From positions 272,882-336,881 of the IMG/VR virus record IMGVR_UViG_3300005529_000001: 64,000 nucleotides of DNA. One strand, written 5' to 3'. A model generated the notes under the pieces. That model saw only the letters and a list, made by a program, of their open reading frames with translations, did no database searches and was not told the origin of the DNA. Within the stretch, counting starts at the first letter, position 1. The number at the start of each line of letters is the position of its first letter. This document shows, one piece after another, positions 1 to 64,000 of the stretch. Source of the DNA: a virus. The position numbers and the translations under genes were made by a program.

Positions 1-395
1 TGTGGGATACCCCTCGCTTGGCCTGCCCCGCCAGCGAGCTCAACAGCCGTTTGTCCTAGGCTACGATCACTGACGAGTTTGGGCAAGGTTGTTACTGCGG
101 TGTCGGCCAAGATCGATTCCATGATCGGGTTACCACCCGCGTTCGCTTTGATCCTGTCTTTTAGTTCTGCGGTCGCTTGGCGACCACCGGGCAAAGGAGT
201 ATCTAGTCGGGGATCAAAACCAGGCTGTCGTCGCCCGCCATTGGTCCTGGTCCTGTTTTCCCGCACTGAGCCTTGGGCCTGTGCGTGAGGGACCAGCCTA
301 GAAGCGCTTGCTTGCACGTTTCCAAGTCCTTCGCTAAGAACCTCGACGATCAGTTCTTTAACTAATGCTTTTAGCTCGCCCCGCGTCAACGGCAT
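1..395 (-). CDS. hypothetical protein, 5'-partial gene (start at 395, runs off window edge)
   Basis: Manual translation of minus strand from ATG at 395-393 is open to position 1 (MPLTRGELKALVKELIVEVLSEGLGNVQAS...); not in ORF track because incomplete. Confidence 0.4.
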   Translation of the reverse strand, partial: MPLTRGELKALVKELIVEVLSEGLGNVQASASRLVPHAQAQGSVRENRTRTNGGRRQPGFDPRLDTPLPGGRQATAELKDRIKANAGGNPIMESILADTAVTTLPKLVSDRSLGQTAVELAGGAGQARGIP

Positions 396-398
396 CTT

Positions 399-893
399 TC
401 ACCTGTTCTTACGTAGGTCTCTCAGAGCTAGTTGCCGTTGTAACGGCCCAACCCTGTCCAACATCAAGATACCGTTAAGATGATCGATCTCGTGTTGTAC
501 AATCCGTGCAGCCCAATCGACAAAAGCTTCTTTGTGAGGTTTGCCCTCAACATCAAGGTACTCCACAACGACCCAAGCATGCCTGGGAACAGCTAATTTG
601 ACCCCAGGTAACGACAAACAACCTTCATCATCTGTCGTCTTGTCGTGTGATGTATCAATGATTATCGGGTTGATTATTGCACGAAGTTCGTTTCCTTGTG
701 CACCTGCGGTCGGATCCATCACCAAGATCTGGATTGTTGAGTTCACTTGGGGTGCCGCGAGTCCCACGCCATCACCAGCGTACATTGCCAGCGTCATCTC
801 CTCAACGAGCTTCGCCAACGTAGCATCAAAACGCTCAACGGGAGCGCAGCTCCACTTGAGATCTGAGCTGGGATACTCAACGATGTTTAGCAT
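399..893 (-). CDS. def: peptide deformylase
   Basis: All three PDF motifs: GVGLAAPQV (motif I), EGCLSLPG (motif II), QHEIDHLNG (motif III). Confidence 0.9.
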   Translation of the reverse strand: MLNIVEYPSSDLKWSCAPVERFDATLAKLVEEMTLAMYAGDGVGLAAPQVNSTIQILVMDPTAGAQGNELRAIINPIIIDTSHDKTTDDEGCLSLPGVKLAVPRHAWVVVEYLDVEGKPHKEAFVDWAARIVQHEIDHLNGILMLDRVGPLQRQLALRDLRKNR

Positions 894-1654
894 CAGCCTG
901 GTCTCTTCTTCCGAGCAGCCAATCGTTCCTTAACATCAGGCTGCTGCATCGCTGCGCGAGTCCGCTCTTTGATCAGTTGCTTTCGCTCATCTGTCATGTT
1001 CGCACGAGCGGTTTGAGACTGCTTCTGACGGTACGCTGGATTGGTGTGGGCTGCTTTGATGTTGGCTCGTCCTTCTACGGACTGCAATCCCGCTAGTTGC
1101 TTCTCATGGACTTCAGGACGTTGCATTGCTTCCATGGTTCGTTCAGAGACCATCTTCCGACGTTCGTCAGATGACATCTGCTCGACAAATTTGGCGTAAC
1201 GCTCGGACTCGTACATTGCTTCAGACGTTCGTTTGGAGATCGTCTCGCGTACTTCGGGGCGTGACATTGCTTCACGTTGACGCTGCTTCCATGATGGATC
1301 AGCGAGGACCATGCCCTCACGGGTGCGCTGAGAGATGAGTTGACGGGTTGCTTCAGACTTAGGACCTGATCCGTTGCCACCCTTCGTCATGTTGTAGCCG
1401 TTTGGCTTCTGCGTGTTGAGTTCCTTGATGTAGTAACGTTCGAAAGACTTAGCCTCCTTGAGTGTTTCAATACCGTCAAGGATCACTTCATGTGTGAACG
1501 CGTCAGGACCGTGTTCACGAATTGCTTTCATGAAGTCTTGCTCACCACCCTTGAAAGCACACGAAACATGTCCATCCCAACGACGTGTCATCGTCTGTTT
1601 GGTATAGCCGATATAACGCATGTTTTCACGGGTGTGACAGTAGATCAGGTACAT
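893..1654 (-). CDS. GIY-YIG homing endonuclease (I-TevI-like) with C-terminal tandem DNA-binding repeats
   Basis: N-terminal YLIYCH..YIGYT..RW..H and YYIKELNTQKPNGYNMTKGG closely parallel I-TevI FWIKELNSKINGYN; C-terminal four repeats of ~SERTxEAMxRPEV. Confidence 0.85.
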   Translation of the reverse strand: MYLIYCHTRENMRYIGYTKQTMTRRWDGHVSCAFKGGEQDFMKAIREHGPDAFTHEVILDGIETLKEAKSFERYYIKELNTQKPNGYNMTKGGNGSGPKSEATRQLISQRTREGMVLADPSWKQRQREAMSRPEVRETISKRTSEAMYESERYAKFVEQMSSDERRKMVSERTMEAMQRPEVHEKQLAGLQSVEGRANIKAAHTNPAYRQKQSQTARANMTDERKQLIKERTRAAMQQPDVKERLAARKKRPG

Positions 1655-1691
1655 GTAATGATCTTACGTCATCTCAACACAAGTGTAACGA

Positions 1692-2108
1692 CTATCCTAC
1701 GCCCGGCCAGTTGGTACCATCGGGCGCCGAGCCCGTGATGTTGAAGAAGTTCTGGAGCGGGATCGTTGTCAAGCCTGCCGCAACAGAAAATGAGCACGGG
1801 CCCGAGGAGCTCTGCAAGAACAGCTGGGTGATCCTCCACTCAAGAGTCAATGTCTGACCCGGCAAGATCGTGGTGTAGTTGGTTGAGTGTGCAAGCCCGT
1901 TGTACGTCACCCCAACCTGAAGGTTGGGACCCTGGGCAATGGTGCCCGTCGAGAGGTTGGTGACACTGACGAACCGGGTCACCATCCCAAACTTGAGCGT
2001 CATCGGGGTGGGCGTTGCGGGCGCGATGGATGATGTCATCCATGGCAAAGCCGAAGACTGGAACTCTGCGGCGTACCCTGCTCCGCCGTATGGATTACCG
2101 AGGGGCAT
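1692..2108 (-). CDS. hypothetical protein (Thr/Gly/Ser-rich, likely virion-associated)
   Basis: 138 aa ORF immediately downstream of prohead protease in same orientation. Confidence 0.4.
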   Translation of the reverse strand: MPLGNPYGGAGYAAEFQSSALPWMTSSIAPATPTPMTLKFGMVTRFVSVTNLSTGTIAQGPNLQVGVTYNGLAHSTNYTTILPGQTLTLEWRITQLFLQSSSGPCSFSVAAGLTTIPLQNFFNITGSAPDGTNWPGVG

Positions 2109-2111
2109 CTG

Positions 2112-2771
2112 TCACCTCACCTTGCACGAAAGAATCTCATTGAGCACCCGGTCAATTCGATCACTACGCTTGAAGACTTCTCGCAGCTCTTCTTCGTCAA
2201 TGACCTTGCCTTCTGGGATCATGAAGGCACCGGGAGTTGAAGGCTCGGACACCATGTCCCAGCAGATCAGTTGGAAATCGTCTTGCACAACGTAGTACTC
2301 GCCCTGCTTCCGCGTAGACCCAACACCGCGAGAGCTGATGCCCAGCTTGATGCCAGACTCCACCAGTCCCTTCAGGATGGCACCAGAAGGCGTCTTGTCA
2401 AGCACTTCAATGGTTCCCACTACTGCACCATTGGCTTCCATGTACGCTTCCGTGACGACGTGTGACACGTTTTTCAGGTTCACCACGCTCGAGTCAGGAT
2501 GGTCCAGCTCGCCGACAGCACGGTGCTCGATGATAAACTTTTGGTAGTTTCTGACCTCACGATCAAGGACAGCTTTCGGATAGATGCGACCGTTCTGGTT
2601 CAACGTATCAGCTTTTTGCAGGATACCCTTCATCAAGATCTTGGGGGCTTGTGGGACCTCAACTGTCCTCCCATCAGCTTCTTTGATCAGCTTTGGGGGT
2701 TGTTCGACCCTCTCGATCTTGAAATCAAAGACATCATAGTTCTCTAGACGCCTTAGCTTAATGTCGCTCAT
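2112..2771 (-). CDS. prohead core protease (T4 gp21 / peptidase S77-like)
   Basis: NGRIYP, GELDHPD, GISSRGVGS and VVQDDF motifs typical of T4-type prohead proteases; positioned after portal/scaffold. Confidence 0.65.
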   Translation of the reverse strand: MSDIKLRRLENYDVFDFKIERVEQPPKLIKEADGRTVEVPQAPKILMKGILQKADTLNQNGRIYPKAVLDREVRNYQKFIIEHRAVGELDHPDSSVVNLKNVSHVVTEAYMEANGAVVGTIEVLDKTPSGAILKGLVESGIKLGISSRGVGSTRKQGEYYVVQDDFQLICWDMVSEPSTPGAFMIPEGKVIDEEELREVFKRSDRIDRVLNEILSCKVR

Positions 2772-3631
2772 GTTTCCTCCGATGTCAGTTCTGAACTGAG
2801 CTTAGTGTACAACATGAACCGAGTCACCGTTGCATCGTCTACGCTCTCAAGCGTCTCGCTCATGATGAGCTGTCGAGCTTCCATCAGCTTCTTGCTGACA
2901 TATTCTGTGTCATTGCTCTGACGAGCATAGTTGTCGATCTTGACCAACAAGTTGTCACGGATCTCTTCAAGCTTCAAATGAATTGACTTTGGATCGTCAT
3001 TGGCAGTTGAGAACGAATAAGCTCGCAGGAGTTGCTTCTGCTCAGAAGAGAGAACGCCAGCGTACTTCTCATTCAGCTTCTTCATCATCAGTTTCATCAA
3101 CAGACGCCCTGAGCCTGGCGTTTCGGCTTCCGTCAACTCCGCATCGGTGGGCTGAACCTTTTCGGACACAAGCCACTTGACAACCGCGTCTTCGTACTGA
3201 GCTAGCCGGCTTAAGTCAGCGCCGGGCGTGCGCCAATCGTTGATCAATGTCTGGATAGTTGCGATTATCTTGTACTCGTTGACGTGCGCATCATAGAAGT
3301 TCTCGTCATTGAGACCCTTGTTGATGGCGCCGATCAACAAAGACTTTTCTTTGTCAAGCAGCTTGACATCATGTGCACGAGCTGCGGACTTTGCTTCTTG
3401 TAGGATCGATGCAGCAACTGCCTCGCTCTTGACGGTCGTTTTCACCAATGAATTGATCAGACGATACTCTTTAAAGAGCTCAGAACCGGGCTTGAAGTGC
3501 CTGCGGATCAACCTCAAAGCCGCGTTAGAACGCCTGGAGTCATTACGAACCACCGCTTGTGAGATGCTGAGAACCAGAAACTCATAGAGGAGACCCGTGT
3601 TGCGCTTTTTGTTGTGACCCCTGCCGCTCAT
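2768..3631 (-). CDS. putative prohead scaffold protein
   Basis: 287 aa charged, predicted helical protein located between portal and prohead protease; no catalytic motifs. Confidence 0.35.
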   Translation of the reverse strand: MSGRGHNKKRNTGLLYEFLVLSISQAVVRNDSRRSNAALRLIRRHFKPGSELFKEYRLINSLVKTTVKSEAVAASILQEAKSAARAHDVKLLDKEKSLLIGAINKGLNDENFYDAHVNEYKIIATIQTLINDWRTPGADLSRLAQYEDAVVKWLVSEKVQPTDAELTEAETPGSGRLLMKLMMKKLNEKYAGVLSSEQKQLLRAYSFSTANDDPKSIHLKLEEIRDNLLVKIDNYARQSNDTEYVSKKLMEARQLIMSETLESVDDATVTRFMLYTKLSSELTSEET

Positions 3632-5778
3632 TCGTCTTCCCCGTCGTCGATGATAAATACATCGCTTTCATGAAGCTGGTGACCGCTCAACGATCCACTC
3701 TCAACAAGCTCTACATCAACTGATCCGTTATTGCCATCGATCTCATCCTGGACATCGCGACCCTCGGACAGGACCTGGTTTGTGTTGTTCCGGGCTGCTT
3801 CCCACGTCTTGGTCATCTTGCCCAGGATGCTAGCAACATCTGGGGGCAACCCCATCCTGTTACCGGCGCTAATGAACTGAGGCGTTTCGTTCAACGTCTG
3901 TTCAATCTGATCTTTGGCCTCAGCAAACGGGTTTGAGATAACGCTCTTCATCCAATCAGCGTCTGTTGGATCTTCCATGGCATGGTTGTCAATACCCGTC
4001 ATCTTGACGAAGTCTGGCAAGTGAGTCTTGCTGGCACCATGAGTCCTACGCCGTGAGCGGTTGTAAAGAGCACGTTGCAGCTGAGACTGTGGCTTGACGG
4101 GAGGATCTTTGCTGTTTCCCGCTACCTTCAATGCAAATGACTCGTTGTCATCACGGTCATCGCCACCCGTCAGGAGCTGATGGCTGGGGTTCTCTTCTTC
4201 TTCGGCTTCTTCCCCAGCGTTTTCTTCAGGCGGCGTTTCTCCGCCGGCTTCTTCTCCACCTGCTTCGCCTCCCTCAGGAGCAGCTCCGCCTCCACCACCT
4301 CCCCCAAAGATGTCGTCAGTGCCTCCGCCAGTGTCTTCACCACCCGCTCCGCCAGCGACTCCCTCGATCGTGTCATCGATTTGTTTCTCCGCCATCCGCT
4401 CTTCATCAAGCGCCTCGACCTGCTCATCGTTAAGGCCCATGATTTCTTTGCGGATGAATTTCTTGCTGACAACGCCCTCAGGGGCTGAGCCGCCGATCTC
4501 GAACTTAGCACGCCACAGCTCGAGCTTCTGCTGTTGAGCGACCGTTGACGGGTTGCTTAGCCGCAACGTAAAGTTCTGCAAATCCTCGCTGTCATAACCG
4601 TGCGCATACAGGTGGATGATCGCTAGCTTGTTCAGCTCAGCCATCATTGTCTTTTGGACAACGTTGATTGTCCGGCTGAAGCGGATGTCTTCCTGAGCAA
4701 GCGTTGCCTTGCTAGAGAGCATCTCATCGTATCCCAAGTAGGCTCTGGGGATCTTAAGAGCCGCAAAGAGCTTTTTCTGGATGTACGCTACGTCCTCGAC
4801 GGCGGCGGTGTTCTGCCCGCCGGCTAACGTGTCGATCTTGGTTCCCGACTCTCCACCACGGACTGGGATGAAGAAGTCCTCCTCGACCGACATTGGATTG
4901 TAACGTAGGTCAACTCGTCCCGTGTTCCGATCAACGACCGGGGTCGTCCTCATCTGTTGGCGTTGTTGCTCGATGTAGGTGTTGACTTCGTTGGCGGGGA
5001 TGTTTGCGACATCAATGTAAAAGACGCGGCGCTCGGGAGCACGAACGACACGGTAAACCAACATCGCGTCCTCGATCAAGATCAACTGGCGCCAGATGCG
5101 GCGCGCTGGCTCGATGATCGAAGAACCATAGGGCAGGAACATGTCGTTGCCCAACAACCGGAAGTGAGTGACTTCCCAGTTTTCAAGCGTTCGGTTACCG
5201 AGAGTCACCCACCGGTAACGGACAGCGAACGGATCGTCCCTATCATAGTTCTCTTCACGCTCAATCTCGTTGACCGGGATCGGGAAAGCATTGATGACAC
5301 CGTATTCAGGAGAAACGTCGTTGTAGAGGAAGAAATCACCATACTTGCAGAGGTTTCGAGCCCACGAACGGAGGTTGAACTCGACGTTCAGGACGTTGTA
5401 AAACAAGTCCTCAAGCAGCTCTTTGATCTTCTCGTTGTCCGAGTAGATGTGAAGGACACGGCCCTTCTCGTCTTGGGCACACGTCTCATCAGCATAGATG
5501 TCCATCGCTGCCGCGATCTCAGGAGTGTACTCCATCTCCTGGAAGTCTTGGTAGCGCATCAAGCGCTCGCTCAGGTTGTACGCATTGGACGTGATCGTCG
5601 CGTACGTTGGTGAGAGTGACTTCTGGAAGAGGAGGGTACCTGATGACTTTGTCTTGTCAGCGACGGCGATCGTCGTGTCAAGGGCGCGGATCTTTCGCTT
5701 GACGACAGGTCCTGAACGGAACAGCCGGGTCAGCCTGCGAAATAAGCTCTTTGGTTCTCTCCTTGCCATCTCGTTCAC
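3628..5778 (-). CDS. portal vertex protein (T4 gp20-like) with internal Gly/Glu low-complexity insertion
   Basis: 716 aa protein directly between large terminase and scaffold/protease; portal-sized, remembered gp20-like overall architecture; acidic G-rich insert ~aa 480-540. Confidence 0.6.
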   Translation of the reverse strand: MNEMARREPKSLFRRLTRLFRSGPVVKRKIRALDTTIAVADKTKSSGTLLFQKSLSPTYATITSNAYNLSERLMRYQDFQEMEYTPEIAAAMDIYADETCAQDEKGRVLHIYSDNEKIKELLEDLFYNVLNVEFNLRSWARNLCKYGDFFLYNDVSPEYGVINAFPIPVNEIEREENYDRDDPFAVRYRWVTLGNRTLENWEVTHFRLLGNDMFLPYGSSIIEPARRIWRQLILIEDAMLVYRVVRAPERRVFYIDVANIPANEVNTYIEQQRQQMRTTPVVDRNTGRVDLRYNPMSVEEDFFIPVRGGESGTKIDTLAGGQNTAAVEDVAYIQKKLFAALKIPRAYLGYDEMLSSKATLAQEDIRFSRTINVVQKTMMAELNKLAIIHLYAHGYDSEDLQNFTLRLSNPSTVAQQQKLELWRAKFEIGGSAPEGVVSKKFIRKEIMGLNDEQVEALDEERMAEKQIDDTIEGVAGGAGGEDTGGGTDDIFGGGGGGGAAPEGGEAGGEEAGGETPPEENAGEEAEEEENPSHQLLTGGDDRDDNESFALKVAGNSKDPPVKPQSQLQRALYNRSRRRTHGASKTHLPDFVKMTGIDNHAMEDPTDADWMKSVISNPFAEAKDQIEQTLNETPQFISAGNRMGLPPDVASILGKMTKTWEAARNNTNQVLSEGRDVQDEIDGNNGSVDVELVESGSLSGHQLHESDVFIIDDGEDE

Positions 5779-5824
5779 CCCTCCATTCTGTCGGGGCCTC
5801 TCTTACCGTATATCACCGGGAGTA

Positions 5825-6142
5825 TCAGGCGGCCTTTTTCTCACCCTTGGAACTGAGAGAAACCACCTTGGGTTCCTTCTTGACACGCGGAACGTAAGAA
5901 GCGGGGGTGCTCAGCATGTTCTCAAGAACCTTCTCAAGCTCACCGAGGTGAGGAGTACAGGCATTGATCGCTGCTGGAGGGGCTTTTTCCTTGAATGATT
6001 CGACGGCCGCCAGGAGCTTGCTAGCAACGCCGACGATGCTGTTGATCGTCTTGTGATCAACCTGCTCGTTCACCGTTCGAACCTCTTCGGCGATGATCTC
6101 CTTGAGCCTCTCGAGCGTCACCTTGGGGGTTTTAGTCGTCAT
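5825..6142 (-). CDS. hypothetical protein
   Basis: 105 aa ORF between terminase and portal, same strand. Confidence 0.4.
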   Translation of the reverse strand: MTTKTPKVTLERLKEIIAEEVRTVNEQVDHKTINSIVGVASKLLAAVESFKEKAPPAAINACTPHLGELEKVLENMLSTPASYVPRVKKEPKVVSLSSKGEKKAA

Positions 6143-6181
6143 CGTGTCATCCTTCTGTGGTTGTAAGTATCCACTCTCGGA

Positions 6182-7828
6182 TCACTTCCTGAGCCAGTCG
6201 AAGTCCGAGACAAAACGACCGTAGGGACTACGTTGCAATTCTTGTGGGTTTCGTGGCCGCATGACGCTGTACGCGTTGACGCCGGCGATGTTCGGGTCGA
6301 CAAGCGGTTGGGCTTCGTTGATGTTCCCGGGCATCTTGTTGATGTCTTTCCTGTCCACGTGGGTGGCAGCTAACATTGCGTATGCCATCTCGCGCGCTTG
6401 TTCGCTGACCTGACCACCACCTTCGATGAGCCATGTTCCGATCGCCAAGCTCAGGACCAGGTCATCCCACGAGTCCTTTCCCGCAAGAGCTTTGTTCCCT
6501 TCCCAGATGAACGACTGGAGCTGGTCAAACAGGCGTCGCGAATATGACCTCAGTTGCTTGTTCCTGATCAACTCTTCTAGCTTAGCCAAGATCTGTGTTC
6601 GGGTCTTCTGGTTTGTGTTTGGAAACCCAGGTAGCTCGTCCTTAGGATCGATGGGCATGTAGTTGAACGGGTCACCCGTGTGCTTGGGATAGTAGAGCTT
6701 TTTGTAGTTGATCTGGTCACGTAGTTTCACACAGACCAGGTATCCGAAGGTGTTTTGTTCTGGGATTATGAGGGCATCGCAGTACTTTTTGCCCCACTCC
6801 GCTAGCAAGTCTGCCAAGTGCTCTGGCGGGATCTTACCCATGTACTCAGCACACACCTCATTGTCAACGGTGTCAATGACATGGAACGCTGAGTAGTCAT
6901 GCGCATCACCACGGCTGACGTCCGCGCTCAACACATAACGGTGACCCGCGACAGGCGGGCTCCAAACCCAGACACCGCCCGCAGGCCCCTCTTTCGAGAT
7001 GGGTGGCATGATCATTTCACGCAGGTAATCGAGCTCTTCGGGCTGGAGGAATGTGTCACCTGATGCAATGAAGTCACACATGAACTCTTGCGCAATCTGA
7101 CGCTTGTTCATGCCCTTTGATTCGTTCTTGAACCATGCTTCATCGTGTTCAGGATGGACGGTCCAGTGAAGCCGGATGGGGTTGAAGCCGTTGAGTCCCG
7201 CTTCGGCTTCCGTCCACAAACGGTAATACTGCCCGCCGACGCCCTTGGGAGTCGATAGCACGATCGCCTTGCCACCCGTCGAGATCGTTGGTTTCAGACC
7301 CGTCCAGATCTCTTCAAAATCACGAATGATAGCAGCTTCATCAACTATCAGAAGCGACAATGCTTCTGATCGGCCCGCATCTTCAGATGTTGGGATGGCA
7401 ACAACCTGCGAGCCGTTGTCAAAAGTAATGGCTTGCTTGGTGGGCTCAAACTTGGGCAGCAACAACCACTTGGGCAAATTGTCAAGGATGACCTTGCACT
7501 TTTTGATCATGTTCATCGCGGTGGGAAGCTTGGTCGCGATGATGAGGATGTTCTGGTCCTTGTAAAAGATGGCGAGCCACGTTGCGTACGCTGCACATAA
7601 CGTAGACAGACCCAGCTGTCTTGACTTCAAGATGATGTTAAGACGGTGTTCTATGAACTGCCTGACGCAGTCATCCTGAAACGGGTACGTTTCAAATGGG
7701 AGCAAGCCTCGAGCGGGGTGCTGGATCTTGCAATACTTCTTCATGAAGTAGACAGGATCCTTGCCACACTTGATTATCTCCTCGATCTGCTCCTGCTTTG
7801 ACAGGGGTTTTGGAGCAGCTTTCGTCAT
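6182..7828 (-). CDS. terL: terminase large subunit (T4 gp17-like)
   Basis: Walker A-like KSRQLGLST (T4 SRQLGKT), Walker B LLIVDEAA, C-terminal RNaseH-like nuclease region (LSADVSRGDAHDYSAFHVID). Confidence 0.9.
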   Translation of the reverse strand: MTKAAPKPLSKQEQIEEIIKCGKDPVYFMKKYCKIQHPARGLLPFETYPFQDDCVRQFIEHRLNIILKSRQLGLSTLCAAYATWLAIFYKDQNILIIATKLPTAMNMIKKCKVILDNLPKWLLLPKFEPTKQAITFDNGSQVVAIPTSEDAGRSEALSLLIVDEAAIIRDFEEIWTGLKPTISTGGKAIVLSTPKGVGGQYYRLWTEAEAGLNGFNPIRLHWTVHPEHDEAWFKNESKGMNKRQIAQEFMCDFIASGDTFLQPEELDYLREMIMPPISKEGPAGGVWVWSPPVAGHRYVLSADVSRGDAHDYSAFHVIDTVDNEVCAEYMGKIPPEHLADLLAEWGKKYCDALIIPEQNTFGYLVCVKLRDQINYKKLYYPKHTGDPFNYMPIDPKDELPGFPNTNQKTRTQILAKLEELIRNKQLRSYSRRLFDQLQSFIWEGNKALAGKDSWDDLVLSLAIGTWLIEGGGQVSEQAREMAYAMLAATHVDRKDINKMPGNINEAQPLVDPNIAGVNAYSVMRPRNPQELQRSPYGRFVSDFDWLRK

Positions 7829-8208
7829 CAGCTGATCTCGAAGACAACCCTCCGGCGGTAGTAAGCAGTCCGCAGCGGGTTATGGACGTTCATGTTGATG
7901 ATCTCCAAGTTGTCTACGCTTGAAAGCTCGGAGACCTTGAGTGTCAACCCAGAGAGATCCTTGTAGCGTGATTTGATGCTTGCCACTTCAGCGTCCAAAA
8001 CCGACTCTGACTCTTGGACATGATCTCTTTTCGTCTGGATCATCTCTTTCTCAGTGACAAACTTTACGATGACAGCGTAAGAAGCCATCATCCGGTCGGG
8101 ACCCAACATGCTCCACTTGACAGAATACGCACAAGTTTTCGGAGTCGAAGACCGTCCCCAAGTCGTGTCTGTCGCCTGTCCGAGGGCGTTGTAATCGATG
8201 TCAGCCAT
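7828..8208 (-). CDS. hypothetical protein; positional candidate for small terminase subunit
   Basis: 126 aa ORF translationally coupled (ATGA overlap) to upstream side of terL; no recognisable motif. Confidence 0.3.
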   Translation of the reverse strand: MADIDYNALGQATDTTWGRSSTPKTCAYSVKWSMLGPDRMMASYAVIVKFVTEKEMIQTKRDHVQESESVLDAEVASIKSRYKDLSGLTLKVSELSSVDNLEIINMNVHNPLRTAYYRRRVVFEIS

Positions 8209-8241
8209 GTGGCGGTGCTCCCGCAGATAAGTATAACCTGC

Positions 8242-8544
8242 TCAGTCTACGTCAAAGGTGATTGCCAGAGGGGGTCTCTGGGCCTCCAGCTGGTTGACTT
8301 GCTCGGCGGTTGGTCTCCAGCCCTCTTTCCACTGCACGGACCTGGGCTGTGCCCAGAACAGAGCGCAACGTTCACAACAGCCCACAGCACGCCAGGAAGC
8401 CTCATCGTCACGCGTCCGCATCAAGCACTTGCAGACTGGACACGCTAGAGGAACGGGCGGCTCAGCGTCCGTTGGGACAATGACGACAAACCCCTCAGGT
8501 TGGTCTTCGATCAGACGGTCTCGGAGGTACGGTCTCCAGGCCAT
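8242..8544 (-). CDS. small Cys-rich (zinc-ribbon-like) protein
   Basis: CPVCKC...CCERC cysteine pairs in 100 aa ORF. Confidence 0.35.
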   Translation of the reverse strand: MAWRPYLRDRLIEDQPEGFVVIVPTDAEPPVPLACPVCKCLMRTRDDEASWRAVGCCERCALFWAQPRSVQWKEGWRPTAEQVNQLEAQRPPLAITFDVD

Positions 8545-11135
8545 GCTTCACTGTACACCACCCGTGCATCCTTCTCGACCTTGTTCACCTCGATGATGTG
8601 GTCAGCAACGTCCTTGACACCCTCGACATGAGTGATAACGATGATGGTCTTGAAGTACCTCTTCAGCGACATCAACAGCCGGTTGCACTGTTCGATCGAG
8701 GCTGGGTCCATCGGGCCAAACGCTTCGTCAATGATGAACATGTCTGTCTTGGGCAACGATGAGAGATTGATCAGGGCGACACGGAGGGCAATGGAGGCCA
8801 CTGTCTTCTCCATGCCCGAGCCTAGCTCGATCGGGCGGCGGCTGTCACCGTAGTTGATGTAAACTTCCATCGCATCGCTATCGTTGTCAACCTCAAGCTC
8901 GATGTTGAAATTGACAATGCCCGTGAGGATCTTGCTGATCTCCGCATTGATGACAGGTAACTGGCTGGTGATGATTAGGTTTGGTATTCCCTTCCGTGAG
9001 AAGGCTTGAGCGATCAACTCATGCGCTTTCATCAAGCCAAGCATCTTTTCACGTTGCTCGCGGTCCTGTTCCAGCTTATCATAGTTAGACTGTTCACGAC
9101 CCTTCTTTGAAGCCAAGTCAAGTCTCTCACTGTCAACCTGACGGAGACGGCGGAGTAGGTCATCTTTCCGGTGACGAAGCGCAACTGCTTCAGCGTTCTC
9201 CTCGTTCTTAAGCGCTTCCTCGAGCTCAATGAGCTTCTGGTTCGCTTCTTTCACCCGAGGATAGAGGACGCTGTTGAGCTCGAGCATCTTCTTGTCATAA
9301 TCACGTTGTTCGTCTGCTAACTTGGTCAACAGGTCACCACGCATGTTACGCAGCTGGAGCAGCTTCGTTACCCGGTTGGACAGGTCCTCGTGGCGTAGCT
9401 CCACGAGCGCGTCATCTGCTTTGTTCAGCTTCTCCAACGCTTTTTCGACACGTTCCTTCTGCGGTTCGACCTTGTCTTTGACTTTATGCGCGTCCTTAAT
9501 GAATCGGCAACCTGGGAACTGATCACCACAGGGCACATCATCCAAGATTTTAAGCGACCGTTGTTGTTGCTTCAACAGGGCAGCTTCCTTTTCATGAACA
9601 ACACGTAGCTGATCGACAGCGGCCTCAAGCGTCTTATAAGCCTCAAGCCTCTTCTTCAGTTCATCAACGTCATTGTCGCGGAGCAAAGCGTCAATGGTGC
9701 TGACCTTCTGTGACTTCTGGCTCATCGAGGTCACCAGGTCACTGATCTGTTCATTGACCTTGGCACCCTGGTCACGCAGTGACTGAAGATATGACCGTTG
9801 TTTCTCGACCTCCGTCGGGGTAACCATCACTACGTCCTTAAAGGACGATTCTTCTCGGGCAACATCGGTGAGCTGGACTTGGATGTCGTGCTTCTCGTGA
9901 TCCTTGATCCCGATCTGGGCATCGAGGCTCTCGAGCGTTTCTTCAAACTTCCGTTGCGCCTCGGGCCAATCACGATCGGGCAATGACTTCAAGGCGGTTT
10001 TGTTAACGTTGACGTCATCCTTGGCTAGGTCATACATCTTGTCAAAGATGTCGAGATCCAAGAATCGTGCCACGGTCTGGCGCCGTTTGGTCGAGCCTTG
10101 GTTGATGTACTGTTTGATGTCGTCCTGTGCAGCGATGCTCGTCAGCAAGGCATCCTCGCCGCTGCCAATCAGCTTCCTGATGACACGGTCAGTGTCCTTA
10201 CGTTCTTCACCACCCAAGTCTTCCAGTTCACCCCCATCGACAATTTTGAAGACATTAAGGTGAGTGTTAGCGTGCTGGCGGCCCCACTTGTCTTCGTGCT
10301 TAACGGTCTGGCGTTCGATGATGTAGTCGCTGCCGCCCGAGTTGATGATGGCTCGGGCGTAAGCGTAGTCGTGCCGCACGTTGACAACATGGAGGTTCTT
10401 GATGCTACCGCGGTCCGACGTGTTGAACAGGACGTACAGGATGGTACCCACCACTGACGACTTGCCCTGACGGTTGGGACCGAAGATGCCGACGATGCCA
10501 TTCAGAGCATCGAAGTTGATGATGTTCCCCTCACCGTACGCGAAACAGTTGTCCCACTTCAGGTTACGAAGTGTCCACTTGGTGTTCCGAGCCACCTCGT
10601 CGTTGCCCAGGACCTTGCCCAGGTAATGGATGATCTGATCACGAACAGCTTGCCATTCTGTCTCAGTAACGTGAGAAGACGTGTGATAGTCCTTCAGCAA
10701 CCGTAACAGGACGTCCGGGTTGCGCAAGTCGTCCTTTGCAAGCGTCGCGGTACCAGCGCTGATCAGCTCCCTATCGAGTTGGTGATCTGTCTTGAAAGTC
10801 ACCTCACTAGCTTTCAGCTGCTCTTGCAGCTGTGACATCAGCTTGGTCACTTCTTTTTGGGCCAGGATCTCTGTCTTGCTCCTGATGCGATACCGCGTAC
10901 CAGGCGGGTAGTTAGCTACCTTCTTCAGGGTCTTCTCAACGTCACCCGCCCAATCAACAGTCACAAACGGTTTCGGATTGGGCAGTTCTTCGAACTTGAC
11001 ATCAAACTTGTCCCTGTTCTCGATGTCCCACAACAGGTAACCGTGAACCAATGACTCGCCATAGTTTTGCTGGACCGGACTGCCGGGGTACGCGACCCAC
11101 GGCCGCTTGACGCGGATCTTGATACGCTTGCTCAA
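8511..11135 (-). CDS. Rad50/SbcC-like recombination ATPase (T4 gp46-like) carrying an N-terminal segment homologous to the C-terminal part of Mre11/SbcD; starts at TTG overlapping upstream TGA
   Basis: N-terminus VAYPGSPVQQNYGE resembles SbcD YxGSPxxxSF segment; then Walker A GPNRQGKSS, long coiled coil, signature LGSGMEKT (LSGGE), Walker B MFIIDEAFG, H-loop ITHVE; GAGGTG SD 5 nt upstream of TTG. Confidence 0.85.
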   Translation of the reverse strand: MSKRIKIRVKRPWVAYPGSPVQQNYGESLVHGYLLWDIENRDKFDVKFEELPNPKPFVTVDWAGDVEKTLKKVANYPPGTRYRIRSKTEILAQKEVTKLMSQLQEQLKASEVTFKTDHQLDRELISAGTATLAKDDLRNPDVLLRLLKDYHTSSHVTETEWQAVRDQIIHYLGKVLGNDEVARNTKWTLRNLKWDNCFAYGEGNIINFDALNGIVGIFGPNRQGKSSVVGTILYVLFNTSDRGSIKNLHVVNVRHDYAYARAIINSGGSDYIIERQTVKHEDKWGRQHANTHLNVFKIVDGGELEDLGGEERKDTDRVIRKLIGSGEDALLTSIAAQDDIKQYINQGSTKRRQTVARFLDLDIFDKMYDLAKDDVNVNKTALKSLPDRDWPEAQRKFEETLESLDAQIGIKDHEKHDIQVQLTDVAREESSFKDVVMVTPTEVEKQRSYLQSLRDQGAKVNEQISDLVTSMSQKSQKVSTIDALLRDNDVDELKKRLEAYKTLEAAVDQLRVVHEKEAALLKQQQRSLKILDDVPCGDQFPGCRFIKDAHKVKDKVEPQKERVEKALEKLNKADDALVELRHEDLSNRVTKLLQLRNMRGDLLTKLADEQRDYDKKMLELNSVLYPRVKEANQKLIELEEALKNEENAEAVALRHRKDDLLRRLRQVDSERLDLASKKGREQSNYDKLEQDREQREKMLGLMKAHELIAQAFSRKGIPNLIITSQLPVINAEISKILTGIVNFNIELEVDNDSDAMEVYINYGDSRRPIELGSGMEKTVASIALRVALINLSSLPKTDMFIIDEAFGPMDPASIEQCNRLLMSLKRYFKTIIVITHVEGVKDVADHIIEVNKVEKDARVVYSEAWPGDRTSETV

Positions 11136-11779
11136 GCAATCACCTCAGCTTCTGGGTATTTTGCGAGTTCGCTCTCGTCAATCTCGAGCTCAACGTCTCG
11201 ACCCGCTAGGAACTGCATCTTGTGAATGTCTCCAAGCAAGACAAAGTCCCAACCACGGAAGAACTCAACCGTGATGCCCTCTTCAACCAACCAGTCACTC
11301 TCGGTTGTTGCTCCCCACACGGGACCGTGATAACACGCGATGTTGATCTTGCCGGGTACGGGCTTTACGTTGTCCCAGTTCGGTTCATCGAACAAGCTGA
11401 AGATGCCCCAGATATATCCGGGCGAAAACTCATACGTACCACTTTCCTTGTAGACGTGAATACGTGGGTTCTTCAACGCTTTGACGATGGGCGTCACCGC
11501 ATCCAAACGTGACAGGTTGACAAGGTTACCGTCGTGGTTTCCGAGAGTAAGATGCAGTTCAGCTGTCTCTGACAACGTTTCAAGCCACCAAACCATCTGT
11601 TCGATATACTCAGGCGACAAGCCTGAGGTCTTGGTGTGAAAGATGTCGCCTCCTACAAAGACGTGGTCAACCTTCTGTTCTTTGACCTGACGTGCAAAAG
11701 CAGAAAACACCTCTCGGTATTCGTCGTGCCTCGATAGTCCTCGCCAGTGAACGTCGGCAGTGTGAGCGATCCTCAACAT
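11132..11779 (-). CDS. Mre11/SbcD nuclease, N-terminal phosphoesterase domain only (T4 gp47-like)
   Basis: Motifs I-V present: AHTADVHW, GGDIFH, GNHD, CYHGP, GDIH; ORF stops (TGA) right after motif V where homologues continue. Confidence 0.85.
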   Translation of the reverse strand: MLRIAHTADVHWRGLSRHDEYREVFSAFARQVKEQKVDHVFVGGDIFHTKTSGLSPEYIEQMVWWLETLSETAELHLTLGNHDGNLVNLSRLDAVTPIVKALKNPRIHVYKESGTYEFSPGYIWGIFSLFDEPNWDNVKPVPGKINIACYHGPVWGATTESDWLVEEGITVEFFRGWDFVLLGDIHKMQFLAGRDVELEIDESELAKYPEAEVIA

Positions 11780-11848
11780 CTGATCTACATCTGATCAGTA
11801 CCGTGCCACCGAAAGGCTGTACAAGATCAAACTCTAGCACGCAAGCGT

Positions 11849-12853
11849 TCAACGTGAAAGAACGGTTCTTGACACAAAATCGAGCTTATCTCGAAACGAT
11901 TCAAACCAAGAAAACGAAGGAGCGGAAGCAATCAGTTGCTTCATCTGTGCCTTCGTTAGGCTACCTGGATCGGCATCTTTGGGCAACCGAACAATTCTGA
12001 CGGGTACATCGTAATCTACTAGCTTCCTCGCAAGGACGGGTACCTTGGTGTACCTCATGTCATCATCCAGAGCTATCACGATGGGCGTGTTATGCGCAAC
12101 GATAGCGTTAAACAACGTGCTCTCTTCGTTAAGATCGCTGCCTAACAGTGGAACAGAATTGTCTGGACACTTCACCAGATCGAAAGGACCCTCACACAAG
12201 ACAAGCTCACGTGTCCAATCGATATTCAGTTCATTGAAGATGATGGGTAGCTTGTCTTCATCTGGGTTGTCATACCGCTGTTTGAACTTGTCGATCGCTC
12301 TCCCCACGAAATAGTTCAACTCCCCCTCGCCGTTGAAAGAGGGCATGATGACCCGTCGTTTCCACCTGGGATCATCGCTATATCCCAGCTTGAAATACCA
12401 GAGATCGCGTTCCGTCAAGCCACGACCCCTTGGCATCGGTTCCATCAAATACCGTCGCATCGCAAGGACATCAGGATCACGTAATGACGCAGTCGCCAGC
12501 AACTTGAAGTCCTTGGGTAAAGCCAGCTTTGGCTTCTCTTCCATGACGTCAATGATGAGACATCTCCGCCGGGGTCCCTCTTGGGCCGGCATGAACTTCT
12601 CAACGTACTCAAGCAGTTTGTCTCTGGTCGAGTATTTCTTCAGCAACGGTGCCAGGGTGTGAGCCTTGTACCCACACGACCAACAATGGCACCTGTCATC
12701 CTCGATCAGGATCGCTAGCTTCTTCTTGCTGTGATCTTTCGGAGCGCAGATGGGACAACGAACGTCAAAATTCTTGCCGTTCCTCGCTAGCTTTCCGCTG
12801 CCAAAACAGCTCTCGATGAACCGAACTTTGTCTGAGATTGTGATCAGACCCAC
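11849..12853 (-). CDS. DNA primase (DnaG/T4 gp61-like)
   Basis: Zinc finger CPICAPKDH...CHCWSCG and TOPRIM-like LCEGPFD. Confidence 0.8.
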   Translation of the reverse strand: MGLITISDKVRFIESCFGSGKLARNGKNFDVRCPICAPKDHSKKKLAILIEDDRCHCWSCGYKAHTLAPLLKKYSTRDKLLEYVEKFMPAQEGPRRRCLIIDVMEEKPKLALPKDFKLLATASLRDPDVLAMRRYLMEPMPRGRGLTERDLWYFKLGYSDDPRWKRRVIMPSFNGEGELNYFVGRAIDKFKQRYDNPDEDKLPIIFNELNIDWTRELVLCEGPFDLVKCPDNSVPLLGSDLNEESTLFNAIVAHNTPIVIALDDDMRYTKVPVLARKLVDYDVPVRIVRLPKDADPGSLTKAQMKQLIASAPSFSWFESFRDKLDFVSRTVLSR

Positions 12854-12868
12854 GCGTCAATCGTAACC

Positions 12869-13495
12869 CTAGTCGTCCTTCTTGGACTTCTTGGGCTTTT
12901 TGACTTGGATAATGGGACCATCGATCGCGGCCGCTCGAGCGATCACGTACGCATCCGTTGCATCACGTGACCAATCAACGATGAGACCGCTCTTCTTCAG
13001 AGGCCACTTAACTTCCTTGAGATCATGTTCCTGCATGTGCTTGAAGACCTGTTCCTTTTGCGACATGCCTGCCACAGAAGTTCGTTGGAGCTTGATCCCC
13101 ACGGCCTTGCGGGCATGGTTAGCACTGATGTATTCAGGAGTAACGTTGTAGATCTTCCGTGCCAAGTTGCTGACAATGCCGTTGAACCGAAGCAACATTG
13201 AGATCGTCTGCGCACTTGACATCCCGGGCCTAAAACCCATCAACGGCTCTTCCAAGACGACGCGGTCAATAACAACGTGATACTGCGCGTTCAGGGTTCC
13301 CTCGATCGCTTTAAGCGCGTGTTCAACCAGATCACACTTGTCCCAGAACGTTTTGCATTTCTTGAACTCGATCCTGTCTAACAGGTAGTGATCACCTGCA
13401 GGCCAATCGCTGTTAAGAACGCAGTACCCCGTACACGAGGTGCTGACGTCAAGGCCCAAGATGACTGCCATGCACAGATCGTGGCCCACAAACAC
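12869..13495 (-). CDS. RuvC-family Holliday junction resolvase-like protein
   Basis: N-terminal ILGLDVSTSCTGYCV resembles RuvC/YqgF catalytic start (IGIDPG..TG); basic C-terminal tail. Confidence 0.55.
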   Translation of the reverse strand: MFVGHDLCMAVILGLDVSTSCTGYCVLNSDWPAGDHYLLDRIEFKKCKTFWDKCDLVEHALKAIEGTLNAQYHVVIDRVVLEEPLMGFRPGMSSAQTISMLLRFNGIVSNLARKIYNVTPEYISANHARKAVGIKLQRTSVAGMSQKEQVFKHMQEHDLKEVKWPLKKSGLIVDWSRDATDAYVIARAAAIDGPIIQVKKPKKSKKDD

Positions 13496-13507
13496 TCACA
13501 GTAAACT

Positions 13508-13906
13508 TTACTTCAACAAGCCAAGGAGCTTCAGCTCCTTCTCGGTCATTATCACCAAAGTGACACCGTGGGCTTGACACCACCCTGCAGCCGCCTTCAG
13601 CTTCTTCTGGACCCGAGCTTGGTCCAACTTCCGTTGGGGCTTGATCTCGACCAAAAGTTGTTGGCCATCTCGTAGTTGGACAAGGAAGTCAGGCCAGTAT
13701 TGTCTGACTTTTCCCGTCTTTTTGTTCGAGATGTACTTGATCGACACATCTTCATACCGGTACCCCACGACGCTGTCATCAGCGTCTAGGTGTTGCATGT
13801 ACGCAAACTCCCATCCCGATCGGTAATGACACTCCTGGCCTGTCTTTGGAGACACATGGATGCCCGTGTGGTAACGCTTCTTCCGTTTTCGCTTTTTAGC
13901 TACCAT
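13508..13906 (-). CDS. PD-(D/E)xK nuclease, TnsA/endonuclease-like (possible freestanding homing endonuclease)
   Basis: YWPDF...LLVEIKP (D...E-x-K) core; same core as C-terminus of ORF 16791..17651. Confidence 0.5.
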   Translation of the reverse strand: MVAKKRKRKKRYHTGIHVSPKTGQECHYRSGWEFAYMQHLDADDSVVGYRYEDVSIKYISNKKTGKVRQYWPDFLVQLRDGQQLLVEIKPQRKLDQARVQKKLKAAAGWCQAHGVTLVIMTEKELKLLGLLK

Positions 13907-13913
13907 GATGTCA

Positions 13914-16772
13914 TCAAAAATCGTGCTTAATCTTGAACATCACACGATCACCCGTCCGTTTTTGGATCGGCTGCGCTAGTGTCGTCTTCATCACCACGTT
14001 CATATCGCTGTCGTGGAAGTTGATGTTGGTAACATAAGAAAAAGTGTTTTCAGGATCGTTTGGGTAACCTGTCGGTGGTACAGCCTTGAAGGCTGGGTTG
14101 CTCGATGAGTTCAGCTGGTTGTTGGGTGCGATGGCGTCAATCTTCATCACGTGGATGTGTTGCTCACCCCGCAAGTACATGCTGTACTGGTTGGCACCAT
14201 AGAAATAGAGGTGCGGGCTCTTGATGACGACCTCCCCCTCATCGTAATAGACATTACCCACGCTGTTCCACGTTGACTGGCTTGTCACGCAATCAGCGCG
14301 ATAGATGTTGCCACGACCATCATCAGCCAGGGTGATGCTGATGGGTCCTACAAAGCTGGCGGTGTTTGACAGAGCGCTAGCACCGTACAGGCTTGAAAAC
14401 AACAGATCAGGGTCGGTAAATGTCAATGTCGTGGGATTGATCCGAAACCCGTAAAACAAGTTGCTAACATCAAAGACAACAACTTCGTTTGATGATGGGT
14501 CTTGTGTCCGTTGGTAGACCGTCAGCGGAGCACCTGCCTCGACGTCCGAACCCGAGGGCACTGTGTTGATGAAGTTGAACATGGCTGGACCCGCCTTTTG
14601 GAAGGGGGTCTCAGGTGTAGCACCGATCTGTGTGTTAGCAAAAGCGTTAACCTGAACAGAGGGTTGCGTCCCATCATCAAATGCACCTGCTCCAAAGAGC
14701 AACGTGCTAGACATCACCATGTTATCAAGGTTGATGAAGCTAAGTTCATTAACACCCAAATCATCGACGGCGGTAACCAAGCTCTCCGATACCAACAACT
14801 GGAAACTGGGAACGAACAGCCCATCATCGCAGGGAAGGATTGTCAAGTTTCGTTTGATGACAAATGGCTGTGAATACAGGAAATCGTTACACGTTTCCGC
14901 GTTGGTTGATGTCTTGATCGCTACGCCAGTCAAATGATGAAGCAATGGGAAGTTTTCGCTAGCTAGGTCTTTGACAAAGTTCTCTAGGTTGATGTAATGA
15001 CCCGCTACTCCAAATGACAACGCAACGCTAAAGGGTTGGGTAGTTGAACCGTTGACCTCTTGGAAAGGTGTGACCAAGATACCACCGTGATCGATGACAA
15101 ACTGACGGTAGGGTGCCTGGTTTGCAAAGAAGGGTGGAACATAAAGGGCATACGTGTTGTCTAGGAATGTCGGACCCACGCTGGTGCTGGTTGCGATGTC
15201 AAGGTCTGACATGTAACACCGACGGATCGCAACGTCATGGAGCTCAGCATTCAACGGGTGATCAAATGCATAAGTTGCAGGTGTTTCAATGCCCGCAATG
15301 GGCCACATGTTGTTGAGGCCATCACGAAGGGCTGGCTGGTTTGCAAAGAACGCAGCCTGCGGGTTACTGCTGTTGTTTGGACCGTTGTAGTAGTTTCCCA
15401 AGACCAGCGTTGCAGGTTGGTCTTGGGTCACTCCCGGGATCTTTCCGTAAGAGTGTGAACCAAAGGTGACGATGTCCTGAAGAGATGGCGTGATCTGGTT
15501 TAGTGGCACCGTGAAAGTGCCAACATCTACGCCATCGACATTAAACGTTCCGACGCCGTTATTGGTGTATGTGGTCCCCCACCTGACGACAACGTGATGC
15601 CAGTGGTTTTGCCACAAGACGTTGTCGTTAGATTGGAAAACCAAGTATGCTGATGGGTGAGCGCTAGCTGACTGGTTTCCAAACGTTCCAGACGCAATGT
15701 ACCAGTCGCCTGACGATGGTTCTTGGTATAAGCTGCTGGGCGGTATGTCAGCAGATGATGATAGCTGCAATTGCAAGCGGAAACCAACAGGACGACCATT
15801 GGTGTCCTTGCTTGATCCAGTCACCAACGACAGACAGAACGTCGATGACAGGTGAAGGATGGTTCCTGCCTTGAACGTTCCGTTTGGGTTATCGGTGCTG
15901 TACCTGGGATTGATGTGGAAATCAAAACTGAACGAGCCCGACGGAGTGTAAGTGCCGCTACAGAAGCCATCGTGCCTGACCAGCAAGCCCTTTCCTCCAT
16001 CGATGTTGGGATACAAAATTGCGCTGTCGGATGGCACCACAGATGCTGTGAAGAAATTCAATGAGTTGTAGTTTGTGTAAGCCCAATGTGCGGTTGGGTA
16101 GACGCTGCGGTAGAAAGTGTTGAGTTGGTCTTTGATGACTAGCTTCCGCAGAGTGTTGCTGTTGAAATCGGGCGGGGGACTGAAGCGTTGTGGATCAAGA
16201 ACTTCTTTCAATCGTGCAGCTTGCGGTTGAGCTGCGCAAGCGTTCATGTATTGTTGCATGATCGCTGGAAAGCTAGCGACCAACTGAGCGTTAGAGATCG
16301 TTCCATGGATCAACGAGAGGTATGTCCCATCTCCTGGAAGCAACGTGCTTCCCGATTTCATGTAGATGGTCCCACTCACCGTCACAGAAGTTGGGTTTGA
16401 GAGAACGAAACTCGATGGCGTCAATGCAGGATCACCCGCGGAAGGAAACTGGATCCCAACGAGCTTTCCGTTCGCAAAGGTGCAATAAAAGTTGCCATTG
16501 AACGGAACCGAGACGGAGAAATACGGGTTCCGCAGGCTCTTTGCAACAAAGGTGACCTGGCGTAACAGCGATGATAAGTCAGCATCGTCATGAGCCGACT
16601 CAACAAACGAGGAATCAGGCTGGACGTCTTTCTGGATCAGCGAGTGTCTCGGAAAGAGGTAAACGGAACCCGTTGACCCGTGGAGCGATGAGGACGTGTA
16701 TGACCTGATCGGGTTAGTAACGACGGTGAATGTTTCAACGTCTGATGGGTCTACGGCGTAGATCGATGGCAT
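13914..16772 (-). CDS. large virion structural protein, paralog of ORF 17648..18892 at both termini (candidate contractile-sheath family member with insertion domains)
   Basis: N-terminal AVDPSDVETFTVV vs paralog EILPSDIKTA; C-terminal ENTFSYVTNINFHD...PIQK...DRVMFKIKHDF vs EQTFTYVTSVGMYD...PVQK...RDLTFRVRLDF; Ser/Thr/Asn-rich. Confidence 0.5.
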   Translation of the reverse strand: MPSIYAVDPSDVETFTVVTNPIRSYTSSSLHGSTGSVYLFPRHSLIQKDVQPDSSFVESAHDDADLSSLLRQVTFVAKSLRNPYFSVSVPFNGNFYCTFANGKLVGIQFPSAGDPALTPSSFVLSNPTSVTVSGTIYMKSGSTLLPGDGTYLSLIHGTISNAQLVASFPAIMQQYMNACAAQPQAARLKEVLDPQRFSPPPDFNSNTLRKLVIKDQLNTFYRSVYPTAHWAYTNYNSLNFFTASVVPSDSAILYPNIDGGKGLLVRHDGFCSGTYTPSGSFSFDFHINPRYSTDNPNGTFKAGTILHLSSTFCLSLVTGSSKDTNGRPVGFRLQLQLSSSADIPPSSLYQEPSSGDWYIASGTFGNQSASAHPSAYLVFQSNDNVLWQNHWHHVVVRWGTTYTNNGVGTFNVDGVDVGTFTVPLNQITPSLQDIVTFGSHSYGKIPGVTQDQPATLVLGNYYNGPNNSSNPQAAFFANQPALRDGLNNMWPIAGIETPATYAFDHPLNAELHDVAIRRCYMSDLDIATSTSVGPTFLDNTYALYVPPFFANQAPYRQFVIDHGGILVTPFQEVNGSTTQPFSVALSFGVAGHYINLENFVKDLASENFPLLHHLTGVAIKTSTNAETCNDFLYSQPFVIKRNLTILPCDDGLFVPSFQLLVSESLVTAVDDLGVNELSFINLDNMVMSSTLLFGAGAFDDGTQPSVQVNAFANTQIGATPETPFQKAGPAMFNFINTVPSGSDVEAGAPLTVYQRTQDPSSNEVVVFDVSNLFYGFRINPTTLTFTDPDLLFSSLYGASALSNTASFVGPISITLADDGRGNIYRADCVTSQSTWNSVGNVYYDEGEVVIKSPHLYFYGANQYSMYLRGEQHIHVMKIDAIAPNNQLNSSSNPAFKAVPPTGYPNDPENTFSYVTNINFHDSDMNVVMKTTLAQPIQKRTGDRVMFKIKHDF

Positions 16773-16790
16773 GATTCCTGTCTAACTACC

Positions 16791-17651
16791 CTACACCACG
16801 ATCCCAAGGTCCCTCATGACCTGTCGGGTGATGTGGCGGTAATCGTTGAACCCGTTGGCCCGACTGTACTCTCGACCCGCCGCAGCGGTGTTCATCACCC
16901 GCTCCGTCAGCAGGAACTCTTCTGGTTTGACCTCCCAGATCTCCTTTGAACCATCGGTAAAGTAGACGATGAAGTCGGGCACGTGCCATCGCTTGTTGTT
17001 GTTATAGTAGTATGGGATCTTCAGGCTCTCGTATTCCCAGCCCTCGACCGTCGGGCTGGCGTCAAGGAACTTCATCGCCGCTTCCTCCCAGCTCGACTTG
17101 AAGAAGTGTTCCTTGGTATTCTTCACCGACACGTAGGTTCCCTTCTTGTTCTGGGTGCCGTAGGACCGGAACCTGCCCTCAGTGATCGCCTGTGCCTTCT
17201 TCTCTGACATCTTGGCGCGCGTCTCTTCCGAGTGCTTGCGGCCGTACATGCCGTTGTTGGTGCCAGACCGCTTCTCACCCTTCGAGACCTCGCTCAGGTG
17301 GCGTTTCGTCTCCTCGGTGTGGCTCTTCCCCAGCCAGGGTCGCCATTCTCCTCGGGCTGCCTTTTCTTGGATCGTGGCTTTCGCTTTGGCGTGTGACGCA
17401 GGCGAGTTCAGTGCCTGGATCGACTTCTGCCACGTCTCCGGGTGATCGTGCTTGTACTTGCCACGACACTTGTTGTCGCAGAAGTGCATCACTCCGCGAT
17501 CCCTGGTCTTTGACCCTTCGATGATCGCTTCACAGGCATCACACTTGAAGCGATGGACAATGCTCTTGCGGTTGGTGACGAGAGATCGCCGCTCGATAAT
17601 CTCCAGGAGCATGGCAATAAGTACCACGCACACTGGCGTTAGCAACGTCAA
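16791..17651 (-). CDS. homing endonuclease-like protein: NUMOD3 DNA-binding repeats fused to PD-(D/E)xK nuclease domain
   Basis: Two GKSHTEETKRHLSEVSKG / GRKHSEETRAKMSEKK NUMOD3-type repeats; C-terminal WHVPDFIVYF..EIWEVKP nuclease core; sits between two paralogous structural genes. Confidence 0.65.
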   Translation of the reverse strand: MTLLTPVCVVLIAMLLEIIERRSLVTNRKSIVHRFKCDACEAIIEGSKTRDRGVMHFCDNKCRGKYKHDHPETWQKSIQALNSPASHAKAKATIQEKAARGEWRPWLGKSHTEETKRHLSEVSKGEKRSGTNNGMYGRKHSEETRAKMSEKKAQAITEGRFRSYGTQNKKGTYVSVKNTKEHFFKSSWEEAAMKFLDASPTVEGWEYESLKIPYYYNNNKRWHVPDFIVYFTDGSKEIWEVKPEEFLLTERVMNTAAAGREYSRANGFNDYRHITRQVMRDLGIVV

Positions 17652-18892
17652 AAATCGAGGCGAACCCTAAAGGTCAGATCCCTCTCAGGCGACTTCTGGA
17701 CGGGCCTGGACAACTTGGCGACCGCCAACAGGTTGTCGTTTGCGTCATACATGCCGACACTGGTGACGTACGTGAACGTCTGCTCGGTGTCTTCCTGACC
17801 CACATCGATGACAACGATGCGGTTTGTCGTGTCGGTGAACGTTGGGTTCGATGTGTAGTTGAACTCATCAGCTTCACACCTGCAGAAGATCAACGTTGAG
17901 TTGATGTTAGTGATGTTCTGAAACGTCAATGCTGTCTGTGATCCAGACCCCATGCGACAGGAAGCGATGTGATCAACGATGTTATCGATCGAGGCGCTGA
18001 CCATAAAGTCAGGGATGAACGCTGACTTGAACTGCGTCTGGGTACCCGAAGCTCCAAGGACTGTCGTTCCTGGCGGGGCCATCGCATCAATGGTTCCAGA
18101 AACGAATTGCGATCCTGACGTGATCTTTGACATGTCAAGGACCAGGACCCCGCGATCATAGAACATCAAGCCCACGTTACGGGCGGTGTTTGCGCTGTCA
18201 ACGACGTTGCCGACCTGCCCACCAAACGTCGACAGTTTGTTGGTCGCTGCTCCGATGTCAGTGTAGATAGCAGACCCTGACGTTGACGTGATAAATAGGT
18301 TGGGAACGCAGAGGTTGTTGGTCTCAGCTGGGTGAGTGCCGTCTCCAGTGCCAGCTGCTGATTCGTTGATCGACGCCGTCTGGAAGAAACGCATTGCGAA
18401 CGTTTCACGCTTGATGCTGTCACGTGCAAACAGACGCTTGAACGCAACGAACAACGTGACATCCATCTGATCAGCGGGGTTGCTCGAATCGATCGGTGAC
18501 GTGAACTTGCTTGTGGGTGAACCCAACAACGCGGTGGCAAACTGCCGGTAGACATCCATCTTCTCACGAACCATCAGCGATGAAGATGGGAACAGCTCCT
18601 TGCCAGCTGAGTCAACGCCAGTCTGGCTGGTCAGCTCAGTTGCTCCGCCCGGTTGCAAACCAACCGTCATGTCAAAGATGGAGTTGGCAGTTTGAAGGGT
18701 AAAATCCTGATCGTAAACAGTCTGGAACAGAGAGCTAGTGACTCCGGGACCGACGCCTCCCGTCACAAACACCTGGTACTTGCGACGAGAGACTGAACCG
18801 CTGATGTCCTGTTGAAGAACATCGATCAACTGGTTCAAGAACGATCTAGCGGTCTTGATATCGCTGGGAAGAATCTCTTTGAACGTTGCCAT
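17648..18892 (-). CDS. virion structural protein, shorter paralog of ORF 13914..16772 (candidate sheath-family)
   Basis: Shared N- and C-terminal motifs (see 13914..16772); 414 aa is minimal-sheath size. Confidence 0.5.
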   Translation of the reverse strand: MATFKEILPSDIKTARSFLNQLIDVLQQDISGSVSRRKYQVFVTGGVGPGVTSSLFQTVYDQDFTLQTANSIFDMTVGLQPGGATELTSQTGVDSAGKELFPSSSLMVREKMDVYRQFATALLGSPTSKFTSPIDSSNPADQMDVTLFVAFKRLFARDSIKRETFAMRFFQTASINESAAGTGDGTHPAETNNLCVPNLFITSTSGSAIYTDIGAATNKLSTFGGQVGNVVDSANTARNVGLMFYDRGVLVLDMSKITSGSQFVSGTIDAMAPPGTTVLGASGTQTQFKSAFIPDFMVSASIDNIVDHIASCRMGSGSQTALTFQNITNINSTLIFCRCEADEFNYTSNPTFTDTTNRIVVIDVGQEDTEQTFTYVTSVGMYDANDNLLAVAKLSRPVQKSPERDLTFRVRLDF

Positions 18893-18909
18893 GTATCAGG
18901 TCGCTCCGA

Positions 18910-19626
18910 TCACAGTTTCTGGTTGATGATGACAGCAATGTCTTGCACCGCGCCTGACTGGACGCCTGTCACCTTCATGTATGTCTTGATGAGCGTCTTA
19001 TCAGCGGTTGTCCCATAGACCTGAAACACTGCGTTAGACAGTGACTTGACGCTGATTGTGAACTGGACGCTGGATCCACCGAATGAGTTCTCAGCGGGTG
19101 ACCGGGTCAGGATGTACGTGGCACGCTGGTTACCGTCCACGTTCTCAGGAGTATTCTGCAAGATCTGAACGAACAGGTTGGGAACGTCGAGAATGAACGT
19201 CTGATCCCGAAGCTCAACATCGATCGTCGACTCATTCTGGATTGTCTGTTGGACGGTTACTGCAGCTGTCTTTTGGGTGTTGAGACCCAGGGTGATTGTC
19301 TCGTTGAGACCACTGACGTTGGCGTCGCCCGACAATGACAGCGCGGGCATGTATAGGAGGTTTGGGTTGCTGACACTGATCAACTTGTATTTTTGCGCGA
19401 TAGCCTGGTTCGTCAGAGCTTCAAAGATCGAGGTGTTCTTTTCGATCTTTTCTGCACCGACAGTGCGGCCGTACTTGGTGACGATGCCGTAGTTTACCTC
19501 GTCATCGCCGAGAGCAAACTTGTGAATCGAGAATGACCCGTCATTACGAGCCAAAAACTGTCGCCCGACGTCTGTCAGGACAGCGTCCAGAATGATGTTG
19601 TTGCTGCTGTTGTCGAGGAAGCCCAT
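18910..19626 (-). CDS. structural protein with tail-tube-like N-terminus; N-terminal paralog of ORF 28805..29827
   Basis: MGFLDNSSNNIILDAVLTDVGRQFLARNDGSFS vs MSGILDNKTRVLDTILTIEGRRQLSRGGVDISY; loosely resembles T4 gp19 FARPNLFQVEI start. Confidence 0.4.
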   Translation of the reverse strand: MGFLDNSSNNIILDAVLTDVGRQFLARNDGSFSIHKFALGDDEVNYGIVTKYGRTVGAEKIEKNTSIFEALTNQAIAQKYKLISVSNPNLLYMPALSLSGDANVSGLNETITLGLNTQKTAAVTVQQTIQNESTIDVELRDQTFILDVPNLFVQILQNTPENVDGNQRATYILTRSPAENSFGGSSVQFTISVKSLSNAVFQVYGTTADKTLIKTYMKVTGVQSGAVQDIAVIINQKL

Positions 19627-19637
19627 TTGCCTAGCCC

Positions 19638-20126
19638 TTACGTATTCCCCTCGTGAGCATCAACCGCCACATTCGGGGATGTCAAAAGCCTGACCTTCAA
19701 GTACTTGCGGTTTGGTGAACCATCGTGTAGTTCCACACTCTCGGGCACGATGGGCCAATACATGAACGTCGTCCGGACCCCGGGTTGATCGATGTGTCCC
19801 AGGAGCAATTCAACCGCTAGTTCGACTCGATCTTCGAATTTTCCTTCTGGTATGACGAGACGATACGTGTTGACCATCCCAGTCAGTCGGTTCCTGATCT
19901 TCCTGGGCCCATCATCATCTATGACTTCGTCCTCAACTTCATAAGCAAACGTAGGTGCAGATAGAGCTCGAACCTGGACGTGCTCGGGAACTCGTTTTTC
20001 AAGCTGTGCAAAGACAGCTTGGTTCAGCTCGTTGATCCATGGCATCTGGTCAACAAAGTCTTGCGAGATGTAAGGTCGTTCAGCCCAGTTTTTCCAGAGC
20101 TGCTGGAACAGGTTCATGCCATCCAT
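19638..20126 (-). CDS. hypothetical structural-module protein
   Basis: 162 aa ORF in structural operon. Confidence 0.4.
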   Translation of the reverse strand: MDGMNLFQQLWKNWAERPYISQDFVDQMPWINELNQAVFAQLEKRVPEHVQVRALSAPTFAYEVEDEVIDDDGPRKIRNRLTGMVNTYRLVIPEGKFEDRVELAVELLLGHIDQPGVRTTFMYWPIVPESVELHDGSPNRKYLKVRLLTSPNVAVDAHEGNT

Positions 20127-20178
20127 CCTACTCCCCCGACACGATCTTGAAACTTGAGCTTGCTACGTTGTGCTGTCT

Positions 20179-22155
20179 TTACCTGGGCTTCAACTCGAGC
20201 GCGGTGTTTGTCCGCCGCTGTCCAAAGAAGAATTGCGGGCTTGACAACGTTTTTGTCAAGCCCATCTTTAGCTGATCATCGATTGTGATGTCGATGTCTT
20301 GGCTCTTCCCGTTGTCAAGGTTGATGAACTGCAACTTGTAGGAGCCACCCTTTTGTTTGGTGGCGATCACGTGTTCCATGCGGTTTTGATCATCATACAA
20401 GTAGTAGTACTCGGGATTGAAATAGAGCTTGCACGTCGTTGACTGTTGGCCTTGCACTTTGATCGTGTTGGTAAACACATCCCCGTCAAGATACAAGTTC
20501 GGGTAAGGTTTGGGAGCTCCCAAGTGAGAGACATGTTCTTTTTGCAACACGTTTTTGAATGGGTCCCACCACACCCGGTACTGGGCGCCTAGTGCTGATG
20601 TCTGTCCGTGAGCATCAATGCACGCTACGGTGTAGATGAAACCCTTTTCTTTGGTAATCTGTGTTTGCCAGTTGAAATCATCATCTGTGTAAAACTGACA
20701 GGGTGATGTCAGGTATTCAATCAGGTGTGGGTCAGGGTTTTCGTTGTCTGGGAATTTGACATCGCTATCATCGAAATTGTACTGCTTTTGCAACTGGAAC
20801 GGGTGATTTACCGTGTTTCGCCTGAAGACCTGGAACTGTTTGACATCGCGTTGAGACCAGACCGGGAACGCCCACACGACAGTCAACTTGTTCGTTTCGT
20901 AGTTCCAGATGAAATCTACGTCGGGTGGAGGAGGAGGGGGATCAAGAACTGTCGTGCTAACATAGACCTTGTTGGATGGCTTGCTTGACACAAGAACCTT
21001 GACAGTTGCGATATCACCGCTAACATCATCCACTGCGGGTAACGTTAGCTGAGCAATAGTGCGGATCTGGTAGCTGTAACGAGTGTGAAACTTGACCTTG
21101 AAGTCAGCTGACGTGCTAACGTGAGAAGACTCGATGATGATCGGATCACACTTGACTGATGTTCCATCTGCTTTGATCTCAACCTTGTCTATGATGAAAC
21201 CCACAAGCTCAGCTGAGTATTTCTCATGATGTGCTGCCGTTGAACGGCGCTTGACTTCAATGAAAGGAACGAACGTCTTGTAGTCTTGTTCAGACACCGC
21301 TGGGTTAAACCGTTGGTTCACAGCGTGTTTTACTTGCTTGGCATATGTGTGCATGTTTGACACATCAGCAGCTGACGTTGAAGTGGGATCGCTGATTGTC
21401 TTTTGCACCAGATCTTGCATCAGCTTGCTGTTGATCTGAGCGTTTATGCCCACTCTCTTCAAACGCTCAAAGTAGTTGTTGATGACTCGTGATTGAACCT
21501 TGGGTCGAGCTAACGGCGCCGCAGCACGAGAAGTTGCTTGTTTTGACGTCTTGGGCGGCGTGTAAAACGTCGCACCGTATGCCTGATTTGGTTGTGCCAG
21601 CGCCCTTGATATGAAATGAGGTTGGATCGTCTTGGGTAACGTTACCGTCATCTGTTGCGCAGCTTTGTAATGACTGGTGTTCTGTGCTGACTCGTTTTCT
21701 AGAGTCGCTGTCGCAAGAGTTCCTGACACGAGATAGTGAACCTTGTTGTCGATCTCACCATCATGGAAGCTAACTGCAACGAACCCATCAATTGAGAAGT
21801 AATCTTCATCAACGATCTTGTTGATGTTGTCTTGGATCAACGTCCCATATTGAGCACCTGTGGTTCGATTCTTGTTGTTTCGTTGTTCTAGGTCACTAAC
21901 CGCGTTTCCAACCGTGGCCAGTTTTGGGAGAGAGAACGCGAAGTTGACCTCACGAGGCACACGAGTCAATGACCACTGGATGAACTGGGCATCAATCGTA
22001 GCCGCTGGACGAGCAAGCGCCTCGGAAGGGACTCCTCCGCTGTCATTGACGCACTCATCCGTGGTGAAGAAGTTGTACTTGTAATCAGCCGTCAGGTTTT
22101 TGACCCGAGGTACCTCTACAACGTAGACAAGTTTAGAAGGTTGACTTATGCTCAT
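20179..22155 (-). CDS. virion structural protein (baseplate/tail-associated, function unknown)
   Basis: 658 aa ORF, poly-Pro linker PPPPPP, in structural operon. Confidence 0.5.
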   Translation of the reverse strand: MSISQPSKLVYVVEVPRVKNLTADYKYNFFTTDECVNDSGGVPSEALARPAATIDAQFIQWSLTRVPREVNFAFSLPKLATVGNAVSDLEQRNNKNRTTGAQYGTLIQDNINKIVDEDYFSIDGFVAVSFHDGEIDNKVHYLVSGTLATATLENESAQNTSHYKAAQQMTVTLPKTIQPHFISRALAQPNQAYGATFYTPPKTSKQATSRAAAPLARPKVQSRVINNYFERLKRVGINAQINSKLMQDLVQKTISDPTSTSAADVSNMHTYAKQVKHAVNQRFNPAVSEQDYKTFVPFIEVKRRSTAAHHEKYSAELVGFIIDKVEIKADGTSVKCDPIIIESSHVSTSADFKVKFHTRYSYQIRTIAQLTLPAVDDVSGDIATVKVLVSSKPSNKVYVSTTVLDPPPPPPDVDFIWNYETNKLTVVWAFPVWSQRDVKQFQVFRRNTVNHPFQLQKQYNFDDSDVKFPDNENPDPHLIEYLTSPCQFYTDDDFNWQTQITKEKGFIYTVACIDAHGQTSALGAQYRVWWDPFKNVLQKEHVSHLGAPKPYPNLYLDGDVFTNTIKVQGQQSTTCKLYFNPEYYYLYDDQNRMEHVIATKQKGGSYKLQFINLDNGKSQDIDITIDDQLKMGLTKTLSSPQFFFGQRRTNTALELKPR

Positions 22156-25100
22156 GTCCCCTCATCAAATGTTTCGATCGTGATAAAGTACTTGTCAGCG
22201 ATCAGATCGCCCTCTGAAATATCACGATCTCGGTAACGGAACCTGTTGACGTTGGATGCTGCGCGGCCTTGGGTAAAGGGACGAGAACCCGGGGTTATGG
22301 TGCGATCAGCGATGGGATTAGCGTTGAACGCTGCGTCATCATTTTCAGTCATTGAAATGATCTCTCCGTTCCCAACCATCAGGCTCAACGCTTCACGTCC
22401 ATATGGTGTCTGGGTTGTTTGCTCAACATCCACTTCAAAATCAGCTGGATCTACGATCAAATTGAAGACCCTATCAAACTGTTTCGGAACGACAACTTTT
22501 TGATTCAAAGCACTTGGATCAGATGCTGACGTCAATGTATATGAGAGCCCGCTGATCGTTCGCATGTTTTCTAGAACGAGCGGCACGTTTCGAGGAGTAA
22601 TGGTTGCTAAGTTTGTCTCTAGGTTACCAACAACTGCTGATTGTGCAAGCGTTTTGATTGTGGTGGTTGCCGGTTGTATTGATCTGACTTGTGATGACAA
22701 GCTACTAAAGCCTGCAACGCCAGCCGGGTTACTTAGTTTTGGTTGTGAAATAGCCAGGGGTGCAACGCTGCCCTTTGGGGCGACAGACGAAGCAAGAGCA
22801 GTCGTAGAAAACAAGAGACCACCCACGGGAGCCGTTGGGTGCGTTGAGTTGGTCGCGGGAACGACTGCTTTAGCTTGCACCATGTCCGCGATGTGCGCAA
22901 CAACGTGTTCCGTCAGGGTCTTGACAAAGCTCGCGTCCAGAGGACGTGGGATGTTTGCCATGTCAAAATTGTACTCGGCGACGTTGATTCCCGTCATCAG
23001 CTTGATGTAAGCCTCAAGGATCTGGCTCACAACATGGTTCTGAAGCAACTCTGCTTTCTGTTGTGTCGTCATGAATGAATATGAGTCATCGTTCAGAGCA
23101 ACGCTGACATTCTTCAAACCATCATTTTGTGCAACAACTGCCGATGCATACTCAACGCCCTTGACAATTGATTGGGAGGTACTGGTATTGGCGTTCTGAC
23201 TGAAATCCATCGTAGGAATTGAGTTGACAATGTCATGCAATGAGGGCCTGTCAGGCAAGGGCAACCAGTTGCCAGTCGCTGACCTAACAGAAAACCTTGA
23301 CATCTCAAACAGAAAACGTTGCGGCTTGTAGATGATGTCGCCATTCACCATGTCTACCTTATAGACACAGACTTGTACGATGTCATTCCGCCTGTTCGTA
23401 AATGATGCTCGGTTTTGTTGTTGGATGTTTACTTTCTGCTTGATTCTTTGGGTGAAGCCTTGCGGGATACCGACGGTCAATATCCGTTTGTTTTGACCCC
23501 TCGCTGAGGAAAACTCAGCCGTTCCAAGGTATCCGTAAATGGCGCTGCGCATGGCTGGTGGCACATCAGACTCATCCAAGATCTTTAGCTCATGTGTGCT
23601 ATCCACGTCAGCCTGTGCAATTCTTTGCAGGGGTGGAATGTCTTGTGTTGCAGCCCGAATCAGGTTTGTCGTGGTCGCAGCCAACATCATGATCTGCTGC
23701 TCGCTAAGGAGCATGCTCAACAACTGTTTACGATCGCCCAAAATACCTGCTACTTGTTGCAATGTTTGGGTTGCAACCGGCGTCTTCAAGTAGTTGCTGA
23801 TTCCCTTTAGGCTTCCGCTAAGCGTCTGCATGATGTTAAGAATGCACATTACCAGACGTTGAATCCGAACGTTCTCCTGCGATGCTCGACTCATCAATTC
23901 ATTGACTGAATCTAGGTGATCGATCGACGTTTGTGAAACAACATAGCTTGTTGAATCCTGAAAGAAAAGATTGAATCCCGAATATGTGACACCAGTCAAG
24001 CTAAGGTTGCCGTAACGAGCAATGGCAGAAATGACAAGATCAAAAGCAACCATCGCAACGACCGTGTCGAGGTAACCCCCGTACACAGAAACCCCACCGT
24101 TAAATGCTTGCGTTGATCTAAACCTGTCAATGATCTCACCCATGATTGTGATGACGTAATTTGTCAAGGGTGTTCCAGCCTTAAGAGCCGTGGCTATGCC
24201 CGATGGGTTAAGAGCGCTGGAGTTGTTTACACGAAACGGATCAAACCCAGGTTCGCTAAGAGACTGGACGTTGGTACGACTCCTAGGCAATGCGTTCTGA
24301 AGTGCAATATTGATCTGTATGACTAGTGCATCGACCAAGGGTGTATTATCTGCGGTCACTGGTGAGCTAAAGAACGGCACCAGCATGTTATAGGACCGCG
24401 AGATCTTTGATATGACATACAAGAACAGCGCTGATTTTACGTTGTTGTCTTGTCGAGCAAGTGAAAAGACAGACGCCAGTCTATCGTCTTGGAGCATTTT
24501 TGACGTCTGCCCACTTGCATCAACCAGGGGTGACTTGATTGAGTTCAATAGATCGACGGTTGTGTTGAGAATACTGCCCTCGACAAGCTTTGCAGCGTCA
24601 GCTGAAACGACATCTACATAGGGCTTTTGCAACAGATTCATTGCATCGCTAACGATATTAAAGGAACTGAATGCGTTATCAAGAACACCGACCAGCTGAT
24701 CAATGTTGCCCGTGTTAAAAGCCTGTCCATCAGTCTGCAGCAACTGATCAAAGTAGAAATCACCGCCAGGTGTCAACGTTCCCGTATCACCTTCCACATA
24801 CTTGGACTCAAACGTCAAGACTCCAGTTGAACCTGCTACCTGTTGAGCGACAGACGTCAGAGCCGAATTGGCTTGTGACGGGAAATCAGTGATGTTGTTT
24901 CCAAACTGTCCCAAGACGCTATCAAACAACGTCGTGTTTGCTTGACCAGAAGTCACAGTGTAGTTGTAAACGCCCTGAAGCATCCTCTTCAAGGGAAGCC
25001 CCGTCAACCCAAAAGAGTACCTAAACTCCATTGACAACAGGTTGGCTAGAGCGGCGATCCGGGCTTCCTCATCCTTGAACAGGACATTCTGGTAGATGGA

Positions 25101-26318
25101 CGTAAAGGCTGGATTTATGGCATTGATCGTTTGCGCAATCAGGCTAGGTTGCAAGGCAACCAGCTCCGACAATGGTGGAAGATTGGGAAGGTTCGTTGAC
25201 AGAGCAAACCTAGTCACGTTAGGGTTGAGAATCGTTGTCGGGTTGGTATCATTTCTTTGGTATGATGGATCGATGTCAAGAAATGGCAATGTATGAAACT
25301 TCAAAGCATACGAAAGCTCCAGAACCAACTGCATCCAAATTTTAGAAGAAGAGTAGATGTTCCGCAAGTTTTCAGCTTTGTAACCTAACTCAGACAACGA
25401 ATCAACCGCGTTGAATTGCAATGGATGAAAGTTGGATAGGTGAAGTGGAATCACCTTCTTCATCTTAGATGTGGTCGGTTTGGCTGACACTGTTGCTTGT
25501 GTGTAGTTCGCTTGCAACAAGCTGCCGACCTGGCTGGGATCGACCGTATAGATGTCATGTCGAAGATCGAGTTGTGATTTTTGGGCCTCGATTATCCTAA
25601 CAAGGTTCAACAAAAACGAGGAGTTCTCTGATAGGCTGTTCAGCGCATTTTGAAGCGTGTTTGTACGACTGGAAAACTCTTGTTCGATCTTAGCGTAACG
25701 ACTCTTGAGCGTTTTTACCAGAGCTTGGCTGTTGTGTGATCGCAGATTACGCATCTGCATCTGAGCGTCAAGGAACCTGCCCGCGTCAGTCATGTAGGGA
25801 TCGAGCCCAGCAGCATCAAATGCTGTGATGTAATGCGGGGCGGTGTGAATGACATCGCGGTTAAACAGAGGTTCAAAATTGGTCATCATGATGACCTCTG
25901 GTCGTTCTTGCGCAATGCCAGTCAGCTGTTCATACGGCTGGAATTTAGCGGTGGTAGTCGTAAACCCACTGTTGAGTCTAGGATCATACGCTTTCCCAGC
26001 GTCCAGTTGCAACTGGTATGTTGGTAGAACGGTGTTGAAACGAGTCAACAACGGAAGAACGATCGGATTCCCACTGATCAGGTGTTGGCCTATTTCCAAC
26101 AAACTTGGCGTTGAAAACCGTTCGATGTTGTTCAGGCTGGGCAACAGGATCGGGTGTAACAGGCTGACTTCGTGCGTTGGCAGAACGCCTAGTGAAGACG
26201 GGTGGGTCGTCGTTGTTTGGTTTGTTGCTTGGGTTACAACAGATTGCACTAGGGGTTGAACGTGAACGCTTCCCAGGTTTGCAAATGAACTGTTGTTGAC
26301 ACGTAAGGTCGCAATCAT
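22152..26318 (-). CDS. very large virion structural protein (1388 aa; baseplate/tape-measure-like candidate)
   Basis: Uninterrupted 4.2 kb ORF, helical N-terminal region, Ser/Thr/Asn-rich. Confidence 0.5.
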   Translation of the reverse strand: MIATLRVNNSSFANLGSVHVQPLVQSVVTQATNQTTTTHPSSLGVLPTHEVSLLHPILLPSLNNIERFSTPSLLEIGQHLISGNPIVLPLLTRFNTVLPTYQLQLDAGKAYDPRLNSGFTTTTAKFQPYEQLTGIAQERPEVIMMTNFEPLFNRDVIHTAPHYITAFDAAGLDPYMTDAGRFLDAQMQMRNLRSHNSQALVKTLKSRYAKIEQEFSSRTNTLQNALNSLSENSSFLLNLVRIIEAQKSQLDLRHDIYTVDPSQVGSLLQANYTQATVSAKPTTSKMKKVIPLHLSNFHPLQFNAVDSLSELGYKAENLRNIYSSSKIWMQLVLELSYALKFHTLPFLDIDPSYQRNDTNPTTILNPNVTRFALSTNLPNLPPLSELVALQPSLIAQTINAINPAFTSIYQNVLFKDEEARIAALANLLSMEFRYSFGLTGLPLKRMLQGVYNYTVTSGQANTTLFDSVLGQFGNNITDFPSQANSALTSVAQQVAGSTGVLTFESKYVEGDTGTLTPGGDFYFDQLLQTDGQAFNTGNIDQLVGVLDNAFSSFNIVSDAMNLLQKPYVDVVSADAAKLVEGSILNTTVDLLNSIKSPLVDASGQTSKMLQDDRLASVFSLARQDNNVKSALFLYVISKISRSYNMLVPFFSSPVTADNTPLVDALVIQINIALQNALPRSRTNVQSLSEPGFDPFRVNNSSALNPSGIATALKAGTPLTNYVITIMGEIIDRFRSTQAFNGGVSVYGGYLDTVVAMVAFDLVISAIARYGNLSLTGVTYSGFNLFFQDSTSYVVSQTSIDHLDSVNELMSRASQENVRIQRLVMCILNIMQTLSGSLKGISNYLKTPVATQTLQQVAGILGDRKQLLSMLLSEQQIMMLAATTTNLIRAATQDIPPLQRIAQADVDSTHELKILDESDVPPAMRSAIYGYLGTAEFSSARGQNKRILTVGIPQGFTQRIKQKVNIQQQNRASFTNRRNDIVQVCVYKVDMVNGDIIYKPQRFLFEMSRFSVRSATGNWLPLPDRPSLHDIVNSIPTMDFSQNANTSTSQSIVKGVEYASAVVAQNDGLKNVSVALNDDSYSFMTTQQKAELLQNHVVSQILEAYIKLMTGINVAEYNFDMANIPRPLDASFVKTLTEHVVAHIADMVQAKAVVPATNSTHPTAPVGGLLFSTTALASSVAPKGSVAPLAISQPKLSNPAGVAGFSSLSSQVRSIQPATTTIKTLAQSAVVGNLETNLATITPRNVPLVLENMRTISGLSYTLTSASDPSALNQKVVVPKQFDRVFNLIVDPADFEVDVEQTTQTPYGREALSLMVGNGEIISMTENDDAAFNANPIADRTITPGSRPFTQGRAASNVNRFRYRDRDISEGDLIADKYFITIETFDEGT

Positions 26319-28795
26319 GGTGCATCTACAATTACGGTGTTGGTCGTCACCGCGGTACCTACTTTGTAGTCATTCATCACAGGAATGATGACATAACTAA
26401 TGGGACCATTGTCCAGGTGTGAGATGGTGTGGAAAAACTGACATGCACCATACGGAAAATCAGAGTGCGCTTTGCCCAAAACGGAGCGCACTCCATTCAC
26501 GATCTTCAAGATGATGAAATGATCAACTTGAGTGATGTCACCCTGGACTTGCCAGGTCAATATGTTAAGAGCTCGATTGAATGGCGTAGCGGTTTGCTTT
26601 ACGATTTTTGCAGCATCATTGTCGAATGACACATCAACCGTTGTTACCGCGCCCACGATCCCGAATGACATCGGGTCTTTTGCATAACGTTTTGCTGCGC
26701 CAGTGGATGAAACGATCACTCCACGCGTTAGAGTCAATGGGTGCAGGAACTTTGCTGGACTCCATGCATATGATTTTCTCGTGATTGGATCGGTTGAGAT
26801 TTTGGTGAAGTTATCAAACAACGTTTCAGCCGCTCTCAGAAGCGGATAGATTTCATATCTGTAGACGTGACCGTATTGTAACGCTGACACAGCTTGCGCT
26901 TTCCTGAGAAGGCTATCACTAAAATTGGGTGTTGTCACAGTACCAAAGCTCTCACGGATGCCTGTCGTTAGATCAACACGTTGGATTTGGTATGCTATCA
27001 GATTGGATAACTGGTCACGTTGGTTGGCGATATCTCCGCTGAAGAACTGAGATAGGTCCTGGTTCGATAACATCTGTTTGATGTTATCCATGTTTGTGTT
27101 TACCGTCGATGTGTTGATGACGAAGGACACGTCGGGTGTGGTGTCATGCTGAACCAGCAGGTCAGTTACCGACGTATCAACTTGCCCCGGAGCGGGTTTG
27201 ATGAACTCAATTGTCACATCACCAAAATCCTCAATGTCACCGTCCAGATAGATCAAACGAGCAACGTATCGGTAAACGTTTCTCTCCTTGACATCAGTGT
27301 CCAACGTTATCACGAGGTTTGCTTGCCTTGCTGCATCATCAACAAACCCGACATCACCATTGACAATGTCATACTGTCCGGCTGGTTGGTGGGTGGTCAG
27401 GTTCCACTTGAGAAATTGAATCGCAATGCAACGAGTTGGAATGCTTCGAGCCTCGAGTTGGATACCCTTGTCAACCTGAAGACCTGTTAGAGCAACGCTT
27501 CGGAGCGGAGTATAGCGCGGTGGACGGAGAACGACGTTAGAATAATCGAAACCCTGAGCATTCTGTGCACCAACAGAAATTGCACGATAAATTGCTGCTG
27601 ACGAGAGCGGTACGTCAACTTTGACCTGAAGGGCTTTTTGCTTTGATGTTAGAGAATACGTTCCGATCAACGAATAGTTGTCAACGTCTTGTGCCGCAGC
27701 AAAGATAGTCTTCTTGTAGATCTGAACTGACGTTGCCCCCGGATCAGTCTGGTTTATCTGGAGCGTACCGTATGTTGAGTTGGGTGCAAGAGACGCCTTC
27801 AAGATGGGTGGCGTTTTGGGAGTGTTGTAAATTTGCAACTCTCTTGAGATGTTTAGTGTTTTTACGACTGAGTTCACTGGTTCATTGCTATCAGCATTGA
27901 TCAGGTCAAACTGAACAAATGCATTGGTTAGATCAGCATTTTCTAGCCTGAGCAACGCCGCTGGGACGACAATGTATTCAGTGATTTCTTGGATCGTTTG
28001 GGTGACGTTTTGGATCACCCGAACTAAGTCTTGATCAGCAAGATCATCAGTCGTTGTGGGAGGTATGTTTGTCGTCGGCGGGAACAAGTAAAAATTCAGC
28101 AGCTGAGAAACAGGATCGGTGATTGACTCAAGAGCACGTTGGGTGTTAGAGAAGCCCTGTCTTGTTGCAGTCGAAGACTGGCTCCTCGGTGTCAAGTCCA
28201 TGATGTACGAAGGATCAATTCCCTGTCTGACAACCATGTCCTGCATCACTTGTTGCGGGCTCAGAGCGGCGCTGCCCGACAGCGCGACCGACACATCAGG
28301 AACAAGTAATGAGTTAGCGACCCGTTGTAGGATTGGCTGTGGGTTCGCGCTTTGCTTGACATCACTAGCTAACACAGTCTGGAGTTGTGGACCATTCAGT
28401 TGTGGGATTGTGGTCGGATCAACCTGAGCTAGCAACTGTTGGATCACTTCGTTGTTTACGTACGATAGGATGTTGCTGTTGGTCTGAGCGACAACATATC
28501 CCAAACGTTGTTGAGCTGCTTGTTTAGCGTTCAACAACAAACCGCGGATGTTATCAACCAGAGCTTGGGTGTCAACAATTCCACGTTGGGTCAACCCTAA
28601 CAATGGCAATCGTGGGATGAATCTGCTGATGACCTGAATGTTCACGACTCGGGCGTGATTGTTCATCGCCTGGCTTGGGTTTACAGAATACGTGAAAGCA
28701 AACTCGAGATCGCCGTTCGCATGGACGTTCACAAGCTGAGCATAATCATCAGCTACAGTCACCAGATTTGCTGTCTGTTGGTACCTGAAGAACAT
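26315..28795 (-). CDS. large virion structural protein (826 aa)
   Basis: Long ORF overlapping neighbours by 4 nt in structural operon. Confidence 0.5.
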   Translation of the reverse strand: MFFRYQQTANLVTVADDYAQLVNVHANGDLEFAFTYSVNPSQAMNNHARVVNIQVISRFIPRLPLLGLTQRGIVDTQALVDNIRGLLLNAKQAAQQRLGYVVAQTNSNILSYVNNEVIQQLLAQVDPTTIPQLNGPQLQTVLASDVKQSANPQPILQRVANSLLVPDVSVALSGSAALSPQQVMQDMVVRQGIDPSYIMDLTPRSQSSTATRQGFSNTQRALESITDPVSQLLNFYLFPPTTNIPPTTTDDLADQDLVRVIQNVTQTIQEITEYIVVPAALLRLENADLTNAFVQFDLINADSNEPVNSVVKTLNISRELQIYNTPKTPPILKASLAPNSTYGTLQINQTDPGATSVQIYKKTIFAAAQDVDNYSLIGTYSLTSKQKALQVKVDVPLSSAAIYRAISVGAQNAQGFDYSNVVLRPPRYTPLRSVALTGLQVDKGIQLEARSIPTRCIAIQFLKWNLTTHQPAGQYDIVNGDVGFVDDAARQANLVITLDTDVKERNVYRYVARLIYLDGDIEDFGDVTIEFIKPAPGQVDTSVTDLLVQHDTTPDVSFVINTSTVNTNMDNIKQMLSNQDLSQFFSGDIANQRDQLSNLIAYQIQRVDLTTGIRESFGTVTTPNFSDSLLRKAQAVSALQYGHVYRYEIYPLLRAAETLFDNFTKISTDPITRKSYAWSPAKFLHPLTLTRGVIVSSTGAAKRYAKDPMSFGIVGAVTTVDVSFDNDAAKIVKQTATPFNRALNILTWQVQGDITQVDHFIILKIVNGVRSVLGKAHSDFPYGACQFFHTISHLDNGPISYVIIPVMNDYKVGTAVTTNTVIVDAP

Positions 28796-28804
28796 CTGAT
28801 TACC

Positions 28805-29827
28805 TCACTGAAAGACCAAAGTGAACAGGTGAATGAACGTGTCAGTTCCTTTTTCATCAACAGTCACTTTGCCAACGAAATAGATGTGTGCAGTTGAGTG
28901 TTCGGGATCTCCTGTCCGGTGCCTACCGTAGTCAACGATGTCGAGCTTTTTGAGAGTGTCATAGTTCTGTTCAAAGAACTGTCCGACTAGGTTGTTTGTT
29001 GTTGACGTGGGGTCAAAATTGATCTGCTTCATGTAACCCCAAGCTTCGTAACACCGAAGCTCAAAAGCGATTTGCTCATATCGCAATGCAGAAAACCAGA
29101 ACCAAGTGTAGATGCCCCAGGGAACATACGATCCCAAAAAGCTAACCTTGTTGACGTCCTGGATGCCCCAATCACCCAATGATGATTCGTCAATAACCTT
29201 GTTGATTGGTGGCAAGTACTTGAAGTTGGGCAAGTGACTGAACCGAGGATCGCTAAAAATGCTGTCTAACGTGTTGACATGCGTTGTGTATTGAGCTGGG
29301 TTCCTGATGGGTCTTTGATCGTTGATTTGGAACGTGATCGATGATGGACCTGCCAAAAACTGATCGTCTTCAAAGAATGAATCGACAGTCGACAAGACAC
29401 GCAACTTAGAGAAGTTGTCTGCTGAAGCTCCCAACAAGTCATTGGCCGCGGCGATGAAGGCTGTACCTTTGACCGCAGACGTTCCCTCACCGACCCCACC
29501 AATGAGCGAGCTCGTTACGCCCGTGTACGTGTAATCGATGATCTTTCCAAAACCCGTGTTGACCCCTGATGAATTCCTAAATGGCAAGACATTGCCCGAG
29601 TCATCAGCCTGGAACGTGATGTCATCCTGGGGCAGTTGACAAGACTCGAGGTAGATCCTTTGGGTCGCGTCCTGGCTACCGCTCGCAACATCAGCTGCGT
29701 AGTGCGTCAAGCCATCGGAAAATGACACGTACGAGATGTCAACACCGCCTCGTGACAGCTGTCGCCTGCCCTCGATCGTCAGGATGGTGTCAAGGACACG
29801 TGTCTTGTTGTCTAGGATTCCCGACAT
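28805..29827 (-). CDS. structural protein, N-terminal paralog of ORF 18910..19626 (tube/baseplate-tube-like candidate)
   Basis: Shared N-terminal LDN..LD..LT..GRRQL motif; first gene of structural operon with purine-rich RBS. Confidence 0.45.
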   Translation of the reverse strand: MSGILDNKTRVLDTILTIEGRRQLSRGGVDISYVSFSDGLTHYAADVASGSQDATQRIYLESCQLPQDDITFQADDSGNVLPFRNSSGVNTGFGKIIDYTYTGVTSSLIGGVGEGTSAVKGTAFIAAANDLLGASADNFSKLRVLSTVDSFFEDDQFLAGPSSITFQINDQRPIRNPAQYTTHVNTLDSIFSDPRFSHLPNFKYLPPINKVIDESSLGDWGIQDVNKVSFLGSYVPWGIYTWFWFSALRYEQIAFELRCYEAWGYMKQINFDPTSTTNNLVGQFFEQNYDTLKKLDIVDYGRHRTGDPEHSTAHIYFVGKVTVDEKGTDTFIHLFTLVFQ

Positions 29828-29853
29828 CTTTCTCTACGACAAATATACCCCGA

Positions 29854-29868
29854 GCCCCATCCAGGGGC
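29854..29868 (-). terminator. GC-rich hairpin (GCCCC-ATCCA-GGGGC) between phoH-like gene and structural operon
   Basis: Perfect 5-bp GC stem with 5-nt loop, followed on minus strand by TATATTT; 27 nt upstream of structural operon start. Confidence 0.3.
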
Positions 29869-29916
29869 CGACTCGAGGCTTCACGAGATCAGATGTTGAG
29901 CATCATTTGGTTGCCG

Positions 29917-31377
29917 TCAGAGGATCTTAGACGCAAGAGTGGCAAGCTCCGATCTCTCGCCCTTGATGAGGGTGACATGGCCGGCGATAGGGTAATCTTT
30001 GAACCGCTCGACGGCGTAAGTCAACCCGTTAGTGAAAACATCCACATGAACGTTGTCAATCTGCTCAATATCACCCGTCAAGATGATTTTGGTGCCATCT
30101 CCCACACGAGTAATGATCGTCTTCAGCTCGTGCATCGACAGGTTCTGGGCTTCGTCGATGACAATGAAGGCGTTCGGGATCGACCTTCCCCTGATGAAAG
30201 TGATCGCTTCAATCTCAATGAGACCACGCTCCTGCATCAGGTTCAGGTACATGTTATCGTCAAACGCTTGCTTTTCGTTGCCTGCACGCCGCTGTCTCTT
30301 GGGACGGTTCCTCTTGGTGTCCATCAGGAAGTTGAGGTTGTCACGGACGGGAGCGATCCACGGTTCCATCTTCTCCTCAAGGGTCCCTGGCAAAAAGCCA
30401 ATGTCCTTACCAACGGGCTGGACTGGACGGGTGACGATCAGCTTGTCATACCGTGCAACAGCTGGGTTTCCTAACGTCTTCAGTTGCTCGAGACCTGCCG
30501 CAAGCGCGAGCAGCGTCTTGCCCGTGCCAGACGGGCCCACCAGCGTCAACAGCTTGATCTTTTCATCAAACAACAAATCAAGCGAGAACTGCTGTTCTTT
30601 GTTCCTGGGAGTCAAGCCAAACGCTTGTTCGATTTTCTCGACGGGAACAAGTGGCTTCTTGGGATCAATGCACTTCGCCAGGGCTGACTTGGTAGGTCGG
30701 CCATCGTCAAAAGCGTGCTTGATGACAACGATCTGGTTTGGGTACAGCTGATGATTACTTGTCAGGTCAAGCTCACCATGCTTGTAGAAGTGATCAATTC
30801 GTTCTTCTTCGAGCTCAATCACTTCAACGCCACGGTAAAATTTCTGCGGGCTGTCAACAGCCACACGCATCTTTTTGTAGTCTTCACACTTGACACCGAT
30901 GCTGTCACACTTGATCCTGACGTTGATGTCCTTTGACACCAAGATAGAACCATCGACGTGTTTGGCATAAGCGATGATCATGTTGTCAGGCTTGCCCAGT
31001 TCTAGCCCAGGCAACTGGACGTCTTTGATGGCGTCCATTCGCCCTACCTTTAGGGTCCCACCCTCGTGCAGCTGGACACCTGCGTAGAGACCGCCTCGTT
31101 CTCGAAGAGTGTCGAGCGATCGGGTCACTTGACGCGCATTACGTCCGACTTCATCGGGTCGGCTCTTGTGACGATCTAGCTCTTCTAAGACAATCATCGG
31201 GATGATGACGTCATTTTCTTCAAATGAAAAGATCGAGTTCGGATCGCTTAGAAGGACGTTGGTATCAAGGACGTACGTCTTCTTCTGGCTCATGAGATTT
31301 ATTGTTCTTTCTGTTGGTGCGTTGTGCACTGTTGGTTCTTTCCCTTTGGTTTCTTGAACATAGAAAGGGCCAACCAT
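29917..31377 (-). CDS. phoH: PIN-domain PhoH-like ATPase (PhoH2/YlaK-type)
   Basis: N-terminal PIN (YVLDTNVLL..D..E), C-terminal P-loop GPSGTGKT and PhoH-like DEAQN box (VIDEAQNLS). Confidence 0.85.
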   Translation of the reverse strand: MVGPFYVQETKGKEPTVHNAPTERTINLMSQKKTYVLDTNVLLSDPNSIFSFEENDVIIPMIVLEELDRHKSRPDEVGRNARQVTRSLDTLRERGGLYAGVQLHEGGTLKVGRMDAIKDVQLPGLELGKPDNMIIAYAKHVDGSILVSKDINVRIKCDSIGVKCEDYKKMRVAVDSPQKFYRGVEVIELEEERIDHFYKHGELDLTSNHQLYPNQIVVIKHAFDDGRPTKSALAKCIDPKKPLVPVEKIEQAFGLTPRNKEQQFSLDLLFDEKIKLLTLVGPSGTGKTLLALAAGLEQLKTLGNPAVARYDKLIVTRPVQPVGKDIGFLPGTLEEKMEPWIAPVRDNLNFLMDTKRNRPKRQRRAGNEKQAFDDNMYLNLMQERGLIEIEAITFIRGRSIPNAFIVIDEAQNLSMHELKTIITRVGDGTKIILTGDIEQIDNVHVDVFTNGLTYAVERFKDYPIAGHVTLIKGERSELATLASKIL

Positions 31378-31405
31378 TACATTCTAATCATCTGGTGGGT
31401 TATCC

Positions 31406-31693
31406 ATGCAAGAAGGCAAGAAACGTCTGAAGATCATTCAGCCCAACGTTACGGGCAACCGCGTCGTTGATGGGACAACGTGTTTTGCAGTACAAGCCAA
31501 GGCCGGGATAGACTGCCAGCGAAAACGATGTCCGCATTGGATCCAGTTCAAGGAGGGTCACAATTGCGTTCACATCGCTTCTCAAAACGGCCCACACACT
31601 CTTCAACGAATCGGACAGATCTATGGGCTAACTCGCATGCGTATCTGTCAGATCGAGAAGGCCATTTTTGAAAAGATCCGCCGCGTCAGCTGA
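31406..31693 (+). CDS. small protein with sigma-70 region 4.2-like HTH and N-terminal Cys/His cluster
   Basis: TLQRIGQIYGLTRMRICQIEKAIFEKIRR parallels sigma70 TLEEVGxxFxVTRERIRQIEAKALRKLR; upstream C..C..C.H...H.C.H. Confidence 0.55.
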   Translation: MQEGKKRLKIIQPNVTGNRVVDGTTCFAVQAKAGIDCQRKRCPHWIQFKEGHNCVHIASQNGPHTLQRIGQIYGLTRMRICQIEKAIFEKIRRVS

Positions 31694-32219
31694 CGGGCTC
31701 TTCTTTTTCACCAGGCTTCTCTTCGACTTTCGGCTCGTTCTTGGCCGCTTCGACAACGGGTGCCAGTTTTACTTCGTCAGTTGGTTTCTCAACTGGCTTG
31801 GAAGCTTCGACTGTTGGAACAGGCTTCGCTTCAAGCTTGACAACATCAACGGACTTAGCGGTTTCTTTGTTGCTCTCAGAGACGACAGGAGCCGGCTTAG
31901 AAATTACGACTTTCTTGGGTAGCTCGACCTTCTTTGTGGGCATCGAAACAACTGGAGCTACCGTTGTTGGGGTCTCGACAGCCTCCAGAGAGGCCGCCTG
32001 ATGGAAACCCATGTGATATTGGTTACCTGCCGGCTTGGCTCCCGCCTTGGGATTTGGGGTGATGCGCCCAGCCTTGTCGGTGATGGACCAAGCTTTGGTT
32101 GGGTCAAGGTTGAGATCGTGAATGTCGGCTAGGACTGCGCGAGGTGCGGGCATCTGTTGTCTCCGCCTGTAAATAGGCTTCAGAGACGACGAAGCCCCAG
32201 CGATCACCGCCAGGGCCAA
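31686..32219 (-). CDS. low-complexity KPV/PVV-repeat protein
   Basis: 177 aa, C-terminal repeats of K-P-V/E-x motifs; lysine-rich. Confidence 0.4.
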   Translation of the reverse strand: MALAVIAGASSSLKPIYRRRQQMPAPRAVLADIHDLNLDPTKAWSITDKAGRITPNPKAGAKPAGNQYHMGFHQAASLEAVETPTTVAPVVSMPTKKVELPKKVVISKPAPVVSESNKETAKSVDVVKLEAKPVPTVEASKPVEKPTDEVKLAPVVEAAKNEPKVEEKPGEKEEPVS

Positions 32220-32251
32220 GCCACAGTAGGTATCCGAGAGATCGAAGCTGT

Positions 32252-32482
32252 TTAAGCAGCCTTCTTGTCCTTCTTCGGTTTCGAAGCCTTCGAAGCCTTG
32301 TCTGTCTCGACCGTCATCTTGACAAGCGAAGCCGCAAGGCTCTTCAGCTCACGCAGGCCCTTACGAGCACGGACGCCTGCAGCAGCTGTGCCCCGAGCGT
32401 TCTTGACCACGTCAAGCTCAAGCTCTTCAACGAGCTTCTTCAGTTCAGTCCACTTCTCGAGAACGAGATTGGTGCCTTCCAT
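32252..32482 (-). CDS. histone H1-like (Hc1-family) DNA-binding protein
   Basis: NARGTAAAGVRARKGLRELKSL matches Hc1 core NKAAAQRVRTESIKLEK; Lys-rich tail KASKASKPKKDKKAA. Confidence 0.6.
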   Translation of the reverse strand: MEGTNLVLEKWTELKKLVEELELDVVKNARGTAAAGVRARKGLRELKSLAASLVKMTVETDKASKASKPKKDKKAA

Positions 32483-32528
32483 TGGTAGTGTCCTCCAGCC
32501 ATAAGTATACAGCCTGACGACTAGCCGT

Positions 32529-32572
32529 AAAACAAATGGCGGCTTCAGCGCGCGCGAGAGCCCTACTGAAGC
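32529..32572 (-). terminator. putative intrinsic terminator downstream of helicase gene
   Basis: Inverted repeat GCTTCAG...CTGAAGC (minus-sense) followed by ATTTGTTTT. Confidence 0.35.
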
Positions 32573-34248
32573 GCTGAGGAAAACTCCGCCGGAAACATCT
32601 TAGCGTTGGTCCGGAAGAACCGCTCCCAATCACTGTCAAGGATGTATGACGTGGCATGGTCGGTGTCATTGCGGATCGATCTCCCAAAGGCTTGGATGAC
32701 TGCTCGGGCCGTCATCATCGCGTACCAGTTGGAGTTCTTGGCTTTTCGCAACTGGATGACTCGGTCACCCAAGTATGGGAACGGAACCTTGCAGAGGATC
32801 TGGAACCTGCTTGCGTCATCGGCGAGGTCAACGCCCTCAGTCATCGACGGGCTGATGAGGACAGTGGGCTCATCGCTAGCCATGTGTCGTTCAATGGTTT
32901 CATCGCGGTTCTCGCTGTTGTGTAACAACAACCGTTTGTTCTTCAGTTTCTCGACCAGGTACTGAGCGATCCGGTAGTTGACACAGTGGATGATGCCTTT
33001 TTCCTTGGCATGGAGGTCGAGCAAGTCCTTCACAGTCGACGCCAATACGGGCAATGTCGCATCGATCTGGTTCATCGACATGCTACCAACACCAAGGTAG
33101 TGGATGGGACGGTTCTCTTTCGGGAACGGTGAGGGTAGTTGTAAGTACGCCGCGTCGTTTGGGTCAATGCCCACCGACTTGCAGAAAGTGTCCTTGTCAA
33201 CAACGGTCGCTGACATCAGGAGAGTTCGAGTCCCATAGTGATACAGGTGACTCTCACCGAAAGCGGCGACGTCGACAGGCTTGAATTCAAACTTGCGGCC
33301 GCCACGAGTCCCCTCAGGGGCCTTCACGAAATTCATGACCCAACTGTCTGGGGAATACGACTCAATGAAGCGATTGACTTTACAGATGTGCTTGTCAAGC
33401 ATCTCGTACCGCTTGCTCATCTCGCCAAGGCCTGACGTGACGTTACCGCTAAAGTGTTTGGAGAGCTCTTTCTCGAGCCCCTTCATCTGCCTTGCGACGG
33501 TGTTCTTGTATGGTCCTTTCACCCACTCGAAGACCCGTTCAGGCGAGTCGAGCCTGGGGACTTTGCAACCCAGGGCCTTGGCGAACTTCTCAGAAAAGGT
33601 GACCTCGACGAACTTACCAAGCTCGCTTTCGATATTGTGACACTCGTCAATGACCAGCAATGCACGTGGTTGGAGCTGCTTGGCATACATCGTCTCAGCC
33701 AAAAAGTACGAGTTGTTGGTGATTCCGATCGGGTGCTCAAGGAACTCTGACTTGTCGATCATGTATGGGCACGAACCCCGGCAACACTTGTGGAAGTCGG
33801 TCCCCTCCAGCTGCTTACCCAGCTGCTTGAGCAGGCGTCGGCTCTCGGCACACGATTGGTCGCTGTAGAATCTGCACTCGTAGTTAGAAGCCGACTTCAG
33901 AGACCGCATTAGGTTCCGGCCGCTGCTCGGGCCAAAGTCCTTCATGTATTGCTCTTGCAAAATCTTCTGGGTCGTCAGGACGTATGCACCCGACGTCTCA
34001 ACATCGTCCCCATCTTCAAAACCCGGGAGAGGAGGCGCGAATGTGCGTTCGCCCTGTGCTTCAAGAACACGAGCTAACGTGATGCCGATGGCACTCTTTC
34101 CGCAGCCGGTACCCAGCTCTAAAATAACAAACCGCTTCTTCTGGTTCAAGAAGGCATCCAGGGCGAACTCGATCGCTTGGTGTTGCTCTTGCCTTACCGA
34201 TGAGAAGGGAAAGTATGGGCGGTAATCGGGCACTGGCATGTCAGCCAC
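32563..34248 (-). CDS. DinG/XPD (Rad3)-family Fe-S helicase
   Basis: Walker A GTGCGKS, DEAH-type VIDECHN, four Cys (CRFY..QSC..KCCRGSCPY) at Fe-S position. Confidence 0.8.
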   Translation of the reverse strand: MADMPVPDYRPYFPFSSVRQEQHQAIEFALDAFLNQKKRFVILELGTGCGKSAIGITLARVLEAQGERTFAPPLPGFEDGDDVETSGAYVLTTQKILQEQYMKDFGPSSGRNLMRSLKSASNYECRFYSDQSCAESRRLLKQLGKQLEGTDFHKCCRGSCPYMIDKSEFLEHPIGITNNSYFLAETMYAKQLQPRALLVIDECHNIESELGKFVEVTFSEKFAKALGCKVPRLDSPERVFEWVKGPYKNTVARQMKGLEKELSKHFSGNVTSGLGEMSKRYEMLDKHICKVNRFIESYSPDSWVMNFVKAPEGTRGGRKFEFKPVDVAAFGESHLYHYGTRTLLMSATVVDKDTFCKSVGIDPNDAAYLQLPSPFPKENRPIHYLGVGSMSMNQIDATLPVLASTVKDLLDLHAKEKGIIHCVNYRIAQYLVEKLKNKRLLLHNSENRDETIERHMASDEPTVLISPSMTEGVDLADDASRFQILCKVPFPYLGDRVIQLRKAKNSNWYAMMTARAVIQAFGRSIRNDTDHATSYILDSDWERFFRTNAKMFPAEFSSALQ

Positions 34249-34279
34249 ACCATACCCAACGCTGTGTGGTTTCTACAAC

Positions 34280-34885
34280 TCAGGCACCGATGATCTTGTC
34301 AACAATGCCTAGCTTGATCGCGTCTTCGGGTGTCAAAAAGTAGTCAAGCATCGGGCGCATAAAGTCCTTCTCTACTTTCTCCTTTGACATCTTTGTCTCT
34401 TTCACGAGAGCGCTGACCATCAGCTCCTGGAGCCGGCGCGCTTCTTTTGTCTCGTTTTCCATCTCAAAGATGTTTCCCATGACGCCTCCTGAGATCGGGT
34501 GGATCATGATGCGTGCAGATGCACCGATCAACCGCTTGCCCTTGACTCCAGATGCCAGCAAGAGCACGCCTGCCGACATCACCTTTCCCAAACCCACCGT
34601 GTGAACGGGACACGGCAAAAACTTGAGGATGTCATAGAGAGAAAACATCTCGTCAACGCTGCCACCGTAGGTTGACACAACAAGATAGATCGGGTTCCGA
34701 TTCAGGTTAGCGAGGTGTAGTAATTGCGCGATAACATTCGCAATCGAGTGTTCGCTGACCTCGCTATGCAAGTACACGATCCGAGTGTTGTCTACTTGCG
34801 ACGCTAGAGCACGAGTGAGATGCTCGATCTGATCTTCTTCTTCCGCAGTGACACGGTTCCGGTTTTCAAGCGTCGCTCGACCCAT
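34280..34885 (-). CDS. clpP: ClpP-family serine protease
   Basis: GKVMSAG (Ser), IMIHP (His), downstream Asp region; ClpP-sized (201 aa). Confidence 0.8.
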   Translation of the reverse strand: MGRATLENRNRVTAEEEDQIEHLTRALASQVDNTRIVYLHSEVSEHSIANVIAQLLHLANLNRNPIYLVVSTYGGSVDEMFSLYDILKFLPCPVHTVGLGKVMSAGVLLLASGVKGKRLIGASARIMIHPISGGVMGNIFEMENETKEARRLQELMVSALVKETKMSKEKVEKDFMRPMLDYFLTPEDAIKLGIVDKIIGA

Positions 34886-35120
34886 CTGGACCTCCCATTA
34901 CAAACAGATCTTCGCCACCCAACTCACGAACGAGCTTGGTGATCGCCTTCATCTGTTCAACATTCTCGAGTTCTGAGCTCAACAGGTAGACAAGAAACAA
35001 CGTCTGACGTTGTGTCAAGCCTCCTTGCAAGTTGATTTCACGCACAATCTGGCGACAGTGCTCGTTTTCTTCGGCACGTTTTTCAGATTGCATCTGCCCA
35101 TAGCGCACCGCGTCAGTCAC
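34866..35120 (-). CDS. hypothetical protein
   Basis: 84 aa ORF coupled to clpP. Confidence 0.35.
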   Translation of the reverse strand: MTDAVRYGQMQSEKRAEENEHCRQIVREINLQGGLTQRQTLFLVYLLSSELENVEQMKAITKLVRELGGEDLFVMGGPDGSSDA

Positions 35121-35587
35121 TTGACGACCTCTTCTTCACGTTCAAACCCGGCAACATCAAACATGTTTTCACCCAAGATACGAACGTACTTACCGGAACG
35201 GGTTCCAGCATCAGTGTCAGATGCCAAAACCACGAACTCTCCCCACTTCTTGTTGTCATAGATGTGTTTAGCCATCTCCCACGTTGGAAGGTCACAATCA
35301 CTGCCCTCCAAGATGTCAGCCAACCTGGGTGCAAGCGATGCTTTGATATCAGCGATCGTCACAATTGAGTTCATCGATTCCTTGCCGCTGATGATCTCTG
35401 AACGGTTGATCTCCACCACACGGTGGACGATGCCACAGTTATTGCACTGAGCATACTTTGGGATCACAGTATCATCGTCAGCAACGACAGAAAACACGGT
35501 GAACTGGTGCAAGGGTGGCGAGGCTGCCCGTTTGAACTGCGGCAACGTGCAACGACACGTCACCAGGTGCTTCAAGCCCATTGACAT
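35117..35587 (-). CDS. hypothetical zinc-ribbon-containing protein
   Basis: CRC...CNNC cysteine pairs; 156 aa. Confidence 0.4.
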   Translation of the reverse strand: MSMGLKHLVTCRCTLPQFKRAASPPLHQFTVFSVVADDDTVIPKYAQCNNCGIVHRVVEINRSEIISGKESMNSIVTIADIKASLAPRLADILEGSDCDLPTWEMAKHIYDNKKWGEFVVLASDTDAGTRSGKYVRILGENMFDVAGFEREEEVVK

Positions 35588-35616
35588 CAGTTCACCCTCT
35601 CAGGGCGTGCCATGCT

Positions 35617-35656
35617 GCCGCCAGCCTGGTTTTCAGGGGCGGCCTGCGTTTTTTTT
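35617..35656 (+). terminator. strong intrinsic-terminator-like hairpin + T8 tract on plus strand
   Basis: GCCGCC..CCTG-GTTTT-CAGG..GGCGGC 10-bp GC-rich stem with 2-nt bulge then CTGCG + TTTTTTTT (35649-35656). Confidence 0.45.
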
Positions 35657-35923
35657 CGCTGTTGACTGTTCACGAGCAAGGGCGGCGGGAGCCGCAACGA
35701 CGGCCTGGTCAACAACCTTGCAGTATGACCGGAACCCACGATGGTAGCCTTCCTCAAGGGAGGCGTTGATGATCGCCATCAACTTTGTGACTTCCTCGGG
35801 CTTGATGTCAAGCTGCGAAGCTCGCAATGCTTGCGTCACGTTCGTTGACACGGCGTCTTTCATGCCCTCCATCAACGTCCAAGAGGCTTTGCTCAGCATG
35901 TCGCGCGGGTTCTTCTCTCCCAT
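35633..35923 (-). CDS. hypothetical protein
   Basis: 96 aa ORF; 3' end overlaps plus-strand terminator-like hairpin. Confidence 0.35.
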   Translation of the reverse strand: MGEKNPRDMLSKASWTLMEGMKDAVSTNVTQALRASQLDIKPEEVTKLMAIINASLEEGYHRGFRSYCKVVDQAVVAAPAALAREQSTAKKNAGRP

Positions 35924-35985
35924 GGTGCACCTTCCAACATTCTAGCTGCCTACTTAGAGCCAGTAAACCAGCAGAGGGGATCTCG

Positions 35986-37416
35986 ATGGCACCATCGCTC
36001 AAAGAACGGTACGACCAACGCCAGCTGCAACTGCTCCAGGAACACACCAGAGCAGCTGACGCGCAACTGTTGCAAGAACAACAAACCGCTGAGTTGTTGC
36101 TCGAAGCGATGGATCCTGAAGACTTGCAAAAAGTCACCGCGATCGTTCAGAAACTAGACACGATCAAATCTCCAGAGCTTCCTCACCTGTCACAAGCGAT
36201 CGAACAAGCCCAGGCTGAACTAAACAAGTACACGGGTGGTGGGCCCATTGCTGCGGCTTGGTCCAAGCTAAAGACCAAGGTCGGTATCGATAACCCGGTC
36301 GTCAAGGTCACCACGTTTGCCGACGCTCTCGAGCGTGGGTTTTCACAGATCCCAACGATCTTGAAAAACAATGGGGTTGACCTCGCAAAAACGGATCTCA
36401 ACAAGAGCTTGTCGACCACGTTACAAACACAACAGCCCACTGGTGCTGGTGATGGTGAAGGCGGGACCAAGTCAAACGTTACAGGCAAAGCGAATGACAA
36501 GGAAGACCTTGAATACAAGCCCACGCCCAAGAAGATCGGGGCCAAGAGCGATGAAGAGCTGGGCAAAGCTCGCTTTGGTGACAACAGGAAGAACGACGAG
36601 ACCCACTACGACATTCCAGGTCCATCTGGGACCCAACCCGGGACCAAGCCAGGAACTGCCCCTGCAACGGCAAAGAAACCGCCGCCAGCACAGCGCACAG
36701 GAGGCCAGGACCAGCCACCAAAACCCGCTCCTGGGGTGAAAAAACCGCTAGCAGCTAGCAGGAAGATCTCATCGGCTGACGAGGGACACAACCTTGATGA
36801 GGCAGGGCCGAGCGCGAGCGTTTCGGGTGATCAAAAGCTGAAGAACATTGTCGCTCAAATACGCAAAGCCCTAGCGCCGGGAGGCTTGTTTGGGGCATTC
36901 AAACGAATCCCATACATCGATAGCGCTGCGCTTGCTCAAGAGCTTGTCCAAGCGCCAATCAAGGTCTTTTCGAACGTTGCAAAACGCATCCAAGCAGGAG
37001 CAAAAGCATCTGAGATCGCGCCTGACATGCGTAACCAGATCCAGGGCCAGGGTGACCAACAGACAAAGCACGCGAACACAGCGACTCCCACCAAACAAGC
37101 TGGGCAATCGCAACCCGGACAGCCAGCCAAGCCGACCACGGCTACGACTGACACGACGAGCACCGGACAGCAGCCTCCCAAGGGTCCGGGTGAAAAACGT
37201 GGTGGTGGAGCCGAAGCGAAAAGCCCGAGCGAAGCGGGCGGAACATCTCCCTCTCAAAAAGCCCAGCAGTTTCGTTCGGGTCTTGACAAGATCTACAAGG
37301 GAGCCGGCGTTGATGCCAACATGGGCCAGAAGCTCTTGAAGTACCTCATCAACAACAAACTCCTGGACCGCGGTGCCGTTGAAACACACGGTGCTGGTGA
37401 ACCAAAAGCAGCCTAG
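35986..37416 (+). CDS. intrinsically disordered Pro/Lys/Thr/Gly/Gln-rich protein with N-terminal coiled coil
   Basis: ATG 35986 with AGAGGGGA RBS; 1.4 kb stop-free frame in ~52% GC DNA; opposing-strand ORFs fragmented. Confidence 0.5.
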   Translation: MAPSLKERYDQRQLQLLQEHTRAADAQLLQEQQTAELLLEAMDPEDLQKVTAIVQKLDTIKSPELPHLSQAIEQAQAELNKYTGGGPIAAAWSKLKTKVGIDNPVVKVTTFADALERGFSQIPTILKNNGVDLAKTDLNKSLSTTLQTQQPTGAGDGEGGTKSNVTGKANDKEDLEYKPTPKKIGAKSDEELGKARFGDNRKNDETHYDIPGPSGTQPGTKPGTAPATAKKPPPAQRTGGQDQPPKPAPGVKKPLAASRKISSADEGHNLDEAGPSASVSGDQKLKNIVAQIRKALAPGGLFGAFKRIPYIDSAALAQELVQAPIKVFSNVAKRIQAGAKASEIAPDMRNQIQGQGDQQTKHANTATPTKQAGQSQPGQPAKPTTATTDTTSTGQQPPKGPGEKRGGGAEAKSPSEAGGTSPSQKAQQFRSGLDKIYKGAGVDANMGQKLLKYLINNKLLDRGAVETHGAGEPKAA

Positions 37417-38609
37417 GACAGGTAAGCACCGAGCTGAGACAGGGTCTTGATGCACCTGTCGGCATGCACGCGCGCTGACATCTCAGTCGCCACAAGCTCA
37501 CCTGTTTCAGTCACGCCAAAATCTACGGCAGACTTGATGGCACGAAGCGCGTTGTCGATGGCTTGCGAACAGACAACATAGTCTCTGTCATCAGGCAACC
37601 TGATGATGACATGGTTTGGGCTCAATGACTTGATCCGCTTGTCAAGGAGCTTTCCCTTGTCATCGACTTGTTCGTCTTCACGGCGCTTACGTAAGTTAGC
37701 GACATGTACAGCGACCTGGGCATGGGTGGAGGTGTTTGCAACGATCGTCCGGCCCTTGAAAACAGTGACCTGTTCAACGTAAGGTGCATCATGAAACTTG
37801 ATCGAACTGATCAGATCACCCTTGAGGCTTGACACTAGGTCAGCCCCACAAACAACCGAGAGATCGACCAAAGAGTTCATCCCGTCAAGATCAAACGGGG
37901 CGCTGATGGGCAACATCCTCAAGCTACCACGGTCATAGTTGACCTTCAAGGTGTGCTTGACATCATTGCTCATCCCACGAAGGAAAACAACGACGGGTTC
38001 TTTTGCTGTAGCAGCAGCTTCAAGCAAGTGATGGATCTCGGACACTTCTTCAACATACCCGTCGATGCAAACCACTCGCGGATGGACAAAGCTGGCGTCG
38101 ATGGGCAAGATCGGGACCAAATCAAACGTGTAACCCCTCACAAGCTCAACGGAAGGAGTGAGGGAGTGTGTCTTCTCGATGATGATGCGGCCGCCGTAAC
38201 CAGCTAGCTCGAGAGCACGTTCTAACATCTTTGTGGTACGAACTCCCGCTCGAGAAGCATGGGCGTTGACGAGGCTTCTCACGTCAGCGGCAGTGGCTGA
38301 CCTGGGTTCCAATTGGGTGGGACGCGGGGGTACTTCAAGTGCACCCAATTTTTCAAGAACGAGGTCAACGGTGCGGTCAAAGCCCCCGGGACCCAATTTT
38401 TCTGCATGGAGGGCGTGGGTCATGATAGTTTCATGGACCGACCTGTCAAACTCAGAAGACATCTTCGAGTTGAAAACGACCTGCATGTGAGAGTGGACCA
38501 GCAAGCGGTCTTTCTCACGGACCAACGCCGCCCTGACATCCTTCATGGCAACAAGCCGAGCACGCACTCTCCTGAGCGTTGCTGCTGAATCAATGTTGAC
38601 GTCTCCCAC
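37413..38609 (-). CDS. GroEL-like chaperonin homolog, truncated (no C-terminal equatorial segment) with degenerate ATP-binding motif
   Basis: Apical region KEPVVVFLRGMSNDVKHTLKVNYDRGSLRMLPISAPFDLDGMNSLVDLSVVCGADLVS aligns to GroEL [59 protein letters not shown]; intermediate-domain match; DGTTT position reads AADVRS; ends near GroEL ~415. Confidence 0.65.
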   Translation of the reverse strand: MGDVNIDSAATLRRVRARLVAMKDVRAALVREKDRLLVHSHMQVVFNSKMSSEFDRSVHETIMTHALHAEKLGPGGFDRTVDLVLEKLGALEVPPRPTQLEPRSATAADVRSLVNAHASRAGVRTTKMLERALELAGYGGRIIIEKTHSLTPSVELVRGYTFDLVPILPIDASFVHPRVVCIDGYVEEVSEIHHLLEAAATAKEPVVVFLRGMSNDVKHTLKVNYDRGSLRMLPISAPFDLDGMNSLVDLSVVCGADLVSSLKGDLISSIKFHDAPYVEQVTVFKGRTIVANTSTHAQVAVHVANLRKRREDEQVDDKGKLLDKRIKSLSPNHVIIRLPDDRDYVVCSQAIDNALRAIKSAVDFGVTETGELVATEMSARVHADRCIKTLSQLGAYLS

Positions 38610-38626
38610 CTGGAGACTCTACACCC

Positions 38627-39058
38627 TTACTGTGTGTAGTGGATAAGAAGGTGACCGGTGAGGATATCAAAAACGAGCTTCCCAGCTCCCGTAAGAGCAG
38701 CCGTTCCCGCGAGACCCAAGAGCCCCTTGATGACCCAGTTTGCGGTGTTGATCCAGTTCAACGCACCCTTGACCTTCTGGTAAAGGCCCTCGTCCTTGTC
38801 ATAGATCGCTTTGTGAACCTCATCCAGCTTTTTCACCTGGGTGTCCTGGCCCATCTTGACGTCTTTGAGATCGGTCTCAATCGTGTCGATCTTGCTGATT
38901 TTTTCCATGAGGTGATCGAAACCACCGTTCAGGACATGGGCGTCTTCGAGCTTCCTGTCAAGCTTGGCCAGGACATCATCCTGTGCCGCAAGACGCTCAA
39001 CGATCTCCGACGTTGTTGGCTTTCTACCCGGGACTAGTGCAGCTTTCTTGGTGGCCAT
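38627..39058 (-). CDS. coiled-coil protein with C-terminal transmembrane anchor
   Basis: C-terminal hydrophobic NWVIKGLLGLAGTAALTGAGKLVFDIL. Confidence 0.45.
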   Translation of the reverse strand: MATKKAALVPGRKPTTSEIVERLAAQDDVLAKLDRKLEDAHVLNGGFDHLMEKISKIDTIETDLKDVKMGQDTQVKKLDEVHKAIYDKDEGLYQKVKGALNWINTANWVIKGLLGLAGTAALTGAGKLVFDILTGHLLIHYTQ

Positions 39059-39286
39059 GCTCTCTCGCGACGCGCGTTAAAGACCCTGATCCCTAGAGAT
39101 CTTTACCACTCTGACCACTTAATCCTCTGATCCGCTTTCCGCTAAGATCCTCAGATCTACATGGAGGAGTGACAGTTGGACACCGAACCGCGGGGTCCTA
39201 CGCTAAGTATTGCAACATATTGAAGATCTGTAGAGACTACTGACAACCTGAACAGACACGCATGGGAGAGCTACAATCTGCTCACC
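39059..39286. promoter_or_regulatory. divergent intergenic region with repeated AGATCT/GATCC motifs
   Basis: 228 bp non-coding gap between divergently oriented genes; AGATCT x3, GATCC x3. Confidence 0.3.
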
Positions 39287-41197
39287 GTGTTTGATTTCAA
39301 CCAAAGCATCTTCGGGTCCGAAATAACCATCCCACATACTGCAAGGGTGATCTTTGTCTCTGACATGTTCGTAGAAGACTATGTCGGGGGTGCAGAGCTG
39401 ACAAGCCAAGCCTTGCTTGACGCAGCGCCTTTCGAGGTTTTCAAGCTGCATTCCAAAGATGTCAGCATGCAACTGTTGCAAGCGGGTGCTGACAAGTTCT
39501 GGATCTTTGGAAATTTCTCACAGATGAACCCGCAACTGATCCCAACCATCGTTGGGAACCTGAGATATTCCATCCTCGAGTACGACTTCAAGTACTGCCG
39601 CGCTAGGTCACCCGAAAAGCACTTCGCTGAGCATGGCATGCCCTGTGATTGCCACGATCAGATAAATGGGAAGATCATCAGCGCCTTCTACTACGGTAGC
39701 ATGGGACTCTGGTGGATGTCTCAAAAGCAGAAAGAGCGATACCTCCAGCTGTTCCCATTCCTTGCAGAGCGAAGCAACACCGTCCTGTCCAGCGTCTTCG
39801 ACGCCAAGACGCTTGGCATGCTCAAGGCATTGCGGGTCCAGCGTGAAAAGTGTGGAGACAAAAACGGGTGGGTCGTCCTGGGCAGCGAGTCATGGATCAA
39901 GGGCGCTGATGACGCAAAAGCTTGGTGCGAAGCAAACGGGAAAGACTACCAAGTCCTGTGGGGCGAGCCTTACGCCCTTGTTCTCAAGAAGTTGTCGATG
40001 GCCGAGGGCTTCGTCTACCTGCCCAAGGGAGGCGATACCTGTCCCCGGATGGTCATCGAAGCAAAGCTGCTCGGTTGCAAGCTGCAGCTGAATGACAACG
40101 TGATGCACAAGGATGAAGAGTGGTTTGACACTGATGATCTTGACAGCATCAGCGACTACCTTTTCGTCTCTCCCCAGACGTTTTGGAACGGCATCCGTGA
40201 GATGATGAACTACCAGCCCAAGATCTCGGGCTACACCACGACATACAACTGCATCAAGCAAGCGTACCCGTTCGAGCAGTGCATCCAATCGATGCTCGCT
40301 TTCTGTAACGAGGTCTGCGTCATGGACGGTGGTTCAAGCGATGGAACGTACGAGAAACTCAGCGAGATGGCTGAGAAAGAACCTCGTTTGAAGATCAAGA
40401 CCCGCCAGCTTGACTGGTCTACCAAACGTCACCCGGTCTTCGATGGCATACAAAAAGCTGAAGCTCGTAAGATGTGTACGGGTGAGTTCTGTTGGCAGAT
40501 GGACAGCGATGAGGTTGTTCACGAGAGCGACGGAAAGAAGATCAGCGACCTGTGCCGGATGTTGCCCAAGGGTGTTGACGTCATGTGCTTGCCCGTCATT
40601 GAATATTGGGGTGGCTATGACAAGGTTCGCATGGACATCCAACCCTGGAAGTGGCGTTTGAGCCGTAACCTTCCTCACATCACCCACGGCATCCCGGTAG
40701 AACTGAGAGCCACAGACGCCGAAGGCCAGCTCTATGCCAAGCCGGGTACCGACGGTTGTGACATGATTGACCAGGATGGCAACAGATTGCCCGTTCTCAA
40801 CTTCTATACTCCTGACGTCGAACAGGTTCGCCAGGTTGGCATGCTGGGAAATGCAGAAGCCCAACGCCAGTACGAAGCTTGGCTGAACAACGTTGCGCTC
40901 AACCTTCCATGCGTTTACCACTACTCTTGGTTCGATCTGCCCCGGAAGATCCGGCTTTACCGTGACTACTGGCAGAACCACTGGAACGCCCTGTGGGACC
41001 GCGACACTTCAGACACCGCAGCGAACAACATGATGTTTGGCAAGCCCTGGAGCGAAGTTACCGATGAAGACATTGCCCAACGTGCCGCTGAGATGAAAGA
41101 GAAGCTGGGCGGTTGGATCTGGCACAAGCCGTGGGATGGGAAAGCGATGACGCCCCACGTGACCATTCACAAGACACCACCTAGGATCATGCAATGA
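39287..41197 (+). CDS. two-domain glycosyltransferase (N-terminal GT4/GT-B, C-terminal GT2/GT-A)
   Basis: N-term RVIFVSD...GGAE and GGDTCPRMVIEAKLLGC; C-term MDGGSSDGT and DSDE (DxD); start uncertain (GTG 39287 vs TTG 39176 with GGAGGA RBS). Confidence 0.7.
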   Translation: MFDFNQSIFGSEITIPHTARVIFVSDMFVEDYVGGAELTSQALLDAAPFEVFKLHSKDVSMQLLQAGADKFWIFGNFSQMNPQLIPTIVGNLRYSILEYDFKYCRARSPEKHFAEHGMPCDCHDQINGKIISAFYYGSMGLWWMSQKQKERYLQLFPFLAERSNTVLSSVFDAKTLGMLKALRVQREKCGDKNGWVVLGSESWIKGADDAKAWCEANGKDYQVLWGEPYALVLKKLSMAEGFVYLPKGGDTCPRMVIEAKLLGCKLQLNDNVMHKDEEWFDTDDLDSISDYLFVSPQTFWNGIREMMNYQPKISGYTTTYNCIKQAYPFEQCIQSMLAFCNEVCVMDGGSSDGTYEKLSEMAEKEPRLKIKTRQLDWSTKRHPVFDGIQKAEARKMCTGEFCWQMDSDEVVHESDGKKISDLCRMLPKGVDVMCLPVIEYWGGYDKVRMDIQPWKWRLSRNLPHITHGIPVELRATDAEGQLYAKPGTDGCDMIDQDGNRLPVLNFYTPDVEQVRQVGMLGNAEAQRQYEAWLNNVALNLPCVYHYSWFDLPRKIRLYRDYWQNHWNALWDRDTSDTAANNMMFGKPWSEVTDEDIAQRAAEMKEKLGGWIWHKPWDGKAMTPHVTIHKTPPRIMQ

Positions 41198-41538
41198 GAG
41201 AAATGACCCCTGTTGTCGTCGAGTCCCCGTACGCAGGTGACATCGAAAAGAACATGCGCTATCTACGTGCATGCATGCGTGACTGCCTGGTCAACCACCA
41301 GGAAGCTCCTTATGCCAGCCACGCTCTGTACACCCAGCCAGGAGTGCTGCGTGATGAGGTGCCAGAAGAGCGCCAGCACGGCATTGAAGCGGGTTTCGCT
41401 TTCCGACCGCTGATGAAAAAGACCGTCGTCTACACCGACCTTGGGTACAGCTCTGGCATGAAGTATGGCATCAAGCATGCTGAAGAGATCGGTCATCCAA
41501 TCGAGTATCGCACCCTGGGTGGCGAGTGGGCACAATGA
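41194..41538 (+). CDS. DUF4406-like / nucleoside 2-deoxyribosyltransferase-fold protein
   Basis: VVVESPYAGD...N...VVYTDLGYSSGMKYGIKHAEEIGHPIEY. Confidence 0.4.
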   Translation: MREMTPVVVESPYAGDIEKNMRYLRACMRDCLVNHQEAPYASHALYTQPGVLRDEVPEERQHGIEAGFAFRPLMKKTVVYTDLGYSSGMKYGIKHAEEIGHPIEYRTLGGEWAQ

Positions 41539-41747
41539 ACTCATCGCTCTCTTATGAGAAGCTGGTCATGTTCTTGTATCTGCTGATGCGTGACGTAGCA
41601 CCAACAGGCTTTGTCGTCAGCGCTCTCAGGGAAACGGTGAAAGCTGTCGCAGAGACTGAAGTCACGCCCGAGAGCCCAAATACATACTCCAGCAAGGAGT
41701 TACAAGCATATGCTGAGAGGTTGGCAACGGAAATGGTGACGGGATGA
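41526..41747 (+). CDS. hypothetical protein
   Basis: 73 aa ORF in plus-strand operon. Confidence 0.35.
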   Translation: MGTMNSSLSYEKLVMFLYLLMRDVAPTGFVVSALRETVKAVAETEVTPESPNTYSSKELQAYAERLATEMVTG

Positions 41748-41956
41748 CGATCCGTCAACGTGTCATCCATGTGTTGCTCGACTCAAGCACGCCACGAACT
41801 GCATCAGACATCTACCACGTCCTGAACAACAGCGGGTATGTCAAGCTGTCATCCTTGTCCGGCATCTTGAAGAGGATGTATGATGCTGGAGAGCTACGAC
41901 GAGTTGATGAATACGGCCCCCGCGGTGGGTACGGCTACTTGGTGAATCACTCATGA
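41744..41956 (+). CDS. small winged-helix DNA-binding protein
   Basis: 70 aa; TASDIYHVL..SSLSGILKRMYDAGEL helix-turn-helix-like. Confidence 0.4.
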   Translation: MTIRQRVIHVLLDSSTPRTASDIYHVLNNSGYVKLSSLSGILKRMYDAGELRRVDEYGPRGGYGYLVNHS

Positions 41957-42681
41957 GACACGTCAACATCAAACAAAAGCTTGAGGAAATCGGCGTCTCG
42001 CTTGATTCGATCATGATGGGTGACTTCGATTACATCGGAGAATACACTGCCAAACGTGATAGGAAGCCGAACGATGCCAACTACAAGAAGTACGGCGCGT
42101 ATTACCGCTCCAACTATGAACGGGGGATTCTAATCTACTACCTAATCCGCCAGTTCAACCTAAGGTCATTCCTTGAGGTTGGTTTTGGTCGCGGTTATGG
42201 GACGTTTTGTGCTGCACGAGCTTTCCATGACGCAGGAATCGAGGGAAAAGTCCTAACCATCGACCCCGCTCTTGACGAGAAATACCTGACTGCACTCCAA
42301 CAGGTCTTTCCCAAAGAGTGGTTCAAGTGCATCCAGTTTGCCAAGGGCACGTCACAAGCGATACTTCCTCAGGTCAAAGATCACTATGATCTTGTCTATG
42401 TTGATGGCGACCATTCGTATGACGGCACCAAACATGACTGGGAGAAGACCAAAGACTTGTGGGACAAGTTCTTGCTGTTTGACGATTACCACCTCCCCAC
42501 GAAAGACGACCCAGGCATCCAGTGCTCACGACTGATCGATGAGATCGACGATCCATCAAAGGAACTCATCATCATGGACCGCCGGATGTTTTTCGATGAC
42601 CGCCGCTTCACCGATGATCAGATCGATTACGGTCAGGTGTTATTGAGCAAACCAGGAACGGGCCGTGATGATTGGGAATGA
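41953..42681 (+). CDS. class I SAM-dependent methyltransferase (O-methyltransferase/Methyltransf_24-like)
   Basis: Motif I LEVGFGRGYGT; LVYVDGDHSYD. Confidence 0.65.
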   Translation: MRHVNIKQKLEEIGVSLDSIMMGDFDYIGEYTAKRDRKPNDANYKKYGAYYRSNYERGILIYYLIRQFNLRSFLEVGFGRGYGTFCAARAFHDAGIEGKVLTIDPALDEKYLTALQQVFPKEWFKCIQFAKGTSQAILPQVKDHYDLVYVDGDHSYDGTKHDWEKTKDLWDKFLLFDDYHLPTKDDPGIQCSRLIDEIDDPSKELIIMDRRMFFDDRRFTDDQIDYGQVLLSKPGTGRDDWE

Positions 42682-43033
42682 TAAATGCGTAGTCCCACCT
42701 GATGGGTGGTATTGCACTCGCAAAGCGGGTCATGACGGTCCCTGCGCTGCGTTGCCTGTCGTTGACGTTGAGAAACCTAATGATGTTGCGTTCTCGTATT
42801 CGGTCACCAAAAAGCAAGTCGCGCAAGCCAAGGTGTGGGTGGAGAAACATGACCTTGAGAAGCACGCAAAGGCAATGAAACCCTACGGCGAGGGTGGCAA
42901 GCTGATCCGTTACAGCGGAGCTATCGGCGGGGCATATACGTGGGAGTTCACTCCAACCAGCTTGGGAATCGCCGTAAACCTTCGATGTTCATGCGGAGAG
43001 AAGTTTGATGTCACGGACTATGATCTCTGGTGA
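42665..43033 (+). CDS. hypothetical Cys-rich protein
   Basis: 122 aa. Confidence 0.35.
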   Translation: MMIGNDKCVVPPDGWYCTRKAGHDGPCAALPVVDVEKPNDVAFSYSVTKKQVAQAKVWVEKHDLEKHAKAMKPYGEGGKLIRYSGAIGGAYTWEFTPTSLGIAVNLRCSCGEKFDVTDYDLW

Positions 43034-43760
43034 GAATCGCTTTGTCTTTGTTGCGCCGATGTACAATGCATCGGCAACACTAGACCAGTGTCTCGCTAGC
43101 TTGGTGGGCCAGTCTTACAAGAACTGGAAGATCATTCTTATTGATGACGTGTCTGACCAACACGAGGTGATGAAAGAAGCTGAGATCATCCGTCGGTGGC
43201 GACCCATGTGTTATAGCGGTGGCATGCAGATCGTGGATGTCTGGAACGATGAGAAGAAATGGGAGGTTGCCAACGTCCTACATGGCATCAGCATGTGTGA
43301 ACCCAATGACATCGTCTGTCGCATGGACGCCGATGACTGGTTGACGGAGCTTGATGCGCTGTGCATGCTTAACGCAGCATACACCCAGATGAAGTGTGAC
43401 TGCTTATGGACTGCACACAGGTGGGGTTTTAGCGACAAGAACATCAGCGGGCCCATGTCAGACGGCACCGATCCCTACAAACACCCTTGGGTATCAAGCC
43501 ACCTGAAAACGTTCCGAAAGAGCCTCATCGATGGTGTCAATGACCAGAACTTTAGGGGTGAGGACGGGAGTTACATCCGACGTGCTGGTGACCAGGCAAT
43601 CTACTTGCCGGTCTTGCAACATGCCCAAAAGAGACTGTTTGTCCCCAGGGTCATGTACCACTACACGATAGACGATGTTCCAGAAACGTACCAGACTGAT
43701 GATGCACGCTTCCAGCGTGATGAAGCATTGTTTCTTCGAGCGAGGGGCTATGTACAGTGA
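43005..43760 (+). CDS. GT2-family glycosyltransferase
   Basis: FVFVAPMYNASATLDQCLASLVGQSYKNWKIILIDDVSD. Confidence 0.7.
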   Translation: MMSRTMISGENRFVFVAPMYNASATLDQCLASLVGQSYKNWKIILIDDVSDQHEVMKEAEIIRRWRPMCYSGGMQIVDVWNDEKKWEVANVLHGISMCEPNDIVCRMDADDWLTELDALCMLNAAYTQMKCDCLWTAHRWGFSDKNISGPMSDGTDPYKHPWVSSHLKTFRKSLIDGVNDQNFRGEDGSYIRRAGDQAIYLPVLQHAQKRLFVPRVMYHYTIDDVPETYQTDDARFQRDEALFLRARGYVQ

Positions 43761-44334
43761 TGATTTCTTCAAGGCTTATGCGGATTACCTGAAAGAGCCC
43801 ATTGTCCGTAAGAACCACGACCGCATCTTCCGTGATTGGTTCGAAGAGACGTGCCCATGTCAGCTCAAGGTCGTCGACATTGGTTGTGGTTTAGGTGAGT
43901 TCCACCAACATGGTTTCAAGTTGCAGTATGTAGGACTTGATCTCAACCCACGTGTCAACGCTGATACTTTGAAGGTCGACTACACTAAGCGTGAATGGGT
44001 GAAGGACCTGCCCTTCCTACCCAATGCATTCGTCAGCTTGTTCTCGTTGGAGCCCATGCTCGATGTAAGCGAACGGTATTCCTACTACGACTGGCTTTTT
44101 GATGCCATTCCAACGCTTCAATTCGGTCTGTCAGCCGGTTTCTACTACGCCAGCAAGGCCGATCACTTCATGGTCGGTGAGGCAGGCGATATCACCAGCT
44201 ACCAGACTATTGAGAAGCTCGGCGAGCACGGCAAGGGCTCATACCACGAGGAATGGACGGTCATGCACACGCCATCTGTCATGTTCGGACAAGATGTGGT
44301 CGAGATCTGGAAAAAATTCACGAGGAAAGTATGA
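43750..44334 (+). CDS. SAM-dependent methyltransferase
   Basis: Motif I VVDIGCGLGEF; start re-set to ATG 43750. Confidence 0.6.
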   Translation: MYSDDFFKAYADYLKEPIVRKNHDRIFRDWFEETCPCQLKVVDIGCGLGEFHQHGFKLQYVGLDLNPRVNADTLKVDYTKREWVKDLPFLPNAFVSLFSLEPMLDVSERYSYYDWLFDAIPTLQFGLSAGFYYASKADHFMVGEAGDITSYQTIEKLGEHGKGSYHEEWTVMHTPSVMFGQDVVEIWKKFTRKV

Positions 44335-44567
44335 GAAGGTTCTACCTACAACGCAACCAGGACGCCTCGGGCGTCTCGGGCCTGGGTAAGGTCGCTGAGG
44401 GTTGCCAGTTTGACACGGGTTGGTGTGCGTTGATCTGGCTGACGGGTAAGTCAGCGATGAGTTACTATCCAGACATCGAAACAATCATCATGATCCACGG
44501 TCATAATGGGATGACACAGGTCACTTGGGTCGATGACGAAAGCTCGAACGTTGTCATTGAACGTTGA
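44331..44567 (+). CDS. hypothetical protein
   Basis: ATGA-coupled 78 aa ORF. Confidence 0.3.
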   Translation: MRRFYLQRNQDASGVSGLGKVAEGCQFDTGWCALIWLTGKSAMSYYPDIETIIMIHGHNGMTQVTWVDDESSNVVIER

Positions 44568-44797
44568 ATGGTCCAGTGAAAATGAATCTAAAAGTGATCT
44601 TCGAAGCAGCAAACGGTGAACGTGTAGAACGTGAGCTCAAGACGGCGTGGTCTACCGAAGTGATGCGTGACCTAAAGTCGTACAAGGGGATCACGGTGGG
44701 GGAGGACATGAAACAGATCCTCGCAAATACGATCGCAGAATGTATCAACCCTGAGTTCGTCATGAGCGTGCTGACTGAGTTTGAAAACAAGACGTAG
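44564..44797 (+). CDS. hypothetical protein
   Basis: 77 aa. Confidence 0.3.
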   Translation: MNGPVKMNLKVIFEAANGERVERELKTAWSTEVMRDLKSYKGITVGEDMKQILANTIAECINPEFVMSVLTEFENKT

Positions 44798-44835
44798 TGA
44801 ACCCATCCACTTTAGAGTGGTATGGTAAGGGAAAC

Positions 44836-45060
44836 ATGCTACGAATCGTTGTGACGGGACACCCAGCTGAGGGCAAGACGACGATCGCGATGATCATCGA
44901 GAAAGCTCTCAAAGACCACGGTATCTTGGTCAAGAACCTAGACCCCGACGTCGTCTACGGGTCAAGCAATCCCGACCTCCAGTCCAACCGAATCGAAACA
45001 CTTCGAGTTCGTTCTAGGGCTGAAAACGTTCACATCGAGACCGACCAGGTTCACAAATGA
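44836..45060 (+). CDS. small P-loop NTPase-like protein
   Basis: VVTGHPAEGKTT Walker A; start at ATG 44836 with AAGGGA RBS. Confidence 0.4.
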   Translation: MLRIVVTGHPAEGKTTIAMIIEKALKDHGILVKNLDPDVVYGSSNPDLQSNRIETLRVRSRAENVHIETDQVHK

Positions 45061-46013
45061 GAATGTATATCAACCGTTTGCCTGTCAGCGGGCCCTGGGG
45101 AGGTGGCAACCTTTTTGTCAGCGCGTTTCACAAGCGTGCTCCTGCCCTGGGCGAGAACAGGGACATTGAGCTGGTCATGGACGAAACTGGGCGCACGCCC
45201 ATTGACGTCATCCTGCTCGCGGGCTTGGATAACGACGGCACGGGCATCAGCGTTGACCAAGCGGTGATGTACCAGATGTACGTGAAACCCGACTGCAAAA
45301 TCGTCCTCCGCGTCAACGAAAATGACGCTCGGAAGGGCACCACGCACATGGATGACATGTTGGTCAGGGTGTCAGAGCACCTGGATGGGACAGTCTTTGT
45401 CTCTCATTACTTGCAAGACTACTTCAACGAACGTGGGTGGAAGTGTCCAAACCAGGCTGTCATCTACAACGGCGTTGCTCACGATGTCTTTTCGCCACAA
45501 CCCAAGTTTGACGACAACAAGCTCCACATCGTGGCACATCACTGGAGCGATAACCGGATGAAGGGTGCCGACATCTACGAGCAGCTCGACGTTTTCGTGG
45601 GAGAGCGGCCTGACAAGTTTGCTTTCACCTACATCGGTCGGCACCAGTGTGACTTCAAGAACACCACCGTGGTGAAGCCGCTTGCGGGCAAGGCTCTTGG
45701 CCAGGAGTTGGGAAAGCATGACGTGTACGTCAGCGCTAGCCGGTTTGATCCGGGCCCGAATCACATCCTCGAGGCGTTGTCATGTGGTTTGCCCACCTGG
45801 GTCCATCGTGACGGTGGTGGATGCGTTGAGTTCGCTGGTGATGACCATGCCTATGAAAACTGGGATCGGTTGCAGGAGATCTTGCGAGCTCCAAACCCAG
45901 TGGCGCCCAACTCAAACGCGGTGAAGCTTCGAACGTGGCAGGAGTGCGTCCAGGAGTATATTGACTACCTGGAGACCACATGGAAGGCCACATCAGGTTC
46001 GCAGAGCTCCTAG
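45057..46013 (+). CDS. GT-B (GT1/GT4-like) glycosyltransferase
   Basis: C-terminal DPGPNHILEALSCGLP resembling E-x7-E donor-binding motif. Confidence 0.55.
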   Translation: MRMYINRLPVSGPWGGGNLFVSAFHKRAPALGENRDIELVMDETGRTPIDVILLAGLDNDGTGISVDQAVMYQMYVKPDCKIVLRVNENDARKGTTHMDDMLVRVSEHLDGTVFVSHYLQDYFNERGWKCPNQAVIYNGVAHDVFSPQPKFDDNKLHIVAHHWSDNRMKGADIYEQLDVFVGERPDKFAFTYIGRHQCDFKNTTVVKPLAGKALGQELGKHDVYVSASRFDPGPNHILEALSCGLPTWVHRDGGGCVEFAGDDHAYENWDRLQEILRAPNPVAPNSNAVKLRTWQECVQEYIDYLETTWKATSGSQSS

Positions 46014-46378
46014 AGCTCCACATCACCAACCAGATCAACAAGAAGTTCGTTAATGCAACCGCTGATAACAAGACGCTGCACGAGATGCGAGACGTGGTCA
46101 AGGACCAGGTCTTCACCGTGTTTGGCAAGTCATCACACAAAGTGACTGAAGCGGGTCTCAACTGGCTTGTCAACCAGATCTTCAAGAACTTGCAACTCAG
46201 CAGCAAAGACGCTGATGGCAAGACAACCAAGACAGCCGTCTATGAGCTCGTCATCTTCAACGAGTACAACCTGGCTGATCTGCCGTACAGTGACATCCAA
46301 CTCTTGCGAAACCTCTTCAGCCAAGCTCCGTACGGGCAGCAACTTGAAGAAGAATACAAGAGCCGGAGCGCAGCATGA
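45980..46378 (+). CDS. hypothetical protein (possible tandem paralog of next ORF)
   Basis: 132 aa; shares SKD..GK-containing segment with 46375..46767. Confidence 0.3.
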   Translation: MEGHIRFAELLELHITNQINKKFVNATADNKTLHEMRDVVKDQVFTVFGKSSHKVTEAGLNWLVNQIFKNLQLSSKDADGKTTKTAVYELVIFNEYNLADLPYSDIQLLRNLFSQAPYGQQLEEEYKSRSAA

Positions 46379-46767
46379 GCGAGTCAAAGATCAAGCCCGG
46401 CCAGTTTCACCAGGTGTTTTCCCAGCTCTTGGGCCAAAAGCTGAAACGCTTTGAGTCCAAAGATGGCGCGAAGGTTGACCTCAACCTTGTCACTTGTGTT
46501 GAGATCTACACAGAGATTTTCGAGACCTGTGTTGAAGTCATCACCACATCAGAGATCGAGCTGACCAATGAGGGGATGAACTACCTCGCACAACAGTACT
46601 ATGACGGCGTCCTGATCAACGGTCACCAAGAGCTCGATCCTGAGATCTTTAGCCAACGGGCAAAGGTCGAGAACATGGAGACAGAAGAGCTGACATTGTT
46701 GGCCGTCTTGCTGTCTGCTACTGACTTTGCTCTGCCCGTCCTTGAGGAGATCAGGAAGCGACAATGA
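46375..46767 (+). CDS. hypothetical protein
   Basis: 130 aa. Confidence 0.3.
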   Translation: MSESKIKPGQFHQVFSQLLGQKLKRFESKDGAKVDLNLVTCVEIYTEIFETCVEVITTSEIELTNEGMNYLAQQYYDGVLINGHQELDPEIFSQRAKVENMETEELTLLAVLLSATDFALPVLEEIRKRQ

Positions 46768-47066
46768 ACGATCACTTGCCCGGCATCCATTACGCGTGTC
46801 CTGTGTCGAGCTCGACAGACGTCGATCGGGTCTATAACTCCATCGATGACATGCTCCTGACTGGACATGCTAACAAGGTGGACGAACTGCTGACACAGGT
46901 TGACGTCACCAAGTGTTCGATCACCATCATGCTGTCTTACCTGACCATCACTCTTGTGTGGAAAGACGCACTAAAGAACCGTGCAGCTCTCTATGATCGG
47001 ATCTATGACCGCATCGGATTGGTTGACCTTACACGACGGGAGAGCTTGCTACAGGGACTCAAGTGA
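46764..47066 (+). CDS. hypothetical protein
   Basis: 100 aa. Confidence 0.3.
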   Translation: MNDHLPGIHYACPVSSSTDVDRVYNSIDDMLLTGHANKVDELLTQVDVTKCSITIMLSYLTITLVWKDALKNRAALYDRIYDRIGLVDLTRRESLLQGLK

Positions 47067-47998
47067 AGATACACTTCGATAACGTCAACTTAGACGCTCG
47101 AACAGGCCCGAACACGTTTGCTAGTCGACTAGCAAGAAAACTGTTCGAGATGGGACATTCTTGCCAGTTTGATGCCAAAGATGCCGACCTGAGCCTTGTT
47201 TTCATCGAACCCTCAGGAGCTTCCTTAGCAGCCAAAGTCGTCCAGCGGTTAGATGGTCTGTGGTTCAAGCCTTGGGAATTTGAGACAAAGAATGCTCGCA
47301 TCAAAGAGCTGTACCAAAAAGCCGACGCCATAGTCTTCCAGTCGGAGTTTGACCGTCAGTTCACCGAAAAACACTGGGGTTTGCAAGCGGCAACAGTCAT
47401 TCACAACGGCATTGAGCTAAACCCAGTCAAGCAGCTAACGATCCCGAAGCTAGTCGAGATGCGAGAAGCTTACGACCAGATCTATGTCTGTTCCAGCAAC
47501 TGGCACGCTCAAAAACGCCTTGAGACCAACGTCAGGCTGTTCAATCACCTGCGTAGCAAACACCCGAACTCGTGTCTCATCATTATGGGTGACCATCCTG
47601 ACTATCGAGCAACGGGCCCCCATACCTTCTACACCGGTCCGGTGGGCCCCGAAGTCTACAACCAGATCTACTCAGCAGCAAACTGGATGCTTCACCTAGC
47701 CTGGGCTGATCACTGTCCAAACGTGGTAGTTGAAGCTTTGGCCCAGGGCACGCCCGTTGTTTGCAGCAACGTGGGTGGAACCCAAGAACTGGTTGGCAAG
47801 TATGGCAAGGTTCTCGTAGACCAACCTTATGATTACGAGCTTTCTGATTATGATAACCCGCCGACCATCAACATTGAACAGGTCGATGACCTCCCCGACC
47901 GACAGAAGCTGGATTACACGGGCGTCGCCAACCTGATCGACATCAACACGGTGGCGAGGCAGTACGAGCTGATGTTTGAGGAGGTGGTTTCTCGCTGA
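47063..47998 (+). CDS. GT4-family glycosyltransferase
   Basis: HCPNVVVEALAQGTPVVCSNVGGTQELV (EX7E-type motif). Confidence 0.7.
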   Translation: MKIHFDNVNLDARTGPNTFASRLARKLFEMGHSCQFDAKDADLSLVFIEPSGASLAAKVVQRLDGLWFKPWEFETKNARIKELYQKADAIVFQSEFDRQFTEKHWGLQAATVIHNGIELNPVKQLTIPKLVEMREAYDQIYVCSSNWHAQKRLETNVRLFNHLRSKHPNSCLIIMGDHPDYRATGPHTFYTGPVGPEVYNQIYSAANWMLHLAWADHCPNVVVEALAQGTPVVCSNVGGTQELVGKYGKVLVDQPYDYELSDYDNPPTINIEQVDDLPDRQKLDYTGVANLIDINTVARQYELMFEEVVSR

Positions 47999-48601
47999 TT
48001 GGTGTACATTTGTTCTATGGGCAAGACGCGAAACGGCTTTGCGACGTGTACAGATTGCGGAGACGTTCGCTTCATGAAACGTCTAAGCTCGTCTGGATTT
48101 CGACTCTGTCGTAAGTGTGCTGCCAAACTGACAAATGCTCGAAGCAACTCTGCCTCGAAAGGCGGAAAAGTAGGCGGGAAACGAACGGCTGATCTGGGAA
48201 AATTGCAGGTTGCTGGACAGTTTGCTCACACTCCAGAAGCGGAGCGTAAGCGACACGAAACGTTGAAACGCATGGGCAAACTCTTTTCTTCCAAACCAGA
48301 AGAACATCTTCATAAATTGCTCATTGATCGGTTCGGTCCAGAAGATGTCGACCACCACATAATCGTGGCAGGGTTTCGGATCGACTTTTACGTCAAAAGT
48401 ATCAATACTTACATCCAGTTGGATGGCGCTTACTGGCACGGACTTCAACAACCCTACGATCAGTTGAAAGGTACACCCAAAGCGAAGTACGATCGAGACA
48501 GACGATGTGATGCCTACTTCACCGAAGTTGGAGTCCGTCTCGTCAGGATCATTGATACTGAGCTAGCGAAGGACGCTCAACATGCCCTCCAACGGATCTG
48601 A
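47999..48601 (+). CDS. DUF559/Vsr-like endonuclease domain protein with N-terminal zinc ribbon (homing endonuclease-like insertion)
   Basis: CTDCG...CRKC plus FRIDFYV...IQLDGAYWHG core. Confidence 0.5.
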   Translation: MVYICSMGKTRNGFATCTDCGDVRFMKRLSSSGFRLCRKCAAKLTNARSNSASKGGKVGGKRTADLGKLQVAGQFAHTPEAERKRHETLKRMGKLFSSKPEEHLHKLLIDRFGPEDVDHHIIVAGFRIDFYVKSINTYIQLDGAYWHGLQQPYDQLKGTPKAKYDRDRRCDAYFTEVGVRLVRIIDTELAKDAQHALQRI

Positions 48602-49637
48602 AAAAATTTACGTTCTCCCGCCCCAAGAGGACTGGATTGTGGATCGTATGACTGATGAGTGGTATACACACAACGCTGACATCAGCACCAGGAGTCCCCA
48701 AAAAGCTGATGTCATTTGGTTGATGGCAGATTGGGCTTGGCAGGCGTTGTGGCACGTCGGTCTTCTCAAAAACAAGAAGGTGTTGACGACTGTCCATCAC
48801 ATTGTGCCCGAGAAGTTCGGTCCTATGGAACGGGCTGACTTCGAACTTCGCGACACTGTTACTACTGCCTACCATGTCTTCAACCAGTACACCCACGATT
48901 TCATCCGGCCTCTGACCCTGAAACCCATCCACCTCATCAAGTACTGGGCAAATCAGGATCTGTGGAGACCTACTGGGACGAAGGAAGAATTCAGGAAAAA
49001 GTACAAACTTCCGCTAGATGTCTTTCTAGTAGGATCGTTCCAGAGAGATACTGAGGGTTCAAGTTTGGTGCTACTTGATCCAAAGCCTAAACTTGAAAAG
49101 GGCCCTGACAAATTTGTCGATTACGTGAAGATGCTTTCACAATATCGTGCTCAACACCAGATGTCGCCCGTTGCTGTCTTGTTGGGTGGATGGAGACGGC
49201 AATACATCACGACTCGTCTGCGCACGGAAGCTCCACACATCATGGTGTTTTCAACGGCTCCTGAAGATCGTATGCAGAAATGGTTTGAATACCCACAACC
49301 CGTTCCAGTTGTATGGACCTCGGCGAAATTGGTGCAGTCTCAACCTGTACCTCTGAAAGATTTTTTGCCCCCTCTCGAAACCATCAACGAGCTGTACCAG
49401 TGTCTTGACCAGTACGCGGTGACCGCGCGCCAAGAGGGCGGTCCCCAAGCCTTGATCGAGTGTGGCTTGCTGGGAGTGCCCACCGTGTCCACGCCAGTGG
49501 GCATTGCGGAGCAGGTGTTGCCACCATCAGCGATCTGTGAAAACGTTTTCTCCGCCTCACCTGCGGTCCCCAACGTCGAGAACTGGAAGCTACCGGGCGG
49601 GTTTGAACTATATAGGGAGTTGTTGCAGTCGTTATGA
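48582..49637 (+). CDS. GT-B (GT4-like) glycosyltransferase
   Basis: EGGPQALIECGLLGVPTVSTPVG. Confidence 0.55.
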   Translation: MPSNGSEKIYVLPPQEDWIVDRMTDEWYTHNADISTRSPQKADVIWLMADWAWQALWHVGLLKNKKVLTTVHHIVPEKFGPMERADFELRDTVTTAYHVFNQYTHDFIRPLTLKPIHLIKYWANQDLWRPTGTKEEFRKKYKLPLDVFLVGSFQRDTEGSSLVLLDPKPKLEKGPDKFVDYVKMLSQYRAQHQMSPVAVLLGGWRRQYITTRLRTEAPHIMVFSTAPEDRMQKWFEYPQPVPVVWTSAKLVQSQPVPLKDFLPPLETINELYQCLDQYAVTARQEGGPQALIECGLLGVPTVSTPVGIAEQVLPPSAICENVFSASPAVPNVENWKLPGGFELYRELLQSL

Positions 49638-50449
49638 GCGTAGCTTTTTTGCTTGTCACCTGCTGTCTTGAGCAGTCTCGTGCCGATCTCCTCGACAGGG
49701 TGGTCGAGAACCTGTGCGAACAAGCGCCTGAACTGCGAGAGACGATGCTTGTTTTTGACAACGCATCGACTGTCCCTGGCGTCAGGACCTTGCTGACATC
49801 AAACTTCCGTCATGTCCGTCAAGCTGACAGGAACGTCGGCTACTGGTCTGCGGTCGACTGGTGGCTCACGGTGCTCGATTCGGCACCCAAGAAGCCCGAC
49901 TTCACGTACATCATTGAGAGCGACATGATCCACTACAACTTCAATAAGCTGTGGGAATGTGCCGTCTACCTCGAACGAAACCCAGATGTGGGTTCGTGCC
50001 GGCTGCACCAGTACTCAGTCGTAGACAGGCACCTCTACAACAAAGACAGACCCCTGCCTGACAGCAAGCGCAATCTGTGGCAATCGCATCAAAACAAAGT
50101 GACGGGCGAGCAAGTCATCTTTTCACAATCAGAGGGTGACATCTGGACATCAACGTTCTTGACACAGCTCCCGGCACTGAACCGTTTTGAGACGATGAAA
50201 GAAGTCTTCCAAACGCTCCGAAGCTCTCCGATGTTTTCTGAGCTCGATTTCCAGATGAATTACTGGAAACGTTACCATCGAACAGCTATCCTCGACGGCG
50301 GGATCTTTCACTGTGATCTGAACCCACATGATGCTGGGACGCTAACTGGTTCGTGGTCATCGCCTGAACAACTAAAGCAGATCGGGTACAAGACCACGAG
50401 GATCGCAACAATCACTCCGCAAGACCAGTACACCGTTTGCTCGCTGTGA
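49634..50449 (+). CDS. putative GT-A (GT2-like) glycosyltransferase
   Basis: MLVFDNAST and ESDM acidic motif. Confidence 0.4.
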   Translation: MSVAFLLVTCCLEQSRADLLDRVVENLCEQAPELRETMLVFDNASTVPGVRTLLTSNFRHVRQADRNVGYWSAVDWWLTVLDSAPKKPDFTYIIESDMIHYNFNKLWECAVYLERNPDVGSCRLHQYSVVDRHLYNKDRPLPDSKRNLWQSHQNKVTGEQVIFSQSEGDIWTSTFLTQLPALNRFETMKEVFQTLRSSPMFSELDFQMNYWKRYHRTAILDGGIFHCDLNPHDAGTLTGSWSSPEQLKQIGYKTTRIATITPQDQYTVCSL

Positions 50450-50462
50450 TACAGTTCACAGG

Positions 50463-51503
50463 ATGTCTGGGACCCTTATCTTTGGCGGCACTGGTTCGCT
50501 CGGTCGCAAGCTGATTGAACGTCTCCTTCCCAAGGGAGACGTTGCTGTCTACTCACGTGATGAAGCGAAACACTGGACTATTCGAAATGAACTTTCGGGG
50601 TTCATTGAGAAAAGCTTGCCCTGGAAGCTTCAGTTCTTTGTGGGTGACGTCAGGGACAAAACTCGAGTCGAAGACGTCATTCGTCAGTACAACCCTGATA
50701 CGATCATCATTGCTGCGGCGCTGAAACAAGTAGACACTTGTGAGCTCAGCCCCAACGAAAGCGTGTTGACAAACCTGATTGGGACTCAGAACGTCATCGA
50801 CGCAGTCAACAAGTCACGGTTCTCCCCTGGTGTCTCAGTCATGTTCGTCAGCACCGACAAAGCTTGCGCACCTGTCAACGTCTATGGAATGTGCAAAGCA
50901 ATCTCAGAACGCGTCGTGACAAGCCAGGCTCGTACGGGGCTATCAAACGTCAGGTACCTAGCGGTCCGTTATGGCAACGTTCTCGAGTCTAGAGGTAGCA
51001 TCATACCGTTGTTCAAACACCAGTGTGAGAAAGGCGAGTTCTTGACGGTCACCGATCCCGAGATGACGCGGTACGTGATGACGCTAGATGACAGCGTGGA
51101 TCTTATCCAAAAAGCAATAGAGTTTGGAATCTCAGGTGAGACGTGGATCCCGTGTCTTCCAGCAATGAAGATCGGTGACCTTGCTGACATTTTTTCTCAA
51201 CGATATAACAAACCCGTCAAGGTCATTGGTTTACGGCCGGGAGAGAAGAAACACGAAGACCTGGTCAACGAGTCGGAGTCAGTTAGGACGCGTAAAATCA
51301 ATCCACCCGTGGGATTTAACTACGTCATCGACCCCGCGTTTCGTTCCGGCAATGGTCAACGGTTCACTTACTCTAGCTCGGACCTGGTCATGAATCGTGA
51401 AGATCTAGAGGTGTACCTCAACAAGCTTGGCATCTTTGACAAGCCGTTAGACCAGTTCAAGGGCCTTGCCATCGAAGAGATCGTCACCAACCGAAAGGAA
51501 TGA
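50463..51503 (+). CDS. UDP-GlcNAc 4,6-dehydratase-like protein (PseB/FlaA1/PglF/CapD family)
   Basis: GGTGSLGRKL Rossmann motif, YSRDEAK, YxxxK region. Confidence 0.7.
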   Translation: MSGTLIFGGTGSLGRKLIERLLPKGDVAVYSRDEAKHWTIRNELSGFIEKSLPWKLQFFVGDVRDKTRVEDVIRQYNPDTIIIAAALKQVDTCELSPNESVLTNLIGTQNVIDAVNKSRFSPGVSVMFVSTDKACAPVNVYGMCKAISERVVTSQARTGLSNVRYLAVRYGNVLESRGSIIPLFKHQCEKGEFLTVTDPEMTRYVMTLDDSVDLIQKAIEFGISGETWIPCLPAMKIGDLADIFSQRYNKPVKVIGLRPGEKKHEDLVNESESVRTRKINPPVGFNYVIDPAFRSGNGQRFTYSSSDLVMNREDLEVYLNKLGIFDKPLDQFKGLAIEEIVTNRKE

Positions 51504-52650
51504 CATGAAGACGTACCCGCTGTTCAAAGTCCACGTTCCCAAAGAGGAAGCTTTGGCCCAGTTGGGTCAGGTCTTCGACTCGGGTTTCATCAACGAAGGT
51601 ACGCAGGTCACCGCCCTGACCAGCCAGCTGTCTGAGTACCTAGAAAGCAATCACCTCATCCTGGTGAACAGCTGCACTAGCGCCTTGTTCATGGCGCTAA
51701 AACTCGCTGGGGTCGGTCCTGGAGACGAGGTCATCAGCACGGCGATGACGTGTGTGGCAACCAACGCTGCCATCGCAATGACAGGCGCTAAGATTGTCTG
51801 GGCTGACGTAGATCCTGAGAGCGGGATGCTTGATCCTTACAGCATCATGGAGAAGATCACTCCTCACACCAAAGCAGTCATGGCGGTGGCTTGGGCGGGA
51901 ACCCCACCTCACATGTTCATGTTGAAAAACACGTGCAAGGCATTTCATGTCAAGCTGATCTTGGATGCTGCACACGCGTTCGGCGCCTATTACAAAAATG
52001 CTCCCGTTCACGAGTGGGCTGACTACACTTGTTACTCATTCCAGGCTATCAAACACTTCACTACGGGGGACGGCGGCGCTCTTATCTGTACCGACAAGGC
52101 TGATTACCAGCGATCTAAGTCGATGAAATGGTTCGGGCTTGACCGTGACAAAACCAAGGATGCTGCGGGCAACTGGAAAGGCCAGCAGTGGGACACCGAC
52201 ATCGAGGAGATCGGCTACAAGTTTAACATGAACAACGTTTGTGCAGCCATCGGTCTGTCGCAGATGAAGCACGTTGACATGATCGTGGACGGCCACGTCA
52301 GGAACGGGGGCCGATATGACATGCTGTTCCTCGACTACGAGCCCGTTAGGCCAATCACGCGGCCAGACGGTAGCATCTCGGCACACTGGGTCTACACCAT
52401 GAAGGTGAACCCCGACAAGTGCAAGCTGTCACGTGACGATCTGTTGAAAGCTCTCAACGCTGAGAAGATCATGGCGGGAGTGGTACACGTTCCGAACGAC
52501 GATTACACCTGCTTTCAGGACATCAAAGACCATAACCTGAAGGGTCTCAAGCAGTTTGCACCCCACCAGTTCTCATTACCGTGTGGGTGGTGGCTTGAAG
52601 AGGAAGACATCCGTCACATCGCCAAGCGTGTCAAGGAACTCACACAATGA
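51504..52650 (+). CDS. DegT/DnrJ/EryC1-family PLP-dependent sugar aminotransferase (PseC/PglE-like)
   Basis: SFQAIKHFTTGDGGALI with conserved Lys; start re-set to ATG 51504. Confidence 0.7.
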
Positions 52651-53171
52651 GAGTTGATGTCCCGGACCAATATTACTTGCGTCCCGTTGAAAACGATGAT
52701 CACCCATTTCTTGTTGACTTGCACAATGATGAGCTGGTCCTCAGGAACTTGACACATCCAGAAGCCATCACTATGGAACAACACATGAAGTGGTGGGAGA
52801 AAACCAAAGCCGATCGGAAACAGCTTAGGTTGATCTTTGTGACAGACGGTCACCGGACGGGTGTTGCCAAGTTCTATGATTATGATGCCATCAACCGGAC
52901 GATTGTCCTGGGAGGCGACATCCACAAAGCACACAGGGGTCATGGGCTCGCTAAGTACATGTGGACGTTGATGCTTGAACGTTGTTTCGAGAGCTTCCAC
53001 GTTCACCGCGTTGGCCTGACGACCGCCGAATACAACGTGATCGGTCAAAGCGTCTACAAAAACTTGGGCTTCATGGAAGAGGGCCGGATCAAAGAATCGT
53101 TGTACCGTGATGGAAAGTTCTATGATCAGATCTGCATGTACCTAACAGAACACGATTGGGCGCTTCAGTGA
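52647..53171 (+). CDS. GNAT-family N-acetyltransferase (PseH-like candidate)
   Basis: GNAT motif A RGHGLAKYMW; follows dehydratase + aminotransferase. Confidence 0.6.
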   Translation: MRVDVPDQYYLRPVENDDHPFLVDLHNDELVLRNLTHPEAITMEQHMKWWEKTKADRKQLRLIFVTDGHRTGVAKFYDYDAINRTIVLGGDIHKAHRGHGLAKYMWTLMLERCFESFHVHRVGLTTAEYNVIGQSVYKNLGFMEEGRIKESLYRDGKFYDQICMYLTEHDWALQ

Positions 53172-53902
53172 ACGAACTGCCTCGTATCTTTGTGGGTACC
53201 ATGTACACCCAAGAGGGTGAGTTTGAGGGCTGTCTCAAACAGATCCGTGCGCAACAGGACGTCGTTGTTGCGCATGTCATCATTGCTAACATGCGTGAGA
53301 AAGAGGCACACAACGCTCTGTGGCACGCCTGGCGTCACCAGGGCTCAAGCCACGATCTCTTTGTTAAGGTCGATGCTGACACCATCCTAGCTTCACCACA
53401 CACGCTAAGGCTGATCTGGGAACAGTTCAATAACAACCCACGAGTCACGGGTCTCCAGGCACCGTTACATGATTACATGACTGATGGCCTGATCAACGGG
53501 CTCAATGCATTCTCAACCAAGGTCGTCTTCAATGATACCCAAGACGAACTGTACTGCGACAGGCAAGTGGACACGAACCATGATGTCGTCCTACGAGAGA
53601 AAGACCTACCATCAACGTTGATCCCGGCAGGTTTTCACTGTTGGAACTCGACTGACTCACAAGCTTTTCATTATGGCCTCCATCGGATGTTGAAGGGGCA
53701 ACGAACAACCATCGACAAAGTCAGAATGGCTTGGAACCGTGACCATGACAGACCAAGAGCTTGGGCTCTGATCGGCGCAAAGATGGCGGACCAGTTTACC
53801 ATCAATCGTCAGTTCAACTACAACGATCCGACGTTCAAAACAGCATTCGCTGAGGCAAATACACGTTATGATGAGCTCACCCAGAATCTTGCAGTTGGTT
53901 GA
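53156..53902 (+). CDS. hypothetical protein, possible GT-A-like glycosyltransferase
   Basis: VKVDADT acidic motif. Confidence 0.3.
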   Translation: MGASVNELPRIFVGTMYTQEGEFEGCLKQIRAQQDVVVAHVIIANMREKEAHNALWHAWRHQGSSHDLFVKVDADTILASPHTLRLIWEQFNNNPRVTGLQAPLHDYMTDGLINGLNAFSTKVVFNDTQDELYCDRQVDTNHDVVLREKDLPSTLIPAGFHCWNSTDSQAFHYGLHRMLKGQRTTIDKVRMAWNRDHDRPRAWALIGAKMADQFTINRQFNYNDPTFKTAFAEANTRYDELTQNLAVG

Positions 53903-54809
53903 CACCCTCGAGTACGCCAAGACCAACTGCTTCCAACACCAGTTGCTAAAGAGCCTACGAGGCATTGCACAAACAGAAACGTGTGCCTTGCCAGCGCTGG
54001 AACGTGCCCTGGACATGGATGACCGTCCTGTCATCGTTTGCCTGAAACAACGAACCCTGGCACAAAATCTGGACGTGCTCAAAGATCATTTAGGAGACAC
54101 GCCCATTGTCATATACGATCAGGACCCGTGGCAAGCCTACATGGATGATCCTGGTTATGTTGGCAAGGGAGTCTATGAACGCGCTGTCGAGCAACTAAAT
54201 GTCAAAGCGATCTGCGTTACCACCCAATGGTGGGCTGATTTCTTAGCGCACCGCGGTTTACCTGGCATTTTCGTCAACATGTGGATGTTACCCGAGTATT
54301 GCACCGAAACGCCAACATACGAAGACAGATCAATATCTGTAGGTTTCGTCGGCAGCCTGCATCCGCACCGTCAAAAGCTGTTTGACCAGCTCGAAGACAT
54401 GGGCATCATCGTCAACGTCCAAGGGGGAGGTCTGTCTTACCAGAGCTATTTGAACGAGCTATCAAAGATCCGTGTCTTCATCCATAGCGAAGATTGCCCA
54501 ATCATGTGTGAAAAGCAAGAACTCAACCTGAAAGACGCCCTGTGGATCAAAGACATTGAAGCCGCGGCTCGGGGTTGTTTCACCATTCGTAATGCGGGCG
54601 CGGGTTTCTTATCGTATTATGATGGGTGTTTGACGTCGTTTCTCTACGAAAACGTCGAAGACATCCCAAACATCCTGAGTGACATCCAGAAAATGGATCC
54701 CACGTCAAGGCAGTTGCTAATCAACAGCGCCGTCAGGTACATCCGTGAGTCAAACAAGTGGGAAGAAACGGCACGCACGTTGGTTACTTTGGCAACAGAG
54801 GGAACATGA
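53868..54809 (+). CDS. hypothetical GT-B-fold-like protein
   Basis: 313 aa; size/position compatible with PseG-type UDP-sugar hydrolase. Confidence 0.3.
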   Translation: MMSSPRILQLVDTLEYAKTNCFQHQLLKSLRGIAQTETCALPALERALDMDDRPVIVCLKQRTLAQNLDVLKDHLGDTPIVIYDQDPWQAYMDDPGYVGKGVYERAVEQLNVKAICVTTQWWADFLAHRGLPGIFVNMWMLPEYCTETPTYEDRSISVGFVGSLHPHRQKLFDQLEDMGIIVNVQGGGLSYQSYLNELSKIRVFIHSEDCPIMCEKQELNLKDALWIKDIEAAARGCFTIRNAGAGFLSYYDGCLTSFLYENVEDIPNILSDIQKMDPTSRQLLINSAVRYIRESNKWEETARTLVTLATEGT

Positions 54810-56083
54810 AAATAGGGTTCATGGGTCTGGGCAAGCTCGGGTTACCCGTTGCCCTGGCGGTGGAAGCCGCGGGCCACGAGGTGATGGGTTATGATCCTGG
54901 CGCTCAAGTTGTTGACATCATATCGACAAAGAAGCTACCGTATGTCGAAGAGAACGCCCAACCGTTGCTCGACAACACCAAGCTCCGGCTAGTAGGTCCC
55001 GGTGACCTGGTCGAACAGTGCGACTTGATCTTCGTAGCTGTCCAGACGCCCCACCACCCACGTTATGAGGGAGTCAGTCGCCTTCCGACCAAGCGAGTCG
55101 ATTTTGATTACACCTGGCTAAAGCAGTCGATCACCCAGCTCGCTGATGCTGCGGCCCAGAAAGCGAAGACGACCCGTGTTGTTGTCATCTCAACGGTGCT
55201 TCCCGGGACGATCGAACGTGAGATCTTCCCAATCATGCATGCGTACGGAAACTTCATCAAGCTGTGTTACAACCCGTTTTTCATCGCGATGGGAACCACG
55301 ATCCGTGACTTCACCAACCCAGAATTTGTTCTCTTTGGGGTAGACGATCACGAAACAGCAACCCTTGCTGAAACGTTTTACAAGACCATCCACGCTCGTC
55401 CCTTCTACAAGACGGGAATCAAGGAAGCTGAGCTGATCAAGGTTGCTTACAACACATTCATCAGCACAAAGATCGGGTTTGTCAACACGTTGATGGAGAT
55501 CTGTCACAAGACGGGTGTCAATGTCGATGCGGTCACAGACGGCTTGAAGCTAGCTAACGAACGTCTGATCAGCACCCGCTACATGACGGCTGGCATGGGC
55601 GATGGTGGCGGGTGTCACCCTCGCGATAACATCGCGTTGTCTTGGCTCGCTCGTAAGCTTGAATTGGGCTTTGATTTCTTTGAAGCGATCATGCTTTCCA
55701 GAGAACGACAGACGGATTGGTTTGCTGATGTGCTTGAAGAGCAGATCGAACAATGCCGGAAGATGGGCTGGAACCCGCCCGTTGTCATCCTCGGTCTATC
55801 TTTCAAACCGGAGACAAACCTGGTCACGGGCAGCCCGGCAATCTTGCTTGCAAACGTCATAGCGGAGCGTGGCATCACTCCCATGTTCTATGATCCCATT
55901 GTCAACCCCAATGACCGGACCCGGACGCTTCCCCCACCACCTGCTCTGTTTTTTGTGGGTACCAAGCACGCTGAGTTTGCAAACATAAAGTTTAGCGTAG
56001 GATCGATCGTTATCGACCCACACCGGTACATCCCCGATCAGCAAGGCGTCACTGTCATCAGGTTGGGTGATGGGACCAAGTGA
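54806..56083 (+). CDS. UDP-sugar 6-dehydrogenase family protein
   Basis: KIGFMGLGKLGLPVA NAD-binding motif; catalytic Cys GGGCHPRDN. Confidence 0.7.
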   Translation: MKIGFMGLGKLGLPVALAVEAAGHEVMGYDPGAQVVDIISTKKLPYVEENAQPLLDNTKLRLVGPGDLVEQCDLIFVAVQTPHHPRYEGVSRLPTKRVDFDYTWLKQSITQLADAAAQKAKTTRVVVISTVLPGTIEREIFPIMHAYGNFIKLCYNPFFIAMGTTIRDFTNPEFVLFGVDDHETATLAETFYKTIHARPFYKTGIKEAELIKVAYNTFISTKIGFVNTLMEICHKTGVNVDAVTDGLKLANERLISTRYMTAGMGDGGGCHPRDNIALSWLARKLELGFDFFEAIMLSRERQTDWFADVLEEQIEQCRKMGWNPPVVILGLSFKPETNLVTGSPAILLANVIAERGITPMFYDPIVNPNDRTRTLPPPPALFFVGTKHAEFANIKFSVGSIVIDPHRYIPDQQGVTVIRLGDGTK

Positions 56084-56774
56084 GTTTTTGGTCTCAGTCC
56101 TTGTCCCAACTCGAAACAGGGTCAAGTTGTTAGAGAAATCGTTGCGTTCGTTAAAAGACAACGCTCGGCTTGATTTCAAGCAGAAAATTGAGATCATCAT
56201 AAAGCTCGATGAAGATGATGTAGCGACCCAAAACTGGGTGATACAAAACAACGCCGAGCTGTGGACAACGCTGTTACCTGGGCCGCGCGGGCGCGGTTAC
56301 GCTGACCTCCACGTCTACTACAATGACATGTGTCGTTTGGCTCGGGGCGAGTTCTTGTTCCTCTGGAACGATGATGCTGAGATGTTGACGCCGGGCTGGG
56401 ACCTGGAGATCAACCGACAACTTGATGGCAAGCCGTGTTACTTGCAATCTGAAGTCAGCGACATTCGTGGACGTGACGCTTTCTTGTTTCCTATCGTTCA
56501 CAGGTCATGGTACGACAGCTGCGGTCACTTCTCGATGTCACCGCACAATGACACGTACGTGTTTAACGCATTCATCAAGTACCCGCAGCTGTTCCGTAAA
56601 ACGGCGATCGTGGTGCGACACGCCGCGTTACAAAATTTGCATGACATCACCAGCTTAGAAGCACGAGGGTGGTGGCCGACAACCAAGAGAGGTTGGGGCA
56701 GCCCGGAAGTCCAGGACTCGCTAGCGTCTGACATCAAACGCTTGGGAGAGCTGGTGAAACAGTATAAGCTGTAA
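56067..56774 (+). CDS. GT2-family glycosyltransferase
   Basis: VLVPTRNR and NDDAEM (DxD). Confidence 0.6.
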   Translation: MMGPSEFLVSVLVPTRNRVKLLEKSLRSLKDNARLDFKQKIEIIIKLDEDDVATQNWVIQNNAELWTTLLPGPRGRGYADLHVYYNDMCRLARGEFLFLWNDDAEMLTPGWDLEINRQLDGKPCYLQSEVSDIRGRDAFLFPIVHRSWYDSCGHFSMSPHNDTYVFNAFIKYPQLFRKTAIVVRHAALQNLHDITSLEARGWWPTTKRGWGSPEVQDSLASDIKRLGELVKQYKL

Positions 56775-56790
56775 AGATTACATTCTACGC

Positions 56791-57771
56791 ATGAAGAGCA
56801 TCGCCGTCGTGGGCCAGGGTTTCGTTGGTGGATCGCTAACGACAGTTTTTGCAGAGCGTGGCTTTGACGTGTATGCTTATGACAAAGCGGGCAAGATCGC
56901 TACGGGTGCTAAGGTTCCTCGCTTCCATGGCCACGGAACTGGGCCTGATGGAATCGAAGCTACATCTGTCAAGGGCTTGGTCTTTGCGATGGATGAATTG
57001 GGTAAGGCTTTCAGCAACGTCTACTTCGTGTGCTTGCCGACCCCCATGTTCGAGGACGGCGAGGCTGACCTGTCGATCGTTGAGGGCGTCCTCGCTGAGC
57101 TCGCCGAAGCGCACAAGGTCCTGGAGCGTTGGGGGATCGCGGTCGTCAAATCGACGGTCCCGCCGGGCTCAGTCGAGCGATGGAACAAGGCTTTCAACTC
57201 ACAGGGTCTCTACATCGTCTTCAATCCAGAATTCCTGACAGAGGCCAACGCCCTGGACGACATGCGCAACCAGGATCGGATCATCCTGGGCGGGCCCCGC
57301 CCCTACATCAACATTGTCAAGCTGCTGTTTCAGACGGCGTTCAAGGGCGTCCCCGTCATCAAGACCTCATCGACGACGGCGGAGATGGTGAAGTACACCA
57401 TCAACTGCTTCCTGGCGACCAAGGTCGCCTTCGCCAACGAGATCGCGCAGATCACTGAAGCGCTGGACGCTGACGGTCTTAACGTCGACTATGACAAAGT
57501 GGTTGAGTACGCCAAGCTCGACAAGAGGTTGGGCAACAGCCATTGGGCAGTACCAGGGCCCGTGCCCACGCACGATGGGCGATACGTGCGCGGTTTCGGA
57601 GGGCACTGTTTCCCCAAAGACTTGAATGCGCTTGTTTTCGTTGCGAAACAACTCGGGGTTGACCCGAAAGTCCTCACCAGTGTCTGGGCCAAGAACCTTG
57701 AGGTCCGCGGGCCCGAAGACCGCGACTGGGAACACATGCAAGGCCGAGCTGTCAGCAAGAAAAAGAAGTGA
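56791..57771 (+). CDS. UDP-glucose/GDP-mannose dehydrogenase family protein (second copy, shorter)
   Basis: VVGQGFVGG and catalytic Cys GGHCFPKD. Confidence 0.65.
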   Translation: MKSIAVVGQGFVGGSLTTVFAERGFDVYAYDKAGKIATGAKVPRFHGHGTGPDGIEATSVKGLVFAMDELGKAFSNVYFVCLPTPMFEDGEADLSIVEGVLAELAEAHKVLERWGIAVVKSTVPPGSVERWNKAFNSQGLYIVFNPEFLTEANALDDMRNQDRIILGGPRPYINIVKLLFQTAFKGVPVIKTSSTTAEMVKYTINCFLATKVAFANEIAQITEALDADGLNVDYDKVVEYAKLDKRLGNSHWAVPGPVPTHDGRYVRGFGGHCFPKDLNALVFVAKQLGVDPKVLTSVWAKNLEVRGPEDRDWEHMQGRAVSKKKK

Positions 57772-57877
57772 AACATTCAGTTTGGGCTGAATAGGGTATG
57801 CTCAAGACGGGAATCCCACCGTCGCCTTGACGTTGAAGCCAGTGAGGCTGAGTCAGGGACTCAACACGGAGAGTGTC

Positions 57878-58885
57878 ATGAGCGAGTTTGGAATTGTCAT
57901 CATGCGGGCACAGCCCTTTCACAATGCGCACCTGGAATTGGTGCGTTTTGCGCTTAAGGAAGCGCAAAAAGTAGTCATCATCCTGGGAAGTGCCAACGCG
58001 CCCCGGGACACAATGAACCCCTTCACCGCCGACCAACGGCGTGACATGGTCAGGAGTTGCCTGACTGCCGACGAGCTCTCTCGTGTCGAGATCATCTCCG
58101 CGAAAGACTACCTCTCAAACAACATGTGGATCGCAGCGGTCCAAAACTCGGTCGATGCTGTCACGGGCGGGTCCAGTGATATCAAGCTGATCGGTCACAA
58201 GAAAGACGCCTCAAGCTTCTACTTGAAGCTGTTTCCACAGTGGAGCTTCCATGAGACGGGAGCTTTCTCTGAGCTCAATGCGACGAGCGTCAGGGAGAAC
58301 CTGTTCCGACAGGATAAGATCACCATCAAGACGCAGGTGCCGAAGCCGGTCTACGACTACCTGTGCTCTTGGATGGAGAGCGCTGAGTACAAGCGCCTCC
58401 ATGGTGAGTACAAGAACGTACAAGAAGAACATGCCGCTTGGGAGGAGAGCCCTTACGTCCCCACCTTCGTGACGACAGACGCCATCGTCATCTGCAGCGG
58501 TCACATCCTCATCGGCCGCCGGGGTGGAGCTTACGGCAAGGACCTGCTGGCTTGGCCAGGTGGGTACCTAGAGCAAGACAAGTCAATCCTGGACTCTTGC
58601 ATCCGTGAGCTCCGGGAGGAGACGAAGCTCAAGGTCTCGACCGAAGACCTGAAGAAGGCGGTCATCGATAAGGACGTTTTCGATGACCCCCGGCGCGACC
58701 AACGCGGGCGTGTCATCACCCATGCCTTCTGTTTCAAGCTGCCCGATGGGCGGCTACCTGAGGTCCAGGGTGCGGACGACATGGCCAAGGCATGGTGGAT
58801 GACCATCAACGAGTTCTACACCCGAGAGCTCGAGTTCTTCGCAGACCATTTCAAGATGGGCTGCCGTTTCATCAATCGATTTTAA
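57878..58885 (+). CDS. nadM: bifunctional NMN adenylyltransferase / Nudix hydrolase (NadM-Nudix)
   Basis: H-x-G-H type PFHNAHL; Nudix box PGGYLEQDKSILDSCIRELREETKL. Confidence 0.85.
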   Translation: MSEFGIVIMRAQPFHNAHLELVRFALKEAQKVVIILGSANAPRDTMNPFTADQRRDMVRSCLTADELSRVEIISAKDYLSNNMWIAAVQNSVDAVTGGSSDIKLIGHKKDASSFYLKLFPQWSFHETGAFSELNATSVRENLFRQDKITIKTQVPKPVYDYLCSWMESAEYKRLHGEYKNVQEEHAAWEESPYVPTFVTTDAIVICSGHILIGRRGGAYGKDLLAWPGGYLEQDKSILDSCIRELREETKLKVSTEDLKKAVIDKDVFDDPRRDQRGRVITHAFCFKLPDGRLPEVQGADDMAKAWWMTINEFYTRELEFFADHFKMGCRFINRF

Positions 58886-58941
58886 AAAGTTCCGCCCGAT
58901 CGAGCCAGAGAGGCCCGCGAGGCGCATCACGGAGAGTGAAT

Positions 58942-60393
58942 ATGAGAACCACATACATCAGGACGTACCTTAGAAAACCCGACCTCGAGCTCAGCGCGAT
59001 CGAGGACACTGACTCGTATAAATTCAGCCACTTCCCCATGTACCCGGGCATGTCGTACATGGAGAGTTATCTCGAGGCTCGGGGCGGCGAGTTCGACACC
59101 TGTACCCTGTTTGGGTTGCAGTACGTCATCCACAAGTACATCGCCAAGCGTGTGACAGCAGCTGATGTCGAACGTGCTGAAGCCTTCGCCCTGGCACACG
59201 GTGAGCCGTTCAACCGCAAAGGTTGGATGCACATCGTCACGAAGTACCACGGTTACCTTCCCATCACCATCCGCGCCATCCCAGAGGGCATGGTGGTGCC
59301 CGTCAAGAACGCCGTGATGATTGTCAGGAGCCCGGTCGATCCCGAGTGTGCCTGGATCACTAACTGGTTGGAGACGTTGCTGTCCAGGGTCTGGTACCCG
59401 TCGACGGTCGCCATCGCGAGTCGCGAGATCAAGAAGGTCTGGAAGCATTACCTCGACCTGACCAGCGACACCCCCGAGGAGATCAGCTTTAAACACCATG
59501 ACTTCGGTTCGCGTGGCGTCACCAGCCAGGAGCAGGCGATGCTCGGCGGCGCGGCCCACCTGCTTAACTTCCTCGGTAGCGATACCATCGCGGGCATCCG
59601 CATGGCGAATCACTATTACGACGAAGCCATGGCGGGTTTCAGCATCCCAGCCACCGAGCACTCGACGATCACCATCTTCGGTCGTGACCACGAACGTGAT
59701 GCCCTCAAGCTCTGGATCCAGAAGATGCTGGTCGAGCGTCAGGTCCCCGAAGGGCTGCCCAAGCTCGCTGCTTGCGTTGGCGACTCTTACGACATTTACC
59801 GTTTCACGGAGATGGTTTGCGAACCCGAGATCTACGCCATGATTAAGGGTTCGGGCGGCACCCTGGTCGAGCGCCCCGATTCGGGCGACCCGATCGAGGT
59901 GCTTCTCAGGATCCTCGGCATCATGGAGGATCGCCTCCCAAAGGGTGAGATCACTGTCAACTCTAAGGGTTTCAAGGTGTTGCCTGCGTGCCTCCGTCTC
60001 ATCTGGGGCGATGGCATCAACCGTCGCAGCATGAAGACGATCCTGAAGGCAATCACAGACGCAGGATGGAGCGCCTCAAACCTGGCTTTCGGTTCGGGCG
60101 GTGGCCTGCTGATGGATTTCAACCGCGACACCCAGAAATGGGCGTTCAAGCTGTGCTACGCCATCGTGGACGGCACACCGCGCAAGGTGTCGAAGGACCC
60201 GATCACCGACCCGGGCAAGCGCTCGAAAGAGGGTCACCTCGATTTGATCGTCACCCCAAATGGCGTCGAAACGGTCACTATTCCAGACAATGTTGCAGCT
60301 CATCACAACAGCGTCATGGTGACCTACTACGATGGTGGTGACATCACATTCCACACCGACATGACCGCCTGCCGGACAAGGATGGCGATCTGA
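58942..60393 (+). CDS. nadV: nicotinamide phosphoribosyltransferase (NadV/NAMPT)
   Basis: NAMPT-like regions GSDTIAG, HSTITIFG, GSGGGLLMD; ATG 58942 with GGAGAG RBS. Confidence 0.8.
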   Translation: MRTTYIRTYLRKPDLELSAIEDTDSYKFSHFPMYPGMSYMESYLEARGGEFDTCTLFGLQYVIHKYIAKRVTAADVERAEAFALAHGEPFNRKGWMHIVTKYHGYLPITIRAIPEGMVVPVKNAVMIVRSPVDPECAWITNWLETLLSRVWYPSTVAIASREIKKVWKHYLDLTSDTPEEISFKHHDFGSRGVTSQEQAMLGGAAHLLNFLGSDTIAGIRMANHYYDEAMAGFSIPATEHSTITIFGRDHERDALKLWIQKMLVERQVPEGLPKLAACVGDSYDIYRFTEMVCEPEIYAMIKGSGGTLVERPDSGDPIEVLLRILGIMEDRLPKGEITVNSKGFKVLPACLRLIWGDGINRRSMKTILKAITDAGWSASNLAFGSGGGLLMDFNRDTQKWAFKLCYAIVDGTPRKVSKDPITDPGKRSKEGHLDLIVTPNGVETVTIPDNVAAHHNSVMVTYYDGGDITFHTDMTACRTRMAI

Positions 60394-60412
60394 GGTGTTG
60401 TAGAATCTATGG

Positions 60413-60847
60413 ATGGATTACACCGCAAGCAAGATCGCCGATCACCTGTTCCAAGGCGGACGACCACCCCCGGGTGACGGCCTGAAAAACGCCGGGGTAG
60501 ACGTCCTAGTCCTCTGTGCCAGAGAGTGGCAAGAGAGCGCGCTCTACCCCGGACTCATCGTCATCAAAGCTCCTGGTGATGATGATCGACGTGAACATCG
60601 GTTAATGCAGTCCATCGACAAGTGGAAGCTCGCCGCAGAACTCTCAGCCGAACATGTCATGGCAGGTCGCAACGTCTTGATCACTTGCATGCAGGGACTC
60701 AATCGTTCAGGACTAGTCATGGCTATGACGTTACGGATTCTGACGGGATGGTCGGGAAAGAAGATCGTCGAGCACATCCAGAATCACCGCGAGCATGCCT
60801 TGTTCAACGATACGTTCGTTCGTTACATTGAGACCAACTACCCATGA
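60413..60847 (+). CDS. dual-specificity/tyrosine protein phosphatase
   Basis: CX5R catalytic loop CMQGLNRSG. Confidence 0.7.
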   Translation: MDYTASKIADHLFQGGRPPPGDGLKNAGVDVLVLCAREWQESALYPGLIVIKAPGDDDRREHRLMQSIDKWKLAAELSAEHVMAGRNVLITCMQGLNRSGLVMAMTLRILTGWSGKKIVEHIQNHREHALFNDTFVRYIETNYP

Positions 60848-61350
60848 TCAACTACCTTGTCGGAGACGCAACTGATCCACGGGTTACGGGCAACAAGATC
60901 ATCGCTCATGTCTGCAATGACATTGGTGGCTGGGGCAGAGGGTTCGTCTTGTCGGTGTCCAAGAAGTGGTCCGAGCCCGAAGCGGTTTACCGTCAAGGGA
61001 AAGACCTGACCTTGGGATCTGTCATGTTTGTCCCGGTATCCCACACCGATACAACCATCCAGGAGACGATCTACGTCGCAAACATGATTGGCCAGCGCGG
61101 TGTCATTGCAGCCGAAGACGGCACCCCACCCATCCGTTACGAAGCCATCGAAACGTGCTTGGGACGCGTCAGAGCGTTTGCGTTGCAGCTCGGTGGAGCA
61201 AGCGTCCACATGCCCCGGATCGGTTGCGGCCTGGCAGGAGGTAAATGGAGCAAGATGGAACCCATCATCGAGCGAGCGCTTGATGGCATCGACACATACG
61301 TGTATGATTTTGACACGAAAGACTCCCGGACTGTTTCCTGGAACAAGTGA
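60844..61350 (+). CDS. macro domain protein (ADP-ribose binding / mono-ADP-ribosylhydrolase-like)
   Basis: IIAHVCNDIGGWGRGFV and VHMPRIGCGLAGG. Confidence 0.75.
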   Translation: MINYLVGDATDPRVTGNKIIAHVCNDIGGWGRGFVLSVSKKWSEPEAVYRQGKDLTLGSVMFVPVSHTDTTIQETIYVANMIGQRGVIAAEDGTPPIRYEAIETCLGRVRAFALQLGGASVHMPRIGCGLAGGKWSKMEPIIERALDGIDTYVYDFDTKDSRTVSWNK

Positions 61351-61503
61351 CACGGGATGAATAGAGTATGACCATGAGCACCGAGAAACTCGTCCGAGTC
61401 CTCTGAATGCAAGGCGGTTGAACCGCGGACACGAGGACCTCCTCTGTTGAAACAACTCCGAATTTTCGTTGAGAGTTTCGACATTGTCAAGTAGAGGTTC
61501 ATC

Positions 61504-61986
61504 ATGTCATATCACATCGGCCTGCGGGTGCTGCGGGCAAAAATCAGGGGCTTTCAGGCCGCTGGTAGCACCATCGCGTCACGCATCTCGAAGTCCGAGA
61601 AGGACCGCAAGAACCGTCTCTGGAACGAGAAGCGGCTCCTCGGCGTTCACTGTCGTGCTCACCTGGTTGCATATGGGCTGCTCCGTGGGGTACCGTATGA
61701 CCAGATCGAGAAATGCGCACCAAACAACAAGCTAAACCCACAGCTCGTCCTCGACATCATGCTGGCTCACAACGGCTGGGACGCAAAACGAGGGTACGTC
61801 AAGTACGACCTAGCGGTGGTCGAAAAGCTGCTGGCTCCTGCTTCAAACGAGACTGGGAGCGTGCAGGAAAGCCCAACGGTTGTTGCTGCCCCAGCTGCCT
61901 CGCCGAACTCGGGCGTAGTCCACGTGGTCAAGAGCTTGCTAGGCTTGTCCGCGAGGTCTCAAACCGCCCCAAGAAGCGCCCAGTGA
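61504..61986 (+). CDS. hypothetical protein
   Basis: 160 aa. Confidence 0.35.
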   Translation: MSYHIGLRVLRAKIRGFQAAGSTIASRISKSEKDRKNRLWNEKRLLGVHCRAHLVAYGLLRGVPYDQIEKCAPNNKLNPQLVLDIMLAHNGWDAKRGYVKYDLAVVEKLLAPASNETGSVQESPTVVAAPAASPNSGVVHVVKSLLGLSARSQTAPRSAQ

Positions 61987-61994
61987 GACAGGCC

Positions 61995-62351
61995 ATGGCC
62001 ACCATCAAAGAGGGTGACAAGCTTTACGTGGTGACCCGGAGAGACATCTCTCCAGGCTATCAGGGCGTCCAATCACAACATGCAGCCATCCAGTTTGCGT
62101 TTGACCATCCCGAACGTGGGACGGAGTGGTTCAAGAACTCGAACTACTTGGCATGGCTGTCGGTCGAGAATGAGGTTGAGCTGATGAAGCTCATCACTGA
62201 TGCTGCGGACGTCGGGCTCAAATGGTCAGCGTTCAGGGAGCCCGACGTGGGTGGCCAGATCACTGCGATCGCGCTCGAGCCCCACCCACGGACTGCCGCG
62301 CTGTGCAAAGCATTGCCGCTTGCGCTTAGAGAACTGGAACAGGTGAAGTGA
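61995..62351 (+). CDS. peptidyl-tRNA hydrolase, PTH2 family
   Basis: KLYVVTRRDISPGYQGVQSQHAAIQFA parallels PTH2 [25 protein letters not shown]. Confidence 0.6.
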   Translation: MATIKEGDKLYVVTRRDISPGYQGVQSQHAAIQFAFDHPERGTEWFKNSNYLAWLSVENEVELMKLITDAADVGLKWSAFREPDVGGQITAIALEPHPRTAALCKALPLALRELEQVK

Positions 62352-62352
62352 C

Positions 62353-62712
62353 ATGGACCAAGCACTTAATACCATCGTCTATGACGATTTCGCCAGAGTT
62401 GACATGCGTGCGGGCCTCATCACAGCCGCAGAGGCTTTGCCAAAGTCAGAGTTGCTGAAGCTCCAGGTTGACTTCGGTGAGCTAGGAACTCGGCAGGTCC
62501 TTGCTCGTCTCGGCAAGAGCTACGAGCCAGCAACTCTTGTCAACCTCACCGCAGCGTTCGTCGTCAACTTGCCCCCACGTACCATGAAGGATCTTGAGAG
62601 TAACGGCATGATCCTTGCGGCAGAAGTCAAGGATTCTGATGTTCCTGCTCCACACCGCGTTGCCGTGGTGTTGCTCCCCGGGACAGTCCGACCAGGAACG
62701 AGGTTGGGATGA
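62353..62712 (+). CDS. tRNA-binding domain protein (Trbp111/CsaA/MetRS C-terminal 'Myf' domain)
   Basis: VDMRAGLITAAE...LKLQVDFGELGTRQVLARLGKSY...NLPPRTMKDLESNGMILAAE. Confidence 0.75.
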   Translation: MDQALNTIVYDDFARVDMRAGLITAAEALPKSELLKLQVDFGELGTRQVLARLGKSYEPATLVNLTAAFVVNLPPRTMKDLESNGMILAAEVKDSDVPAPHRVAVVLLPGTVRPGTRLG

Positions 62713-63335
62713 CAGAGAACCGCGCGACGTTCTTCGCTAGGTTGGAACCTGTGTTGGCTCCGAGCGACCTGCTCGATGTCCAACTCGCTTACACCCTGGC
62801 GAAATTCGGCCATCGGGCTCAGGCTCGCAAGGAGCTGGGGCCTGCAGGCAAAGCAGTGCGTTATTTCGAGCACTGCCGTCGTGTCGCGCTCATCCTCATT
62901 GATGAGGTCAAGATCGTCGAACCTGGGCTTGTCATCACCGCCCTTCTACATGATTGTCCGGAAGACACTAAGGATGTCAATCCCGCCATCATTGAGCACT
63001 GCTTTGGGCACAAGGTCGTCACCAGTGTCAAGGTCCTGAGCAAGACGCCCAAGGAAGGCTACAACGAGCGATTTTGGGCTTGTTCGCTTTGGCAGCCCTA
63101 CATCATCAAGGGATGTGATAGGCTTGACAACCTGAGGTCACTGTACTGCTGCCCGGATGACTTCCGAGCCAAACAGGTGGCTGAGACACGGGAGAAGTAC
63201 TTCCCGCTGTTCGACCGGATGATGCACCTGGTCCCCATCAAACACCGCGAACGAGCGGCATGGCTTCGCGACGCGGTGCGTCGCGAGACCGAACGCCAAG
63301 CAACGTTACTGGAGGCGTCACATGAAGAAGTCTGA
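62709..63335 (+). CDS. HD-domain small alarmone hydrolase (SpoT/Mesh1-like (p)ppGpp hydrolase)
   Basis: HCRRVALIL...LLHDCPEDT and CDRLDNLRS (cf. ADRLHNMRT). Confidence 0.7.
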   Translation: MTENRATFFARLEPVLAPSDLLDVQLAYTLAKFGHRAQARKELGPAGKAVRYFEHCRRVALILIDEVKIVEPGLVITALLHDCPEDTKDVNPAIIEHCFGHKVVTSVKVLSKTPKEGYNERFWACSLWQPYIIKGCDRLDNLRSLYCCPDDFRAKQVAETREKYFPLFDRMMHLVPIKHRERAAWLRDAVRRETERQATLLEASHEEV

Positions 63336-63750
63336 GCTGGAACACTTCATCACCCTGACCCTGGGTGACTGGTCACATGACGGTCACAGCCAGACTGACG
63401 TCATCACCGTCAGGTGTAACGTCGACAAGAAGGACCTCGAGAAAGCATATAAAAAGGGCACCAAGAAATTAGGTTTCGATCTCACCGAAGATGTCTGCGC
63501 CGACTACGAAGACATGTCGGCATCAGCCGACGTCATCGAAAAGCTCAAAACTGCTGGTATCAAGCCCGAAGATTTCATCGAGAACGAAGATGAAGATGAC
63601 GAGGGATGGTCATTCGCCTACAATGTCGAAGCCTTCGCCAGTCTCTGGCTGCGTATCGCTCAGTTGGGCGATCCCGATCTCAAGTACGAGCTCGTCGAAA
63701 CCAACCCGAACAATATTAACATCGGAGGTTACGGCCTATTTGGATCTTGA
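63322..63750 (+). CDS. hypothetical acidic protein
   Basis: 142 aa. Confidence 0.35.
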   Translation: MKKSELEHFITLTLGDWSHDGHSQTDVITVRCNVDKKDLEKAYKKGTKKLGFDLTEDVCADYEDMSASADVIEKLKTAGIKPEDFIENEDEDDEGWSFAYNVEAFASLWLRIAQLGDPDLKYELVETNPNNINIGGYGLFGS

Positions 63751-63757
63751 ACATAAC

Positions 63758-63830
63758 GGGTCCGTAGCTCAATGGCAGAGCAGCTCGATTTCAACCGAGT
63801 GTGTTGCGGGTTCAAGTCCCGTCGGGCCCC
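63758..63830 (+). tRNA. tRNA-like gene, 73 nt, 8-nt anticodon loop AUUUCAAC; anticodon ambiguous (UUC/Glu or UCA register)
   Basis: Acceptor GGGUCCG/CGGGCCC, D-arm GCUC-AAUGGCA-GAGC, T-arm GCGGG-UUCAAGU-CCCGU; only good anticodon stem GCUCG/CGAGU forces 8-nt loop. Confidence 0.6.
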
Positions 63831-63836
63831 CAAAAA

Positions 63837-63910
63837 GCTCCCGTAGCTCAGAGGCAGAGCAGCCGGATTTCAACCCGATGCGGTCGTGGGTTCGATCCCC
63901 ACCAGGAGCG
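63837..63910 (+). tRNA. tRNA-like gene, 74 nt, same AUUUCAAC anticodon-loop, weaker stems
   Basis: D-arm GCUC-AGAGGCA-GAGC, T-arm GUGGG-UUCGAUC-CCCAC, acceptor with one C-A mismatch; anticodon stem imperfect. Confidence 0.45.
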
Positions 63911-63913
63911 CAA

Positions 63914-64000
63914 ATGAGGATCAGGGGACCACAACCCGGAAAACAAGTCATTCGCTGTAGCGGTTGTGATCGTGAATGTGATGCAGTTGATCTCATCGTG
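63914..64000 (+). CDS. 3'-partial ORF (MRIRGPQPGKQVIRCSGCDRECD...), zinc-ribbon-like start
   Basis: ATG at 63914 open to window end. Confidence 0.25.
   Translation, partial: MRIRGPQPGKQVIRCSGCDRECDAVDLIV

Follow-up and report, generated by a model that had tools for sequence, protein, structure and literature searches.

A mini-chaperonin with reduced equatorial parts encoded by a clade of T4-related huge phages

The mini-chaperonin gene and its neighbourhood

The DNA analysed here, referred to as the window, is a stretch of 64,000 nucleotides from a 369.5-kb virus genome (IMG/VR record IMGVR_UViG_3300005529_000001, positions 272,882 to 336,881). It contains terminase and portal genes, and its TerL is 38% identical to T4-like phages. 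On the minus strand, positions 37413..38609 hold a complete gene for a protein of 398 aa, with a GTG start at 38609 and a TAG stop at 37413-37415, which matches exactly the open reading frame reported in the initial annotation. We refer to its product as the mini-chaperonin. The upstream gene on the same strand, TM143 (143 aa, 38627..39058), is separated from it by a 17-nt gap, and the two are probably co-transcribed. The N-terminal part of TM143 is predicted to be helical and its C-terminal segment is hydrophobic and Gly-rich (WVIKGLLGLAGTAALTGAGKLVFDIL); the protein, which matched no family in Pfam, PHROG or NCBIfam, is a candidate for a membrane-tethered partner of the mini-chaperonin. A TM143 homologue lies directly upstream in 37 of 56 viral loci, and also in loci L001, L003 and L005. 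The T4 late promoter motif (TATAAATA) is absent from the whole window.

On the plus strand, a convergent gene encodes a low-complexity protein of 476 aa rich in P/G/K/Q/T/A (35986..37416). Its TAG stop overlaps the mini-chaperonin TAG within CTAG, so there is no space for a downstream continuation of the mini-chaperonin. This convergent overlapping arrangement is kept in L001, L003 and L006 and was detected in 31 of the 56 loci. The most persistent neighbour is p156 (35117..35587, minus strand), a 156-aa CxC...CxxC protein encoded downstream of the mini-chaperonin gene at every one of the 56 loci. It was considered as a GroES or gp31 analogue and rejected, as its fold is not GroES-like, and it yielded no functional clue. 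Further downstream on the minus strand, a phage-encoded ClpP-type serine protease subunit of 201 aa (34280..34885) was identified by Pfam CLP_protease (E=2.6e-42) and PHROG 94. Small conserved genes of 84, 96, 143 and 156 aa adjoin the mini-chaperonin gene; p84, p96 and TM143 were dismissed as co-chaperonins, having no Pfam, PHROG or NCBIfam signal and looking, by eye and from sequence only, unlike the all-beta Cpn10. At L062, among the most distant members of the family, a PrkA/YeaG-YeaH-SpoVR cassette lies upstream and is uninformative on function.

Homology to group I chaperonins and domain anatomy

Against the PDB, phmmer aligned residues 76-378 of the mini-chaperonin with GroEL ~119-423 (E=1.3e-13), PHROG 5725 ('chaperonin groEL') matched at E=1.7e-16, and tblastn with E. 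coli GroEL found one place in the window (E=2e-14). This homology is far beyond chance and bears out the GroEL-like middle and C-terminal parts described in the initial annotation, whose quoted segment (TLKVNYDRGSLRMLPISAPFDLDGMNSLVDLSVVCG) aligns to GroEL 261-297, from helix I onward. Using hhalign, residues 115-397 were aligned to GroEL 148-442, and hmmsearch with a family profile extends to GroEL 432; only GroEL ~132-442 is alignable. NCBIfam GroEL models matched with E=7e-18, but at 59-64 bits against cut-offs of 352-582; for TIGR02348 the score was 59.4 bits versus a cut-off of 582.1, with profile positions 153-426 of 526 matched only. Pfam Cpn60_TCP1 (PF00118) gave no match to the window protein and matches 3 of 80 family members. 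The mini-chaperonin does not reach the curated GroEL-orthologue score over its full length, and it is not a full-length phage chaperonin of the PHROG 5725 type, i.e. ~540 aa with a whole-profile match and an active ATPase.

The AF2 model of the mini-chaperonin has a pLDDT of 91.6 and a pTM of 0.79. Searched with Foldseek, its best 50 matches are all group I chaperonins, with E values of about 1e-23 to 1e-20. Model and structural search thus agree on the chaperonin fold, for which structure prediction had been named as the check, and the mini-chaperonin is a member of the group I chaperonin superfamily with the three-domain Cpn60/GroEL fold.

The domains could be delimited from the model and the alignments. 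Residues 1-91 (38337..38609, minus strand, as are all segments that follow) form a reduced N-terminal equatorial stub, delimited by the secondary structure of the model and by the equivalence of G76 to GroEL G119. In the model, it consists of an N-terminal strand, a helix (8-22), a beta-hairpin (27-40), a short helix (41-46), a helix (53-72), a GPGG turn and a helix (76-89). The N-terminus is ~40 residues shorter than that of GroEL, and the sequence of this part does not resemble GroEL 1-118. Residues 92-157 (38139..38336) are the first intermediate-domain segment, as placed by three GroEL alignments; it carries AADVRS (107-112) and a conserved LAGxGGRIIxEK...SVELVRGY run up to the hinge G159, equivalent to GroEL G192. 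Invariant here are G137, G140, S153, E155, L156 and G159. A complete apical domain follows (residues 158-333, 37611..38138), in which the helix H / helix I face is remodelled (EVSEIHHLLEAA ... DVKHTLKVNYDRG) and the counterpart of the GroEL 204-211 loop is missing. The second intermediate segment (residues 334-364, 37518..37610) corresponds to GroEL helix M; it is in the same register in the three alignments and has Q349, D352, L355 and R356 as invariants.

The C-terminal equatorial remnant (residues 365-398, 37416..37517), placed by hhalign and the family-profile hmmsearch, contains a single helix, 373-391 (GroEL ~417-442), preceded by the invariant hinge Gly365 (GroEL G410). GroEL 443-548 has no counterpart, so that ~105 C-terminal residues are missing. 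The protein had been described as stopping near GroEL residue ~415; the C-terminal equatorial part is indeed missing, yet the alignment ends at ~423-442, slightly beyond that position.

Loss of the ATP site

The mini-chaperonin does not have the GroEL nucleotide pocket (GDGTTT 86-91, D52, D398, G414-416, N479/A480 and D495). The N-terminal stub of the model has neither GroEL helix C nor the GDGTTT phosphate loop. GDGTTT falls in a deleted or remodelled region whose counterpart is a non-conserved loop at about residues 47-56 (NSKMSSEFDR), placed by the tblastn register (GroEL 97 = residue 60) and the order of secondary-structure elements. No DGTTT-like motif was found in any of the 56 family ORFs examined. 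The position of the catalytic Asp398 is N353 in the window protein; among 80 members it is Y in 63, N in 7, H, R and I in 2 each, and other residues in 4. GGG414-416 is unconserved in the family, and the region of N479, A480 and D495 is absent because the protein ends at ~GroEL 442. The protein likewise has no GGM tail or C-terminal strand, and the residues of the inter-ring contacts (R452, E461, S463, V464) are missing.

Because every GroEL nucleotide-binding element is absent or unconserved, the mini-chaperonin is almost certainly unable to bind or hydrolyse ATP. The initial annotation had likewise called the protein ATPase-dead, on the argument that the GDGTTT position reads AADVRS. The call holds on the grounds just given; the argument does not, since it was built on a mis-registered alignment. 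AADVRS aligns to GroEL ~144-149 (IAQVGT) in the first intermediate segment.

It is conceivable that the protein is one part of a split chaperonin that is still ATP-driven, in which another gene provides the equatorial half that is lacking here, or a lid of the GroES type. The 64 kb examined are part of a larger genome, and the small conserved neighbours, which carry no functional names, might supply such a part. However, tblastn with GroEL 1-120, GroEL 406-548 and GroES found nothing in the 64-kb window beyond the known segment (best E>0.3), and neither Cpn10 nor Cpn60 was recognised among the neighbours. The GDGTTT loop is gone although the N-terminal half in which it lies is present, and D398 is not kept. 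A split chaperonin is therefore highly improbable.

A phage-only family under strong constraint

We next asked how widely the short form occurs. The protein has 268 close relatives; the 120 listed are mostly of 360-430 aa with few shorter fragments, and they include one (P0001) at 100% identity and 119 others at 45-77%. At E<=1e-30, 633 clusters (50% identity) match, and among the 150 listed the lengths are 360-440 aa apart from fragments. The 56 IMG/VR loci carry ORFs of 370-465 aa, down to 27% identity, none of which is full-length. The family can be defined by a length of ~360-465 aa, by the motifs IDGyIE-VSEIHHLLE, TLKVNYDRG, SSLKGDLIS and RIKSLSPNHV, and by a p156 homologue downstream. 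The window protein has all of these; the motifs are invariant or nearly so, and the synteny holds in 56/56 loci.

Over the whole gene dN/dS is 0.10-0.12, and it falls to 0.065 in the intermediate and apical domains; these values are at odds with the description of the gene as degenerate in the sense of decaying. A full-length GroEL masked by a frameshift, an assembly error, a pseudogene or stop read-through was also considered. Two tRNAs in the window have unusual UCA-containing anticodon loops and raise the question of stop-codon recoding, but the stop of this gene is TAG and not TGA, the latter being the main stop codon (37 of 47 long ORFs). The in-frame sequence past the TAG is junk with further stops, antisense to the conserved convergent gene. 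Assemblies made independently from many samples show this length again and again; its conservation across hundreds of independent contigs refutes an artefact, and the low dN/dS also speaks against one. No frameshifted continuation, for which a check had been advised in the initial annotation, was found in the window, and the chance that an artefact explains the gene is negligible. The gene is functional, evolves under strong constraint and belongs to the core gene set of an uncultivated clade of T4-related huge phages.

No relatives were found in 185,579 GTDB species genomes, which gave no bacterial or prophage home and no host clue. Using the window protein and two distant members, megablast and tblastn found no cultured relatives among 50,697 phage records; the sole match was a host groES-groEL inside an 'UNVERIFIED_ORG' Staphylococcus record.

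A polar apical face and conserved polar residues

In GroEL, the equatorial domain is the best conserved. In the mini-chaperonin family, the apical and intermediate parts reach a mean top-residue frequency of 0.72-0.77 and the equatorial stubs one of 0.48-0.54. The stub of residues 1-91 is the least conserved part, with a top-residue frequency of 0.48 (residues 1-100) and a dN/dS of 0.33. This is the inverse of canonical GroEL, and points to the apical and intermediate parts as the seat of function.

The groove between helices H and I has changed at L234 (H193, 80/80 members), P235 (H194, 80/80), L259 (K218, 64/80) and V263 (K222; K in 67/80 and R in 13/80). The groove residues L237 and V264 are kept, and T261, N265 and R268 are retained in all 80 members as T220, N224 and R227. 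The loop carrying Y199/Y203/F204 in GroEL is 8 residues shorter. Judged by the alignments, the hydrophobic helix H/I groove and the Y199/Y203/F204 loop through which GroEL binds substrate and the GroES mobile loop are not retained, and the polar groove substitutions argue against GroES binding or host hijack.

A hijack of the host chaperonin could take the form of a GroES decoy or of a poison subunit in host GroEL rings, inhibiting or redirecting host folding. In its favour, T4 is known to retarget GroEL with gp31. The apical fold of the mini-chaperonin, itself a GroEL homologue, is intact, and in the model the protein keeps the N-terminal strand and stem-loop hairpin (residues 27-40), elements that take part in ring contacts in GroEL. 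However, the GroES and substrate contacts are now His, Lys and Lys, the Y199-F204 loop is shortened, and the C-terminal strand for the inter-subunit sheet is absent. The host GroEL ring interface is very well conserved across bacteria, whereas the equatorial stub does not resemble GroEL in sequence and varies more within the family than any other part of the protein. We regard a hijack as very unlikely. For the same reasons, namely the polar groove, the shorter loop and a stub unlike GroEL, the substrate/GroES-binding module and the decoy or inhibitor of host GroEL/GroES put forward in the initial annotation are improbable.

Another reading is a neo-functionalised scaffold: either a hypothetical 7-fold ring on the phage ClpP, serving as an ATP-independent gate or adaptor, or an enzyme or metal-binder acting through His-His, Asp and Asn. 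GroEL rings and ClpP rings are both heptameric, and the bona fide clpP-type gene ~2.5 kb downstream is syntenic in 42 of the 56 loci. The 14 loci without ClpP, however, include the most divergent family members, and there the mini-chaperonin gene and p156 persist. The invariant polar residues (S153, E155, Y160, H193, H194, R211, D226, D240, N245, D249, R325, Q349, D352 and R356) are unusually many for a chaperone surface and are also compatible with a catalytic or metal-binding site, but profile searches recognised no known catalytic motif in the mini-chaperonin. Such a scaffold seems unlikely.

A proposed role as an ATP-independent binding module

Based on what the mini-chaperonin keeps and what is lost, we propose, at a probability of roughly 0.55, that this natural derivative of a group I chaperonin (GroEL/Cpn60) acts as an ATP-independent, partner-specific binding module, i.e. 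a holdase or adaptor. It keeps the whole apical domain, both intermediate segments and the hinge glycines that correspond to G192 and G410, with the equatorial part reduced to a small stub. Without a nucleotide cycle, work as a folding cage would be impossible, and the parts kept and lost would suit a holdase or adaptor. The helix H/I face would have turned from promiscuous and hydrophobic to almost invariantly polar (His-His, Lys, Lys, Asn, Asp, Arg) and probably recognises one specific partner. That partner would most likely be a phage protein that needs to stay assembly-competent or to be delivered to another machine. The assembly holdase suggested in the initial annotation is possible, though with specificity for its partner in place of promiscuous binding.

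A more specific picture is a nucleotide-free mini-GroEL, confined to phages, that would still assemble into a 7-fold ring and would either capture one client (e.g. a gp23-type capsid protein) with its remodelled polar apical face or dock on the phage's own heptameric ClpP as an ATP-independent gate. We consider this picture distinctly unlikely; if true, it would establish a first natural class of nucleotide-free chaperonin derivatives, and docking on ClpP would make a symmetry-matched chaperonin–protease pairing, unlike the hexamer-on-heptamer Clp machines. If the partner is a capsid protein or ClpP, it would be a new route to large-phage independence from host proteostasis.

Comparison with known chaperonin systems

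Compared with GroEL/Cpn60 (E. coli GroEL; P. falciparum Cpn60, PDB 7k3z), the mini-chaperonin is ~150 residues shorter, lacks the ATP-site elements, inter-ring contacts, C-terminal strand and GGM tail, and has a polar groove; of the ring-related elements, it has the N-terminal strand and stem-loop hairpin (in the model). Neither a GroES/gp31 partner gene nor anything Cpn10-like was found in the 64-kb window or among the conserved neighbours. T4 gp31 and the GroES type represent the phage strategy for the folding needs of the T4-type capsid protein, and, to judge by its terminase, the phage analysed here is a T4 relative; gp31, however, is a Cpn10-fold lid dependent on host GroEL, whereas the mini-chaperonin derives from the large subunit.

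Engineered GroEL minichaperones have chaperone activity. These laboratory-made pieces of the apical domain (191-345 and 191-376; PDB 1jon, 1kid) have the native hydrophobic groove, whereas the phage protein is natural and selected, has a polar groove, and includes an equatorial stub as well as the two intermediate segments. The chaperonins of Pseudomonas phage EL (gp146, PDB 6tmt) and phage OBP (PDB 6hdd) are likewise phage-encoded and work without a GroES-type lid, but are full-length GroEL homologues of large phages; the EL chaperonin prevents aggregation without encapsulation (PMC7185714). A distant structural match is the CCT-like domain of PIKfyve/Fab1 (PDB 7k2v), a non-ATPase derived from group II (CCT) inside a large kinase; no evolutionary link is implied.

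In the literature on phage and virioplankton chaperonins, we found no description of such a family, and a virioplankton chaperonin survey does not mention truncated forms. The persistence of strong selection in hundreds of huge-phage lineages after the nucleotide pocket was discarded raises two testable questions: what apical and intermediate domains alone can do in vivo, and what ring assembly minimally needs. Chaperonins are described as ATP-driven, and we know of no report of a natural GroEL relative without the whole nucleotide pocket. Most family members are unnamed in their sources and a few JGI entries are called simply GroEL, so that a name and a fold are given here to a large family mostly missed by standard annotation.

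Homology to GroEL and predicted fold

The mini-chaperonin open reading frame fits 37413-38609 exactly, on the minus strand (a detail absent from the initial annotation), and encodes 398 aa from a GTG start to a TAG stop. Using phmmer against all PDB sequences, we found that the product matches 66 chaperonin chains, the best at E=1.3e-13 with query residues 76-378 aligned to GroEL ~119-423. PHROG 5725 'chaperonin groEL' (E=1.7e-16) and six NCBIfam GroEL models (E=4e-13 to 7e-18) also match. A tblastn search of the window with E. coli GroEL hit one place only, the mini-chaperonin gene (E=2e-14); residues 119-423 of the query sequence agree with the PDB alignment, and its landmark residues were verified. 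The segment first quoted as GroEL-like aligns where it was said to. These alignments establish homology to GroEL far above the level expected by chance.

The AlphaFold2 model, built from an alignment of 80 family sequences, has a mean pLDDT of 91.6 and a pTM of 0.79. Searched with Foldseek against the PDB, its top 50 hits are exclusively group I chaperonins (E=3e-23 to 5e-20, probability 1.0), and therefore all three domains are represented. These results show that the mini-chaperonin is a chaperonin-fold protein; the absence of such a fold, named at the outset as the refuting outcome, did not occur.

The nucleotide pocket is missing

With hhalign and hmmsearch using the family profile, GroEL ~132-442 is the sole stretch that aligns at the sequence level (query 115-397 with GroEL 148-442 in hhalign). 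Further upstream, the model predicts a strand, helix 8-22, a hairpin at 27-40, a short helix 41-46 and helix 53-72, followed by a GPGG turn and helix 76-89. From this order and the phmmer register anchor G76 = GroEL G119, the elements kept can be identified as GroEL helices A, B, D and E plus the stem-loop. The model thus implies that helix C and the GDGTTT phosphate loop have been deleted, a variable loop (residues ~47-56) occupying the equivalent place; a DGTTT-like motif was found in none of 56 family ORFs. The initial annotation had read AADVRS at the GDGTTT position, but this was mis-registered: in the phmmer alignment AADVRS (query 107-112) corresponds to GroEL ~144-149 (IAQVGT), whereas GDGTTT is 86-91.

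At the other end, a single helix matching GroEL 417-442 closes the chain. Therefore N479/A480/D495, the inter-ring contacts R452/E461/S463/V464, and the C-terminal beta-strand and GGM tail have no counterpart. The catalytic D398 is Asn353 here and Tyr in 63 of 80 relatives, and GGG414-416 is unconserved across the 80 sequences. A split chaperonin, with the missing part carried on a separate gene, is disfavoured, the 64-kb window of the 369,506-bp contig having been examined. The nucleotide pocket is thus gone, and loss of ATP binding is well supported by the alignments. The proposal of an ATPase-dead protein stands on these absent or unconserved pocket elements, not on the AADVRS reading.

The short architecture is under selection

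A search for relatives returned 268, and the 120 listed are 45-100% identical to the mini-chaperonin. Most of these 120 are 360-430 aa, with a few shorter fragments, and many lie on 300-370 kb contigs. When 1.84 billion representatives were searched exhaustively with a profile, the yield was 633 clusters at E<=1e-30, the best 150 of which (E<=6e-78) are all 360-440 aa, obvious fragments aside. The 56 loci from IMG/VR, the most distant at 27% identity, have ORFs of 370-465 aa, none of full length.

The stop codon overlaps that of a convergent gene (35986-37416, plus strand), both TAG stops sharing the palindrome CTAG, and this overlapping layout recurs in relatives. Against the two closest DNA relatives, Nei-Gojobori dN/dS is 0.10-0.12 overall, 0.065 for the intermediate and apical part and 0.13-0.33 for the equatorial stubs, rough figures as dS is near saturation. 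Recurrent length, the convergent stop overlap and the overall dN/dS rule out a sequencing error or a decaying gene, so that 'degenerate' in the sense of decay does not describe it. The truncated architecture is under selection.

The mini-chaperonin gene ends in TAG, and TGA is the normal stop of 37 of the 47 long ORFs in the window, despite two genuine tandem tRNAs with UCA-containing loops (63758-63831 and 63837-63911, plus strand; Rfam tRNA, 52 and 47 bits). Both have the 8-nt anticodon loop AUUUCAAC, in which ARAGORN calls a four-base anticodon, UUCA, containing the opal-reading triplet UCA. Opal suppression or quadruplet decoding could be their role, although most of the long ORFs stop at TGA.

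A remodelled apical groove

In the family alignment, the mean top-residue frequency is 0.72 for the apical domain and 0.77 for the second intermediate segment, and 0.48 and 0.54 for the equatorial stubs. In canonical GroEL the equatorial domain is the best-conserved part; the pattern of the family is the inverse.

Across the 80 sequences, GroEL L234 and P235 are replaced by invariant histidines (H193 and H194, 80 of 80 each), L259 by K218 (64 K) and V263 by K222 (67 K, 13 R), while L237 (L196, 78 L) and V264 (V223, 74 V) are kept, and T261, N265 and R268 are kept and invariant. Y199 becomes Gln/Pro and Y203 Ile/Val/Leu, and the F204-bearing loop has lost 8 residues. The GroES/substrate groove is thus remodelled into a polar, nearly invariant apical face. 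Such a surface argues for one specific ligand and against GroES binding or the promiscuous capture of clients through hydrophobic contacts, and the earlier proposal of a substrate/GroES-binding module is at odds with L234->H193, L259->K218 and V263->K222. Hijacking of the host machinery, as a GroES/GroEL decoy or inhibitor, is likewise disfavoured by the groove changes and the unconserved equatorial stub. Within the 64-kb window, searches gave no sign of Cpn10 or gp31. We infer that the mini-chaperonin may act as an ATP-independent, partner-specific binding module, a holdase or adaptor.

In the literature we found no description of a natural ~400-aa GroEL family in phages that lacks the ATP site, and standard profiles mostly miss this one. 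The family is large and conserved, and its inferred function would imply a mechanism contrary to the general understanding of chaperonins.

Genomic setting

The window is of phage origin and encodes a terminase, a portal protein (3628-5778), a primase, an SbcC-like protein, a helicase, PhoH and ClpP. The large terminase (6182-7828) is T4-type, 38-40% identical to those of Flavobacterium phage immuto and Microcystis phage Mel-JY01 and ~33% identical to those of T4-like cyanophages. No family member was found among 50,697 deposited phage genomes or 185,579 GTDB species genomes; the family is therefore confined to uncultivated phages.

Gene order is conserved over the 56 loci: a glycosyltransferase gene points away from TM143 (a 143-aa protein) and the mini-chaperonin, which run together towards the convergent gene, followed by the small genes p96, p156 and p84, then ClpP, helicase, Hc1, sigma-r4 and PhoH. 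Downstream, p156 is present at 56 of 56 loci; ClpP neighbours the gene at 42 and TM143 at 37. These results show a phage-restricted family with conserved synteny. The convergent product (476 aa, low-complexity, Pro/Gly/Lys/Gln/Thr-rich) is probably disordered; its arrangement is kept while its sequence evolves fast (24-63% identity). TM143, p84, p96 and this protein have no family matches in Pfam, PHROG or NCBIfam.

The ClpP-type protease subunit gene (34280-34885, minus strand; Pfam CLP_protease, E=2.6e-42) sits amid replication genes and not in a head module; the annotated window ORFs include no recognised Clp ATPase. That the mini-chaperonin forms a ring docking on ClpP, or acts as an enzyme, is a speculative alternative.

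Other observations

The syntenic helicase gene of one relative's locus (L003, 10073-12831) is interrupted, with ResIII and Helicase_C_2 on separate ORFs; a weak Intein_splicing match there suggests an intein. Right of the mini-chaperonin gene, inside a glycosyltransferase and methyltransferase block, small genes at ~44331-44797 (plus strand; 3813-4279 in the related locus L005) encode products matching Pfam Acb5 (78 aa), possibly an anti-CBASS family judging by its name, and Gp23 (71 aa). Auxiliary metabolic genes on the plus strand encode a UDP-glucose dehydrogenase (54758-56083; PHROG 9148, E=4e-80) and a nicotinamide phosphoribosyltransferase (58792-60393; PHROG 448, E=3e-131).

The record OR844996.1 ('Staphylococcus phage SA 1306 Kay', UNVERIFIED_ORG, 121.7 kb) carries a typical bacterial groES-groEL operon (82763-88524) and is probably, partly or wholly, host rather than phage DNA. 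In the most distant family branch (L062, 1010-5477), three genes lie upstream of the mini-chaperonin gene: a 391-aa ORF (PHROG 10856 'sporulation protein'), a 444-aa ORF (PHROG 35217, function unassigned) and a 644-aa PrkA/YeaG-type serine kinase, 31-34% identical to kinases of Thermus phages and 600-kb uncultured phages. We read this trio as a phage-borne SpoVR-YeaH-PrkA/YeaG-like cassette, of which the tool output supports the kinase assignment only.

What the first reader, a model, noticed from the sequence alone, without database searches (positions are those of the whole stretch)
39287..57771. ~18 kb phage-borne glycan biosynthesis island (>=8 glycosyltransferases, 2 methyltransferases, amino-sugar pathway, 2 UDP-sugar dehydrogenases)
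This is a contiguous plus-strand block. It has one double-domain GT4/GT2 enzyme, three further GT2 and three GT4/GT-B enzymes, SAM methyltransferases, the dehydratase/aminotransferase/acetyltransferase triad and two UDP-sugar 6-dehydrogenases, interspersed with small unknown ORFs and a DUF559 endonuclease. Such capacity could build a complex, methylated, amino/uronic-sugar glycan. It might decorate the virion (capsid/tail glycosylation to evade receptor-binding or antibody-like defences) or remodel host surface polysaccharide to exclude superinfection. Dedicated clusters of this size are unusual in phages and more reminiscent of giant-virus glycosylation machinery.
Basis: partly seen in the sequence, partly recalled or inferred. 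Interest (0 to 1): 0.75.

Follow-up and report, generated by a model that had tools for sequence, protein, structure and literature searches.

The report
Jumbo-phage operon for building complex sugars
A 369-kb uncultured giant phage carries an 18-kb, single-strand operon of soluble sugar-making and sugar-transferring enzymes that is conserved across a very large family of related phages, so it probably coats the virus particle (less probably its DNA or the host surface) with a complex glycan, much as giant viruses of amoebae and algae do.

Summary
Window 39287-57771 is a gap-free plus-strand operon. It has eight glycosyltransferase (GT) domains in seven proteins; seven have solid sequence or fold support and one (56067) is borderline. 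It also has one solid and one motif-only methyltransferase, a dehydratase/aminotransferase/N-acetyltransferase triad, two sugar dehydrogenases (one lacks its UDP-binding domain) and a nuclease insertion.

It is not an accessory island. The window comes from a 369,506-bp T4-like jumbo-phage contig. The same gene order recurs in 47 viral contigs. The first gene, a 636-aa GT-B+GT-A fusion, has 2215 full-length relatives in metagenomes, none in deposited phage genomes, and only MAG-contig copies among bacterial genomes.

No protein is polytopic membrane-bound. There is no lipid-carrier primer, flippase, polymerase or exporter. No DNA base hydroxylase or hydroxymethylase lies in the DNA I examined. 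Distant relatives keep the 636-aa enzyme and a 130-aa partner but swap the sugar toolkit. A conserved promoter-like motif precedes the operon and a second GT cluster beyond the window.

Best reading: autonomous cytoplasmic glycosylation, most likely of virion proteins. The acceptor is inferred, not shown. This is a new variant of a known kind. The lineage resembles the 'moraphages', whose GT richness was noted in 2025.

The parts
39249..39277 (+). Promoter-like motif TGAACA-N17-TACAAT, ending 10 nt before the GTG start of the first gene.
   Evidence: It is the only match in the 64-kb window (0.4 expected from shuffles). A second copy sits 8 nt before the downstream PDDEXK/GT4 cluster in L059. 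The motif is conserved about 40 nt upstream of the 636-aa gene in about 20 relatives.
39287..41197 (+). Hallmark 636-aa bifunctional glycosyltransferase. It has an N-terminal GT-B (GT4-like) domain with a Cys/His knuckle, a central GT-A (GT2) domain and a helical C-terminal region.
41194..41538 (+). DUF7768 protein of 114 aa, function unknown.
   Evidence: Pfam 2e-27. Present in 11 loci. No PDB relative.
41526..41956 (+). Two small ORFs (73 and 70 aa), unknown and poorly conserved.
41953..42681 (+). SAM-dependent methyltransferase of 242 aa (Methyltransf_24 / O-methyltransferase-like).
   Evidence: Pfam 1.1e-12. Found in 30 loci at about 69% identity.
42665..43033 (+). Conserved 122-aa protein, unknown.
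   Evidence: Found in 11 loci. No family hit.
43005..43760 (+). GT2 (GT-A) glycosyltransferase of 251 aa.
   Evidence: Pfam 1.7e-13. Found in 44 loci.
43750..44334 (+). Probable class-I methyltransferase of 194 aa, specific to this contig.
   Evidence: SAM motif I VVDIGCGLGEF. Methyltransf_23 E 0.021. No relative in the other loci.
44331..44567 (+). 78-aa protein with a precomputed Pfam Acb5 (anti-CBASS nuclease family) hit. It is a passenger anti-defence gene inside the operon.
   Evidence: PF26761. Found in 13 loci at 59-81% identity. The family is described in bioRxiv 10.1101/2025.07.12.664507.
44564..44797 (+). 77-aa ORF resembling a short stretch of the T4 Gp23 capsid protein. Specific to this contig.
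   Evidence: Pfam Gp23 at 33.3 bits, above the 24.4 cut-off. 30% identity to residues 397-446 of the phage's own capsid protein.
44797..45060 (+). 87-aa P-loop kinase fragment (APS-kinase/KTI12-like). Specific to this contig.
45057..46013 (+). GT-B glycosyltransferase of 318 aa, a paralogue of the GT4 at 47063.
   Evidence: hhalign probability 98%, E 7e-14 over the full length. Found in 37 loci.
45980..46378 (+). Conserved 132-aa protein, unknown.
   Evidence: Found in 16 loci.
46375..46767 (+). Conserved acidic 130-aa protein. It stays next to the 636-aa enzyme even in relatives that have replaced the rest of the operon, so it is a candidate partner, adaptor or acceptor.
   Evidence: Found in 37 loci. 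It sits directly after the 636-aa gene in L024 and L048.
46764..47066 (+). 100-aa ORF, specific to this contig.
47063..47998 (+). GT4 (GT-B) glycosyltransferase of 311 aa.
   Evidence: Pfam Glycos_transf_1 4e-14. Found in 39 loci.
47999..48601 (+). PD-(D/E)XK nuclease (MTES_1575, Vsr/DUF559-like). Probably a selfish insertion.
   Evidence: 27.4 bits, below the 38.2 cut-off. Present only here and in L038.
48582..49637 (+). GT-B glycosyltransferase of 351 aa.
   Evidence: Profile against PDB: BshA 2.4e-4. hhalign to the GT4 family E 6e-6. Found in 35 loci.
49634..50449 (+). GT-A fold glycosyltransferase of 271 aa with an invariant E-S-D motif. The family is specific to this phage clade.
50463..51503 (+). 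UDP-GlcNAc 4,6-dehydratase of the PseB/FnlA type, 346 aa, soluble.
   Evidence: Polysacc_synt_2 1.5e-78. PseB model 258 bits, below the 408 cut-off.
51466..52650 (+). DegT-type sugar 4-aminotransferase of 394 aa.
   Evidence: Pfam 2.9e-81. PseC model 242 bits, below the 423 cut-off.
52647..53171 (+). GNAT N-acetyltransferase of 174 aa, PseH-like.
   Evidence: Acetyltransf_3 3.5e-13. PseH model 51 bits, below the 93 cut-off.
53156..53902 (+). Conserved 248-aa protein with an invariant D-x-D. Unassigned; possibly a GT-A.
   Evidence: Alignment A10. No significant profile hits.
53868..54809 (+). Conserved 313-aa protein, possibly a CgeB-like GT-B.
   Evidence: Glyco_trans_1_2 E 0.013. About 20 of 115 homologues carry PF13524. 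Profile searches were negative.
54758..56083 (+). NDP-sugar 6-dehydrogenase of 441 aa (makes a uronic acid).
   Evidence: TIGR03026 at 219 bits, above the 190 cut-off. Three Pfam domains.
56067..56774 (+). Borderline GT2-like protein of 235 aa, variable among relatives.
   Evidence: 21.9 bits, below the 23.3 cut-off. Found in 2 loci.
56791..57771 (+). Short NDP-sugar dehydrogenase paralogue of 326 aa that lacks the UDP-binding C-terminal domain. The short form is conserved in relatives.
   Evidence: TIGR03026 at 200 bits, covering profile positions 2-294 of 413. Homologues of 304-328 aa in L058, L019, L043 and L038.

Best explanation
This is the core glycosylation operon of an uncultured, T4-related jumbo-phage lineage (moraphage-like).

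Shown, or directly inferred from family membership:
- The phage makes its own activated sugars. The PseB/PseC/PseH-like triad yields a UDP-2,4-diacetamido-2,4,6-trideoxyhexose. The NDP-sugar dehydrogenase yields a uronic acid.
- The phage encodes at least seven soluble glycosyltransferases and one or two methyltransferases.
- All lie in one tightly packed transcription unit behind a conserved promoter-like element.

Inferred:
- All enzymes are cytoplasmic, and nothing for lipid-carrier priming, flipping, polymerisation or export is present. The glycan is therefore assembled step by step in the cytoplasm, directly on a soluble acceptor.
- The invariant 636-aa GT-B+GT-A enzyme, together with its 130-aa companion, most likely starts the glycan on the acceptor.
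- The other transferases, the methyltransferases and the sugar-modifying enzymes extend and decorate it. Those are the parts exchanged between relatives, which gives serotype-like glycan variants.

Most likely acceptor (inferred, not shown): virion structural proteins. One candidate is the 640-aa major capsid protein with its roughly 270-residue, charge-poor, Gly/Ser/Thr/Asn-rich insertion. Fibres are another. The result would be a glycan coat, analogous to the glycosylated capsids and tails of mycobacteriophages and to the capsids and fibrils of chloroviruses and mimiviruses.
For: - Phage context and a 369,506-bp contig.
- Enzyme identities.
- No polytopic membrane protein and no Wzx/Wzy/ABC/priming-transferase family.
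- Operon packing.
- The same gene order in 47 IMG/VR loci and in further ENA contigs of 134-301 kb.
- 2215 full-length homologues of the hallmark enzyme. None by tblastn in 50,697 deposited phage records. Only 7 copies in 185,579 species genomes, all on MAG contigs, one of them 305 kb.
- Modular replacement: L024 keeps the 636-aa and 130-aa genes but follows them with GDP-mannose 4,6-dehydratase, a second SDR, DegT, GT2s and methyltransferases. L057 adds a formyltransferase and an RmlD-like reductase.
- The GT-A domain's best structural match is SunS/ThuS, which glycosylate peptides in the cytoplasm.
- No ThyA-like, TET-like or dCTPase gene in the operon or in the flanks examined.
- The capsid protein carries a large low-charge insertion.
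- Literature: virion glycosylation by phage GTs and methyltransferases, and four core GT orthogroups in moraphages (PMC12619734).
Against: - No acceptor has been identified.
- The operon is about 55 kb from the capsid gene. Its promoter-like motif (TGAACA-N17-TAnnAT) differs from the TACTTA motif found upstream of the capsid, scaffold-region and terminase-operon genes. It may therefore not be a late operon.
- The SunS resemblance has a low TM-score (0.26-0.46). Teichoic-acid and polysaccharide GTs score nearly as well.
- Only about 84 kb of the 369-kb genome was inspected, so a DNA base hydroxylase elsewhere cannot be excluded.
- The composition of the capsid insertion is only mildly unusual.
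Confidence: 0.5

Rival explanations
1. Host-envelope remodelling. The soluble phage transferases act at the cytoplasmic face of the membrane on host lipid-linked intermediates (LPS core, O-unit, capsule or protein-glycan precursors). They change the cell surface to block superinfection or to stop progeny sticking to debris, and they use the host's own flippases and ligases.
For: - Serotype-like swapping of sugar modules is what surface-antigen loci do.
- A non-late promoter type would suit an early function.
- Phage GTs that modify host serotype are well known (PMC12619734).
Against: - There is no initiating phosphoglycosyl transferase, no Wzx/Wzy, no ABC transporter, no GtrA/GtrB-type component and no membrane-anchored protein in 26 genes.
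- The known serotype converters are temperate phages with 1-3 genes. This is a roughly 14-gene core module in lytic-type jumbo phages that spans hosts of very different GC content.
- A fixed hallmark enzyme across such diverse phages is hard to reconcile with diverse host acceptors.
Confidence: 0.2
2. DNA hypermodification. The transferases attach a complex glycan to a hydroxylated or hydroxymethylated pyrimidine in phage DNA, to block restriction and other nucleases. This would resemble T4 glucosyl-hmC, RB69/DLP3 poly-arabinosyl-5hoC, or the 5mYOX/ThyS-linked GT clusters.
For: - The phage is T4-related.
- Described DNA-glycosylation clusters combine several GT-B enzymes with their own nucleotide-sugar synthesis genes, and their models hit the same PDB entries (6kih, BshA) as the N-terminal domain here (PMC13326640).
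- An early or middle promoter type would fit.
- GATC is 2.2-fold over-represented, so there is no sign of restriction-site avoidance.
Against: - The defining partners are absent from the operon, from the 64-kb window as far as scanned, and from 20 kb beyond it. These are a ThyA-like 5hmC/5hoC synthase or a 5mYOX/TET plus methyltransferase, a dCTPase and a dNMP kinase. They are also absent from relatives' loci. Such pathways are usually clustered (preprint 10.1101/2023.12.21.572611).
- No thymidylate-synthase homologue is among the 26 core VOGs of moraphages.
- Known DNA glycans have three sugars or fewer. This locus has at least 8 GT domains plus methylation, N-acetylation and oxidation.
- The only kinase is an 87-aa fragment specific to this contig.
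Confidence: 0.12
3. A soluble or secreted glycoconjugate. The glycan would be built on a dedicated small carrier (for example the conserved 130-aa or 132-aa proteins) or as a free oligosaccharide or metabolite. It would serve as an intracellular matrix, a decoy or a signal.
For: - The 130-aa protein stays next to the 636-aa enzyme even when everything else is replaced.
- SunS-type enzymes glycosylate a small peptide encoded next to them.
Against: - The 130-aa family has only one invariant Cys and no conserved Ser/Thr-rich loop. It looks like a helical adaptor.
- There is no precedent in phages and no export function.
Confidence: 0.1
4. Artefact. A bacterial polysaccharide locus was joined to phage DNA by mis-assembly, or a bacterial contig was mislabelled as viral.
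For: The enzymes have bacterial-type folds. A few copies sit in bins labelled as bacteria.
Against: - The same junctions (upstream minus-strand genes, then promoter, then the 636-aa gene) and the same order recur in 47 or more independent assemblies from different samples and assemblers.
- Phage genes flank both sides on one 369.5-kb contig.
- Base composition is uniform.
- The 'bacterial' records are MAG contigs, one of them a 305-kb contig.
Confidence: 0.02

Closest known systems
Giant-virus autonomous glycosylation (Mimivirus fibril glycan gene clusters; chlorovirus capsid Vp54 glycosylation)
   Same: - The virus encodes its own nucleotide-sugar synthesis (4,6-dehydratase, aminotransferase, N-acetyltransferase).
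- It has many soluble cytoplasmic GT-A and GT-B transferases, including multidomain ones, plus methyltransferases.
- The gene sets differ between related viruses, giving lineage-specific glycans.
- The rest of this comparison rests on my own knowledge and on the review PMC4691112, which I saw only in the result list and did not read.
   Different: - The host here is a bacterium and the virus is a tailed phage.
- The genes form one co-directional operon behind a bacterial-type promoter.
- The hallmark GT-B+GT-A fusion has no detected giant-virus orthologue.
- The target is unknown here.
Mycobacteriophage virion glycosylation (Freeman et al. 2023, as cited in PMC12619734)
   Same: Phage-encoded glycosyltransferases plus methyltransferases modify virion proteins in the cytoplasm, without lipid carriers. 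The proposed role is shielding.
   Different: - Those cassettes are small (about 2-4 genes), rely on host nucleotide sugars and lie by the structural genes.
- This one has 26 genes, including sugar-nucleotide synthesis. It lies about 55 kb from the capsid gene and probably belongs to a different promoter class.
- The primary paper was not available to read.
Phage DNA glycosylation gene clusters (T4 alpha/beta-GT; RB69/DLP3 arabinosyl-5hoC; 5mYOX/ThyS-linked GT clusters)
   Same: T4-like phages, several GT-B enzymes whose models hit the same PDB structures, and in-cluster synthesis of the sugar donor.
   Different: No ThyA-like or 5mYOX enzyme, dCTPase or full-length nucleotide kinase was seen. 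There are far more transferases and tailoring enzymes than any described DNA glycan needs.
Bacterial pseudaminic acid / bacillosamine pathways and O-antigen loci
   Same: The best family matches of the triad are PseB, PseC and PseH. The modular, serotype-like exchange of sugar genes is also shared.
   Different: All three score far below the equivalog cut-offs. PseG, PseI and PseF are absent, so no nonulosonic acid is made. There is no lipid-carrier or export machinery.
'Moraphages' (Perez-Hernandez et al., Arch Virol 2025, PMC12619734)
   Same: Aquatic metagenomic jumbo phages with T4-like structural genes, PhoH, a Clp protease, a sigma-factor-like gene and a histone-like Hc1 protein. Rhodothermus phage RM378 is a distant relative. 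Four core orthogroups are annotated as glycosyltransferases.
   Different: - This contig is 369.5 kb, against the published maximum of 307 kb, and it is not in the paper's list.
- Its promoter motif is of the sigma-70 type and its GC content is 52%, which fits poorly with the proposed Flavobacteriia hosts.
- The paper only lists the GTs. It does not describe the operon, the bifunctional enzyme, the sugar pathway or the module swapping.
- Membership could not be tested phylogenetically.

Membership tests
GT-B (GT4-like) glycosyltransferases | Two Rossmann-like domains, with the C-terminal nucleotide-sugar-binding motif (E-x7-E-like). | tested here: met
- 47063: Pfam above the cut-off.
- 45057: hhalign probability 98% to the 47063 family.
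- 48582: BshA 2e-4 and hhalign 6e-6.
- 53868: inconclusive.
GT-A (GT2-like) glycosyltransferases | A single Rossmann-like nucleotide-binding domain with a D-x-D-type metal motif. | tested here: met
   - 636-aa residues 318-422: Pfam GT2 at 27.6 bits, above 23.3; invariant D406-x-D408.
- 43005: 51 bits.
- 56067: 21.9 bits, below 23.3, so borderline.
- 53156: an invariant D-x-D only.

Pseudaminic acid biosynthesis pathway (PseB-C-H-G-I-F) | PseB, PseC and PseH score at equivalog level. | tested here: not met
   Scores of 258, 242 and 51 bits against cut-offs of 408, 423 and 93. These are the best-matching families but not equivalogs.
Pseudaminic acid biosynthesis pathway (PseB-C-H-G-I-F) | PseG hydrolase, PseI (NeuB-type) synthase and PseF CMP-transferase are present. 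| tested here: not met
   No NeuB or CTP_transf_3 family hit in any ORF of the operon or its flanks. The pathway stops at the UDP-diacetamido-trideoxyhexose.
Lipid-carrier-dependent surface polysaccharide locus (Wzx/Wzy or ABC type) | An initiating phosphoglycosyl transferase, a flippase or transporter, and a polymerase or ligase, all membrane proteins. | tested here: not met
   No such Pfam or NCBIfam hit. A hydropathy scan finds no polytopic protein, only three marginal single stretches.
Phage DNA glycosylation (hypermodification) gene cluster | A neighbouring enzyme that creates the acceptor base: a ThyA-like hmC/hoC/hmU synthase, or a 5mYOX/TET plus methyltransferase. | tested here: not met
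   None in the operon, in the scanned ORFs of the window, in 10 kb on either side, or in relatives' loci. The other roughly 285 kb of the genome was not examined.
Phage DNA glycosylation (hypermodification) gene cluster | Non-canonical glycosylated bases in virion DNA. | not testable with these tools
   This needs nucleoside LC-MS or raw long-read signal.
Virus-encoded autonomous protein glycosylation (giant-virus / mycobacteriophage type) | Virus-encoded soluble GTs, with or without sugar-nucleotide synthesis and methyltransferases, that work without host secretory or lipid-carrier machinery. | tested here: met
   Gene content and the absence of membrane components.
Virus-encoded autonomous protein glycosylation (giant-virus / mycobacteriophage type) | The glycan is covalently attached to virion structural proteins. 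| not testable with these tools
   There are only indirect leads: the SunS-like GT-A domain and the capsid insertion.
Moraphage lineage (PMC12619734) | A genome over 200 kb with T4-like head and tail genes, PhoH, Clp, a sigma-factor-like gene, an Hc1 histone-like protein, and several core GT orthogroups. | tested here: met
   369.5-kb contig. Portal_T4, Peptidase_S77, Gp23, PhoH, CLP_protease, Sigma70_r4 and Hc1 are all present. GT genes are conserved across relatives.
Moraphage lineage (PMC12619734) | Placement inside the moraphage clade in TerL, MCP and PolB trees. | not tested
   The published genomes are not in the searchable collections: there are no megablast or tblastn hits in INPHARED.

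The most novel reading that the evidence does not exclude
A very abundant, globally distributed lineage of jumbo phages carries a host-independent protein-glycosylation system. It would be initiated by a unique GT-B+GT-A fusion enzyme with a dedicated 130-aa partner, and diversified by swapping whole sugar-pathway modules. The phages would then wear serotype-like, methylated heteropolysaccharide coats on their capsids or fibres. That would be the bacterial-virus counterpart of mimivirus fibril and chlorovirus capsid glycans, and the most elaborate glycosylation machinery known in any phage.
Probability: 0.4. Interest if true: 0.8.

Novelty: new variant of a known kind. Interest (0 to 1): 0.66.

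Why it matters
Virus-encoded, self-sufficient glycosylation has been a hallmark of giant eukaryotic viruses. In phages it is known only as small 2-4-gene cassettes (virion) or as DNA-glycosylation clusters.

This locus shows a 14-26-gene system with four features:
- its own nucleotide-sugar synthesis;
- a clade-defining bifunctional initiator-like enzyme with more than 2000 metagenomic relatives and none in cultured phages or cells;
- exchangeable sugar modules;
- its own promoter type.

If the glycan is on the virion, it bears on several things: phage-host and phage-grazer recognition in aquatic systems, how phage surfaces evolve 'serotypes', and the convergence between jumbo phages and giant viruses. 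It would also provide a compact soluble toolkit for cytoplasmic glycoengineering.

If the glycan is on DNA, it would be by far the most complex DNA glycan pathway known, and one that lacks the known base-activating enzymes.

Either way the question is directly testable by heterologous expression of the defined genes.

Tried and rejected
- Megablast of the island and of the structural block against 50,697 phage records gave no match.
- tblastn of the 636-aa protein gave no match.
- tblastn of ten concatenated island proteins gave only isolated aminotransferase and dehydratase hits. No record holds the module.
I redid it with database proteins.
- Profile searches for the 248-aa and 313-aa proteins against PDB, and hhalign against the operon's own GT families, were not significant.
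- The 271-aa family did not match the GT2 family by hhalign. It was resolved only by fold.
- 56067 did not match the GT2 profile by hhalign.
- DUF7768 has no PDB relative.
- Generic sigma-70 and terminator scans of the operon were at chance level: 13 against 11.3 expected, and 24 against 16.9 ± 4.1.
- The idea that the 77-aa Gp23-like ORF is a recent copy of the phage's capsid gene was rejected: only 30% identity over 50 residues.
- The idea that the 130-aa protein is membrane-anchored was dropped. Its hydrophobic C-terminal stretch is a conserved amphipathic segment ending in a basic tail.
- Pseudaminic acid synthesis was rejected because PseG, PseI and PseF are missing.
- Mis-assembly was rejected because the synteny is conserved across assemblies.
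- The Freeman 2023 paper could not be opened.

Full report
**What the window is.** The minus-strand block 399-35587 encodes a T4-type portal (Portal_T4, 1e-75), a large terminase subunit, an SbcC-like nuclease subunit, a PIN-PhoH protein and a helicase. An exact look-up of the 636-aa protein places the window on ENA contig ERZ27279688:k141_1055159, which is 369,506 bp long. The window corresponds to bases 190,729-254,728 of that contig, reversed. The precomputed gene calls add Sigma70_r4, an Hc1 histone-like protein and a Clp protease. Just beyond the left end of the window lie the Peptidase_S77 prohead protease and a 640-aa Gp23-type capsid protein. The best portal matches are distant: Microcystis phage Mel-JY01 at 47%, a 484-kb uncultured phage, Flavobacterium phage immuto and Rhodothermus phage RM378. 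No deposited phage shares DNA with the window. The window is therefore part of an uncultured T4-related jumbo phage.

**Checking the observation.** The window 39287-57771 is a co-directional block. It has no intergenic gap of 25 bp or more apart from the edge of a nuclease insertion, and many genes overlap by a few bases.

Pfam and NCBIfam confirm these genes:
- GT2 in the 636-aa protein and in 43005.
- Methyltransf_24 in 41953.
- GT1/GT4 in 47063.
- Polysacc_synt_2, DegT and GNAT in 50463, 51466 and 52647.
- NDP-sugar dehydrogenases in 54758 and 56791.

The weaker calls were tested further:
- The 318-aa protein is a full-length paralogue of the GT4 family (hhalign probability 98%, E 7e-14).
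- The 351-aa protein matches BshA (2e-4) and the GT4 family (6e-6).
- 56067 is borderline GT2 (21.9 bits against a 23.3 cut-off).
- 53868 is only hinted to be a CgeB-like GT-B.
- 53156 has only an invariant D-x-D.

The second methyltransferase (43750-44334) rests on a SAM motif and occurs only in this contig. The second dehydrogenase lacks the UDP-binding domain, and this short form is conserved in relatives. The 'DUF559' nuclease matches the related MTES_1575 model below its threshold and is present in only one other locus, so it is probably a selfish insertion.

**It is a core operon, not an island.** The 636-aa protein has 47 relatives in IMG/VR at 45-79% identity. Eleven of those contigs are over 180 kb, and seven are 200-340 kb. 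tblastn of all window proteins against those loci shows the same order in most of them:

636 aa, (DUF7768), methyltransferase, GT2, (Acb5-like 78 aa), GT-B 318, 132 aa, 130 aa, GT4 311, GT-B 351, GT-A 271, dehydratase, aminotransferase, GNAT, 248 aa, 313 aa.

The upstream divergent genes are the same too. Two further ENA contigs (134 and 301 kb) repeat the pattern with annotated gene calls.

The big protein database holds 2215 full-length relatives of the 636-aa enzyme. It also holds clade-restricted families for the 271-aa protein (261 members) and the 313-aa protein (115 members). None of the core transferases has a tblastn hit in 50,697 deposited phage records. Among 185,579 species genomes only seven MAG contigs carry the enzyme, one of them a 305-kb contig. 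Base composition across the block is unremarkable. Several genes are specific to this contig and look like insertions: 43750, the Gp23-like 77-aa ORF, the kinase fragment, 46764 and the nuclease.

**How it probably works.**

*Shown by family membership.*
- The triad is closest to PseB, PseC and PseH but far below the equivalog scores. No PseG, PseI or PseF exists. The product should therefore be a UDP-2,4-diacetamido-2,4,6-trideoxyhexose (stereochemistry open) that is used directly as a donor.
- The dehydrogenase supplies a uronic acid.
- The methyltransferase(s) can methylate sugars.

*Shown by hydropathy and family scans.* None of the 26 proteins is a polytopic membrane protein. No lipid-carrier primer, flippase, polymerase or exporter is present.

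*Inferred.* The glycan is assembled stepwise in the cytoplasm on a soluble acceptor.

*Modularity.* A divergent relative (L024, on a 200-kb contig) keeps only the 636-aa enzyme and the adjacent 130-aa protein. It follows them with GDP-mannose 4,6-dehydratase, a second SDR, DegT, other GT2s and methyltransferases. L057 adds a formyltransferase and an RmlD-like reductase. This pattern suggests a conserved initiating pair and an exchangeable elaboration module, as in serotype variation.

*Regulation.* The motif TGAACA-N17-TACAAT lies 10 nt before the first start codon. It is the only match in the window (0.4 expected). It recurs 8 nt before a PDDEXK gene followed by two GT4 genes just beyond the window end (L059). 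It is conserved upstream of the 636-aa gene in about 20 relatives, and in some it also occurs inside the operon. By contrast, a TACTTA motif lies 25-35 nt upstream of the capsid gene, neighbouring head genes, the terminase operon and the Hc1 gene. In the intergenic region it points away from the operon in 15 of 37 relatives. The glycosylation genes therefore seem to form their own regulon, possibly not late.

**Which acceptor?**

*Virion protein* is my preferred answer, with a probability of about 0.4-0.5 for the acceptor itself. The reasons are:
- the scale and chemistry of the machinery;
- the core-gene status across phages of very different GC content;
- the serotype-like module exchange;
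- the SunS-like GT-A domain;
- the lack of DNA-base-activating enzymes;
- a capsid protein with a roughly 270-residue, charge-poor, G/S/T/N-rich insertion.

Against it stand the distance from the structural genes, the different promoter type and the generic nature of the fold matches.

*Host-envelope remodelling* (0.2) is compatible with many structural neighbours. It lacks every membrane component and fits poorly with a fixed hallmark enzyme across diverse phages.

*DNA glycosylation* (0.12) deserves attention. RB69/DLP3-type clusters combine several GT-B enzymes with donor synthesis, and their models hit the same PDB entries. However, the defining ThyA-like or 5mYOX enzymes, dCTPase and kinase are absent from all the DNA I inspected and from the moraphage core list. 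Known DNA glycans are also much simpler.

*A carrier-protein or free glycan* (0.1) and *mis-assembly* (0.02) complete the list.

**Comparison with what is known.** Functionally this is closest to the autonomous glycosylation systems of giant viruses and to the small virion-glycosylation cassettes of mycobacteriophages. It is much larger than the latter and includes donor synthesis. The lineage resembles the 'moraphages' described in 2025: aquatic jumbo phages with PhoH, Clp, Hc1, RM378 as a distant relative, and four core GT orthogroups. That paper merely lists the GTs and offers the three generic possibilities. This contig is larger than any of theirs, and I could not test its placement. The sigma-70-like promoter and the 52% GC content do not obviously fit Flavobacteriia hosts.

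**Verdict.** It is a new variant of a known kind (virus-encoded autonomous glycosylation). It has several new elements: the bifunctional hallmark enzyme and its partner, the module swapping and the dedicated promoter. The acceptor remains unproven. Interest 0.66.

Noticed in passing
Beyond the window end: L059:10815-14227 (window-equivalent about 64136-67548): A PDDEXK_1 nuclease gene is followed by two more GT4 glycosyltransferases (439 and 385 aa). They are preceded by the same TGAACA-N17-TAnnAT motif as the operon. The same trio occurs downstream in relative L058.
   Followed up: partly
window 63758-63830 and 63837-63910 (+): Two tandem tRNA genes (Rfam 52 and 47 bits). ARAGORN cannot assign them an amino acid and reports a four-base 'ttca' anticodon in an enlarged loop. 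They could be suppressor or frameshift-type tRNAs.
   Followed up: partly
whole window; densest at 39059-39286: GATC occurs 559 times against about 249 expected from base composition. The 228-bp region upstream of the operon holds six GATC/AGATCT sites, and AGATCTA recurs in the same region in 17 of 37 relatives. GATCAGATG often overlaps start codons.
   Followed up: partly
window 6164, 32502, 35951, 39204; L049 upstream of 11945, 14116, 16158: The hexamer TACTTA is depleted overall (11 against about 31 expected). Four of the 11 copies lie in intergenic DNA, three of them 25-35 nt upstream of gene starts. Further copies lie upstream of the capsid gene and neighbouring head genes in L049. It is a candidate phage-specific (late?) promoter element.
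   Followed up: partly
window 44331-44567 (+): A 78-aa gene inside the operon, conserved in 13 relatives, carries a precomputed Pfam Acb5 hit. Acb5 is a family of phage nucleases that destroy the CBASS signal 3'3'-cGAMP. My copy of Pfam lacks this model, so I could not re-test the hit.
   Followed up: partly
window 44564-44797 (+): A 77-aa ORF matches the T4 Gp23 capsid family (33 bits). It is 30% identical to residues 397-446 of the phage's own capsid protein. It occurs only in this contig and its significance is unknown.
   Followed up: yes
L049:14116-16038 (about 3.6-5.5 kb beyond the window's left end): The major capsid protein is 640 aa long. It has an insertion of about 270 residues (119-392) rich in Gly, Ser, Thr and Asn and poor in charged residues. 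It is a candidate surface domain and glycan acceptor.
   Followed up: partly
window 56791-57771 (+): An NDP-sugar dehydrogenase paralogue lacks the whole UDP-binding C-terminal domain. It is conserved at 304-328 aa in relatives, even where the full-length enzyme is missing. It may work as a subunit or have a different substrate.
   Followed up: partly
window 57827-60393 (+): An NAD+ salvage pair (NMN adenylyltransferase-Nudix fusion and NAMPT) follows the operon directly, then a dual-specificity phosphatase-like gene (60413-60847). NAD+ is the cofactor of the dehydrogenases and the dehydratase.
   Followed up: no
window 13914-29827 (-): A run of large ORFs has no Pfam or PHROG match: 952, 658, 1388 (Pfam only) and 826 aa, plus 340 aa (Pfam only). 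The 286-, 414-, 238- and 162-aa ORFs between them were not scanned. They are possibly tail, baseplate or fibre proteins of this lineage.
   Followed up: no
window 3628-5778 (-): The portal protein is 716 aa, but only residues of about 60-470 align to T4-type portals. A C-terminal extension of about 250 residues has no match.
   Followed up: no
window 399-1654 (-): A peptide deformylase (164 aa) and a GIY-YIG nuclease (253 aa) sit inside the head-morphogenesis module, between the prohead protease and the capsid gene (precomputed Pfam).
   Followed up: no
window 31406-31693 (+) and 32252-32482 (-): A 95-aa Sigma70_r4-only protein and a 76-aa Hc1 histone-H1-like protein. These are the features highlighted for moraphages in PMC12619734.
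   Followed up: no
window 61713-63335 (+): A cluster of translation-related small genes: PTH2-type peptidyl-tRNA hydrolase, a tRNA-binding domain protein and an HD-domain protein, just upstream of the two odd tRNAs.
   Followed up: no

What the first reader, a model, noticed from the sequence alone, without database searches (positions are those of the whole stretch)
50463..53171. Dehydratase-aminotransferase-GNAT triad consistent with UDP-2,4-diacetamido-2,4,6-trideoxyhexose (pseudaminic-acid/bacillosamine-type) synthesis
A PseB/PglF-like UDP-GlcNAc 4,6-dehydratase (GGTGSLG, YSRDE), a DegT-family aminotransferase (SFQAIKH PLP-Lys) and a GNAT acetyltransferase sit consecutively. These are the first three steps of the Pse/diNAcBac pathways. 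No NeuB-like synthase or CMP-transferase is recognisable, so the end product may be a di-N-acetylated 6-deoxyhexosamine transferred directly by the neighbouring GTs.
Basis: partly seen in the sequence, partly recalled or inferred. Interest (0 to 1): 0.6.

Follow-up and report, generated by a model that had tools for sequence, protein, structure and literature searches.

The report
Jumbo-phage amino-sugar pathway in glycan island
Three adjacent genes in a roughly 370-kb soil phage genome very probably convert UDP-GlcNAc into a doubly N-acylated 6-deoxy amino sugar that neighbouring phage glycosyltransferases use directly; the enzyme chemistry is ordinary, but its setting in a conserved phage glycan-building island is new.

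Summary
Three intact, translationally coupled genes occupy 50463-53171:
- a Polysacc_synt_2 UDP-GlcNAc 4,6-dehydratase (Pfam 1.5e-78)
- a DegT aminotransferase (2.9e-81; its Lys183 aligns with ArnB Lys188)
- a GNAT acetyltransferase (3.5e-13)

The window is part of a 369.5-kb T4-like jumbo-phage contig, and the triad sits in an ~18-kb island with about nine glycosyltransferases.

None of the three enzymes reaches the NCBIfam PseB, PseC or PseH cut-offs.
- **Dehydratase:** it groups with Megavirus Mg534, a C5-inverting enzyme, and has the [ST]DK...Yx3K motif rather than the Mx3K of PglF.
- **GNAT:** it is closer to SpeG than to PseH. In relatives a formyltransferase occupies its slot, or the slot is empty, which fits N-acylation of the 4-amino sugar.

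The triad forms a six-gene module with three unannotated genes. AlphaFold2 and Foldseek show two of them to be GT-A and GT-B glycosyltransferases. The module recurs in about 30 viral contigs and in bacterial polysaccharide loci.

No NeuB, PseF or PseG was found in the 84 kb examined or in about 33 related loci. The most likely product is therefore a UDP-2,4-diacylamido-2,4,6-trideoxy-L-hexose that is transferred directly. The acceptor is unknown. This is a new member of a known kind, of moderate interest.

The parts
50463..51503 (+). UDP-GlcNAc 4,6-dehydratase (Polysacc_synt_2, extended SDR), probably C5-inverting. Key residues: GGTGSLG 8-14, T131-D132-K133, Y141-x3-K145.
   Evidence: Pfam 1.5e-78. 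NCBIfam PseB 258 bits, below the 407.75 cut-off. Best PDB match 4TQG, Megavirus Mg534, 6.5e-77. NJ tree and catalytic motif. Residue positions.
51505..52650 (+). PLP-dependent sugar 4-aminotransferase (DegT family), 381 aa. Lys183 lies in SFQAIKH (codon 52051-52053).
   Evidence: Pfam 2.9e-81. NCBIfam PseC 242 bits, below the 423.5 cut-off. The best PDB matches are C4 aminotransferases by name or by my recall (AtmS13, CalS13, ArnB), and Lys183 aligns with ArnB K188. Start codon and SD.
52647..53171 (+). GNAT N-acyltransferase (Acetyltransf_3 group), inferred to N-acetylate the 4-amino sugar. RGHGLA acetyl-CoA motif at 97-102.
   Evidence: Pfam 3.5e-13. NCBIfam PseH 51 bits (cut-off 93.1), about equal to SpeG at 50 bits. 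A family profile hits SpeG at 6.6e-27 and PseH 4ri1 at 2.8e-8. ATGA overlap with the aminotransferase. The slot is occupied by a formyltransferase in L046.
53168..53902 (+). Unannotated GT-A-fold glycosyltransferase ('ORF248', 244 aa) with an invariant D69-A-D71. Candidate transferase for the triad's product.
   Evidence: No Pfam or NCBIfam hit. 311 homologues, all unnamed. AF2 pLDDT 95.4. All Foldseek PDB matches listed with E <= 0.001 (46) are glycosyltransferases or glycan synthases, largely of the GT2 type. GTGA overlap with the GNAT stop. Co-occurs with the triad in phages and bacteria.
53868..54809 (+). Unannotated GT-B-fold glycosyltransferase ('ORF313'). It is not PseG-like.
   Evidence: AF2 pLDDT 96.2. 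Foldseek PDB top hits are Gtf3/GtfC, tll1591, BshA and MshA, and PseG is absent from the top 50. Precomputed PF13524 on some homologues. Part of the six-gene module.
49634..50449 (+). 'ORF271', a conserved module member and probable GT-A-like glycosyltransferase. The assignment is weak.
   Evidence: No Pfam hit here. Its L006 homologue has a weak PF00535 hit. Profile searches were inconclusive. Always next to the triad in phages and in the bacterial module.
39287..41197 (+). First gene of the island: a 636-aa protein with a GT2 domain at residues 318-422.
   Evidence: Pfam Glycos_transf_2 3.3e-6. Conserved in relatives.
41953..42681 (+). Class I methyltransferase (Methyltransf_24 / O-methyltransferase-like), conserved in the island.
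   Evidence: Pfam 1.1e-12. 75-81% identity in relatives.
43005..43760 (+). GT2 glycosyltransferase.
   Evidence: Pfam Glycos_transf_2 1.7e-13.
45057..46013 (+). GT-B (GT1/GT4-like) glycosyltransferase.
   Evidence: PHROG glycosyltransferase 3.4e-11. Weak Pfam GT1 hit.
47063..47998 (+). GT1/GT4 glycosyltransferase.
   Evidence: Pfam Glycos_transf_1 4.2e-14.
48582..49637 (+). GT1-like glycosyltransferase (weak assignment).
   Evidence: Pfam Glyco_trans_1_4 2.3e-4. Conserved in relatives.
54806..56083 (+). Full-length nucleotide-sugar 6-dehydrogenase (three domains). Accessory: present only in some relatives.
   Evidence: NCBIfam TIGR03026 219 bits, above its cut-off. Pfam hits to all three domains. 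Gene call. Presence and absence across relatives.
56070..56774 (+). GT2-like protein (weak assignment), accessory.
   Evidence: Pfam Glycos_transf_2 1.9e-4. Presence and absence across relatives.
56791..57771 (+). Nucleotide-sugar dehydrogenase homologue, 326 aa, lacking the C-terminal UDP-binding domain. A core island gene.
   Evidence: TIGR03026 200 bits over profile positions 2-294 of 413. 59-83% identity in relatives.

Best explanation
The three genes are a nucleotide-sugar tailoring pathway carried by a T4-like jumbo phage.

Proposed steps (all inferred from homology):
1. The dehydratase oxidises C4 of host UDP-GlcNAc with bound NAD(P)+, eliminates water across C5-C6, returns the hydride to C6 and, very probably, inverts C5. 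The product is UDP-2-acetamido-2,6-dideoxy-beta-L-arabino-hexos-4-ulose.
2. The PLP aminotransferase (Lys183) aminates C4.
3. The GNAT acetylates the new amine from acetyl-CoA. This gives a UDP-2,4-diacetamido-2,4,6-trideoxy-L-hexose, L-altro if the stereochemistry follows PseC.

The product is not converted to pseudaminic acid. It is used as a UDP-sugar donor by glycosyltransferases fused to the triad. ORF248 (GT-A) is the prime candidate, because it is translationally coupled to the GNAT.

The six-gene module (ORF271, dehydratase, aminotransferase, GNAT, ORF248, ORF313) lies in an ~18-kb island with about nine glycosyltransferases, an O-methyltransferase-like enzyme and sugar dehydrogenases. 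No island protein has the hydropathy of a multi-pass integral membrane protein, and together they build a complex glycan during infection.

What is shown: gene identities, folds, catalytic residues, synteny and co-occurrence. What is inferred: substrate, C5 and C4 stereochemistry, acyl donor, which transferase uses the product, and the acceptor.
For: Families and catalytic residues:
-.

Inverting type:
- The closest characterised enzyme is Mg534, shown experimentally to be a UDP-GlcNAc 4,6-dehydratase/5-epimerase with a Yx3K motif.
- The next best matches, FnlA, CapE and FlaA1/PseB, are also C5-inverting. For FlaA1/PseB this is stated in the review read, and 4j2o (FnlA) is deposited as a dehydratase/5-epimerase; for CapE it is my recall. 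PglF is the weakest match.
- The motif STDK...YGMCK fits [ST]DKxnYx3K. PglF and WbpM have TDKxnMx3K (review PMC8987622; alignment).

C4 amination:
- By their PDB names ArnB and PseC, and by my own knowledge AtmS13 and CalS13, the best structural relatives are C4 aminotransferases.

The GNAT acts on the amino sugar:
- It shares a 4-base overlap with the genes on both sides.
- It is kept next to the aminotransferase in about 25 viral contigs and inside the same module in bacteria.
- The same slot holds an N-formyltransferase in L046, and is empty in L050 and L059. Separately, an SDR plus GNAT-like cassette sits at varying positions in the module in L041, L048 and L061.

Direct transfer:
- ORF248 is GT-A and ORF313 is GT-B by confident models.
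- No NeuB, PseF or PseG family hit in the window, in 20 kb of flanks, in related phage loci, or in the bacterial loci examined.

Phage identity:
- Portal, terminase, prohead protease and Gp23-type capsid protein on a 369,506-bp contig.
Against: - None of the three proteins reaches the curated equivalog cut-off for PseB, PseC or PseH.
- The GNAT profile matches spermidine acetyltransferases about 19 orders of magnitude better than PseH. Its sugar substrate therefore rests on gene context only.
- The residues that dictate C5 inversion are not known (review), and Pen-type 5,6-dehydratases share the same motif. The L-configuration is thus a phylogenetic inference.
- Only 84 kb of the 369.5-kb genome was inspected. 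NeuB, PseF or PseG could lie elsewhere, or be supplied by the host.
- Which glycosyltransferase uses the product, and on what acceptor, was not determined.
Confidence: 0.72

Rival explanations
1. The triad supplies the first three steps of genuine pseudaminic acid synthesis. PseG, PseI and PseF would be encoded elsewhere in the phage genome or provided by the host, and the phage genes would boost flux into a nonulosonic acid.
For: PseB, PseC and PseH are the top-scoring NCBIfam models for the three proteins. The catalytic residues carry the same numbers I recall for H. pylori FlaA1 and PseC. Only 84 of 369.5 kb was examined.
Against: All three scores are far below the equivalog cut-offs. No NeuB, PseF or PseG lies next to the module in about 33 phage loci or in the bacterial loci inspected. 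In both phages and bacteria the triad is instead fused to glycosyltransferases. ORF313, the only GT-B candidate for a PseG-like hydrolase, matches true transferases. The dehydratase clade is separate from FlaA1/PseB.
Confidence: 0.1
2. The pathway is of the bacillosamine type. The dehydratase retains C5 and the product is UDP-diNAcBac or another D-configured 2,4-diacetamido-2,4,6-trideoxyhexose, as encoded by some giant viruses.
For: The determinants of C5 inversion are unknown. The best structural relatives of the aminotransferase, AtmS13 and CalS13, act on D-sugars by my recall. A predicted diNAcBac (D-QuiNAc4NAc) pathway is described for giant viruses.
Against: PglF is the most distant of the characterised homologues in the PDB search (1e-36 to 9e-38, against 6.5e-77 for Mg534). 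The motif is Yx3K, not the Mx3K of PglF and WbpM. PglD-type acetyltransferases are hexapeptide-repeat proteins (my own knowledge), whereas this is a GNAT. Mg534, FnlA and FlaA1 invert C5; CapE also, by my recall.
Confidence: 0.13
3. The GNAT is unrelated to the sugar pathway, for example a SpeG-like polyamine or protein acetyltransferase. The pathway product would then be the free 4-amino sugar, UDP-4-amino-4,6-dideoxy-HexNAc.
For: The GNAT profile hits SpeG at 6.6e-27 and PseH only at 2.8e-8. Some relatives (L050, L059) lack any acyltransferase in this slot.
Against: The GNAT is translationally coupled on both sides. It is conserved inside the module in phages and bacteria. In L046 its slot holds a formyltransferase, an enzyme class that acylates amino sugars. 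PseH is still the top NCBIfam model.
Confidence: 0.05

Closest known systems
Megavirus chilensis Mg534 (PDB 4TQG), a UDP-GlcNAc 4,6-dehydratase/5-epimerase in the giant-virus fibril glycosylation cluster
   Same: It is the best solved-structure match (262 bits, 44.5% identity over 308 columns). It shares the STDKAC..N.YGM.K active-site string and lies in the same larger clade in the NJ tree. It is also virus-encoded and sits in a glycosyltransferase cluster.
   Different: In Megavirus the 4-keto product is reduced by Mg535 to UDP-L-RhaNAc. Here it is followed by an aminotransferase and an acyltransferase. The host is a bacterium, not an amoeba.
PseB-PseC-PseH of Helicobacter and Campylobacter (the first three steps of pseudaminic acid synthesis)
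   Same: The three enzyme classes are the same and in the same order (extended-SDR dehydratase with DK...Yx3K, DegT aminotransferase, GNAT). These are the top NCBIfam models for each protein.
   Different: All three score well below the equivalog cut-offs. The dehydratase clade is separate from FlaA1. The GNAT is closer to SpeG. No PseG, PseI or PseF accompanies the triad; it is fused to glycosyltransferases instead.
PglF-PglE-PglD (diNAcBac) and the predicted giant-virus diNAcBac pathway (Moumouvirus australiensis Ma465-467)
   Same: The logic is the same: dehydratase, then C4 aminotransferase, then N-acetyltransferase, giving a UDP-diacetamido-trideoxyhexose that is used directly by glycosyltransferases. 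The logic also occurs in viruses.
   Different: PglF uses an Mx3K motif and retains C5. PglD is a hexapeptide-repeat enzyme (my own knowledge). PglF is the weakest PDB match.
Polysaccharide and LPS gene clusters of jumbo cyanophages (Iyer et al. 2021, PMC7824862)
   Same: These are multi-glycosyltransferase clusters with NDP-sugar-modifying enzymes in jumbo phage genomes, with variable gene content between relatives.
   Different: The phage lineage is different, from forest-soil and other environmental metagenomes, and is absent from the deposited phage genomes searched. The sugar pathway is different, and the six-gene core is shared with bacterial (largely proteobacterial) polysaccharide loci.

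Membership tests
PseB (TIGR03589, UDP-GlcNAc 4,6-dehydratase, inverting) | Score at or above the curated equivalog cut-off of 407.75 bits | tested here: not met
   258.1 bits. It is the best NCBIfam model but falls below the cut-off.
PseB (TIGR03589, UDP-GlcNAc 4,6-dehydratase, inverting) | Active-site signature [ST]DKxnYx3K | tested here: met
   T131-D132-K133 and Y141-x3-K145. The signature is taken from review PMC8987622. Pen-type 5,6-dehydratases share it.
PseB (TIGR03589, UDP-GlcNAc 4,6-dehydratase, inverting) | Inversion at C5 of the 4-keto-6-deoxy product | not testable with these tools
   Inferred only from the nearest characterised relatives: Mg534, FnlA and FlaA1, and CapE by my recall.
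PglF/WbpM-type retaining UDP-GlcNAc 4,6-dehydratase | TDKxnMx3K, with Met replacing the catalytic Tyr | tested here: not met
   The position holds Tyr141. PglF is the weakest PDB hit.
PseC (TIGR03588) | Score at or above the cut-off of 423.5 bits | tested here: not met
   242.3 bits, the top model but below the cut-off. In the PDB, PseC 2fn6 (1.2e-33) ranks below AtmS13, CalS13 and ArnB.
DegT/DnrJ/EryC1 sugar aminotransferases | Family profile match and the PLP-binding Lys in the SF[HQ]xxK motif | tested here: met
   Pfam 273.9 bits against a cut-off of 19.8. Lys183 aligns with ArnB K188.
PseH (TIGR03585) | Score at or above the cut-off of 93.1 bits, and closer to PseH than to other GNATs | tested here: not met
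   51.1 bits, tied with SpeG at 50.3. The family profile gives SpeG 6.6e-27 and PseH 4ri1 2.8e-8.
Complete pseudaminic acid pathway | Presence of PseG (UDP-sugar hydrolase), PseI (NeuB family) and PseF (CMP-transferase) | tested here: not met
   None in the 64-kb window, in 20 kb of flanks, or in related phage and bacterial loci. The other ~285 kb of the contig could not be read.
diNAcBac pathway (PglF/E/D) | Hexapeptide-repeat (LbH) N-acetyltransferase of the PglD type | tested here: not met
   The acyltransferase has a GNAT fold. That PglD is an LbH enzyme is my own knowledge.
GT-A glycosyltransferases (for ORF248) | GT-A fold with a DxD motif | tested here: met
   AF2 pLDDT 95.4. All Foldseek matches listed with E <= 0.001 are glycosyltransferases or glycan synthases, largely of the GT2 type. 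D69-A-D71 is invariant in 48 sequences. Catalysis was not tested.
Tailed jumbo phage (T4-like morphogenesis genes) | Portal, large terminase, prohead protease and Gp23-type capsid protein on a contig longer than 200 kb | tested here: met
   PHROG and Pfam hits. Contig length 369,506 bp. The terminase is 38.6% identical to that of Flavobacterium phage immuto.

The most novel reading that the evidence does not exclude
The island could be a virion self-glycosylation system of a widespread, uncultured lineage of environmental (mainly soil) jumbo phages. The phage would make an L-configured 2,4-diacylamido-2,4,6-trideoxyhexose and build a complex methylated glycan in the cytoplasm, without lipid-carrier machinery. 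As far as I know, that sugar is known only as a pseudaminic-acid intermediate. The phage would then attach the glycan to its own capsid or tail, as a bacterial-virus counterpart of giant-virus fibril glycosylation. Four observations point this way. The island encodes no protein with the hydropathy of a multi-pass membrane protein, and no PGT, flippase or oligosaccharyltransferase family was hit. Maintained paralogues of a major-capsid-protein fragment sit inside the island in at least seven relatives. The best fold matches of ORF313 include protein-glycan-extending Gtf3/GtfC. The island abuts a baseplate gene in a distant relative.
Probability: 0.2. Interest if true: 0.75.

Novelty: new member of a known kind. 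Interest (0 to 1): 0.42.

Why it matters
The chemistry of the three enzymes is textbook, so the triad alone is unremarkable. Four things about its setting are worth recording.

1. A whole lineage of 170-370 kb phages, seen only in metagenomes (forest soil among them), carries this pathway. I saw it in about 30 IMG/VR contigs and several metagenome contigs over 300 kb. None of them is among the deposited phage genomes searched. The pathway is the fixed core of an island whose N-acyl and accessory sugar genes vary like a bacterial O-antigen locus.

2. The same six genes occur together in chromosomes of Polynucleobacter, Rhizobiales, Pseudolabrys and others. This defines an uncharacterised bacterial glycan module, including two glycosyltransferase families that no Pfam or NCBIfam model matched, or matched only weakly.

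3. The only characterised member of this dehydratase clade is from Megavirus. This links the glycan toolkits of phages, bacteria and giant viruses.

4. If the UDP-L-sugar really is transferred directly, it would be a glycan building block not described outside pseudaminic-acid synthesis.

Tried and rejected
- **DNA similarity to deposited phages:** no match for the triad. There was also no tblastn match for ORF248. The dehydratase has only a 40% match in one uncultured huge phage.
- **Cluster look-up for names of NCBI homologues:** no names returned.
- **T4 late promoter TATAAATA:** absent from the window.
- **Sigma-70 promoter and terminator scan of the island:** counts no higher than in shuffled sequence. 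Timing of expression could therefore not be inferred.
- **Profile searches of ORF248, ORF271 and ORF313 against PDB sequences:** nothing significant.
- **hhalign of ORF271 against ORF248:** probability 0.3%. ORF271 therefore remains only a probable GT-A.
- **DNA glycosylation as the target:** considered unlikely. The island has about nine glycosyltransferases, and no hydroxymethylase or TET-like gene was seen in the window. It is not excluded.
- **Lipid-carrier-linked assembly by phage-encoded machinery:** rejected for the island itself. No island protein has a hydropathy profile typical of a multi-pass membrane protein. Only single segments reach the threshold, at the C-terminus of 46375-46767 and, marginally, inside the aminotransferase. 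No PGT, flippase or oligosaccharyltransferase family was hit. Host machinery could still be used.
- **Walking the rest of the contig:** not possible, because look-ups are restricted to window-encoded proteins. Only 10 kb on each side was added.
- **Literature search:** I found no paper describing a phage-encoded PseBCH-like module.


Full report
**1. What is at the coordinates**

The + strand carries three consecutive ORFs at 50463-51503 (346 aa), 51466/51505-52650 and 52647-53171 (174 aa). Pfam assigns them as follows:
- Polysacc_synt_2, 1.5e-78
- DegT_DnrJ_EryC1, 2.9e-81
- GNAT: Acetyltransf_3 at 3.5e-13 and Acetyltransf_1 at 5.4e-9

- GGTGSLG at residues 8-14, YSRDE at 30-34
- STDK at 130-133, YGMCK at 141-145
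- SFQAIKH at 178-184 of the aminotransferase
- RGHGLA at 97-102 of the GNAT

The aminotransferase begins at ATG 51505, not at the TTG 51466 of the mechanical ORF. This ATG has an AAAGGA Shine-Dalgarno sequence and lies 1 base after the dehydratase stop codon. It is also the start used in the public gene call. The GNAT start overlaps the aminotransferase stop as ATGA. The next gene starts with a GTG that overlaps the GNAT stop as GTGA.

**2. Where it is**

The window is not bacterial. It encodes a T4-type portal, large terminase, SbcC-like nuclease, PhoH, helicase, prohead protease S77, ClpP, and NadV plus an NMNAT-Nudix protein. The dehydratase sequence is found on a 369,506-bp ENA metagenome contig, and the window is bases 190729-254728 of that contig, reversed. 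A 640-aa Gp23-type capsid gene lies just outside the window. The terminase is only 38.6% identical to its best deposited relative, Flavobacterium phage immuto. The triad DNA has no match among 50,697 phage records. This is an undescribed T4-like jumbo phage.

**3. The island**

From 39287 to 57771 every gene is on the + strand and tightly packed. The genes are:
- a 636-aa GT2-domain protein
- DUF7768
- a methyltransferase
- a GT2
- an Acb5-family ORF
- a GT4-like protein
- two small ORFs
- a GT1
- an inserted restriction-endonuclease-like ORF
- a GT1-like protein
- ORF271
- the triad
- ORF248
- ORF313
- a full-length nucleotide-sugar dehydrogenase
- a GT2-like protein
- a dehydrogenase lacking its C-terminal domain

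A Kyte-Doolittle scan finds no island protein with the profile of a multi-pass membrane protein. Only single segments reach the threshold: the C-terminus of 46375-46767 and, marginally, one inside the aminotransferase. No phosphoglycosyltransferase, flippase, polymerase or oligosaccharyltransferase family was hit.

**4. Which dehydratase**

- The NCBIfam ranking is PseB 258 bits, FnlA 195, dTDP-glucose dehydratase 51 and LegB 33. PseB stays below its 407.75 cut-off.
- In the PDB the best match is 4TQG (6.5e-77). FnlA, CapE, FlaA1/PseB and Pen follow, and PglF is last at about 1e-36 to 1e-37.
- 4TQG is Megavirus chilensis Mg534. It has been shown experimentally to dehydrate UDP-GlcNAc and invert C5, and it has Tyr140-x3-Lys144.
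- A neighbour-joining tree puts the phage proteins and their bacterial module homologues in one clade. That clade is sister to Bacteroidia sequences plus Mg534, and is apart from FlaA1 and from FnlA/CapE.
- All members of the larger clade share STDKAC..N.YGM.K.
- A review tabulates [ST]DKxnYx3K for inverting enzymes (and for Pen) and TDKxnMx3K for the retaining PglF and WbpM. It also says that the residues responsible for 5-epimerisation are unknown.

An inverting, Pse/Mg534-type enzyme is therefore well supported. It is not proven, and the protein is not a PseB orthologue.

**5. Aminotransferase and GNAT**

Aminotransferase:
- PseC is the top NCBIfam model at 242 bits, below its 423.5 cut-off. 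ArnB, LegC and WecE follow.
- The best solved relatives are AtmS13, CalS13 and ArnB, then TlmJ and PseC. ArnB and PseC are C4 aminotransferases by their PDB names, and AtmS13 and CalS13 by my own knowledge.
- Lys183 aligns with ArnB Lys188.

GNAT:
- It is ambiguous by sequence: PseH 51 bits (cut-off 93.1) against SpeG 50 bits.
- A profile of phage and bacterial module GNATs hits SpeG at 6.6e-27, PseH at 2.8e-8 and the sugar N-acyltransferase FdhC at 2e-7.

The GNAT's role therefore rests on context, and that context is strong. The gene overlaps both neighbours. It stays with the aminotransferase in phages and bacteria. Among relatives, L046 has an N-formyltransferase exactly in its slot, and L050 and L059 have nothing there. 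L041, L048 and L061 carry an SDR plus GNAT-like cassette at varying positions within the module. This is the pattern expected for diversification of the N-acyl group on a 4-amino sugar.

**6. A six-gene module**

ORF271, the dehydratase, the aminotransferase, the GNAT, ORF248 and ORF313 occur in that order in three other large metagenome contigs of 172-345 kb, two of them labelled forest. All six are detected in that order in about 20 of 30 IMG/VR viral contigs. Most of the others lack one member or carry inserted genes.

The same six genes also occur in bacterial chromosomes, at 50-56% identity for the dehydratase. There the order is dehydratase, aminotransferase, ORF248, GNAT, ORF271, ORF313. 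The bacterial settings are:
- Polynucleobacter victoriensis, where the order differs and no ORF271 homologue was detected. The module sits beside rmlBDC, manC, ugd and a heptosyltransferase-like gene.
- Rhizobiales and Pseudolabrys. The module is followed by an ABC exporter (fused in Rhizobiales), and in Pseudolabrys it is preceded by a NusG-like gene and a carbamoyltransferase.
- Rokubacteria, Sneathiellales and others.

ORF248 has 311 homologues, all unnamed and without a Pfam domain. Its AlphaFold2 model (pLDDT 95.4) matches glycosyltransferases and glycan synthases, largely of the GT2 type, and D69-A-D71 is invariant. The ORF313 model (pLDDT 96.2) is GT-B. Its best matches are Gtf3/GtfC, tll1591, BshA and MshA, and PseG is not among the top 50. 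ORF271 is only weakly GT2-like.

**7. No nonulosonic-acid genes**

No NeuB, CTP_transf_3 or PseG-type hit was found in any of these:
- the plausible ORFs of at least 130 aa in the window, each scanned with Pfam, PHROGs or both
- the 10 kb beyond either end of the window
- the precomputed annotations of relatives
- the 20 most frequent or best-placed accessory genes of about 33 related loci
- the bacterial loci inspected

The accessory genes in relatives are instead GDP-mannose 4,6-dehydratase, RmlD-like reductases, a HAD-nucleotidyltransferase fusion, an ATP-grasp protein, and formyl- and acyl-transferases. Direct use of the UDP-sugar is the economical reading. About 285 kb of this genome remains unread.

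**8. What the glycan is for**

This is unresolved. Two readings are open.

- **Host surface remodelling.** The bacterial counterparts look like surface-polysaccharide loci. Jumbo-cyanophage polysaccharide clusters have been interpreted as remodelling the host surface to exclude other phages.
- **Virion glycosylation.** The phage island has no membrane or export component. Two further GT1 genes lie beyond the window end, followed by unannotated ORFs. In a distant relative the island runs into a gp25-like baseplate gene. At least seven relatives carry, inside the island, a gene whose product matches residues ~451-578 of this phage's major capsid protein at 39-51% identity. For the 234-aa L002 protein the match is 51% (7e-39). 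Two such proteins are 41% identical over their full length, so the ORF appears to be maintained. The window phage has a 71-aa ORF resembling capsid residues 397-446.

I put host-envelope remodelling and virion glycosylation at comparable odds.

**9. Verdict**

The enzymes belong to known families and the logic is known from bacteria and giant viruses. I therefore rate it a new member of a known kind, of moderate interest because of the conserved phage and bacterial module and the open question of the acceptor.

Noticed in passing
L002:14426-15130 (also L039/L040, L046, L050, L052, L055, L059); window 44582-44797: Partial paralogues of the major capsid protein sit inside the glycan island of relatives. 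The 234-aa L002 protein has a C-terminal half 51% identical to residues 451-578 of this phage's capsid protein (L064:14116-16038; blastp 7e-39; Pfam Gp23 1.5e-5). The L002 and L039 versions are 41% identical over their full length. The window phage lacks this gene but has a unique 71-aa ORF about 30% identical to capsid residues 397-446.
   Followed up: partly
window 56791-57771: A nucleotide-sugar dehydrogenase homologue of 326 aa lacks the C-terminal UDP-binding domain. It is a core island gene (59-83% identity in relatives), whereas the full-length paralogue at 54806-56083 is accessory. What a truncated enzyme does is unclear.
   Followed up: no
window 57827-60393: An NMN adenylyltransferase-Nudix fusion and a nicotinamide phosphoribosyltransferase together form a phage NAD+ salvage pair. 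A DSPc-like phosphatase (60413-60847) and a weak Macro-like ORF (60844-61350) follow. All are conserved next to the island in relatives.
   Followed up: no
window 44331-44567: A 78-aa ORF carries a precomputed hit to Pfam PF26761 (Acb5). It is conserved at 66-92% identity inside the glycan island of relatives.
   Followed up: no
window 47999-48601; 16791-17651; 13508-13906; 893-1654: Selfish-endonuclease-like ORFs are scattered through the window: MTES_1575-like between two glycosyltransferase genes (not conserved in most relatives), NUMOD3 plus TnsA-like, TnsA-like, and GIY-YIG near the head genes. Relatives have NUMOD3 endonucleases at the island slot where others carry the capsid-fragment gene.
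   Followed up: partly
window 13914-29827 (- strand): A run of large ORFs (952, 414, 658, 1388, 826 and 340 aa) has no Pfam or PHROG hit at all. Part of it lies in a lower-GC stretch (47-48% against about 52-53%). They may be structural or fibre proteins.
   Followed up: no
L065:11751-14227 (just beyond the window end): Two more GT1/GT4 genes (439 and 385 aa, one with a weak 'GT4-conflict' hit) follow a PD-(D/E)XK nuclease. The same trio recurs in relatives, and in L066 it lies about 2.5 kb upstream of a gp25-like baseplate gene.
   Followed up: partly
L007 (Hyphomicrobium MAG) and L008 (Leptospiraceae MAG): Two contigs binned into bacterial MAGs carry the triad in the phage gene order at 56-62% identity. 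They may be mis-binned phage contigs, or hints to the host range.
   Followed up: no
window 399-893: A phage-encoded peptide deformylase (Pfam 5.5e-47) lies next to the head morphogenesis genes.
   Followed up: no
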